A stretch of 64,000 nt of DNA, taken from positions 7,944,066-8,008,065 of the forward strand of contig NW_002060943.1 in NCBI RefSeq assembly GCF_000150275.1. The letters are read 5' to 3'. Source of the DNA: Trichoplax adhaerens. Lineage: Eukaryota; Animalia; Placozoa. The notes beneath the pieces are model-generated. The model searched no databases and was not told where the DNA came from. It saw only the letters and a list, made by a program, of their open reading frames with translations. Positions 1 to 64,000 of this stretch are shown here, piece after piece. A program made the translations under genes and the position numbers. Each line of letters begins with the position of its first letter. Positions within the stretch are counted from its first letter, which is position 1.

Positions 1-44
1 TTTTCAAATAGCTGCTAAACAATCTATAAGATATATTGACATAC

Positions 45-2924
<2,880 letters not shown>

Positions 2925-3836
2925 GGCAGCAGCAGCTCTTGTGATTAGTATGTCCGAACTGAGCAAGATGACTGGTAGCCTAACGACAGTATAGTACATC
3001 GATGCGGTATTGTAGGCTGTATACGCATGATAGTAGCGTATCTACTGTAGGTCACCAGTACGGAGCGAGTAGAGAAAGCTCCAGACTGAGGAGAGGACGT
3101 CGGCTCGAGGCTGGAGAGGTAGCACACATCTGTTGCCGTTGGATGCTCATCGCCATATTCCTTTAGCCTAGAAAGCTAAGGAAAATAGTCACAAAAAGAC
3201 TTAAAACATCGATCTATACGGTCAAGGACTTGTAAGATTGCATCGTTACAAGTCCTTAATACGGTATGATTGTCATCAAAGACTAGAAATGGCCCATATT
3301 CCTTGGTGTAATGCATTTGCGTTGATGGAGCGTTTACGACTTCTTGCTACACATCGGTTGCATGCAGTAGTGAATCCTGTAAATCCTCCATTTCGCTTTG
3401 CTTGCTGCATAGTACAAATAGCAAAGTGGATTTTGTAACAGGGTTTTATCCAATATTAACAGTAAAAAGTACCCAATAACATTTCATTCCTTCGTTGATC
3501 GTCTCTGTATCTCGCCTTTTTAGCTAGAATTGCATCAGAAGTTGTTGCTTACATACGTTGCTGTAGACTCTATGTTAGCACATTCTTTCCACTCGTTGCT
3601 TACTGTATACTCTTGAATCGATCACTACAGCTTTAACAGCAGCCTCAACGGAGCTACATGTTGCTATTTACGAGTACACCAAGTATCAATCTCTGATAGA
3701 CTACATTACTATGATAAGAAAATGCTTACATCCACTATGGAAATAGATCCTCAATCAATTGGTAATATGCTAGATTACTATTGCATCAACAGCAGCTTTC
3801 ATTGAGAAAATGAAGTATTATCATCATATAATCAAT

Positions 3837-4060
3837 ATTCTCTATATTGATATGCTATACACTAGATCAGTAATCAATGCATCAATATCTATTTTGATTG
3901 AAAAACAAAGATAACTATCATATAGTCTATATTCTCTATACTGATATGCTATACACTAGATCAGTAATTAATGCATCAATATCTATTTTGATTGAACAAC
4001 AAAGATAACTATCATATAGTCTATATTCTCTATATTAATACGTTATATTCTAGATCAATG
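3837..4060. repeat. 94-bp tandem repeat, two near-perfect copies plus a decayed third
   Basis: The unit ATTCTCTATA(T/C)TGATATGCTATACACTAGATCAGT...ACTATCATATAGTCTAT starts at 3837, 3931 and (degenerate) 4025. Confidence 0.9.
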
Positions 4061-6277
4061 GAGCGATATCTGTTGTGATTGAGAAAATTGTGGATATTTT
4101 TGATACTGTACTCTCTTTCTTTTTAAAGCAAGCCTCAATAAATTGCATATTGTAGATACTACTAAGTCAACGTCTATTCTAATTGAGAAATAAGCTTACA
4201 ACTAAGACACTCTGCTCTATTGGACTAATATGTCTAATTCTCTCTCAACATGCGAAAAGAAGTTGAATCCTACTACCAGTGAATACATATTGAGATGGAA
4301 GCTGTAAAGTATTCCATAGCAGCTACCCTTTTCTTCCGTAGACACGCATACTTACATCGGAAGTAGCTTAGTTTATATGATATATGATCATAATAAGGTG
4401 ATACAGTATTAAGACTACTAGATTGCATCTTATACAACCCCCCAACTTTCCTACTACGAAATAAAATTATCATTTCATTCTCACTCCCGATCTTCTCTTG
4501 TATTTGTACAAATACGTATAAAACTATTACAGTGTCTATTTAATACTTTCTGCCATAAGTATTCAAGCATAATCATTATCCTTCATGGGAAAATGATGAT
4601 AAACAAAGTTGCCATATTAATTTGCCAGTCTCAGCCGCAACTAATACTACGATAAACACAGTATCACTATAATCAAATCTATCAAGCAGAAATAAAATTT
4701 TCCAGCATTCACATCGTGTAACGTTTAGAATCGGTTCTAATATTAAAACTCAAAGCTTCATTTTTATAGCATTTACTGCAATAAAGACATATGTAAACAA
4801 AACAAAATTAAAATAAATAAATATGCACAGCCTAGAGTTAAAAATCTATGAACAGTCGATAGAAATACGGACGCTGGACTGCTACACAGAACCCTGTTTA
4901 CGTTGCCGTTATTCAATTAGTAAACTGGGATGCATAGTTAGTAAGTATTGCATGACTTTAGATAGTCTTTCATCTTTCTCATTATTATTTAGCCCAGACT
5001 ACTATGAATATTAAATTGTACCTGTGATCAATATAATAATCTACCTACACTGTTAGTATGCCAAAATAGTAGGTATTAATGCAAATAATTCAAGTGTGGT
5101 AAGCACCTTAAATTCCCTTTCTAAAATAGAAGTGGGGGCCCAACGCATTCCTCCTAACGATTCAACTCTATGTTACCATATTATCTGGATTATTTGCATA
5201 TAATCATAACTCAGTCCTCTTTTCTATAACTGCACATATAATAACTTCTTACAAGAATGCTCGAATAATAATTCTATACTGTCATTATTCCTGATTAAGC
5301 AATAGTAAATTAAACAGAAAATAATAAACCGTTCGGTATATTTTGTCATGTATGAACACCTCTTTATTGAGCTACTTAAGAATTAAAGTAATATCCAACT
5401 TATTGCATCCAACTCCATGCTGCAAAAAGAATATCCATCTTATATATGCTTTCTCTTAATACATATTATGTTAAGCTACTGTGCTGAATCTTAATATGAC
5501 GGTAGTACTATGTATTAAATATGTATGGATGCATGTCCAATTAGTTATACCATGGCTATACGATTATCCCTTAATTACATACATTTACTGTATATTTTAA
5601 TAACTGTATTCCCTGAATACGAGTATATGTAGATTTTAATAACGTTATTCTCTACATATTTGATGATTAATAATGTATTCCCCGAATACCATCAAATTAT
5701 CAATGAATTGGGATTATAACCGATATCAGCGTTTCGTTTCCCGAAGTAATTATTCATTTACTTACATATGTTAAACGCACAAAAAAATACAAAATTATTT
5801 AATCCTCAATAGTTTAATACTTTACATTTTATTTTTCTTTATTGCGATCAAATAAGCATATCGATCCAAAGGGTAGCTTAAGAATATAAACTAGTTTTTT
5901 TTTCAAAACCAGGTAATAAAATAGAAAGCTATACATCGCATTACTTATATGGTGAATACTGTAGGTTCATTCCGCTATATACATTATATGTGTTTCGATC
6001 ACATACGTGAATATCATAGATGCCTTAGCTAATTTAGCCATAATAATATATAAGCATTCAATAGTACATGGTAAATTAATTTAGAATTCAAGATATTTCA
6101 CAAGAAGGAGACTGTATGTGCATATCATTGCGCTTTAATAATGTGCAAAGTTGATCCAGAGATATTCATAACTATTATTTCGTTGAAAAAGAGAAGGTAA
6201 AAAATGCCCAATTATAAAAGATGGACTGTGTTTTGTTATATCTGAGTAATAATTTCTATTTAATAACGAATTTCATA

Positions 6278-9200
6278 TCAGAATGGTGAATGAAGTGTTC
6301 GTGAATCATTATTCGAGTTAGCACTTGAAGGAGAAGATTTTAACAACTGTTGCTGAGAAGCCTTAATAGACATTTCTGGACTTGCCGCTGGCGAGATATT
6401 GGTCACCTCGGTACCTAAGACACTATCTAATCCTTCATGTAAAGCTTCACAGGTTGACGCTACAGATTTTAAGGTAGCTTCTCGAAATTCTTCATATTTA
6501 GTTTGTACCTACAGGGAACCAGTAATATTCCATTAGAAATTAAATCGGAGTAGTCTTATATTATAAATTTACATTTCTAATGAGATTAAAATCAATTTTT
6601 TGGCCATTTTATTATATTGTTAAAAGCATTCAGAGAAGTACATTTAACTTATTTACCCTTGAAAGTAATCGAACAGCATCGTCTTTGTCTTGATCGCTTT
6701 TTCTCAATAAATTATCTGTAATGAAATTTATGAAATTCCCAATTAAAAAATTCTCTCAGCATACATTTATATTCCGTTGTTGGCAAAAATCTTGTATGAA
6801 AAGGCTAAAGGCCCTTTCTTGAAGAGTCGATATAATGAGAATAGTGGTATAACATTGCTTTATAATATTGATCAGCATCCAGGAATTGTGTATCTAGATA
6901 TTAATACAAATATCTACTAAAAACTACCTTACTAAAGGAGTTACCGTACTTGCACATGTCAAAATTTAATTCTATCAGAATTAAATCACAATGTGTTTCA
7001 ATATTGTACATAGCAGCTTCTACCGTCTATACTAATAAATACTAAGAAAAATATTTATCCTCAAATTCCCCATAATTGTTCTTTGCTCGTTGTAGCGAAT
7101 AACTTTCATTACCAGATATGTAATTTACGTTTACAAATTAAGGTACAACTAATTGTGATCGTCTCGTATATACAATATATGTATAATTAATTATGATATC
7201 TAATAATATATTACATTGCAATATAGTGCTACAACAGCTTGGCCATGCAAAATTTTACGATCAACTACCCCAAATTGACTATTGTACACTGATCACCATC
7301 ATTATGCTTTTAAATATACGTGTTAACAAGCTACAGCATATATTACCTAAATTGCCTTCCATCGTGTTTAAATCACCTTGAATTACGGTTAAAGCAGATT
7401 GCAACTTATCATTGGTTGTTTTCGATCTTGATGTATTATATCCTAATCTTAGCTAAAGTTAAAAGAAGAAATAATCAGGTTAATTATGATGTAAGGTAGG
7501 ATCAAACATTACTATCACAGCTTTATCGAAATCTTTAATATAAGAATATCTAATGTTAATCATCAATACTACAGATTTTAACCGGCATGAAATAGGATCA
7601 TATTAAAGTAAATTCGATATAAAACAGAATTAATATCTTACTTTAGGTTTATAGTAATTTACTGGTTCTTCTTCTTGATAAGTTAAGGGATGATGCAATG
7701 CATATTTTAGAGCTCGAACACTGCTTTGCATATCTGAGATTATGGCAAATAAAGCATAAAAATGATTAGTAAATAATTTAATTTCTTATCAAAGTTAAGC
7801 ATATCATATCAATCAGCAAGTTACCATTCTTCATTATATACGATGTAGTATATGATTTTAGTATAGATATAGCTAGTAATACTGTACCTTTTGGGAAATT
7901 ATTTTCTGGTTTATCATCATCAAGACCAGAAGCCAATTCCTCAAATCCCTTAAAAATAGAGGAATAACCAAGATCTCAATTAATATAAATTATCTTGAAT
8001 AGATTATATTATTGGGGTTATTTTTTTGCTCAAGGTTTTCTTTACTTTATATTTCTTTGGCAATTTCTTAGCTACTTCTCTTTGCTTTTCATGTGGAATA
8101 ATTTCCTCTTTAATATATTGGTCTTCAGCAGTCGATTTTTCTAGTGATGAAGTTAATGGACGATCGAAATCGTTTTGTTGCTATATCAAAAAATTACATG
8201 ATATATCAATATCTTCACCTAAATAAAAACTATTAATAATTGCATAATGATCCTTTCCAATAGGATAGCACCACTAAATATGAATGTATTTTAATCATGA
8301 TGATACGTTAAATAGGAGTAATATTAATAATTTGTCACCACTGCCCTTAAACTGAAACACTTAAATAATCGTTTAAATTTTCAATGCCCTTACATTATAA
8401 ACTAAATTATGATTATAGGATAGAGTAGCTAAAAATATACTGCCATGTTATGATCTACGGATAAAAAATATTCTTATTTATCTTCCATTACTAATCTTAG
8501 ATTTTATAAAAATTATAATTACATTGAATCAAATTGAAATAATTACTGCAACTAGCATGATACAATATCTGTTATATAGCTATCGACGATTGAAATAAAT
8601 AAATATTGAATAAATAAGGACTTGCTAATAGAGACTAAGAATCGTCGCTATCTAAAAATTTTAGACAAGAGCCAAATATCGTATCTGCTAATATGTCATA
8701 ATACCTGAGTTAAAAAGAAATTATTTTCATCATCATTGTCTTCTACTTCATTCATTTTCTCTTGTAAGATTTCATTAGGAATATCATCGATGATTTCAGT
8801 GTTACTACTAGGATGATCCGATGAAATAGTATCTTGTGTTGTAGGAAGAGGTTGTGAGAAATTGTAATATGGAGCTTCGATGCTAAGAGGATAGCGACGT
8901 TTAGGGATAGGAGGTAAGACATCCTGAACCTGTAATAATTCATTAATTGATAATCTAAATATCTTGAATCTACTACATCATAATAACGTTTTTACATCAT
9001 ATCCATGTACACCCCATAGCTATTCTTTTCTCTTATTGTCATACCTTGCGACGTTGATTGACGATAGGACGAGGTCGATATTTTTTCGATTTCCATTCGT
9101 CGTCAACATTGGTCCGAACTACATGAATCCCCCTTGCTTTGACTAACTCTTTTGTTAATAAAGGTGGATTGCCTTTTATTTTAGTCAATAGCGGATTACC

Positions 9201-12200
9201 ATAAATAACAAGTTCTTTAACTTGTGGATACTCAGCCAGTGACAATAAAGCTTCCTCTGTGGCAATCTACATCAAAATAATATTGCTGGTAAAAAGAAGT
9301 TCCAACAAATGCCTAAAAAATCGTACCTTAATATTCCATCTATGTATGATACATATATTACTACTCATAATGTCATTGTAGGTCCTTGTAATAAAAAATT
9401 AAAGACTATCCTGCATTATTTATTCAACTTACTGAATTATTAGCTACGCTTAATGCTTGCAAGTAGTAAAATGGGAAAGCGGTTTCATCATCAGATAGAG
9501 AGCCTAATGGCAATATTATAATTAAACGAAGGGAAGTCAGAAACTCTTCTCAAACAATATATTATAGAAGGGTTTTTAAAATATCGACGATAACTTGTTA
9601 GAAAAAGAGTTTACTTACTTGATATAATACTACTGCCTAAAATGCTCTCAACAGTGGGATGTCTTGGTAATTCTGTATGCTCAAAGGTTACATTACTGTC
9701 TGCGCGACTTTGAACGCTTTTACTAGAAAGTTTATGAAAATTTTTTAAATTGAAATAGGTTAAAATCATCATATAATATCAATTTTTATGATTTTTATAT
9801 AGCTGCATCATAACCCTTTAAAACTTCAATAAGTCACGCTCTTTTTAAGAAATACTTTCTCTAATATCTAATAGTTCTATTTCTATTTCGTTAGATTATG
9901 CGACTATTCCGGAACAAAAGCTCTCATTAATTAAGAGATACTATCTTTCATGTCTAATAATTATATTTTATGTCGTCGAGTTATACGAGTATCTCAGAAT
10001 AAAGCTCCTATTGAGAGACACTTTCTTTAATATCTAATGTCTTGTACTTCTATATCATTAAGTTATGTAATTATCTCCAAATACTTTCACTTAAAAACCA
10101 TTAGGAAATTTAAAAACATCAAAAGCTAGGTTAATAATGCCAATCGGTTGTAGTAATTTCTATTAATCTTCCTACTATTGCTGTTCCTATTCATTTATTC
10201 CACTGTATGTAATATACAACTAAAGCTGTTCTCTACAAATTCTTGTGATCGAAATAATTTCTTACGATAATTAACAAATAACTATATCGACTATCTTAGT
10301 ATATCGACTTACATCTCGTCATCATCGATTTTTCTTCCTTCTGAAATAATATTCGATCTAGTATATAATTAAATTATAAAATAAGTTAATGCTAGATAGA
10401 TATTACCATAACTGAACAATTCGAAAAAGGAATAATGTCTCTTAAAATTATACGAGAAGGAATCATACCTTTCACTACCAGCAGATATTGGAGCTACACT
10501 TCTACGTTTGCTTGGATTGGTAGTGCCCGATGATATTCTCATTTTTAACAGTAAGGATATCGATGGAACGCAAGTAATTTCATTGTTATCCAAATTTAGG
10601 TATCTTAGACTGAATTTACAATAATTTAAATATAATCAGAGGTATAATATAACGCGATGGTCATAAGATCATAACACTACTTTATTCAAACACTTAGGTA
10701 CTAATATCTTATATCAATTTCTACTTGGAAAGTTCTAACTTTCATTTGCAATATAGAATTATTCAATTTTGTACTTTTTTCAGTTCAAATAATATGAAGG
10801 CCTCAAAAATGACAATAATTCGTTAAAAATATATCCAATATCTTCTTGAAATGATATTGATATTGATATGAGTACATAGCCTTCTATATCTCATTCCTTA
10901 TTCGAAAATCTAGTTTATGTAATAAAATTATACATCTCTCGGCAAATTGAATAAATACTACTGTATACAGGATAGAACCTTGTTTTCCATAACATCGTTA
11001 ATATTTTTTCTTTACATAGTATCGATAGATCTTACTTTTTAAGTCCTGCTATCGGAAGGAAGCACGTCTCCGTTAATTGATTGCTATCCAAATATAAATA
11101 TTCTAACGACGGATATAGTGGTTTATGCTTTTCTTTCTCTTTCACATTGTCGGAGTGACTATAATGAAGAAAGAACATAAATAAAAGTTATCACTATCTT
11201 TCATAGTTTCAATTTACGTACTATATTATTTTATATATTCGTACAGCAGTATTAAGATAACTATCGCATCTACGGTTATTATTATGATTATTTTACCTTG
11301 GCGTTGATGTGGCAGAAAGCTCTAATGGTAAACTACCTAAATCATTCCCTAATAGAGATTAAAATTTATATTCTAATTAGTAAATCAGACCATAAGATCA
11401 AGCAATTTTAAGATTTGCCAGAGGCTAAATAAAATCATCATGTAGACTCTTTAAAGTACCTGTTAATTTTAATAATCTCAATTGCGGTAACGTTCCTAAA
11501 TTCAGTATATCATTTTTATTTAAGCAGTTATAGGATAAATCCAATGCCTAATGAACGATATTCAAATTATCATGATCATGTGAGACAATAGCACGATCGA
11601 TTATTTTTGATCAAATCACAATCTAAAACTGAATACGTTATTCAACTGACATGTAATTTGGTAAATTCGCCAGTATTAATCGATATGTCCGACAAATCAT
11701 TCAATTGCATCTCCAATTCTCTTAATTCTGGAAATGTTTTCAATTTTTCTAAAATGAATATGTAAAATATAGATTAGGAAGAATAAAGATATTCTGCTGT
11801 ACACGATTTTGCCAGAGATAACATTCGACATAACTTATATATATAAGACTATCGTATTTATATCTAAATACCTATAGGTAATTCATTCTCTCCAGCATTA
11901 ATGTGAACGACGTTATCAAACAGAGCTAAATCTTCCGAATTTACCTATATGTCATAATTTTGTACGTCTGATTTAGTAGATAATAAATTATTGATATTAT
12001 CTTCAAGTTAAAAATTACAATTCTTGAGTCTAAGATTATCACAAATAAGATTGAAATAACTTAATATAGTTTTAATTTAAAACATACCCCAGGGTATACT
12101 TACATCTGTTAATTGACAACCGCTGATGTTAATAGAACACAAATCAGATGGATCTTCAACTCCACAATGTTTTAGCTAAATGATGATCAAAAACAGAAAC

Positions 12201-13791
12201 GATTTAACAAAATGTAGACAACTAATTTATGCGATTTAAAGGGGGTGATTTACCAGGAAGAAACCATCCAGAACCTTGAGTGGACTATTCTTCACAGCTG
12301 GTGTATTCTTTGGATTTTTGATAATTTCTCCGCGATTATTGGATAACGTTCTTCCTTCCTCTTTCTTTTCGCCTTTCTCCGCACATAGAATAGCTTTAAA
12401 ATGGTTTTGCTGAGCTATATTATAAGCAATTAACCAAGCACCCCCTATGCAATCGATATCAATAATTATAATCAGAGAGGTGATATTGATTAAATTGCAG
12501 CCAATAACATGATAGATTGCAGTCAAGTTTACAAACACAAACACTAATAACCCACTTTCTTATCTTTAAGGTTTAGCCGTAATTAGGTAATGCTAGTAAA
12601 CATCTTACACATGATAATATAACTAACAGAAATTAATAATGAGTGTAGAATTCTCAGATTATTAAAGAGTAAAAGTTTTGTTAAAATGGATACTAGTTGA
12701 AGGTAGTAGAAAATAATGATTCTTTAATATTTTATCATATCAGAATTCATATACTTATTATCCGCAGAAATATTGAAAGAGTAGTCATATACTTCTCAAC
12801 AAAGAGCTACTTTTTATGGTTTATATTGGTATGATAATTATTTCAGTCTTAATTAAGCATATTTAGATCACTAGTAGCATATTAAGTAATCTGATGATAG
12901 TATGTGGAATAGATTTGTGCACTAAAACTCTTAATCAAATAGATACTTATTAAGAGTGGAAATAACTACAGTATCCGGTTGGGTTAGCGCAGAAAGCTAA
13001 GCCACAATCAGTGACTCGTATTATTACACAGAAATATCATTGCACTTACTATGATGCTTGTAAATCGAAATATTTTATCAAACAGTCACTAGTTCAAACG
13101 CAAACGCAATCAGTTTCAAGAATGATTGCCGTGCATATCAAGGCCATTTATATTATTGATATTGCAAGACTAGACCAATAATGTCGACATTAAAATGCTA
13201 GGAAGTCATGTGAAATAATGTTTGGTTATTTAAGTTTCTAATAAGTAGGCTTCAACTGAAAGTTTGAAGTGCTAGATTTAGGGTTGGCTTCTTTATCCAG
13301 AACATTGCTGTTAGCATTAAAATATTGAGACGTTATATGTAGACGGAAATATACGTAGCTGATTTTAGGATTAATTAAACATCTTGATCAAATAATATTG
13401 ACACGATAGTAGGAAATAAAGATATAGAAGAGCGTTTACTAGCTGAAATTATATGTAAATTCCTACTTTATAAGTATAAATATGGTAGACATATCGTAGT
13501 CATTAAGTTAATCATTTATTACTAGTTGGACGATGTCTATGAGTAATGTCTAACATGAAAAAAATTCTGTATGTAAAGAGATTTTATTTGATACCCATGA
13601 ATAGACTACCCAATGCCTACCATACCGAATCTATCCGTGTATAACAAAATTTTAACGTTTTAAAATATTAAGTAATCTCTATTTAATCATTTTAACTTAC
13701 CACTGCCGGTCTTGCTACCAAGCTTTCTATAATGCCGAATTGGGAAAGCATTAGTTATGTTGGAGATAGGAATATCGTTAATATTAGCCAT
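6278..13791 (-). CDS. XRRA1: X-ray radiation resistance-associated protein 1 (LRR protein), multi-exon
   Basis: Exon 1 (13701-13791) reads MANINDIPISNITNAFPIRHY. Later exons read GGAWLIAYN...VLDGFFL|LKHCGVEDPSDLCSINISG|EDLALFDNVVHINAGENELP|KTFPELRELEMQLN|LDLSYNCL...LGTLPQLRLLKLT|GNDLGSLP, resembling human XRRA1 (NCFPAR, LDQAFLLKHHCVRKPSDLCTINVSG, LGILPHLRVLLLTGNGLTSLP). The last exon ends ...RTLHSPF* at 6278. Confidence 0.85.
9850..10075. repeat. Degenerate ~83-bp tandem repeat (3 copies) in an XRRA1 intron
   Basis: A GARAYACTWTCTYTMATRTCTAAT-like unit recurs near 9850, 9935 and 10015. Confidence 0.6.
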
Positions 13792-14143
13792 AGATGATCG
13801 ATTTACTACAAACTAAATAATTCTATCTAAACTTTTCAATTTTCCAATTTAGTCAAAATAGACTTTGACAGTATTAATAAGATGAAGTATATATGGTACA
13901 GATCACTTTGAAACGGAATTACTGAAATTATATGGTAAGATTATATTGATCGTATATGAAATGAATTTCATCTGTCATCAAACATATATTATAGATGGAG
14001 ATGTTGACTAATACATAACTCAATTTTACAACTTATTGTGCTCTAATCAAACTGAAGCAGGATCAATAGAATGCTAAGTGTCCTTAGTTATATATATTAA
14101 ACAGGATTGAATAAAATTGAACCTAATGAAGAGAATGATGACT

Positions 14144-14157
14144 GTTACTATGGCAAC
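14144..14157. promoter_or_regulatory. RFX X-box in the XRRA1 / LRR-gene divergent promoter
   Basis: GTTACTATGGCAAC matches the canonical X-box GTYNCYATRGYAAC and lies between the ATGs at 13791 (-) and 14547 (+). Confidence 0.75.
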
Positions 14158-14546
14158 AATAACATTAATCTACAATAGATATGCTTATCTGTCGGCCTAT
14201 GGCCTGCTATAGACTAGTATGGATAAAAGACAAGAATGCTTCGCTAGAGTCTATTACTATCAGAATACGATCTATTAAATGGTATTTATACCTGAAAAGG
14301 GGTATACAACCAGTATTTATATATCAATCAGCGATAATATTATAGTTTGTAAACTAATACTCTTTGCTTACTGATGAGCTAATTCTTAATTTTAAGCTAC
14401 TGTTGATTTATAATTTAGAAATATCTCTGCCTATTGAGTAAATAAGATTAGTGATGAATCATTAAAAGGCGCTCACAAAATTAATTGCCATGCAAATATA
14501 ATACATCAGGTCTTGCAGCAGATAATTGATCGATTAAAAAGAAACT

Positions 14547-17500
14547 ATGATAAGTAGGAGGAAAGTCAAAAAGAAAAGGATCAGGAAAAATGCTTTAAAT
14601 GGCAACAAGCCGGAACCATCTGTAAACTTAGGTAATTTGCTGACTACATATCAAAAGATATGCAAGGAATCATGTTGTCCTCCATCGCCAAAAGTCGTCA
14701 CTGACCTTCAAAAGTATATTAACCTTAATAAATATTTAGTTAGGGTAAGTATGAATTGAGTAACAATTTATGAACCTGTTATTTTATAGAAAGGATATCT
14801 CGATCATTGTCATTAACTGTAGAGCTTATTTAGACTGTAGAATCAGAGCAGTAATAAAATTTTTGATATCTTTACTTTAATGAAGTGATTTACATGATTA
14901 AGAATAGGGCAAAAGAAAATAGCTAACTTTCAAACAGAGTAATGCATTGGCTAACGATCTATAAATGGTCGAATAGACCTGCTAGCTTAAATAAAAGGCG
15001 TCAATACTACTTTATATTAAGTTGAAAGGCTTATTTGGAGACTAGAATAAGAGTTAATAGCATTACTTGCTACTTTTATTCGACTAAAGTGATTTAAGGA
15101 CTGTGATGATGGTACGCATAGTCAAGTATACATTATACGAGTATACTGTAGTTCTTAGAAAGAGCAGTAGTAGTGACAAACAATTTGACTTGTTAACTTG
15201 AAAAGAAGACATCTTGAAGACCTTTTAAATTACATAACATATCTAGAAAGCAACATTTCTACCTGTACAGTAATTTATTTTTAACTTTGTTCGATCGGAG
15301 AAGCATACATGCTTTTGTGATAGAAGTTATTANNNNNNNNNNNNNNNNNNNNNNNNNNNNNNNNNNNNNNNNNNNNNNNNNNTATCATAATCAACCTATA
15401 CTAAATTTTTAACTTATCTAAAGAGAGTCTGTAGATATGTTTTTGTAACTTTATTCGAATAGAGATATGCATGGTTATTATTAAGATAGAAATCATCTAA
15501 TCAAAACTAACCTCATAATACAGTATAATACTAGTCTCCAGTATCACCGATGTACTACTTAACAATTGATAGATCTAAAATTGACTCAATTAAACATCTT
15601 ATTATCCTTTTTTATTTTAAATAGTGCAGCTCAGTTACAGCATAGAACCTGTATTAGCATTTATAATTTTATTTGATTAAAGCCGTTTGCATAATTATAT
15701 GCGAGTACGGAATCAATTACTATAGTAAATCTTTATAAGAGCAGTATTTTGATTAAAAATTTACAGACCAGTCATATTATATAAAAGATATCATGATTAT
15801 TCATATTAAATTGTCAAGATCATTCTGATAATAGAATTAGTATTGCGACATAATTTTTGAATTTTATTGTAATTGCAATTTCGTTATCAATCTTTTAATC
15901 TTCTATAAAATGCTTCTTTTTACAGTTTATTATATATCCTGACGCAAATGTTAAGAATTATATGCTAGAACCACTGATCAAATCAATTAGAAATGTCCAT
16001 TACACATTTATTAAAGAATTATATTTATGGAAAATACCTCTTCAACATAGTCATACCGCAACTTTGGTAAGTCTGCTGCAGTTCATATGATTATTTTCAA
16101 TGTTCTTGCAACGCCACATCTTACAGGCTCCATATCGTCTCTTGACAAAATTACTGATCTCCGTCATGATCAATTTACTGTGCCATCATACATGTAATAA
16201 TCCTTTACACATATCCTAACAACAATTTTTATTTAGAAAATCGATAAATGTGAAATGCAAAGGTAGTGCACTAAAATATCCAATATGTAGTTGATCCAAT
16301 AACTATCTATTCTATTAGCGTATTTAAAGTAAGGATTTCTGATTCGATGTTTAATTAGTTAACCTCTTAGCCCATAAAAGATTTGCCTCAAAGAAGTAGT
16401 TTTTCAGAATGAATATAATACAAATTTGCTTACGCTTAATATGCAATGTTTCATCAAAGAGAGCATCCTAGATTAAGTTTATTGTAGCCCTACATCTTGC
16501 TACTGAAGGGTCGTCTAATATTATTAACGTATTACAAAATATATTTAGCTTTAGCTATTTTCTGTTTACTCTAATCGATTCCCAAATTTCTCTGTAAAAG
16601 GCTATAAACCTTAATCTTCTAAAAAGTCCAAGTAGCCAAGTTTAATTTGCATCTCCTGCATATTACATAGATATAGTAATAGTAAAAGACTATTACTCGG
16701 TCATTACAAAAATATTAGCTTGTAAGAATAGCTACATTTCTAGAAATAATAAGCCAGATTAACGAACATAGAAGGAGTAGCACAGGCCATTTTGTAAGTT
16801 TGCAATCATAGTAGTTAAACGGACGACTACAGTTTTAAATTCATGTTGAATTCTTTATTTAACATCCATATTAAGTTATGACTTGTAAATTATTTGTGCA
16901 TTCACTTTTTAAATATTTATATTATGATATCTGTATGTAGGCATTAATGATGGAAAAAGGAGACTATAAAATAACAACCCTAGAACTAGAGGATTGCGAT
17001 ATTGGTGCTTATTCTATAGCTCGATTATCAAAGTGAGTAAATTAGAAGTAGGATTAATGAAACGATTTAGTTTAATCTAAAGCTGGTATCTAATTGGAGC
17101 TCATACCGCCTGTATATGAATAAGTAGAAAACATAAAACTAAAAATCACTTCTCTTAATCGATCACTTTGTTTAGATCATTTCAGAGTAACACTCTAGTC
17201 AATCTGGTACTAGACTTCAATGAGTAAGTTCATTATGACAACTGCTAAATCATCGTGATTAATGCTCTCCACCTTGTAGAATAATGTAACAGATCTAATA
17301 AACGATTCTAGTAGTTATAACTGTCAATGAAACGATTAGTTCAAATGATTCTATGTGCATTTGCTTACAATTACTTAAAACAATCGGATAATTAATTTAC
17401 TGTTAATACAATCTAGCTCATAAGTTATTACGGTAAAGTGTAATAAAAATATGGATAAGATATTTTTACATTGAGTAATTGAGGATTAACTAAATGACTA

Positions 17501-19753
17501 TTGGTTTGTTTGATTATCGAACAGATTCGGAGATGAAGGCGTTGAAGGCCTATGTAATGGATTAAAGGGAAATTCGAGCTTGATTAAATTAAGCTTAAAT
17601 TACTGTGGATTGACTCATAAGAGTGGGAAAATTCTATCTAAAGCAATTTCATCCACAGCAATTAGGTAAATACGTATATTTAGTATTCGTAATAACATTT
17701 TCCATAAGATTATCATTAATAAATTCTCTAAAATATTTTAATTCATTTGCGATATTAGAGAGGTTTATCTAGACAGCAATAAGCTAGGACCTGAAGGGGT
17801 TCGAAGCTTAATTGAACCATTCGTTGAGCAGTCGATTATCGAAGTTATCGAAAGGCGGCAAGAAAAGGAAAAAAAAGAAGCAGAAGCTGCTAAACTAGCT
17901 GCAGAAGAAGGGACAAAGCGTCAGCAACAATTAATTAACGAAATGAAGAACGCAAGTAATACAGATAATCAATTTAAATAAATATTTATATAAATATTTA
18001 CATCAATGCTGATATACTGCAGAATGATCAGTACTCTTATGGATCATATGCTGTACAAGTTATTTGTTATATGCTTTATTTATCGCAACTATAGTAAATA
18101 GTAATTGTACTGATATATCTCGTGAAAATCTTTTATATCCAGCGCAAAAAATAATTTACAGCAAAGTAATACTAATCGTAACATCGCCACTATTGGGCTG
18201 CAAAAGTATCAAATTAATAGTGTATCTGCAACTTTATAGTACTGTATGCAGAAATTTTTTATATAAACTGTTATGAGATATCGTGCTCTTTGGTTGGATT
18301 AAACTCTTCAAGTTTTATTTTTAGATTTTAGTAATGAATCGTATCTCGAAGACTAAATAATTACAGTACTTCTTTATTTAATCATAGGTAATCCTCGTAA
18401 AAGCATAACATCAAGGAGTGCACTTTTACCGCTGGCGGCGAGAAAAAAGAAGAAGAAAAGGAAGAAAAAAGTAATTCCGGTACCTCCAGGCGTTGGAGCT
18501 TGGATTAGCAAATTGCACTTTGCAGACAACGGATTAGATCTTAGTCTATACAACGATACCTCTGCCCCTCTTGGAATTATGATGATGCTTAAAAAGTAAA
18601 TTTATAGAATAGATTAATTAATATATGTTAAATCATCTTTCGACTGAGAAAAGCTTAAAATATGTATAAGAAGACCTTATGAATCAAATCAATTAAACAG
18701 GAATTCTATCCTTTATTTTAATAACATTTAGTCCTTACGGTATCATGTAGATCCCCATATAACAAAATCGACAGACCCTAGTCTATCCTGTTATCGTTTA
18801 CTTCTTAAGTATATCTACAAATTCATTCAATAATATTTTTCTTCAATCTACGTTAATCGGAAGCGGCATTTAAGTAATTTAATATCGTAACAATAAGGCA
18901 ATTTTTTCACATTATAATGAGTAATATAAGATAGATGATTGTAAATTAGGACTCTACTATTCATTTACTAGCTATCTTCAAGAAGTTTATTGCTACCGAA
19001 CCTGTTATACATAGTGTGGTAAAAGTATACTCATTGCATGCAAAAGTCAACAGTTTTTTAATAATATTTATATAGTTATAATTCAAACTTATTTAATTAC
19101 GGTAAATTTTTCTATTATTTATTTGTACTAAAATTGAATAACAGTACAGTATTCTTAAAAAGGAATGATCAGATAACATTATTTTCTATCCCCAGCTTAA
19201 AATTATATCATTATATAACTCATGCACGATGAATCTATTATTAGACTATTATATCTTAGAAATTGTTTCGTTGAGAATGGATATTTTTGGTTTACTTAGA
19301 AAATTAATAAATAAAGTTTCATGCTTCGTAAATATTGATCATTTAAACTTTGATTTTCGATATTGGTCGCTAGTTTCATCGCCAATTCAACCTACCTTAC
19401 CGAATTAAATTTGGATGGAAATTTGATTGGTGATCTAGGCGGTTTGGAAATAAGAGATGGACTAGTTATGCGGAAAACAGGTACTTAAGCTAAAACTTAT
19501 ATTCGCAGTGAAACGTAAAATAAATAAACCATCGCAATATACTTATTAAAATAGTGATAATGACTAATTAACGTCAAATTGCGTTCATTTTTCTTGATAT
19601 ATATTCATATGAAATCTTTTATTCTTACAATTAGCACGTCTGCCACAATTAAAAATAACGATCGGTGTAAGAATGCAAGCCGAAACATTAACCAAAATTC
19701 TCAAGCTTTCAGGACGATTAAGTAAGAAAAGGAGACGGGTTAAAAAGAAATAG
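14547..19753 (+). CDS. Uncharacterised ribonuclease-inhibitor-type leucine-rich repeat protein with Lys/Arg-rich tracts (about 9 exons; start uncertain)
   Basis: In-phase GT-AG exons give MISRRKVKKK..., ITTLELEDCDIG, LVNLVLDFNE|FGDEGVEGLCNGLKGNSSLIKLSLNYCGLT, EVYLDSNKLGPEGV, KKKKKRKKK, LTELNLDGNLIGDLGG and ...SKKRRRVKKK* (TAG 19751-19753). An assembly gap lies in the first intron. Confidence 0.8.
15333..15382. other. Assembly gap (50 N)
   Basis: Run of N characters. Confidence 0.99.
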
Positions 19754-21842
19754 CTTGTGCCATCGTTATTAATGATACTGTTTAAATATTGAACTGTACA
19801 TACAACATCCGAATATTTGCATCTTATATTGGCTTTGCTATGAATTCATTGTGTAATTTATTTTATGTTATTTCACAACTATGTTTTGGATACCCTTTTA
19901 AGCTAGCAACATGTCTAGCTATTTAACTGCTACCATTTCAATTATAAATAACTGTTATGATACATTAAAGTATATTTTATGATTAGCCAGGTTATAACTT
20001 GTTTAAATGAAATAATAGCATTTATTTAGGATAATATCAATTCGATATGAAATTATTCTTAATATTAAATTAAGCAATTGAAACAATAATTCTATATGTT
20101 TATTTCTGATAATAAAAAATATATTAGACGTATAATTACGTTAATATAGGTCGTATTCGTTTATAATTATATACGGTATGGTATAAATTATTCAATAAAC
20201 CTTAACCGTATCCATAGATTTGTTTTGGCATAGTTGTCCTAAGACGTCTGACTGTGTATTGTAATATATCTATAAGAGCATGATATTTACGCACTTCTAT
20301 AATAGGATTTACAATCGTATCCTATCAGTATACCTATTACCTCCTTCTGCTAGTGTTTGATATGTTGTGATACATTACAACACCATTGCAATCAAGCATA
20401 TATAACTCTTAATTATTGCAGGTCTTAAATTGATCATAATGCGATGATTATATTTGAGGTACCAAACCAATCCAACTGTTTAGGGCTTTATTATTCTCCA
20501 ACTAAAAAATTAAAATTTTATGCTGTTTAACAGTTACTATGATATCGCAGAGAGTATGCATAATTTTGGTAGAGGCTTAAAATATTATAGAAATAGTCCG
20601 ATGATTATTACACTTATGCTGGTACCATATTTGCGATAATGTAGCAGATTTGTAATTAGTTCGTTTCAAGCCCTTTATTCTTTCTTAAATTAGAAAAACC
20701 GAAGCTTCAGAATGTCATGTACTGGATTGCAATTCCCATAATTATTACATCCAGAATATCGCACATTTACAATAAGGTTTGAAAATTTTTGACTTTACAT
20801 TAATTTCTAGACGATGCCGATAATGATGATCGGAAATTGGCTACCTGTTGATTTTACAGGCTAAAGTTCTAAAAGTCAAAATCTGCTTTAAATAGAAATT
20901 TTACTGCATTATTTTGCATCATCTCTCTGTCTCCTTTCCCCTGTCTATATACATTATATTATCAGAAATACAAAGAAATAAAGATTGTTTTGGTCATTGT
21001 GATGGCATGCAATTGCAGTAAATCCGGGTGAAAGCTTGAATGATTTTATTTTTCCTCTATGTCTAGTTATTATCCTATATCTTCGAATCAATAATTGGAG
21101 GTTTGAGGATATAGCCTATTTAGTATACGACGTCATTGACAAGAAACGAGCAAGAATTTGCCGGTAAGTTTCGAATATAGAACTATTTTTAATATACGAT
21201 TAGTAAGAAGTAGCCATGGCAACTCATAAAAGGCGTGGATAAAGTAATGACGATTTTACCAGTAATATTTTAACTTATTGCTAACCTATCCAATAATGAT
21301 GTTGCCTGGCATATTGTTGAAATATGGTAGGTAAATAGTTAGTCGATATTAAAATTTTCAACTTTTGTTTATTCTAGTGCCTATAATATTTTTATTTCCT
21401 CAAGCGGCTATTTTAGGCGTACATAATTCTATGCCTACTACCAAACCAAGGTGTCGAGTAATACTTCATTACGAGGAGTATAGTCAGCAAGTTTTAGTGA
21501 TCTGTTACTATAGTTACTATAGGTATAGCTTAATAGAGATTGCGTAGGCCTATATAAATTAGATCATCCTACAGTGTAAAAGTAGTCAGTAAGTTACGTC
21601 TTACTGGTTTAGTAACTGTTAGTACAATAAATTATATTTTTTCTGCGTACCTTTACAAGTTAGACTACAATATAACTTTTAACTGAAATAATGTGGATGA
21701 GATTGTTTTCGATAGAGATAGCATAATTTTCAGCAGTTACAAAATTCATTTTCAGTCCTCTCTTGATTGCATATAAAATTTTTTAGATATCCTCCGATAA
21801 ACATCTATATACTACTATAGATAACAGAGGTGTATTTCCATT

Positions 21843-24800
21843 ATGGCAATTTACAAGATTATTTTCCTACAATGGCTTCTATTTATTAGCGTTCATTCCT
21901 TGGATGTCTATTTATCGGCTAATACGACGCATCACTTATATGGTAATGGTTAAATCTGAATAGTAATAGATTACTCAGGAACGATGTTTTATGAGGTTGA
22001 CATATTCTCTAGCAGTGATTTGGATCCGTGTACAACATAAAAAGTTAATTTGTTTAATATTTTTAAGTGAATTATACTAGTGCTATTTAGGCGTTGATAT
22101 AAACTATTTATTAGGTGATATTTATTCCTGTAGCTTATGCTTATGATATAAGGATATCCTTTAATATAACTACACATAGGTGTCAATATTGTAACTGAAT
22201 AGTAATTGTAGCGTAAAGTAAAGGAACGGGGTCAGGATAGATTCCTCTTCTTGTGCGTCATCAATTAGTCCAATTTTAAATACATTAAATACGCTTACGC
22301 TGATTATAGTTATAAAATATTTATCACGCTAAGGCCATTGTAGCGGTCTTCATTATCATTGCATAAAATTATTTTTATTAACTCTGTGTAGGGGTTTCTT
22401 CCTATCTTTTCTATATTAAAGACGACCAGCGGCAGCAGCAAGCAATCAATTTCATTTCTTCCGTCCCTCATCAAATCGATCGATTATCATTTCGTTATCA
22501 TGATCCTGAAAAGGTTAGAATTTAAGTTGTTTACGTGATCTATCACTTACAAGCTTGGCAATCGTTTAAAAATCGAATTACAGAGACACCAATTGGTGCT
22601 TGAATCTCTCACAACCATATATATAGTATATTAAAATAGAGTTTTATAGACAATAATTGTATAATTAGAACAAAAATAAATATCGATTCTAATCGTGATT
22701 ACTTTCCAATAGAGAATCGCTTCAATCAGTTACAGGTAACTCTGGCCTCTCTTCAATTACGCTCATCTATTCTTTTATTATTTTTTGCAGAATATCTCAA
22801 ATCGTATTGAAACGCAAAGTAACGACAGTAGTTTGGTAACAATTTCAGCTGGCGATAGTAATTCCATAGTATGCCATTTCGATAATACTTGCGGTAAGTC
22901 GTAAACAATTTTGATTTTATTTTATTTCATGATTGTATTTGGGATGCGCCATAGTTGTGTCAATTTTTGTTTTGTAGTAACTGCTTGAGAAGTATCATTT
23001 CGGATAAATTGAGTAATTAATATCACGAATGTAGCGCGAAAGATTTAATTAGGTGCTAAAGCCATGTAATTCGATTGATTAGTGAGGAGAAGGAAAATAC
23101 TACAATTCAATACATCTCTATGTGTTGATAAATTAAAATAGAAGAAAGATAATGTTTGATCGATACTCGTAGATATATAAACTCGTTTACTGCTAAAATA
23201 AGACATCTGCAAGCATTAATAGCTCATCTAACGTTATCTGCATTTATTTATTAATTAATTCAATTTATACATATTACATGTTCTCTATCATAGATTTAAC
23301 GGTGGTCATCAGCTGTTCGAAAAAAATCAGTGGTAAAGCTGTTATTTCCATTGATATTAAGTTTAATAGCTACACTACTTTGGCCATACAAAACCTCCAT
23401 TTGATCTTTCTTAAACATTGTCAAGAGCAAGGTTTGAAAATAATGAACGTTATTTTCTTTCTACATATCTTCTCAAAGATGTATTATAACTATTAGTATC
23501 ATTTCTTAACAATATTAAAATATTTACGATGTCGGGTATCTATTTTATATATATATACTGTATCGCATCGCGCTGGATATTTGGAATACTCGCAATCTTT
23601 ATTAAATGGTATACATAAAACAGATCAAAAGAGTCCAATTAGCACTGATGGTAAGCAATTGATGTTATAAATGTAAATGTTGAATTAATAAGTAGCGAAA
23701 TATTTCTATTCGGCTAATTTTTTTGTGTATTCTTGAAAAATTGGCAAATTGCATAATTTTACTCAAATTAATATGTAATCTTTCTCTATTTTTGACTTGT
23801 CTTTTTTCAGTAACATCAACACTATTATTAATCAAGTCTATCTGTTTTTCTTTATTAACTTAGGAGATACAATTACTATCTCGTATCTGGGACTTAATAT
23901 CATTACTGCAGCGGTTGTTACCTTTTTTATCGCTTTACTCTCAATATCAATAACGATCAACGTCCAGAGTGCTATCCGTGATCATAGTTATAGCCATTAC
24001 TCTAGGTTAGTGATATGCTAGTGGTAAATAAATAAATTAGATAAAAATTGTATATGATTCCTGTTACTATTATCCTACTTACGCATGTATATTTTGGCCA
24101 CAGACATGAACAAAGAAATGGTGAGGTAGATCTTCCAAAAGAAGCTTTCATTAAGCGCAAACAATTCGATATAAAAAGTGTCTTGATGACTGGTAACTGC
24201 GAATATCCTTGAATTAAGTTAATCTAATGATATTAGTGATATAAATGAATAATGTTATTAAAAAATATTTACAATTATGTCATTGAATTACTAGGAAAAT
24301 TTAGCGGAGTTTATAACGGCATTCTAAAAATGGATACATGTGAAACAAAACCGATTTTTATAAAAGCCTTGGAAATAACGAAAAGTTAGACCATATCTTT
24401 CTATAGCCGTAACATTAATATTTCGTAGCTATATGGAAATCTATACCGACATTATTAATTAGAGTGTAGCTATGATTTTACAACAAAATTTCGCTATAAT
24501 ATGCGTATGTTAATATAGATACTAATGCCAGCCCTGAGCGAAAGCATGAAAAGAAGTTTTTAGAAGAAGGAGCTAAAACTTACGGGCTGAAAGATAGTAA
24601 TATTCTGGCAATATTAGGAATTTGCGTTGATGATAAACATCATAAGTATTGTCTATATGATGGTAAAAATCTTCGTAATTTGAAAAGCTACTTGCGTGGT
24701 AGGACTAAGGTGAGCGTAGTTATCAGTATGCCACCAATCTTCTCTTGAATAAATGCTATAAGTAGAGTGCCTCATACTACTAACTGTTGCGAAATTGGTA

Positions 24801-26066
24801 AAATTAATTAAATTTATCATGATCACATCCATACTTGATAGAAGAAAATTTTAATTTTACTAATGTTTTAGTAATTTTATATATGTTTACTAGGCTGTAA
24901 CTACACTTAAATTATTGGAAATGGCAGAACAAATCGCGCAAGGTATACGACATTTGGCTATTCGTGGCATTATTCATAAAGACGTGGCAGTCCGAAATTG
25001 CTGGTAGGTAGAAAAGATTATTTCTGTAACTAAGACTAATATTTTCTTGAGCTTATTACAAGGAAATTCATATGTCATGACCCTTTTACAACAAACTGCA
25101 ATATAAATCTATTTCATATATACTTTATTAGGCTGGTCTCAACAACCAATTGCAAAGTAAAACTTGGTGACAAAGCATTAGCAGATTGTTTATTTAGTGA
25201 TGATTATGTCAGTGTTAGCCAAGATAGAATACTTCCTATAAGATGGATGTCTGTGGAATCGTTGACATCGTATAAATTTGACAAGAATAGCGACATGGTA
25301 GTTTGATAGATAGTGTTGATCTTGTAAAAATACCAATCGCTAAGTAGAGACTTAAGATTAAAGCAATTCTTTTTTTTTATAGTGGTCATTTGGTGTTGTA
25401 ATGTGGGAATTGATGACGTTATGCCAAACAACTCCGTATAAGTCTGTTGAAGATAACGATTTATGCACTCATTTAAGAAGTGGATATCGTCTAGAGCGGC
25501 CACCGAATTGTCCTGAAGAGCTGTAAGTACTGTAGATTTGTAAATTATCTTGCTAGAGTCGCAGTGCTATAATATTTCATATCTAGAATACTCCTGCAAG
25601 ATGTCATTTCACTTGTTGCAGATATATAGTTAAATCTAAACGTGATGATGCCTATAATAAAATAGAAATTAGATGTAATTTATGAATAATAAAAGGGGAT
25701 ATACTGTGTGGGATAATCGTCCGTTATATAATCATGTATAAATCAGCTACAAAAGTGTGTTCATTATATTGTCACTAATCGGTTAGAATGATGGTAGCGT
25801 AAAGTAAAATACCTAGAAAGAGTTATATAGCATTTTATAACGTTCCTTTTGTTAATATCAGGCACTGACCATCAAGTAACAGTAGCATGGAATCGTTGTA
25901 TTTATATTAGTGTTAATTCCTTACTAATATCGGGTAATCCACATTTTATATTAGATATAGCATCATGCTTCGTTGTTGGACTACACCGGCAAAGAGAAGG
26001 CCTTCCCTGAGCGCAATTATTGAAGGGATTGAAAAATTGGGTCGACTATTAAAACAATATATTTAA
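21843..26066 (+). CDS. RYK: RYK/Derailed-family Wnt receptor: signal peptide, WIF domain, transmembrane helix, tyrosine pseudokinase (13 coding exons)
   Basis: MAIYKIIFLQWLLFISVHS is followed by LDVYLSANTTHHLYGVSSYLFYIKD...AINFISSVP..LSFRY (WIF start, cf. RYK LSLYLSEDEVRRLIGLDAELYYVRN) and DLTVVISCSKKISG...LKHC. The TM is YLGLNIITAAVVTFFIALLSISI. The kinase has IFIK, IIHKDVAVRNC, VKLGDKALADCLFSDDY, LPIRWMSVESL, DMWSFGVVMWELMTL and GYRLERPPNCPEEL, and the protein ends KQYI*. Confidence 0.9.
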
Positions 26067-27304
26067 GATTTGATGAAAATTTGGGCGTACTTGTGCTGTA
26101 TTTATGTATTGTGATGCGTGCTAATTTTTGGATAATTTTGATAGACTTCAATTCGAGCTAGCACGAGTATTTCCATGAAGTAAGCTAATGTATTATACGC
26201 TTTTTGTATGCACTTAATATAATAAATTCCATTAAATCTCATAGTAGGCGATCGTTTATACTTTATGTCGATAGATTATGAGCTACAGCAATTAGTAATA
26301 GAATAGTTAATAACTCTTACACACACTATCCTCAACCAATACAGTAGATTGATTTCTCCACTTAAATCTGTATTGGGTGATCATTTACTGTTACTTTCAT
26401 CGCATCAAAATACGGGCAGTTGTTATTAGAATCGTTGAAGTTTCCTATCTCTGCTGTGCAATAATAATACACAATAATTTTTTAAGATCTACCAATAGTG
26501 GTCAGGTGTACGTGACAGTCATCAAACAAAAATGTTGGCGAAAGCCGTTCATGGATCTTTTAAATTAAGTCATTCACTAACAAGATAGCTTAATAGGATT
26601 TTTACTTCAATCAAAGATTGTATAACTTTGTTCAGACAGTAAATTTGATTGTAATGGATAAAACAATTTAAGAGTAATAGAAAAACGATACATCGCTAAT
26701 ATTCAAGAAAGTCTGTAACAAGTATAGTATAATTGATATCAACTCATATTTGAAGCCTGAAATACAGTAGCTTGTTCAAACTATGAGCGTAGTAATGTAA
26801 AATAATAACAAAAAGTTTACGTTTTGCGGTTGAATTATACGTAAACAGGAGACTAACGATATATACAGTTGCACCTTGGCGTGAAACATTATTAAATCAC
26901 TTACATATATTTTTGTTGCAGAAATAAAAGTATACGTATGTATTTATATATATAGTACAAAACGAAAACTGACAGTACCTAAGTTAATGATATTACTCTA
27001 CGAAGAATTCTTGCTAATGCATTAACAAGTATAAGTGGCATAAACGATCAGAACTCAGATTATTATCAGTATCTACTTTCTATAGAAATAGATAATAGCT
27101 CTATTTGCACTAATAAAATCGGCGCGATGTGAAAATAGATATTTAGAATATACCCATTAGAGAAATTATAATCTTTCCATGATTGCTATGCTATAATTAA
27201 TAAGGACTGAATTGAGATCGATATCAGGTACCAAGTATATTTATGTCACCAAAGGTATAATAACTATTAGTTAGAATATGTGATGACCAATTTCGTAATC
27301 AATT

Positions 27305-30300
27305 TTACATTTTCTTAAAGAAGCTCGTCAAGGATGACTGCTTGCTTGATTTGTTAGATTTCTTGGTGGTTTGACGAGCAGCAGGGAGTGGTTTGACAGT
27401 GTTTGTTTCTTTTCGTTCAGTTGTTTTACTTTCTGGCTCATCATCTGATTCTGATTGGCTTTCCCATACTTTTTCAGTGACTGAAATCGAATTGTGGTAC
27501 ATAAAAGATAAAAAAATTAGGTATAGATCCTTAAAAGCTTATTGCTCACGAATATCGTTACAATGCATGCTTATTACCCATGAATCCATCCGCACTCATG
27601 TAAACCTTGGATGTAAGCACTTTTCTCCTCTTTCTTCTAGGTTTCGCAACTTCCGTAGATTCTGATGAGCGTAGACTAGAATCTATATCCAATATATACC
27701 AATATCATAAACGTGCTATTAATATACTGCAGATCACTTAAAAAATGTAGATCTATAAAATGATTTACCGTCTTCCTGATCTTTATCTGAGTTGACTTTC
27801 TTTTCTTCTTCCTAAAAACAGTTTTAATTTAGCACAAATTTAGTAGTAACAGCTATCAGGAATTAGAATTTTGATCGCATTAAAAACTTTACCTCTTGAA
27901 GTGCATCAGCCTCTTCCACTATCAATTTTCTGAAATATTCATGGTACGGTTAATTGGATAGTGAATTGTAATGTTGCAGGAATGTATAAGAATTTATAGT
28001 TACCTTTTTTGAGGTGATTCTTGAGATTGCTTTAAAGGGGACTTTTGGGGCGACTTTTGAGGTGAACGTTGACGGGATGCTACAGGGTGTTTAATCTTAA
28101 GTTGCTGTTTTTCGTCACGGCCTTTAGACTTTTTACTCTCGTGCTTTTTATTTCTTTCCTTGATCTCCGATTTAATCTCTGAATTACTTGCAGGGTGTTC
28201 AGTTTTTGTTATTACATCATCAAGTTTCTTACTCCCCTTTTTAACTACTTTTTCATCAGCTTTTTCTTTGGGGACTCCTTTCAATTAAGAATAATTTGTT
28301 GATTACCGTAGCAAAAATATTTTTAAATTATATTTTCATATTAGCATCCTTTTACCTGGAAGACTATCTACATTCGGCTTATTATCATCATTAATTTCTT
28401 TCTTGACGCTTTTCTGGGATACAGATAGAAAAACATAAGTGATGCGTGAATACCAAACAATAGCGTAATAAACATAAAATGGAATAATTTCTTACAATCA
28501 GTGACCTACATTTTCTGTGTTAGCTTTAGCTGCATCAGACCAAAAGCCCGCTAAAGTTTTCTTATCGCTACCAGTTTTATGACTTGACTTCTAAATTTTA
28601 AGAAATATGATCAATACTTTTTACCTACATTTTCAGAAGGTAGTGCCACATTACCACCATTTAAAAATACGTTTATTCTGAATAGTTAAATTTTCACACA
28701 GGGTATGTAGTAGTTATATATGTTTAGAAAAAATTTGCTTACATTGTTGCTCAAAGAGGTTTGACTAGGCTTTTTAGGAGAAACTGATTAAAATTAAGAA
28801 AAATTTGTATACCTTGGTCAATTAACAAGTGCTAAGAAACGTTTTGTTATATTATTTTACGTTCCTTTATAAGCGCTAATAATACGTGCTTAAAGGAGCA
28901 ATACTTGAATTAATACGTCAAGGGGAGAAAATACAGTATCAGAACGCATACCAGTTGTTGTTCTATCAGTGGAGACGACAGATGGTTTCTTGTCAATTTT
29001 ACGAAATTTTACTTGTTCACATATAATATTGGAATTGCTATAAGATAGAGAGAATATGTATCGTTTTAGAGTATAAATCCTTTAATTCAATAAACCACAA
29101 TACTGTAATTATAAGGTGAATCTATGATTTATATACAGTATTTCAATGATGAGGTATAGTCATATAGTCAATATTACAGACCACATTAAAATATCGTTGC
29201 TACTGTCTTTAAATGCTTCATAGTCAGCTAGGTATAAAGTTTCAATATCCTGAAATTGTAAAATTGGAATATGAGAGATTCTTTAACAGAAATATATATC
29301 CAATTTTTACATTACAGTATTAAAGTTACAATGTTTATTTTAATAAGAAATTTTAAGTTGATGATTACTTTTAAAACGGAATTTTGAACACTGTAAATCT
29401 CAGTTGAATTTATGGAAGCGAAAGAACCTTTACACTCTATAAATTAGAATCAAAATAAATGCAATATTAAATATCCCGTTTATAGCCAACTTAGAATATC
29501 AAGATTAACCGAGAAAACTGATCAAATAGACGTTCTATGGCTAGCACTACCAGTGATATACCGTGTGACAGCTAGTACTGTGTATTAGCTATAATAATAT
29601 AGGGTAATAGTACTGTACAATGATGGCATTTTAACTTACCTTCTAATTTATTTTCAGTTACTAAAATAACTTTATAGCCCTAAGATTAAAATGATAAATA
29701 ACTTTTAGGTCATGGTGCGGAGTGCAGTAAGTATGATATTGAATTTTCTTGCTTAATAACTTATTACGAACTACATTAGCAATGCTAACGAACAGTGTCA
29801 TAGTTGTAATGGAAACATGGAAGTAAATCTTTACACAGTAAACACTAATGGAAATGGATTATTTCGGTTTATCTTTTCATCCTTTTTATCAATAGAGGTT
29901 CTTACGTTTAATCAATTATAATTAATAAATGATTGATTGTATGAGAAGGCTAATACTAACTTTATTATCTTTTAATTCTCCAGTAATAAAATAAATGACA
30001 TGGATATGATTATCTTGGGATGATCTTTCCTTTTCAACATATTGACGTAAAATCCTACAAGTAAATATTAATTGTATATTGAACGTCATCCTTTTAGTTT
30101 ATACGTTATATTTTAAGGTATAGCTTAAAATTTTATAAACACGAGGTATTTTTATGTCATTTCCTGGTTCATAAAGTTTATTAGAATGGCATATAATAGA
30201 GGAAATAATGTTGATATCACATTTATGAGCTCTTCACAGTATGAGTATTAAAAGGTGAATATGTTGAAAATCGGGCAGATTTGATAGTAACTGATTATTT

Positions 30301-31041
30301 ACCGCTTAAGGAATTCGACACTACGTGTTTTAAATTATTGTAAATTATGATTTACTATCCAATAGATTCTCAGGGATAAGAGAAGATGTGGAAAATTGTG
30401 TATGTAACTGTAAGTAGTAACAGATTGCTTGTTGCCTAAAGTTTCATGCCAAGTATTTTCGATGCTAATCTAAGTTACAACACGATATGCTATTCATGAT
30501 GAAGGTCATAAAGTAATCAATGTGGCTGTAGAAAATGACGTTAGAAATTGTGTAGATTAGTTCTCTAAGCCATCGTAAGTATGATACGATATACTATAGA
30601 GTATTAGAGATACAGAATATTCAATCTGGTTGTAGAAAATGTACCAAGACATTGATTGAATATTCCAATAACTGGACAGAAAAAGATACATAGTATAGAT
30701 TGTTATTCATTATTGGTAAGAAGATACAGTCGTGTCCATGCCAACTGTCATCTCAACTTACTCTTTGGCTTTACGACAATCTAGCGACAATTGCTGACTT
30801 AACCATTTATACGTCACCTAATATTGAACAAATTAAAGCAATTCATGAATAAATGGAATGGAATATGGAATATTTTAGCAATATTATGGACATGTATGTC
30901 ATTGTAGCTATGCAATGGAATAAAATCAACGACAAACAATAATGAACAAGAAGGAAAGTCAATTCTAGCTGGAATTACAATTCGTCCTTCATCTTTAACA
31001 AATTGATCGATGTTATCGAGTAAAGCTGGATCAACACCCAT
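27305..31041 (-). CDS. POLD3: DNA polymerase delta subunit 3 (p66/Cdc27), multi-exon
   Basis: The N-terminus MGVDPALLDNIDQFVKDEGRI|VTYKWLSQQLSLDCRKAKE|ILRQY...YFITG...YKVILV...EIYSVQ is the conserved Cdc27 N-domain. A Lys-rich middle follows, and the protein ends in a PCNA-binding PIP box KQSSLTSFFKKM*. Confidence 0.92.
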
Positions 31042-31368
31042 GGTATTCAACTGTCTTATGAATTAAGAATTTCTCCCTCAAGCTGTTGATCTCTCTACTT
31101 GATATCTGTAGTGATTTCGATGATAGAAAGGGCAAAATGACCAGATTAAACTTGGAGAAAATGAGCTGCAATTGCTGCAGATTGATTGGAAGTGATCAAC
31201 TTTTCGACGTACTATATCTTCATACTGTACTGGAGCAGTAGAATAGCTGGTGAAGAATTTTTATGGCCGTGTAGTACTGTATCAGAGTGGTCCCTGACCT
31301 TTGTATACAATGTTACACACGGTGATTTCGCGGGCTAATTTTGAGGTAGCTTTAGGCTAGGCCAAGAA

Positions 31369-31592
31369 CGGTACGGTACTAGTACGGTACTAGTACAGTG
31401 CAGTACTAGTACAGTGCAGTACTGTACGAGGAAATTCTTGCCACAGTACTTTACTGTACCGTACAGTACATTGTACAGTACAGTGTGCGAGTGTGTACTG
31501 TACCGTACAGTAGCGCTTGCAAGCTTGCGCGTGCGCAATGTACAGTACAGTACATTTACCTGAGTTTCGTACAATATGCACAGTACAGTACG
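31369..31592. repeat. (GTACN)n-like, self-complementary low-complexity tract
   Basis: Dense GTACA/GTACT/GTACG/GTGCA units, e.g. GGTACGGTACTAGTACGGTACTAGTACAGTGCAGTACTAGTACAGTGCAGTACTGTAC. Confidence 0.85.
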
Positions 31593-31604
31593 GTGAAAAT
31601 GATA

Positions 31605-31940
31605 CCTCAGAAATGCCGCACTTCTTGTTGACGGAGACTACACAAGCCGCTGCTGGTGTTATTAGCTCTGTCAGCTTGCATGTCTAGTTTCTCCAAACTG
31701 AAATGATCATAGTACTGTATAGCATACAGTACGGTACCGTAGTAGTTCACTGAAATACTACGGTACGCTTGTAGGTGGTGCATCTGTTGTCAAGTTGCAA
31801 GCTTACCCTCGAACAGTGCTTCAGAAATACTGCATCGCCAGTTGACGGAGACTACTCAAACTCGCTGTTAATAGAAAGCGTATTTTACTGTCTATCAGTT
31901 TACATCTCTAGTTTCTCTAAAATTCTATGATCATAGTATA
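31605..31940. repeat. Imperfect direct duplication (~110-120 bp, spacing ~213 bp)
   Basis: TCAGAAAT..GCA...GTTGACGGAGACTAC...CTAGTTTCTC.AAA...ATGATCATAGTA occurs at ~31605-31714 and ~31820-31938. Confidence 0.8.
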
Positions 31941-32512
31941 ACGCTGCGTTGATTCGGTTAATTTGATCGCTTAACAGACAAGACTTGATCGTTCTTCTCT
32001 TGTTAATTAAAATTCTTCATTAATTAACAGAGCAACAAGACCGCATTGTACTGTACCCAATACGTACCGTACCGAGCCATTATCGTTACGTCGCTGAGCG
32101 ATTGGCTAGTGCAGCAAATTTCCCGCCAAACTCGAGCACGTGATCACCAAACAAGCGAGCTGCACATTGTTTCAAATTCTTCGCTAACCGTTAAAGGCCG
32201 ATCGTGAACAACACCAAAGACAACGCTGCTGTACCAGACTCACTATAGCAACGCGAACATTGCAATCCCATTCAACTATTGACTTGCTGAAGTTGCTGTA
32301 GGTCTTGTTCACTTGTTGATCAGTATTTTCATTTGCAAATTCATTGCGAAACGCTGACAAGGCGCTTAGTAAACCGATCAGTCTGCACGTTTACATTCAA
32401 ACTATTCTACTCATCTTGTAGATAGCGGTAAAGAGAGCTAAGGAATCATTTGTGAACGATTGTAACTCGCTTTAGACGTACTTGGATAGCCGATCAATCA
32501 TCAGAGTTCAAA

Positions 32513-37215
<4,703 letters not shown>

Positions 37216-37902
37216 TTATTAATTTGAGAAATTTTTTGTTGCTGTTGAATCTGTGTCGCAATTACAGTTTGATATTTTTAACTCTTTGTAATTTGTCAAT
37301 TCCTTGCGGAAGTTACTATAAGATGCCATTATCAATACGTGTATTCTACAGTATCTTGTGTCCGTAAGTAGATATTCCTATGCCTCGCTTGATATTCTTA
37401 TTGTATATTTTCGTTGCTAATAGGCAACATTGTAGTGTAATGCGTCCCTTTCTTGTTCATGTATAGCATGTTGATATACTTGATATTTTAGTGTAAGTTT
37501 TAAAAGACAATCACAGTTGCAGACGGCTTGCATGTAACATTATTTATGATTTTTTGTTCAGTAAAGATTTTTATATTACTGTATGTCGAAAATATTTATT
37601 TGAATTATCTATCCCAATAGTCTTTGCACGCAATTATGCGTCATAACTAGTAGAAGATCTCGCTCGTGATACTTGACGTAGTCAGTGAATTAAACGATCA
37701 GATATTACAATATATCGGAAAAGATTGTATTAGTCTATAAGTGTCCGTTACTGGTATACAAGATTACAGTATGGGCTACTAGAAAAGATGATTTTTTCCC
37801 ATCAACGCACATGATTCAGCGTTAGACTCTAAAGTAGTGCACATTACAATACTGTATACAATGTTACAAAATGCATTAAAGATTAAAAATTCAGATTAGT
37901 AT

Positions 37903-38825
37903 TTATAAACTATCCAATAAAGCAACATTTCCATGTTGATCGTGTAGTAATATTTCAAAGAATCTTAATCCTTCATAGAATTTGGAAGCTACAGTAATAT
38001 TAGGCGTCAGTTGATGACATTTAGGATTTCGATCGAAATATCTCAACAGTCTTCCACCATCGCTACTATCCGCATCATTAATGCTTATCAATGCCATGGG
38101 TAAGTGGCTACTTTTAAAAGTTTTGTGGGCGTCTTTAGTAAATCTACAAAGTTACAAAAATAGATCATGTTAAGATTGCTATCACAAATATTATCGATGA
38201 GTTATCATTACTTATTGTGTGTGGAATATCAATCTTTAGCTTATCAGTTTCATAAATAAGATAGAACAACAGATAAAGCTAGTACTGTATTGTACTGATC
38301 AAGATTGTCGGAGCTGATAGGTTCAATATTTACTACAGTATGCAGCGAGATTACGTTACAGAGTCATTTATCAGTAGCTATAGTATTGAGGAATACTGGC
38401 AGTTATTTTATGGCACTAATTATTCAATTAATTTTAACTTAATCAGTGAGTCTAATAGGGGTACATTACCCTTTACGCGAGACCAGAATGCCAATGGTAT
38501 TACGAGGTTCTCGATCAAGCGTTCCAATTAATGACCGGATGTGCAGTGGTCCACATGAAACTTTTAAATTTTTACAATCACCGACCACGTTCAATCTAGT
38601 TTTCTCCTTGTTTATACTCATATGCCAGTAGCCTCGAAAGTCGACACCTTTGTCATGAGCTCCACCACAGTGGTTTAAGTGGAAACCAAGTTGTCTTAAT
38701 ACATTAATAGTGTGCAATTCGTAATTACGTCCACGATGAGCTGCACTGCTACAGCTCCTAAAAGTAAATGATGTAGCTATTAAATTGCATTTCATTATTG
38801 TGCCAGAATGTAGTAATAACACCAT
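37903..38825 (-). CDS. RRG7/DUF2034-like PD-(D/E)XK (restriction-endonuclease-fold) protein, probably mitochondrial; 2 exons (38470-38825, 37903-38143)
   Basis: RGRNYELHTINVLRQLGFHLNHCGGAHDKGVDFRGYWHM...VVGDCK...GPLHIRSLIGTL...IGILVSRKG|FTKDAHKTFKSSHLPMALISI follows the RRG7 pattern G..(Y/F)E...GG..D.G.D..G.W...(Q/D)CK....P..REL.G. The N-terminus lacks acidic residues. Confidence 0.8.
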
Positions 38826-40112
38826 GATTGATGAAGGCCCTCTACTGCACTAATAAGCAGGCTAGAAGGAGCGATTATCCACCAATATGTCAGCAACGGT
38901 CAAAGATGTTGTGTCGTGTACACTGTTATACCAGAGTTCATTTTTCCTGATTAAATCCTAGACTTTCCATGGGGGATAATCAATCGAATTGCGTACGTCA
39001 AGCGTACAAATACACACTATATGATGATGGATCAGCCAGCGATTGAAATAGTCCAGATGGTCTGGAAGGATTTGACGTAGTGTAAGCAAGCAATGCAACT
39101 GCCAAAATATTTATTTACCGTCAATGTTGTGTACAAGTCTGTTTGTAAAGAATTACAAGTAGTACATTACAGGTGGAGCTTGTAAGTTCGTTTATAAATA
39201 ATCACAACTTCCAATAGATCAGGTATAAATAAATAAAGGAGACAGCCGAGGTAAATGGTACATCAATTGATGAAGTCAATAACAATTTTGAGGTAATGAT
39301 CGCCAGCTTGCATGCTGGCCCTTCGCAAAACGGTCCAGTCTCGTACACTGCCGTACAGTAAGTATACCCGTACAATCGAACAAGTTGGTACAAACATTAT
39401 GCTACCTCAGTACAGTACAGTACTATATCGCCTATGACATAACGCTTTTAGCCCCAAGGTTGAAAAAATTGAAAATGCGTCCCGGTATTATACCATGTTG
39501 ACTGCAGCTCTTTAATGATATTTAAAAAGAAAAAATAATAATAATATAGGATCGATCAGTTATCAAGTAATAAAAATGAAATTACTTTGGTAGTTTTGAT
39601 TGGTTAATGACCGATTAAAATGGGCTAAAATTCATGTTCATGCTATCAATACATGCTATCAACAAGATCTGATTGAATTTTCCAGGTTGTATTTTTTGGG
39701 GGGGGGACTTTATTTATTTACAGTAGATTGTATGGATGAGTCGACCGTTGGAGTTGGCCCTGATGTCATGTCAGTATAACACCCCATTCACTACTCTATG
39801 CTAGTAGTAAATCCATTGATCAAGCCCGACCTTGGTCAACAGTATGTGTTGATTGAGCTGAACCTACTGATCCCAGTAATCTTTTACAGAGGTGCATCAA
39901 TAAAAGAGAAAAAGAAAAAATTCAATCATTTACTATGATCAGTATCTTGAATCGATGTGTTACTATGAGGTATTTTTGAACAATACCAATGATGCTATAC
40001 TATTTTATAGAGAGATTTCGATCGGTTAAAGCACAGTGTAACATGATCGCATAAATCACTTGGCCATTTATCCTCAGCTAAATCTATGTAATCACTACCG
40101 TATAGATACATC

Positions 40113-40123
40113 TGCGCATGCGT
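40113..40123. promoter_or_regulatory. NRF1-like site just upstream of MED12
   Basis: TGCGCATGCGT matches the first 10 nt of the consensus TGCGCATGCGCA and lies about 45 bp before the MED12 ATG. Confidence 0.5.
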
Positions 40124-40165
40124 CCTTGCACACACTATATTGGAGATATTTTAAATGGCTGCACA

Positions 40166-43100
40166 ATGATGGCGATATTCAACAGGGAACAACGTCCACT
40201 AAAAAGGCCTAGAATTGGCCCTCCAGATTGCTATCCTCAAATGACCAAGCAAAAAGAGGTTAGTATTTGTACTCTAGATTAATCCAATACAAAAATTTCG
40301 CTCATTGAAGCTAGTAATAGGATTGAAATTGCAATCTTATCCATGAAAATTGACCTAAAGAAATGTCAGTGAAAAAATTAGCATAGACAGTACTGTACCA
40401 CTAGCGAATGATTGAACTAGACCGCCACGCATAGCCGTCCATGGCAAGAAAGCGTATTTACAATTATTATCCAAATTGATTCCCTACAGTTCTATTTGAT
40501 ATTTTACCATTATTAGATATTCATTTCTTCATTTTTTACTATTACCATGCAATACACATGAAATGGAATTATTTTTAACTTGTCAACAGGACGATTTAAG
40601 TAGTGATACACTGAAGAACGGATTTAAAAATGTCGAATTAGTTGAAGACGAGGTAAGAGACGGAGAAGAAAAATACGCAATACACGCTAGACTAGTGCAT
40701 GATTATCAAGGATAAAAACATCTTTATAGATCATTTGAAAAACCTTTCCTCGTTATATGCAGACTTGTAGATGATATCTCGCTATTTTTTATGAATGTTT
40801 TTATTGCTATAGATTTTTTAAAAAAATATTTCTACTTAAACTTGATATATTGTAGATTGGCTCGGCTAAGCCTTTTGTTACTGTATGCAATTTCTCCAGG
40901 GTAAGAGTCGTTTAACATTACAACTTGCTGCTATTGAACTATATCAGTAAATAGATGCAATGATTATCGAATAAGGCAATCGTCATGTGGATTACCTACA
41001 TGTAATCGCTGCTTGAGACAAATTTAATCTTTACACTTCAACTTTCATCACTATCGTTACGTATCAATTCTTTCCTAATAGCTTGGAAGTCACTTCAAAG
41101 CTATAACCGAAGAGAAACAGCGACTTAATAATGTCTATGATGTCAATAAGAAGAAAAATCAAGTGAATTTGAAAGACGTTTATTGGCCGGTATAGTTCTA
41201 CTATTTTTCCTCTTCTCATACTGTCCTTTTAAATTATTCGAGATAATACCCTCACAATGGACTGACCTTGATCTTTTTCTCGTGTTTTTAGGTTACTGCC
41301 AAAAATCGCACTAACTTGAATGCTTGGTTACAAGATCTAGCGATTAATAAATCTCTAAAAGATTTATCGAAGAAGGTAAGTCGTTGTCCCGCTGAATTAG
41401 ATTAACTGATACTGTACTATGGATAAACTATGACTGGATATCATACTAATTTACTCAAGTTAGACTATCTATAACTCGTTAAATTGATATTTTCATTAGC
41501 ATGTTTTACCATCTTCATCATTGCAATCAATTCTTTCCGATGGTTTTTAGATTCCAACGTTAAATTCCAATCGTAAAGAAGAAGTTTTTCAACTTCTTTC
41601 TGACAATTCTGTACCTTTAGCTAGATCGGCTTGGTTTATCAAGGTGAGTTTATAAACTCTCTCTATACATATATACGTATATATACGTGCGCACTATAGT
41701 GGATTTTTTTGGTACTATAGTATACACATTTTGGATTGAATTTTTGTTACGACAGTAGATCATGGTTGCATTGTCGTAGCTGTTTGAAAAAGGTACTGTA
41801 GTGAGCATGAAAGTGGACAGCTATTTGACTAACCTTGAGTAACCTAGAGCTCATCACACTGACTTTCGATAATAGTTCCAATTTGTAATGTAATTCGGAT
41901 ACGATATCTTAATAAAGAACACTTGTAATAGAAAGTACCAAAACAATCATTGTAGCAAAAGGATATGATGATAATAGTTAATGCTCCGATTCTATTAATT
42001 ACCCATCCAGAAATGCAATCTAACTACGTTTGTGAATAAAATGTCTGGCAAAATTTAATACTTTATAAAAATTTTTTTATTCAGTTATTATCGACCGGGT
42101 ATAATACGTCGTCGGATTCCAAAAAGAAACGCCCAGGAGGTGACTTATCTCACGGTAAGTGTTGTACAGTAACTTGGAACAGTGGAGCTCTTCGATGTTG
42201 TTATTGATTTAATGCCCGATATGATCCCGGTGTGGCTAATTTAAAAAAACAAATACATTTGTATCAACCATATTTTAGACTGGACTCAGTCATTAACGAA
42301 ATATTTAAAAGATTTATTAAGTAAGTTATCAGATCATTCACATGGCCAGGGAAAAGTAACGTTATCTTCAGATATTCTATCAGCATATAAGCAATTCTTA
42401 TACAACTCTCAGTTAGCAGATTGGCTTTATCAAGTAAGAGTCCTTGTAATGTAGTATTCTTTCTATAAATTATTTCTTACTAAATTCAATGCTATGACAA
42501 CATATCCCATTTTAGGAAGGATTATTACAGAGACATAGTTTTTTGCAATGGTTGATAGATACACTAGACAAAGTTGACTTCGCAGATAGCGTATCTTTAA
42601 CGTTACTTGTACCACTCACATTCAAGGTGAATTAGCTGAACGATATTAAAAGTACTATTATTATCAGTAGATTAACGTTTTATTAATTTTTTTACTTTAT
42701 CTGTGGTTACATAGTATATCAGAGATATTACGGCGTCTCAATCTCTAGCTCGGGTATTGGCTGGTATTTGTACCCGGTACATATCCTATCTCTATTATCA
42801 TAACAATAATAATGCTAACGAAAAAGAAAGTAAACCATCATCAACTAATTCTACGGATAATGGCACTACGGAGGATTGGTCTTTATTAGCCATTTACAAT
42901 GATTGCCAGCGGCATTATCCAAGATTATTGTTACTAACTTGCATACTTCAGATCATAGCTATTTTTTGCCCCGGTGCCTTAGTATATTCTATCGGTGCTT
43001 GGAATAAAGGATCCAGTAATGATTCTTTAATGCATCATGGTTCACCGTTGGATTATCTACCCGGTTCGATATGTCAGTTACCTGGAATCGAGTTATTGGA

Positions 43101-46100
43101 GGCTCGAGTACAAAAACAGGTTATGATCTATAATATGTACATATATAAATGTATCTATCTATAGATTTGTAAGCTTACCGGTTGGTAACATTAAAAATCT
43201 TTATAATCTTATAGATGTTAGCTGCAATGAAGGCGTCTCAAAGCCAAATTCAACTTCGTAGCACACTAGTAGAAAATCGTTGGTCTTCTGAAAAGTGTAA
43301 AGAATCAGATATCTCAGTAGTAGTAACACAAGTGTTATCTGTTCTTGAAATTCACGATAAAGGCGCTTACGCTCGTCACAACAACGGAATCTCGGTGGAA
43401 AATTTATATACAAATATTTTTCCTGCTATCATTAAAGGCTCTTTAGTTAAGGTATTACCGTTAATTATTACTTAGAAATTTAGTAGTGATGTATAGTTAT
43501 AATAAATTTATGAAATATTGATTACAGGATGTCTTGAATAATGATGAAGCTATTATCATGCATCTTTTGGAATGGGCCGTAACTCCCTTTCGTTATGGGT
43601 TTCATCGTCCTATTCTTGTTGCGATACTACTTGAACGTCGACAGGGCGATTTAGAAAGAATGAATGAAAACGATGCAATTTGCAATCACCTTTATTATCA
43701 GGAGTTATTGTTACGATTTCTTGATTATTATGCCATATTGCCATCAGGTTAGGAGGCAATTACTCTTCATTATATACCTTTTGATTTTATAACTATCGTT
43801 CGTTTTCGCAGTTAGCTGAAGTCATTGCTTTTCCTCTTTAACAGATGATAGTGAACTAGAATTAGAACAATCGAATGCCTCGTTTAAATTATTAGTGGCA
43901 TTATTTGCCGAATTGATTCGCCGTAAAGTATTTTCACATGATAAATACATTATGACTTTAATATCTCGGGGAGATATTTCTACTACGTCAAATAGTAGTA
44001 GATCTTACGCGAACTCACCGGATCAGATTGTTGGCGAAAATGATCACGATGGAGAAAGCGATGAATGCAGCCATCTAGGGAAGAGTAAGCATTTACTTCG
44101 TTTATATTCAATATGTATCGTTGATTTTTATCTCACGCTTCAATTTTTATGGTAGAAAATGAAGAAGAAAATGTAATTGAATGTGGCTCACCATTTTCGG
44201 TTAGACGTGATTCGGAAGCTGATATTTCAGATCAGCTAAAGCAACAGCTATCGCAACAGCAGGAAGAGCTACAACAGTTACTAGAGAGTAACGAAACTAA
44301 TAGCTGTAATGGCAACATGGATATAATGGAATACGACAACGCAACTGACGATGTTGCTTTTGCTAAACCTGAACAAGAAAATATTGCCAATAAAACAGAA
44401 GGAAATTTATCTGACAATGACGAAAGAGGACGAGATGATGATAAAGATAAAAATTTTAATAATGTAACAACCGATACACGAAAAACATTTCAACATATCG
44501 CTTATGTGCTTCATTTTCCTTTACCTGATATTGATTTAAGAAATGTCGATGTAGGCTCGCACGAGAGTAGACAGAGATTCACAGTTTTATATGGCGTTGG
44601 CGAGAGCAGAAATTTAGCTCTACAAGAGGTTACAGAAATGTGGGACGAAATCAATAGTTGTGTTGATTACTTAACTACATGCGATAGCCAAAATTCTAGT
44701 TCAAATGATAGCAATCGTATTAATTATGCAAGTTATCTTGCTCCTACAATCAGAAAATTTAAAACTCTGCACATTTACAGTCAATACGTGTTAGCGAACA
44801 CTTGCGCTAACTTAATTATGGAAAATGTGATTAAAGAAAATCGATACCCCTCCATAAATAAATTTAATTTTGTTGCTGATTTGATGGAGATCGCCGGAGA
44901 TATTAATGGATTTCTTCAATTTGTTATTCGTTTACTAAGTGGTAAGTGTTTTATCATATTTTGAATAAATGCCATTACTAGGATGATCACTTACAAATTA
45001 TTTTCGTAATACCTTAGAGGGCGATAGCGGTGCGGCAGAAACTCGATCATCCTTGGTACTTACAATAGTAGCTGTGTTCCGTCGTTATTATAACTGTCTG
45101 TTGGTATCATTGAAGCAAGCTACTGAAGCCGTTGAAGGGTATATGTCTAAATTAATCAATCATGAAATGGTTACTACAATTGTATAGGAGAGTACGCTAT
45201 TAAATAGACGATCTAATTTTAGATTGTGGAGAATCGTAAAACATATCACTAATCCAGCATCATGCTCTAGCGCTGATCGTTGTGCGTTAGCTTGTTTGGC
45301 AGATATATTTACACATTGCAGTGATTTAAAGGTAAGCGGTCCAAGTGAGGCAACTGTAAAATATCAGTTTTATCTTAAGATTAAAATATCATGTATTACA
45401 TTGATTTAGCTGAAAAATCGAGCTGAGCTCGAGAGCGTTCTTCAAAAGGTTAAGGACAGTTTACCTTGTAGCGGACTTTCGAAATCCAACGATCCAATTG
45501 ATTGGAAAATTTTCGGTGAAGAATTTAAGGAACCAAGGCGAGTAAACAGTGTTCCAGTGCAATTTTGACTCCATTTAAAAATTTTTTTAACCAATATAAT
45601 CGTAGGGAAGCGAATCCTAATCAGATATGTCAGGCCATACGATATGACGTTATGAAGAAATACAATTTTGTTTGTAATGCTATTTTGCATGTATATCACT
45701 GCGGCACTTACGTTAGGTAATTACCTATACAGAAGAATCTATATTTTTTACCATTTAACCCTAAAGGAATTGTATTTATAGATTGCTAGATATTGCTACA
45801 TTATGTGCTGAGGTAACCTCATACAGTAGCGGTCTTAACGGTGAATGGATGGGGGTATTGCGTGCTCTTTGCTGCTCACCAAGTTCAAATTTTGGCTTCA
45901 CTGAATTATTGACGCAACTGGAAGTTAGTACTTGCGCTACACTGACTGTTTATCTTTAAAATTTCAATAATAAAGGCTGATTAATTTTTTCTAGATTTCA
46001 GATAGCAGATCAGCGGACAATATTGCCATGTTTACCGCTGTTTTAATTTCGAGGCACTGTTTCTCTTTAGAAGAGTTATTAAGACTTGTTATTTTACCAC

Positions 46101-49100
46101 CGCTTCATGACACACGCACTTCTCGTTCAAGTAAGTTAGAAAGTAGAGAAATATTATAGAAAAAGATTCTTATACTTATTTAACATATGGTTTTCTAAAA
46201 TTTTTAGTTAATCAACACTTCAAAATTGGCGCTGGAGCTCGTTTAAGTTGCCATCTCTTGCTGAGGCTATTAGAGAAACCATCGCATGAGGTCAATAGTT
46301 ACGTAGACTATAATAGCGGAGAACTGGTTTTGAAGTCATGGGATAGAAGCTTACTATCTACTTGGCATCATACCTTAGGTTTGTGGTTAATCGTTTTTGA
46401 GTTCCTTTTTAAGCTAGTATTATGATTGCAATTAGAGCTGTAACATATTATAATTATAATTGATATAATTTCCTAGATTTGAACTACATCTACATTGTTT
46501 TGAAGACTATGGCAGCTATGGTTGATTCTAATAAAGATAATAATAGCAAAGACATATTTAATTTTACGACAAATATGGGAATATTAGATGAACCAGATAC
46601 TACTTGCGCTAATCTTGCGTTAAACGTTCTAAAATCAATTTGTGCTCAGCCTTTAATTCAACAACATGTTCTTTGTAATCTGCGAGACTGTTGTTCTAAG
46701 GAATTTCTATTAGATTCAATGTTGACAAAGCGTCAGGTAAAAACCAAGCTATTGATGACGGTCATATTTCAGATCGATACTTACGAGTAGCTTTTCTTTT
46801 CATTTTATCAGGCCATCTACCTACAATATCTGCTGTGCTGTGCTGACAGTATTACTTTCGACCCTTCTGATATTGATACTGATATTAATAAAGAAGATGT
46901 GCTCAATCTATTAAAGGTATATTTATATATTTATGAATTAGTTATAGGGTATTGATAGTTCCAGTATGATATAAATGGGATGATTTACCAAATTCGTTTA
47001 TAGGATATTAATCAATGGTCACTAAGAACAACTTGGCTTGAGATCGAATTACATATCAAGCTCTGTACGCGCAATGAAGTAAGTCTGCGTCCCTTATAGC
47101 TTAATTAATATCCACGCTATTGTCTAAATTATTTTCTTCGGCTTATTTAACAAGGAGCGGACGCGAATTATAGACAACTTAGCGGAAGCAATTATAAAAG
47201 TATACCAAACTTCCAATATCACTAAGTGCGCTTCTAGATCAGACATGTCGGCCATCTTATCACAAGAAGGAAATATCTCTTTAATTGCTCCTTTCGTAGC
47301 GAAATTATCCAATTTTGCTCAGGGTCATATTCTAAAAGCAGCTGGAGAAGTATTGGAAAGATCAAAATGGTGGTTACCGGACGATGACAAGTAAGAAATC
47401 ATTTTCATTTCGATAGCCTTTATACTTTGTATAAGCGTTGACTAAACATTTTGATTGTGCTTATATAATTTAGTCCCTGTACTTTGAACCAAAAGCCTTT
47501 CCTTTCTCTAATATTAACTTGCTTACGCTGCCAAGATGAACATAAAAGGTGCTTTTTATCTTCCATTCAAAAGCAATTTCAACAATTCTTGCGTTCGCCG
47601 ATTGAGGTATTGAAAGTTAAAAATCTTACAAACTTATACAATTTGTACTCTTTATTTGATAGTATAATAGCAAATTACGCATAGATAATTTTTAGTATTA
47701 ATAGTTAAACGATTGATGCAATTATTTTAGGAAAGAATGCCTGATAATCTTAAACAGAGAGAATTCTTAAACGATGCCATTCATTTGCGCCTTAGTTTGG
47801 TAAGATCTGATTCTATTCTTATCGCTTTTAATTATTTGAGAAGACAGTAAGAATGAAGGGCAACTGGCAAATTTTTTTATAGATCGGAGCTGTATTCGAT
47901 ACTATATTACGTGATCTAACGCTATGCAAAGATTGGATACGCCTAATGTTGCAATTTATAGCCTCCGGAACAATAGATCTATTCAGCGAAGACAAGTAGG
48001 AAAAATATCTTTAAATTCTTTAGTGAAGCTAATTTTCAATTGCTTTTGATACTTCAATCTTTACAAATTTGTCTTTAGACAACTGCTGAGTTCTATCTTG
48101 GATATGCTATCAGTATTAATAAGTACCTTGAACGTATCAGAAAGTGTACCGTCAATGAGTGATGAGGCTAGAAAAGTAAATGCATCGCTGGTTAAGAAAT
48201 TCAGGGTAAGTTTTCTTCTTAGATATCGTATTAAATTTGTTCGTTATAAGGCTGTAATCATAGCATTTACGAGGGAATTGTGTAAATATGCAGAAGGAGT
48301 TGGATGGAATTAATTCCCCTGTGGTGAGGGAATGTAAGAAATTGTTTTCGCTTGAAACTCCGCCAGTTAATGTTATTTCCGTTTCGAGTGAAACTGACGA
48401 TACTTGCTATCAAAATGAGTTGTTTAAGGTAAATAAAGTATAGAACCTTACTTATGATGATAGAATTATCGTTTGCAATTGTTATGCGTAAGAAATTGTT
48501 ATTTATAGAATTACATATTTTTGGTTTAGACGGTCGCAGTGGATCATTCTGTGCATGTAAATAATTGGGACATTCTAGAAAGTACCAAATTCTCTTCTCC
48601 TACTTTATGGTCATACTTTGCTGGTGTTAAAGTTGATAGGAAGCCATTGACGTACGAAAATCAGTTTTTTTCGACTATGCAACATAGTCATATGATAGAA
48701 GAATCTCCAGTCTTTTACTTGCCAACTAAAGAATTAGAAATTAATCCGTTACCCTCTGCTAAACCAACTACAAGTAAAACTGTAAAAAATCGTACCAGTA
48801 ATGCCAAGACAGCTGTACCAAAGGAAATAACGCCTCCTTCATCTGTAATTAAACCAGAGGTAAAAGCAACAAAAGCTGCTCCTGGTAAGCGTCAGCGTAG
48901 GCGTTCTACGATTAAAGAAAAAGAAGAAAAGCGCACTACACCCTCTACTATTACGGTCACGAATACGATTTCGAAGACTACTGCAGCTGATTCTATGCGT
49001 GATAGACAATATCTTGCTATTGGATCATCGTCGGGAACTGCTCGTAGCAATGCCACACAAAATAATGAAGGCTTTCAATCACTAATTTCCAAGCAAGTGA

Positions 49101-49624
49101 AAGTATCTCAACCTGTTTCATCTTATACTATTTCTGATCGATCTCAATCTGAAACTAGAGCCCCTAGAAAGAATTCGGGGACTCAATTAAGAGATTTATT
49201 GGGGGATATGCCAACTGCGATGGTGTATCCTGAAGCTCCAAATGTTGGCCGTTCTCAAATGCAAACAACGATGGTAACTTCTGCGTCTGATTATTCCAGC
49301 TTTCAATCAATGAATAATAATACTATTGCTAATATAAATCAGGGAATAGACAGTAGTTTTAGTGATACATTAAATATAGCAAGTCACTCAGATAACTTAT
49401 CTCAACGATCGCTGCAGCAAGGTATGACATCGTCATTAATGGACAATAATTCGATGGTTGATAATCAGATTTCAACCAATTTTATGAGTACTCGCATGCC
49501 AGTTAATCGTTCTGCCGGCAGGATGTCTCAGAATTTAATTAACTCTAATAGCCAGCAATCACGATCTAATGACGTTTTACGTCGACTTAATAAGTTTAAT
49601 GGTCATCAATCTCATTATCGTTAG
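40166..49624 (+). CDS. MED12: Mediator subunit 12 (kinase module), multi-exon
   Basis: The N-terminus [31 protein letters not shown]|[12 protein letters not shown]...[17 protein letters not shown]|IP...KEEVF..L....[11 protein letters not shown] matches MED12. Further matches include [91 protein letters not shown] and NNWDILE. The last exon is a low-complexity stretch ending at 49624. Confidence 0.95.
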
Positions 49625-50372
49625 TTATGGAATATGTAACATGTTGCTATCGATGCAATATGTAAGACTTTTGTTCGAAGTGGTTATTTATTTATTTATT
49701 AATTATGCTGTCCTTGTATCATTTTCCTTGAAATATAACTACATTTTTTCTACCTACAGTCTTGAACATATTTCCGTTTATAGGATAAATCGTTACTAAC
49801 ATTTTATTCTTTTTACATTATCGAATATCATAGATTTAGATATTATACCTAGCTTTTTAGGAAGTTAAAATATACTTAAAAACTAATGTAAATAATTAGA
49901 CTCCTCCGATTGAATAAATATTTCTATCAATGAATACTCTGTATATCACGATACATTATTAGAGAGCTAACTTCACGTACTTGGAGATATGTCCTTCATT
50001 AAGGAAATAGATCTATAGTTTAAAAGTAACGTATAGTAGCTACTGAATATAGATAAATATATATACGATTGAGTCGTCGCTTGTACTATTAATATCTTTT
50101 ACAATGACTCGTAGTTTCAAAAGATTTCAATTCTTTTATGACATATTCATATATCATATTTAGACTTTGCTACAATATCGTGTAATAATTGGGTTTTTTG
50201 TAATGATTTGTTATGTATGTTAAGCAAGCTTATCGTATTGGGAAGGAATTATGAAATCAAGATGATATATAAATAGATTTATATAGATATAACGATTTTA
50301 AGATTTGCTGCGTGATTATGTTAAGTACTGTGAAAGACATCAATTAATATTCTTTATCTTCTCTACATCAAT

Positions 50373-53300
50373 TTAGTACTTTTTTGTAATCATTAATGTA
50401 GTTAATAATCTTTCCATGGTGTGACTGCAGTAACAAGGACAACTGATAATTTTCATTTGATTTTCAAGTTTTTCCATTTCAGTCACTTTATCTGTTGATA
50501 AATCATTAAAAATGAATAAACTATAAGAAACATTTTGCGAGTCATTATCTATTAGTAATAAGTCTATGAAGAGAGGAGTAGTACTGAAATTATTCTATCT
50601 TTTAACCTTTTTTGTACAAAAGACTTATAGTAAAGAAAGACCGCATAATTTACGGTATTAACTTAAATAGGAATATTATATTAATTGAAGAAAGACAAAG
50701 ATGATTGTGGGAATGATTAGCTTACCTTTTGTAGTTATACCAAGGTATTTAAATTGGCCTGTTAAATCTAACAAGTTGCCGTATTGGAAATCATCTAAAG
50801 TTAACAGTTTTAAGTTGAATTTCCTGAAGCTTGCGTTTCCTTTCCATGAATGAATTTCAAATATTTCTGTTTGAGTATTTTGGATAGCTAATTGAACTTT
50901 ACAGTTGTATTGGGATGGAAAAGAAATATATCTGTAGACGCGATAAATGACCGCTGATGGTGGTGTTTTAGTGGATATAGGTGTAGTTGAAACAGTGGTA
51001 GTCGTAGACTGAGGGTCTTTAATTTCTATTGATAATATTATATTGAGCCAAAAAGAATTAAATATTCTATAGTGATTTGCTCTATTCATTCATCAACTTA
51101 ATGTTTACTTGGTCAAATAGAAATCAGTCAAATTATAGCGAAGTGGGAAAACGTTAAATTAATATATTTTTACCAGAGCAAATCTTGCAGCAATGACCAT
51201 CTATTATTTTCGGGTTATCACATGGATATATTGTAGGGCAAATTACAGGATTACACGTCACTTTACCATTCTAACCGTGAGATAATTTTCACCATTATTA
51301 CTAATTTATAGGCCGATAAAGAAAAGAGCATTTTTTTAATCGATACTATACGAACTTGGCAGTGGCAGTCTATACAGTTCATTGGACCAAGAGGAGGTAG
51401 AACTGGATGCCAGGTTTGTCCATGTCTCTTCGTTAGACCATCAAATTTACAACCTGAAGATAGCAAGAATAATCAAACTGCGTTATGGATAATAAAATTA
51501 ATAAGTTAAAATATAATTACAAGATATGATATTAATATTATGGAACACTACTAGTATACAATTAAACAATAATGATGTATCATATCTAGTTCTAACTCTT
51601 TTTCGGTTTATCTGTAGTTGCCATTTGCAAACTCGGTTTTGCAGTTTGAAACAAATTTGAGGTTTCATTGCTAGGTACTATAGTTGAATTTGGAGATTCT
51701 AGAGAGAACAAAAGGATTCAAGAATTACTCTTTTCTTGCAATAAAGTACTACGATAGTCAATAAAGTAATTTATTTTATTCATTTGTCTAAAAATACGCA
51801 GTATATATCTTATCAAAAATGAACTGATTAAGAAATGGAAACAAAATTACCTTCATACGTTGTGACAGAGCTTTTATCGCAAACTGAACAGCAACCACCT
51901 GATGAAAATGATGACTGACTATTGCAGTTGAGCTCTGAGCACCGAATTTTTCGACAATTAACTTCACCTTTCTGAAAGGCAATACGGTACCGTTAGCCTT
52001 AAACTCTTTTATGAAATTAAAGCCTTCTATACACTTATACTATCATAAATGTATACTATTTTAGAAGAATATTACTTAATGTACTTATGTGGCTAAAATT
52101 GTTTACTGACGTTGCAAACACATTCATAACATGGGGAATATCCAAATGGCTGGAAATATGGATGCCAAGGCGAGTTTTTAATATAACTGTTGCCCATATT
52201 AGCACATGGACTCATTTCTGTCTCTAAAAGCATAAAAAATGTAATTTAAAGATGTTGTAGGAACAGATACTTATACCAACATTCTATCTATTTCGACGGC
52301 AATTGTAAATTGGGTTGGTATGAATCGATCTTTAGACTATAACATTTTTATCGATTATGTTAAATGTGATCAGCAAGATTTTCTCTTACTAAAACTTTCA
52401 TCTTTACACACTGGACAGCAGGTATTATTATTTTGAATTTGATTTTTGCACTTTAAAATTGGGCATTTTCGAGGAGAACAAAAAACTCCACCACTCTAAT
52501 TGATATCAAAATACAAATATTTACCAAATTCGCTCTATACTATTTCACTATATCCTTACTCTATGTTATAACTGTGAGTAAGACAAAAACAATATCGTAA
52601 ATAGGAGCAAGAATACATCTAACATATTCAAATGATTCAGTAGATTTAATAATTTACTTGGATAATTATAGTAATTATTCTTATATCTCGAAAATCTATA
52701 ATGGAAATTACGATAGTGCAGGACATTTAGGGTAGATTTTGTGATATATAACATAGAGATACTGTAGTAATAGAGCAGTGCATATTGATTTACTAATCAT
52801 AAGGTTAGTTACTATTACATCTTCAAAATAGAAATATTACTGAAATCATGACAGAGCAATATGTATATACGATTTGCTATTATATTTTGAAGATACTTGC
52901 ATTATAAAAATCACGATATAGTAATGTATATATAAATTTAATAATTTGTTGCGGGGCTTATTGCTATATTTTGAAGATATTACTGTATAAGAATTAATAT
53001 AGAGAATTTTACGCTAATTACCAACAAATGCAAAATATTTATTGAATTCACCCCATTACATTTTATTGTAATGTATATCATAATTTTGATCGGAAGTGAA
53101 ACGGTTATGTAAATAACCCATAAATAAAACTATGTCTATGATACCCATATGTGTAATCTAGTAAGATTAATAATTTACTAGGGGTAGTTATTACTCTATT
53201 TTAAGAATATTATAAGAATTGTAATATTTCCAATAGATTAAATGACTTACTAGATAATTTTATCTTGAAAATATTTAAACTACAGAAACTATGATTAATA

Positions 53301-56300
53301 TTGCGTAAGATATGAATGATCATCGCTGTAAATTAGTTCTCTATCGATGGATATATTAAGAATCTTGATAATTTTGGGGTTGAATGATTTACTAGAAAAG
53401 CTATTAATGTATATTTGAATATAGGAGTAGTATGATAGATTAGCGCTCATGAATTTAAAAATTTATCAAGACAGTTGTATCCATTTATTTTGGTAGATTG
53501 ACTGATAATACAAAATAGCGACTGATGCTATTTAATAATACTGATGAAATTCTAACAGTTTAATCGATTTAATAATTAATTGGGATAGGAACTACTCCAT
53601 TTATTTTTTATTGGAAAATAAGCATTAAAAAATCATAATGGGGTTCATTAATGGTGGTTCCATTAATTAATTATAGTTGCTAATCCTCATACGTATATAT
53701 GATACAAACTGAATACGACGATATCAATTGCTAATCTAGTCAATAGCAAAATTTATCAGTAAGAAAGCCAAATTACCACTTAGGAAACCTATAAATGAAT
53801 CTCTCCATTATCGAATTGCCTGCGATATTGATATAAAGAACTGAAACTCAGGAACTAAATTGTGACAACTTTAAATACTTACGATGCAATTGCATTCGAT
53901 ACACTGACGATCACGAGTAGCTGTAGGCAATTTTCTTTTATCTGTAGAAAGCCAACATTGTCCACTGTTATAATCTTTGCCTAAGAAATGGCAAGTGGGT
54001 TGTTGGTAGCTGGCAGGTGGAGATGATGTAGCAGCCATGACCTCTGGGTCATCTATGAAATGCGTATAGAATTTACATTAATCATTGCATAATTTTATTT
54101 TACAATTATCATACGTTGTGCATATATCATTGCTGCAGCAGATCCTATAATGTATTCTTACATAATTTAGCCGAGAGCAAAAGAGATTTGTCGTAGAAAA
54201 AATTATATAAAATCATTCGCCAATATTGTAGAGTATTTTTTTAACGTTATTGTTCTGTTAAGTTCGAGTATATTAAAAATTGATGATAAGATTTATTACA
54301 GGATTGTGGCAAAGTAATTAAATAAGCATGTTTTAGATACCTTTATAAATTGGCCATCATCTACTCGTATAACAAATAGTAGAATATTTTTATTCCAAAA
54401 TCGAATATATCAAGGTATAGAATTATTATATAGAATGTATTGTTAGTGTTATTAAGGAAATATTTGTTTTATGCTTAATTCAAGCAAGGAGGAAATTAAT
54501 ATTAAAAAATCGGTCTCGATGTTTAGGAAGAAAGCTGCAATGGAGTAATTTTAGCCGACACGATCTGAATACATTAAAGCGAGATCCCATGTTAGGGCTT
54601 TACGTCGATAAAGTATTACTATAGTCGGATATTTATTACAAGACATAGTTGGTATGATCATAGTTTTAATTTAAAAAGGGGAAAGCCAAGGAATGAAGTT
54701 ACCACGCAGAATAGCCAACTCATGACCAAGGCTCGTGATTTAAGTGTTATGAGTCTCTTTTAGGGTTCTATATTGACCGAATATTACTACTAGTAGTAAA
54801 ATACTTTATAGCCGATTAAAATTTCTTACTAATAAATTACATCCAGTACATTTTTTACTCCCATGTAGTGCAATATTAGGATCGTTCTAAAAGGGAAAAA
54901 ATGATGAATTGACTGCAGGAATTAATGATAGGTGCCATGAAAAATGATCAACTGCTCTATAAAGGCTGTAGCTATAGCAATGCCTGTTTAACGATTGTAG
55001 AATGACTATGCTAGCAGTAAGAGGCTTTCATTAAAGATTTTTCAATTTTTCAAGGAACTCATACAATTCTTAAATCCAATAAAGAGTAACGTTAGTAATA
55101 TTCAATCATCTCAACTGCTTAAATGAAGAGTTTACTATCAAAATTATCGACGACAGTGATTCAAGAATTAGCATCTGCGAAGATTACAGTTTTGATGAGA
55201 ATAGAATCCCAATCAACTGATATAAGTTTGTTCTCTATGACGTAAATAAATCGACCATAGACTACTACAGTAGTAGAGTATTTTAATTTCAATTTTAGTT
55301 TGTCTAGGCTATTTTTAACTTTTGTAGACAATAATATTGAAATTATTTATGAATTTGATAACTAAAGTGAGAGGAAATAAAAATCAAATTCATTAAGAGA
55401 AATCACAATAATTGCCGCACTAGGCTACAGCAAAGAAGTAGAAAAGATTTAAACAAACACCAACATATCCATCTTCCGCTGGCTAAACAAAATGGGTGAC
55501 CTTTTTGATGTATTTATATTTAATCCTGCTAGTCTATCTATCTTGGCATAGGCAGTAGATTTTCAACATTCATAATGAAATCACTGTATTACTTATGGCA
55601 AAGTGGTGCAAATAAAAGGACACTGGTGATAGTCGTTGATATGGAAGTTAGCATATTCAATTACCGACAATATCTATTATTAGATTGTATCATTATTGAC
55701 TTTATGGCTTCGCCTTTATTCTTAACTTAATACCCATAACGTAATTATTTGAGTTGATATTTTATTCTACTATTTTATCTGCCATAAAATTATCAAGACA
55801 GGACAGCTAAAGTATTCCTTCCGTATGGTATTAAGGAGAATTTATGCTCAATTCTTTCCCATATTACGCCTAATGAAGAATCTTGTTGTAGCTATTTCTC
55901 TGCTCTCCTCTTCCATTTTATGGTTGTACATATCAAAATAATGTTGATTTTCACCGTCTCGACACTACGAACTGGTTGACAACTCAATATGAATTAGCAA
56001 TTAGAAGTTAGCAATTAGATCAGAAAGCTGTGTGAAAAGGGTAAATTAAGAAATAAGATTCTTAGAATTCAATCGTGTAAGACTCTATAGAGAAGCTGAA
56101 GGAATGGGCAAAGAGATTAGAAAGAAGAAAATCAATATAAAGGCAGCCTATAATAACTTTTTGTCAAACGGTGCTAGGATAGATTTATCATACATGAGAT
56201 GGAAGTGAATAGAGTATAAACTATTAACGTGATCATAATAAAGAGTAAGTTACGATCAATCAATGAGCATATTCGTTTGACTGAGAATAAATGTGGACAT

Positions 56301-58999
56301 AGGATCAAATGAATCCTTTTCCCCTTTTTCTCTTTCTATGTATCTTAACTTCAATGACAGGAAGGTGAATAAAAGTGAATCGAAGAAACTATCCAGTTCA
56401 TTTAAACACTTAGTCTAATGTAACAACATACATACCTGGACATTGTGGGCAGCAACGGCCTGGTAAGACTGAAGGATTTTGGCATGTTGGCTTTTCGCAT
56501 TTGTTTTTCAGATCGACACATTCCACTGCTCCATTCTATAGGCATATGAAAGAGATTATAATTAAATCATCTTAAGCTCCCATGAATCTCTCTATTCATA
56601 GAGAAATAGCTTATCCAATGGATTAACTAGGGGTGAAAAGGGCATTCTTATTGGATCAGTGATCTAACACGAATGGCCATGATAAAAATATTATTCAATT
56701 CCTATGAATTTTTTTCTATCATTGTCGAGGACGATTATATCTATCTTTAACTTCAGCAAAGAATAAATTGAAAAGACGAAATAAGTTAATGAAGTTATTT
56801 CAGTGTTAGAAGCAGTAACCATTTGACTACTAAGATTGTCTCCATTCGCTCTTCCATGAACCACTAGAAGAAAACCTATTCTTCTAGTGGTCCATGGCTC
56901 TTTTCAATGGCTTGATTTAGGTGATATATGCATATAATTTATTCACAGCAGGGATCAACATGATTTCTGATGAATTTGTGACCCAAAATCAACATGTTAT
57001 TGTACATTGATTAGCTGCTAGAGGTATAAATCATTTACAGTAGATATTAATTTTTAGGTTCAATGTCGCTTTGGTTTATGGCTTAAAACCGATATCTACA
57101 CATGTAGCGAATTTTTCGACATTATAATGGAGACATTTTTTAAAAAACTATTTCGAAGTGCAATTTTACAATAGTGCTATCGATAGGAGATTGTATTGAT
57201 AATCATCTGAAAAGTAATACTTCGTGGAATGATTAAAATTAACTCTGTAATTTGCTTTTAGCTCTATTTGTGTACTTCTAAATATCCTACCGATTTGCAT
57301 GTACAAAGAATACAGTATGAAATTCCATAAGGTTGGAGGTTAGGATGCCATTGTTGACCGCAGTGATAGCGATCTTTGCCAAATTGGCAGCCACAAGATC
57401 TATAAGCTGAATGAGTAAAAATAGAATAGCAAATCGCAATTAGATATCAACTTGGGATAAGTAGCCAATAAATACAGCCATAGCAATAGACTAAGGTAAA
57501 AATAATAAAATGTGGGTATACTTTAATCCTACAAAATCAATTTATTTTTGATTGTGGTGCTTAATTAAAGATTAAAAATAAATCGGAATGGGTTTAAAGG
57601 ATACGAAAGGAGTAAAATTGGAATAGTAGAATAAAATCTAATATGAAAATCCATTCTTTACTCCCTAGGTGTTGAAAAATGGATACGAGATACTATCTTT
57701 GATCGTCATGGCGCAAGTTGAGAGAATTTTTTATAGTTATTATAGGCGTGAAAGACTATTAAATCATAGTAGTCACCAATTAACTCTATCAAATGCCAAT
57801 ATTGACCATAATGAAGTTTTTCTAGAACGGATAAACGTTTTTAAATAATATAAAGTAATCCGAGATGAATTTGATATAGGTTAGACTGTACGGTACAGTC
57901 ATATGTTATCCACATACTGTATAGGCCAAAAATTAATTTTCAAAGAAGTATTTTTCACTAGGTATATGGTATCTAACTATATACTAACGAATAGAAAACT
58001 TCTTATTGGACTATTATGACAGTACGGAATGAAATTTCTACACTAAGGACTTTTACAAGACAGATATCAAACAGATATAACTTGTCCTAGGCATTGAAGA
58101 TCTCATAAACTACAATTCTTTATTTAAACCTTTACTACGCATTTCTATAGCATTAGCTTTATATAAAAAGTGAGGCACTATGGACTTTTTAAGATAGAAA
58201 GTGCACTGTATTGCCCAAATATTAAGTAGATAAAACTTATCTTAAGCATTAAAATCCTCATAAACTACATTTCTTTTTTAAACGTTCACTACGCATATCT
58301 ACAGCATTAGCCCTATATCAAAGAGAGGCATATGACTTTTTCAAGACAGAAAGTGCTTTACATTGCCTAAATATTAAATAGATATAATTTATCTCACGCA
58401 TTAAAATCTTTATAAAGCTAGAATTCTTTTTAAACGTTTACTACGCATATCTATAACATTAGCCCGGTATGAAAGTTAAGCATATAAATAAGATATACCC
58501 GTAGTAAAGTCAGATACTTATACAGTTATGTACGCGTAGGTACTAACCTGATGCCGAAGAGATAGACAGCCAATAAAACAGTATGATGTAGTGATAGTAG
58601 CTAGATTTTTTAATTTAGAAATCAAACTTTAGCTCATTCTATAATGTTATGCGTTAATTTCAGTTTTTAAATTTACTATAAATTAATAAAAATATAAAAC
58701 ATGCATGATCACTACATAAATTTAAGTAAGAAAATAGACAAACAGAATTAAAGCTGTTCAAAAAATGATAATATTGGCTAATGGCAATATAAATCGAACA
58801 TCGAAAACATGAACTATCTATATTAAATCTCTAATTCTTTCCATTCCCTAATATCTTAAAGTACAGCAATTTTCGTTTTAAAAGTTAGCGATATTTTATT
58901 CCTATTGCTAACCATCTAGATATTATCTAAGAATGGATTCTTGGATAAGTTATAAGAGGATAAATATCGTAATAAAAATATATACCGTGCTAGCAACAT
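50373..58999 (-). CDS. CHRDL: Secreted chordin-like BMP antagonist: signal peptide, 4 VWC/CR domains and a CHRDL1/2-type C-terminal domain (13 exons)
   Basis: Phase-consistent exons: 58986-58999, 58548-58600, 57291-57406, 56436-56535, 53883-54052, 52390-52495, 52111-52223, 51851-51971, 51597-51698, 51356-51453, 51174-51270, 50726-51025, 50373-50491. Signal peptide MLARYYHYIILFYWLSISSASA. VWC1 CQFG...WHPNLQPYG..CILCTC...CCPQC; VWC2 CHFLG...CIECNC...CCPVC; VWC3 WHPYFQPFG..CYECVC...CCSVC; VWC4 CKFDG...WHPVLPPLG..CIDCHC...CCKIC. Confidence 0.9.
58040..58475. repeat. ~153-bp tandem repeat (about 2.7 copies) in an intron of the chordin-like gene
   Basis: The unit ATAAA(G)CTA...TTTAAAC.TT.ACTACGCAT.TCTA.A.CATTAGC starts at ~58105, ~58260 and ~58412. 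Confidence 0.88.
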
Positions 59000-60785
59000 G
59001 ACGAAAATGCGGAAGAAATGATAGTAGATAGTTTTTAGTAAGATTGTTTCTGTACGTTCAGCAATGATATTTTTGTAAGTTAGATATCATTGATCAATGA
59101 TGTATATTATTATACTCTTGGTGTACTTTTCAACTATGCCGCAGTTGTTATTACACGTTCAATCTTCAATGGACACGCTTGCTTGTTAATTTCTAAATTA
59201 ATGGGTAAGAAAATGTAATCGCATGCATTCTTTTTTGTCGCGACGTCAATTTTACACCTTAGTAGACAGAATGACGACAGTGGGTTGTTTGTTGTCGTTC
59301 TCTACAAGGTACAGGATAACGAACAATCAATTCTAGTAGAGAGGGGAAAAAGAATAAGAAAATGATATCATTTGTATATCCTTATCGTTTATAACTAACC
59401 TACTGCAGCAATAGTTCATCAGTATACCACAGATTAGATATGCTAATAATAACAATTGACGTAGAACTGTTTAGGATACCTTTCATTAATTGATTGAACA
59501 TGAAAGAGAGTGAATTTAGCCATTGACCAGCAATAACTGCAATTTTAATAAATATATAAATAGACGCTCATACATAGTACACATACAACAAGCAATAAAA
59601 TACAATCGACCACCTACTAGCACATTTACATTTTCTACAAATTTAATGTGTGTTGATCAGGACAATAATCACCTAGTGGTCAGACATGTTGGCGTTGTTT
59701 GACTAAGGTATTAATTTATTTTTTAATTAGTATCAGTTTACTTATTTGCTTAGTGATCTCTTTTTGGGGGGTACTCTGTTTATCAATCTCTGTCTGGACT
59801 CCATTAATTTTCGACTGTTAATGACTGTTACTCAGCTAAGACATTTACGGATCACCTCCGTGCAAATAATCGGCTCAGCAGTGGCCACATTCCTAATCAC
59901 AGTTATAACTTACAAAAACGATCTCCCATGATCTGTTGATGGCTTGCAATAGACTAAGAGGCGATGATCATGATTTTTCAAGATACAATCTAAGCCTATC
60001 TAGTATATCGTTGTAACTAATTTATTATTTCAAATCTCAAAAACATTTTATCAGCAAATTATAATAATAAGCAATGGCGAGCACGAGCACAGGATAAAGA
60101 AGATAGCATATGCTATTAAACATGGTAGGATTGATTGAATATTCAGATTGTACGTCACTGATTTAAATTGCTTATTATTATGCGCCAATATTATTATTTA
60201 TGAAGTAATTACTTCTGCACAAATAATGATAAATAAATGCCTTTTATAATCCCTTAATCGATTAAAAAAGCTATTAAAAACATCATTTATATAGATATAT
60301 TTATATAGTATATATTCGGCTACCTCATTCGTACTTCTAGCTTTGCCTTTATTAATATTCTCTTGCGATAATGATAATAAAAGATATCTATACAATTGAC
60401 ACCATGAAAGATGTCTAATTACAGTAACGACAACAATGAAATTGACTTCCAATAAAACATGCAACTTCTTCGTTCCATGTATCAAGAATAAGAAAGGAAA
60501 CATCCGTTAAGCAAGTAAATGAGAAAATAAAGCCCAGTACAGCAGAATAAGAAATTTTTCTTTTTCAAAAAAGTTCACTAGCGTATTTATACAGTATAAT
60601 AGAAAAGAATAGAATAGATTGAAATGTCGCGTGAGATTAATTTGTGTATAAAACAAGCGAATCAGTGAAAGACAAAACAAACAACAGAATAGATATTAAC
60701 TTGGAAAAATATTGTACATTAAAATGAAATACAAAACTAATTGCCAGCTTATAAAACTTTCATTGACTCATGCGATCACCGAATG

Positions 60786-63700
60786 TTAGACTGTAGCTTC
60801 GTTAACAACATCCTCTTCCGGCACGGCTTTCTATTAACGAATAGATTATGTATATAGATAGTTATAGATGTAATCAATGCAAATGATAAATAATGTGATT
60901 AAATTGTGATATTATTACTATCCTATTAACGTACTGAACTATCATAATTAAAGAATTCACGTATAATGCATTATTAATATCAAAATTATTAATTTTGCAA
61001 TATGTAATAATCATGACTAAAAATAAGGCATACCTCGGCACCTAAAACAACCGTTAGATCTTTGATCATCTCATCATAATTATGAATCATCTGTTCTTGA
61101 TATTTTCGCTGATCTTCTTTGATAATTTTTCCATTTAATTCTAATGCGTCACCACATAAATTCATAAATAACCTAAAAGCAAAATACATATAATTACATG
61201 TTAAAGATCTATATTTCAATATGGAATTAGTATTTCTCAACTAACAAATATCAAAGAACAACATACAATATCGTGCATCATCTACACCATATTATGGCTA
61301 TAATTAAAAAAATTACCGATAAACCGATTTTAGCTTTTCAACATGATGGCGTGCATAATTATGAACAGTTTTTGGACTTAAAAAAGTCTTCGCATAAGCC
61401 ATCGGGCCAGCGTTAACCTTTCAAAGATATTATTGTATTAATAACAACACCATTGGAATATAATATTAAATGTATGCGTACAAATCATTATAGAATTGTA
61501 TCCTTAATGGAATATTTTAAGTATGATAAAAAATAACAATGGCTGTCTCAATTTACGCCAAACTCACTTGGACACTGACGCAACCCTGTAACACTAATTG
61601 TAATTTTTTCATATCAGGCGGGTCTCTTATAACCTCATAGAGTTGACTAATCTTATTTTGCATCTCATCGATAGCAACCTGTAATAAGAAACCCATTAGA
61701 GTCTACAGTACAGGACTTTTATTGTTTCTACCTTATCATTAGCAATTAATATCTACCTCCACAGGCGTCAGTTCAAATTGTTCTCTTTGGACGACTAATA
61801 GACGTTTCTTAATGTATGGGAAGAAGTGCGAAGCTAATAATTTAAGTTAGAAAAAAAGAAGACAATCACTGGAATGCATTTATATCTCGATAATATCGTG
61901 TTAGTAAGCGGTCAACAGCATCATAATTAATACCAGAAATAGTCAGCATTAAATTTTTAAAGATAAAGCACTTTTAGTTGTAGTAGTATTACATAGTCCA
62001 TACTTACTGGTTAAGACTGTTTTTCGTTTGTATTGCTCCGATAGAGCTCCGTGAGTTTTACCACTCAAAGTAAAAGGTGTTTCATACATAAATCGATGTA
62101 GATTAGTTGAACGTTCGAATTCAGTTATTCGATTTTCCAGCTCCTCTTCTTCAAAGTAAGGACTAACAAAGGTCACTTGTATATATATTTTTTTTTCATC
62201 CAACGTTTTTGTATCAACCTATTGATTGTCGGTAGATAAATTTAAGTATGCATTATAAGTAATCACTGTGATAATTCTGTAATACTGTCAGTTCTTCAAT
62301 AGTCTTCAAAAAAATAATGGTATAAATTTATGGATTCTATACCTGTCCCGAATCTTGAATAATCGCTACTTCTTTATTAAATCTCTTTCCGTACATTGCA
62401 CTTAGCCGCTGCGAAATTTCAGATAAGCCTGTAACTTTAGGCTCTTTATAAATATACTCCTTGCCACCATCATCTTCGAATTCCTTAAATTAATTTATTG
62501 AAATGAATTCGAAATTTAAAATTGTACCATACTAATCTTAATCATTTTAGTGTTCAATTATAATTTTATAGTAGGTGCATACCTGACCAAAAAATGAAAC
62601 ACGATAATAAGTTCCTAAAAATCGGTTACCGCTAGACATAACTTCTACAATTTTCTTGTAAGCTTCATGTAATTGACCATGAGCATCGGCTAATTGCTGT
62701 TTTATAGACAAAAATTAAATTACAGACACATCGATATAAATAATGATCTTAAAAAAATACTAAATACGCAAGTTCTATATATTAATCCTTCCATATACTT
62801 TTATCAAAAGCTATATTATTGTTGATCTGTATATCTTAACTCCATGATATGATACAATAAAAATGCAATATGTTCATTGGAAACTGCACATGGCTATTTA
62901 CTTGAAAATGTCGTTGGCGTTCGTAAATTGGTAATAATAATCGGTAAATTTCAGCAACCAATTCATAACGTTCAGCGATTGTTAATAATTTTACACATTT
63001 TTCCATCATTTCAACGTATAAATCCTGCATTGTAGAATTTTTAGCAAAAATATCAAAAACATGTGTCAATTACGAACGCTACATTTCTGATTACCAATAA
63101 TTAATATGAAGTACGTATTGATCGCAATTCTAATATATACCTCAGTATAGCCAATTACGTCTTCCGCTGCTTTATCTTCTTGTAAATTTTCTTCTTCTAC
63201 TATATTATTTGAAACTCGAGTAAAAACCCTACAGCTATGATCATAGTTCATTTTTCTTTGCATGTACTCCGCAATAAGCGCAGCAATATGCACTTGACAT
63301 AAGGCAGCCTATATAAAAGTATGTATTATCAATACAATTTTGCCATTGCTGCTGAAAAAAAATAACTCTTAAAGTATCTACCTCTGATATATTTCCATGA
63401 CTCTCGTGCGTTAAACACATTTGTTCCAGCCAATACTGACGAAGTTGAGGATTATTAACGTATGATTGAGCTAAACTATATTGAAGTTTTATTAAAAGTT
63501 CCGGGTCATCTCTATATTTCTGTAAATAGTAAAATAAATCAGATATCGTTCGATCAATGACTAAAACTTACAGATGCGTATAGACTATAGTAGTTAAAAA
63601 TACCTGCATTTTATTCATAGCTACTAAAACTGTCCTTAAACGCTTTAACAGGTTGTAGACTTGGCTCGGAAACAGGGTTTGCTAGTAAAAGTAGTTTATT

Positions 63701-64000
63701 ATTAACAACAAGAATTACAATATTAATCTAATAATAAATCTTACTTACTTTCATTCCTTCGTCAGAATTAACTAATGATGATATCTGGTTTAGCGAAGAC
63801 TTTATTAAACCTTCATCAGTATTCCCAGAAACGCCAGATATGATCCTTGAGATAGCCAGCGTAGCCTAACGTGATATCGATATGATCGTGAAATACGGCA
63901 GCGATAGTTAAATCAGAAGTTATAAGCCATAGTGTATAGAATCATACCTGTAAATTCACGCGAACGAAATCCCGCCCAGTATATTCGAAATTGCTTCTCA
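60786..64000 (-). CDS. DOCK-D (Zizimin, DOCK9/10/11-like) Cdc42 GEF, 3' DHR2-encoding exons (gene continues beyond the window end)
   Basis: [51 protein letters not shown]|[76 protein letters not shown]|[13 protein letters not shown]; last exon [14 protein letters not shown]. Confidence 0.93.

Follow-up and report, generated by a model that had tools for sequence, protein, structure and literature searches.

Linkage of POLD3 and a chordin-like gene, with XRRA1 and LIPT2 nearby, in the placozoan Trichoplax adhaerens

Background

Chordin contains four CR domains, with CHRD domains located between CR1 and CR2, and the proteins of the CHRDL1/2 family have three VWC domains followed by a CHRDL_1_2_C tail and no CHRD domains. 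The gene coding for POLD3 is a neighbour of chordin-like2 in vertebrates, amphioxus, Saccoglossus (acorn worm), Asterias (sea star), Lingula (brachiopod) and a termite (PMC12425909, Front Cell Dev Biol 2025, Fig. 2), a paper from whose text XRRA1 is absent. The order in human and chicken is KCNE3-POLD3-CHRDL2-XRRA1-SPCS2 (PMC3179935). The chordin-like gene described in Trichoplax has four CR domains but lacks a CHD, and has been tied by synteny to the Nematostella Chordin scaffold via four unnamed shared genes (DuBuc, Ryan, Martindale 2019, PMC6501881), and elsewhere the placozoan gene is described as grouping with Kielin (PMC11226491). The ancient metazoan microsyntenic pairs and genomic regulatory blocks of Irimia et al. 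2012 (PMC3514665) resemble the region described here in that unrelated genes, a developmental regulator and housekeeping "bystanders", have long been linked.

Gene content of the region

The window, that is, the whole stretch of 64,000 nucleotides of contig NW_002060943.1 that was analysed, has a GC content of ~30%. All searches were done exon by exon, and the genome searched comprised 105.6 Mb in 1414 contigs. XRRA1, POLD3 and a chordin-like gene, proposed to lie close together by the initial annotation, were all confirmed on the minus strand inside ~50 kb (8 gene positions). They are not contiguous: XRRA1 is separated from POLD3 by 14.9 kb, with a leucine-rich-repeat gene and a RYK-like kinase gene interposed, and POLD3 from the chordin-like gene by 19.6 kb containing MCM7, RRG7 and MED12. 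The observed features are the following.

7642-12445, minus strand: XRRA1 orthologue (limits taken from the matching exons; its 3' end may extend to ~6281)
14547-19485, plus strand: intervening gene 1, RNI-type leucine-rich-repeat gene (LRR_6 matches at 17514-17666 and 19354-19485; candidate exons)
15333-15382, no strand: assembly gap of 50 N between XRRA1 and POLD3, in unique non-coding sequence outside all three genes
24249-26063, plus strand: intervening gene 2, receptor tyrosine kinase, kinase domain with RYK-like pseudokinase features (Pfam PK_Tyr_Ser-Thr)
27308-31043, minus strand: POLD3, DNA polymerase delta subunit 3 (Pfam CDC27 match; sole CDC27 locus in the genome)
33932-36603, plus strand: intervening gene 3, MCM7, head-to-head with POLD3 (PDB MCM7, Pfam MCM)
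37906-38849, minus strand: intervening gene 4, RRG7/DUF2034 nuclease-fold gene (Pfam RRG7, E 5e-15)
40500-49621, plus strand: intervening gene 5, MED12 (Pfam Med12-LCEWAV, two exons, E 7e-17 and 5e-13)
50679-57446, minus strand: chordin-like gene, four VWC (CR) domains, CHRD absent (Pfam VWC, cysteine pattern)

XRRA1 is found at a single locus in the genome. Its exon at 9042-9266 had 61 matches when 1.84 billion representatives were searched, mostly in proteins of 450-830 aa and at about residues 280-490. Nine of the ten matches looked up were animal proteins, either named X-ray radiation resistance-associated protein 1 or unnamed, and the tenth was an unnamed Logan sequence. Furthermore, 14 XRRA1 orthologues gave collinear tblastn alignments, one exon after another, running from 12445 to 7642 and covering query residues ~31-697. 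Related placozoan sequence was limited to one metagenome contig of 538 bp.

The last exon of POLD3 (27308-27538) matched positions 390-442 of Pfam CDC27 above the cut-off (E 1e-8), and the C-terminal end of the protein is a PIP-box-like QSSLTSFF. The N-terminal exon, which starts near 31043 and reads MGVDPALLDNIDQFVKDEGRIV, is too short for a PDB search and gave no match in it. Among the intervening genes, the best PDB matches of MCM7 were the frog, fly and human MCM7 proteins (E 1e-22). The kinase has an HKD motif and GDKAL replacing DFG, and RYK was its second-best match in the PDB.

The flanks of the assembly gap are unique in the genome and do not overlap each other. The closest candidate exons lie at some distance, ending near 14750 on one side and starting near 15926 on the other; since no coding exon abuts 15333-15382, the reading frame is of no concern there. 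The leucine-rich-repeat gene may span the gap, with candidate exons on either side; splice-like signals are present on both sides and the simplest exon junction is out of frame. As the gap lies between XRRA1 and POLD3, the linkage of XRRA1 rests on an unverified scaffold join. The linkage of POLD3 with the chordin-like gene is independent of this join, on which the XRRA1 part alone depends.

The chordin-like gene

Each of the four VWC domains is split by an intron into two halves, and the gene ends in a tail ORF, all on the minus strand.

57267-57446 and 56413-56535, minus strand: halves of the first VWC domain
53874-54077 and 52373-52495, minus strand: halves of the second VWC domain
52096-52245 and 51831-51992, minus strand: halves of the third VWC domain
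51266-51472 and 51157-51270, minus strand: halves of the fourth VWC domain
50679-51089, minus strand: tail ORF

Pfam VWC matches were obtained in six of the eight halves, and VWC1 and VWC2 are separated by an intron of 2.3 kb. The best match of the last VWC was the last VWC of the lumpfish chrdl2. The gene shares with Chordin the four CR domains and differs from it in that the CHRD domain (PF07452) was absent genome-wide, window included, at E <= 1. Compared with CHRDL1/2 it likewise has no CHRD, but the VWC domains are four instead of three and no C-terminal domain was detectable: CHRDL_1_2_C (PF19548) had no match in the tail ORF or in the whole genome, with a weak control, since the lumpfish chrdl2 exon itself reached only E 0.006. 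Neither did the ESM Atlas give any match to the tail, and a pairwise alignment with its lumpfish counterpart did not reach significance (208 of 2000 shuffles scored as high). A CHRDL-type tail on this gene is thus unsupported by Pfam, the ESM Atlas and the shuffle test.

The gene of the window fits the published Trichoplax chordin-like gene (PMC6501881). The synteny described in that work points to cnidarian Chordin, whereas the argument from POLD3 points to bilaterian CHRDL2, and the two can be reconciled only if Chordin and CHRDL go back to one common ancestral locus. The synteny case for CHRDL rather than Chordin orthology of this candidate is reasonable but not decisive, because the VWC domains are four as in Chordin, the C-terminal domain of CHRDL was not detected and the published synteny ties the gene to Nematostella Chordin.

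Comparison with the bilaterian neighbourhoods

As in the pair of PMC12425909, a DNA polymerase delta subunit gene is located here near a BMP antagonist gene that contains CR/VWC domains only. The differences are that this is a non-bilaterian genome, that 19.6 kb with MCM7, RRG7 and MED12 lie in between and that the VWC domains are four, not three. The tight linkage since early animals that had been proposed for the three genes therefore stands in part: the POLD3/chordin-like pairing is plausibly ancestral (PMC12425909), but "tightly" was an overstatement, given that five genes intervene and the order is unlike the human one.

When the vertebrate 11q13.4-type block (KCNE3-LIPT2-POLD3-CHRDL2-(RNF169)-XRRA1-SPCS2-NEU3) was taken for comparison, LIPT2, POLD3, the chordin-like gene and XRRA1 were found on one contig within 230 kb. 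The order differs, with ~30 other genes interspersed and XRRA1 on the opposite side of POLD3 from human. LIPT2, the other human neighbour of POLD3, is the only lipB gene in the genome and lies 165 kb off, within ~20 genes. A wider 11q13.4 block did not hold: SPCS2, RPS3 and PGM-family genes map to contigs other than this one, and the genome yielded no clear sialidase. In lumpfish, the neighbours of XRRA1 are a sialidase gene and chrdl2 (three VWC domains plus CHRDL_1_2_C), and we observed XRRA1 and chrdl2 there in convergent orientation, in contrast to the single strand shared by the three genes of the window.

The 230 kb around the block also carry PCCA, COG6, TCTP, a DOCK9/10/11-type gene, MED12 and two PRDX5-type genes, among others. 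The human positions of these named genes, which we take to be 13q, 11q13, Xq, 3q and 2q36-37, fit one pre-duplication linkage group, and the surroundings look like ordinary synteny at the level of linkage groups. The PRDX5-type genes are nearer to XRRA1 than LIPT2 is, and human PRDX5 is presumably at 11q13.1, ~10 Mb from POLD3.

Chance proximity or ancestral linkage

This last comparison favours a purely accidental proximity, in which the genes would belong to one ancestral linkage group with fully scrambled local order and their closeness would be a coincidence picked up by scanning a whole genome. So do the gene order and intervening genes, which are unlike human, and nine invertebrate XRRA1 loci (two cnidarians, sponge, amphioxus, tunicate, acorn worm, sea star, brachiopod and limpet) with neither POLD3 nor a VWC gene in the 10 kb on either side, a comparison of low power, since that radius would miss the linkage of the window too. 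In eight of the nine loci the ORFs of the window matched XRRA1 exons only; the Lottia locus was left out of this comparison.

Under a null of random gene order within linkage groups of assumed sizes (300-1200 genes), ~2-25 such triples are expected by chance in a genome-wide scan, and ~10 when the groups have ~480 genes (analytic and simulated null). The POLD3/chordin-like pair, at a rank distance of 4, had p ~0.7-2.7% under the same assumed sizes. As this pair had been named beforehand by the independent PMC12425909, no multiple-testing penalty applies and its p is ~1-3%. Together with LIPT2, a fourth human neighbour also within ~20 genes, this speaks against coincidence, which we regard as possible but rather doubtful.

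By a modest preference, then, we interpret the neighbourhood as what is left of an ancestral gene linkage in a placozoan-type genome that rearranges slowly, and not as a demonstrated functional unit. A BMP-antagonist gene of the chordin family and POLD3 were probably close already before the split of placozoans and bilaterians. The pair would then have been kept, within four gene positions here and immediately next to each other in bilaterians. The same ancestral chromosome segment would be the source of XRRA1, three genes away from POLD3, and of LIPT2, at a distance of 165 kb, and both perhaps were also near the pair. The linkage most likely survived through the slow reshuffling of placozoan and vertebrate genomes, and gene loss after the vertebrate genome duplications may have left the 11q13.4 survivors side by side. 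That the linkage has a common ancestry and was retained passively is what we infer, taking the bilaterian POLD3-CHRDL2 adjacency from PMC12425909.

A possible regulatory block around the chordin-like gene

Selection could instead have acted against breaking the linkage since early animals, if enhancers of the chordin-like gene were located inside or beyond POLD3 and XRRA1. The adjacency of POLD3 and CHRDL2, kept in very distant bilaterians including termite and brachiopod, is the usual signature of such constraint. In addition, human GWAS and eQTL signals at the POLD3/CHRDL2 locus have been assigned to CHRDL2 (PMC7844411, PMC10167361), and the placozoan chordin-like gene is spatially patterned (PMC6501881). 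The structure of the locus argues in the opposite direction. Eight genes are packed in 50 kb, a gene desert is missing and no non-coding stretch is longer than two introns within the chordin-like gene (2.3 and 1.4 kb). Between POLD3 and the supposed target there are housekeeping genes, MCM7 and MED12, unlike in bilaterians. The orientation of the genes, on one strand here and convergent for XRRA1/chrdl2 in lumpfish, does not favour it either. POLD3, CHRDL and XRRA1 are not named in the main text of Irimia et al. 2012 (PMC3514665), and the genes are unmentioned in the supplements searched of two microsynteny studies (PMC8851819, PMC9023564). The region differs from the blocks of Irimia et al. 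in its high gene density and in that the linkage is known here from one non-bilaterian genome. At this locus the regulatory-block candidate finds no support, and such a density of genes speaks against it; we consider it improbable. In the broader version, cis-regulatory constraint would have held the POLD3/chordin-family pair, with XRRA1 and LIPT2 in its vicinity, from before placozoans and bilaterians diverged, and one ancestral locus would have given rise to bilaterian CHRDL2, cnidarian Chordin and the four-CR gene of placozoans. This seems to us an unlikely, speculative scenario.

Implications

If the linkage had indeed been held by cis-regulatory constraint, it would rank among the most ancient regulatory blocks to surround a BMP antagonist. 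In other respects, the locus is a typical case of the well-known synteny conservation between placozoans and vertebrates, and implies no new mechanism by itself. The published accounts disagree on the placozoan chordin-like gene, which is Chordin-related in one (PMC6501881) and grouped with Kielin in the other (PMC11226491). A shared POLD3 neighbourhood would provide independent evidence, of a kind other than sequence, for its tie to the bilaterian CHRDL2 locus. The bilaterian pair was already published, and the window probably extends the POLD3/chordin-like linkage of Bilateria to Placozoa; this shared neighbourhood would place the microsynteny published for Bilateria one major node deeper.

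Gene content and linkage in the window

XRRA1, POLD3 and a chordin-like gene do lie together in the window, as the initial annotation had proposed, and exon and profile matches confirmed their identities and their linkage, with a single locus in the genome for XRRA1 and another for CDC27 (the Pfam model for POLD3). The region is found at 7.94-8.01 Mb in a 13.26 Mb contig (the assembly comprises 105.6 Mb in 1414 contigs), with a GC content of ~30% and compact genes with many introns. The three genes are all on the minus strand and are not adjacent.

Features of the window, in order
1-1200 (window edge) and L027:8739-8987 (a retrieved locus): PCCA
7642-12445, minus: XRRA1
15333-15382: 50-N gap, between XRRA1 and POLD3
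Between XRRA1 and POLD3: RNI-type LRR gene
24249-26063, plus, between XRRA1 and POLD3: receptor tyrosine kinase with RYK-like pseudokinase motifs
27308-31043, minus: POLD3
Between POLD3 and the chordin-like gene: MCM7
37906-38849, minus, between MCM7 and MED12: RRG7/DUF2034 nuclease-fold gene (Pfam RRG7 E 5e-15, weak Mrr_cat match)
Between POLD3 and the chordin-like gene: MED12
50679-57446, minus: chordin-like gene
60992-64000 (opposite window edge): DOCK9/10/11-type gene

The kinase domain has HKD for HRD and GDKAL for DFG, as in the RYK pseudokinase, and RYK was its second-best PDB match. PCCA and the DOCK9/10/11-type gene at the opposite edges would give the window a second linkage of human type, human PCCA and DOCK9 being presumably both at 13q32.3.

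Protein searches of the window genes were performed exon by exon. The XRRA1 exon at 9042-9266 (minus), queried against 1.84 billion representative proteins, gave 61 matches, mostly to proteins of 450-830 aa aligned at residues ~280-490. Five of the ten looked up are named X-ray radiation resistance-associated protein 1 (Danio, Lissotriton, Nematostella, Branchiostoma and Haliotis), and the rest comprise sequences from Ephydatia, Owenia, Dallia and Synaphobranchus with no NCBI name and one unnamed Logan sequence. Fourteen XRRA1 orthologues matched the window collinearly, exon by exon, from 12445 down to 7642 (residues ~31-697). A 538-bp metagenome contig (L004; ENA ERZ27264358, k141_1598796) carries an XRRA1 exon with 79% protein identity to that of the window and is probably derived from a different placozoan lineage present in the environmental sample.

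The last exon of POLD3 matched positions 390-442 of CDC27 with a score exceeding the curated cut-off, and its C-terminal QSSLTSFF resembles a PIP box; the first coding exon begins at ~31043. The DNA-replication genes POLD3 and MCM7 are arranged head-to-head with 2.9 kb between them (31043-33932), an interval that includes a GTACA-type microsatellite (31371-31484) and may be a common bidirectional promoter region.

An error in the candidate scaffold join at 15333-15382 would undo the linkage of XRRA1 only, since POLD3 and the chordin-like gene both come after the gap. The 1-kb flanks of this gap do not overlap (best local score 14), and the left flank has one copy in the genome. The nearest plus-strand candidate exons end at ~14750 (donor GTAAGT) and start at ~15926 (acceptor TTTTTACAG); no plausible coding exon was found touching the gap, indicating that it is intronic or intergenic and leaves the reading frame unaffected.

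Comparison with other animals

KCNE3, POLD3, CHRDL2, XRRA1 and SPCS2 are found beside NEU3 in both chicken and human (PMC3179935), and chicken and horse gene lists agree with this. A POLD3-chordin-like2 neighbourhood has been depicted for amphioxus, Saccoglossus, Asterias, Lingula and a termite (PMC12425909), so that the pair is already published as a bilaterian microsynteny. We found no paper in the literature extending it to a non-bilaterian or adding XRRA1. The Trichoplax locus probably adds a new case, from outside the bilaterians, to a type of conserved linkage already known. The interpretation in the initial annotation is partly supported: the POLD3/chordin-like pairing plausibly reflects common ancestry in view of this published record, but to call the genes tightly linked goes too far, since five genes intervene in the window and the order is unlike the human one.

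The neighbourhood of XRRA1 was compared across species using this gene as sole anchor, over 10 kb on each side.

Location of XRRA1 in other animals
Nematostella: OW051993.1, ~16.09 Mb
Pocillopora: CM071752.1, ~24.36 Mb
Ephydatia: CM110744.1, ~6.98 Mb
Branchiostoma: CM027641.1, ~21.40 Mb
Ciona: AP043576.1, ~6.85 Mb
Asterias: LR699104.1, ~9.67 Mb
Lottia: KB199651.1, ~4.77 Mb

The lumpfish XRRA1 has a sialidase gene on one side and on the other a convergent chrdl2, coding for 433 aa with three VWC domains and CHRDL_1_2_C (the C-terminal domain of the CHRDL family). No CDC27 or VWC gene was found within 10 kb of XRRA1 in the seven invertebrates listed or in Lingula and Saccoglossus, a test of low power given that XRRA1 and POLD3 are 14.9 kb apart in the window itself. 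By tblastn, the window ORFs matched XRRA1 exons and VWC domains at the lumpfish locus and only XRRA1 exons at eight of the nine invertebrate loci (all except Lottia). In Ephydatia, Ciona and Lottia the genes flanking XRRA1 on both sides belong to other Pfam families, and XRRA1 clearly does not adjoin the pair; in Lingula and Pocillopora, where some flanking products had no Pfam match, adjacency is unlikely. Saccoglossus and Asterias have a protein kinase directly downstream of XRRA1 on the opposite strand (retrieved loci L007:28682-33325 and L010:30457-31086), which does not match the kinase of the window; this XRRA1-kinase pair may be conserved in ambulacrarians.

Chance, common descent and regulation

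Proximity was compared with random order in a linkage group of 300-1200 genes (assumed sizes, on which all the following values depend). Three named genes would fall within eight positions with p ~1e-4 to 1.4e-3; from ~18,000 local human triples, 2-25 coincident ones are expected genome-wide, so that the triple, found post hoc, is not significant alone. The POLD3/chordin-like pair, at rank distance 4, has p ~0.7-2.7% and was named beforehand by an independent paper (PMC12425909). Pure coincidence within one linkage group is a serious rival, which we consider possible rather than probable.

In human and chicken, POLD3 has LIPT2 as its direct neighbour on the other side. The only lipB gene of the Trichoplax genome, LIPT2, is on the same contig and precedes the window by 165 kb (G000:C1414:7778430-7779232 in the whole assembly; L011:4308-5359, minus). 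SPCS2, RPS3 and PGM-family genes map to other contigs, and the genome yielded no clear sialidase. The strongest Ribosomal_S3_C match of the genome (G000:C927:1580-1828) falls within an uninterrupted frame of 314 aa; its contig is small and may be non-animal (bacterial).

The 170 kb from LIPT2 to the window contain a WW-domain gene, a UDPGT gene, a JAB/MPN gene, TCTP, two PRDX5-type genes, a Rap GTPase, COG6, an ABC transporter, a cathepsin, an LHFPL gene, a WWE gene, eIF4E and PCCA. We take their human counterparts to be on 13q, 11q13, Xq, 3q and 2q36-37, regions usually regarded as paralogous to one another through the vertebrate genome duplications, which indicates ordinary synteny at linkage-group level with a local order largely unlike human. 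The two PRDX5-type (Redoxin) genes (L015:3942-4427 and L025:8871-9449) are ~100 kb apart; human PRDX5 is presumably at 11q13.1.

We somewhat favour a reading in which the POLD3/chordin-family linkage would be older than the divergence of placozoans and bilaterians, XRRA1 and LIPT2 having belonged to the same ancestral segment, and would have been passively retained in a slowly rearranging genome. A regulatory block around the chordin-like gene seems improbable to us: the points in its favour, all from outside the window, are the survival of the pair in distantly related bilaterians (PMC12425909) and the human CHRDL2 eQTL and GWAS signals at the POLD3/CHRDL2 locus (PMC7844411, PMC10167361), but housekeeping genes intervene, gene order differs and gene density is high (8 genes in 50 kb). 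The largest non-coding stretches are the introns of the chordin-like gene itself.

Affinity of the chordin-like gene

The chordin-like gene, of which the cDNA is TriadT52199, has four VWC (CR) domains (51157-57446, minus), all intron-split at the same position (Pfam VWC ~26). In lumpfish chrdl2 the last VWC is unsplit (L009:22271-22486). A Trichoplax gene with four CR domains and no CHD has been published (PMC6501881) and fits the one found here; no CHRD domain was detectable anywhere in the genome. The gene resembles Chordin in its four CR domains and CHRDL in having no CHRD domains. The CHRDL C-terminal domain was not detectable in it, with a positive control (the lumpfish exon) that was itself weak, and its last VWC was closest to the last one of lumpfish chrdl2 in a comparison set without Chordin. 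DuBuc et al. related the Trichoplax gene to Nematostella Chordin by synteny, through four unnamed shared genes (PMC6501881, Figs S2 and S3), and a 2024 review placed it with Kielin (PMC11226491). The POLD3 neighbourhood would bear on this disputed orthology, and it is chiefly for this question that the linkage is of moderate interest.
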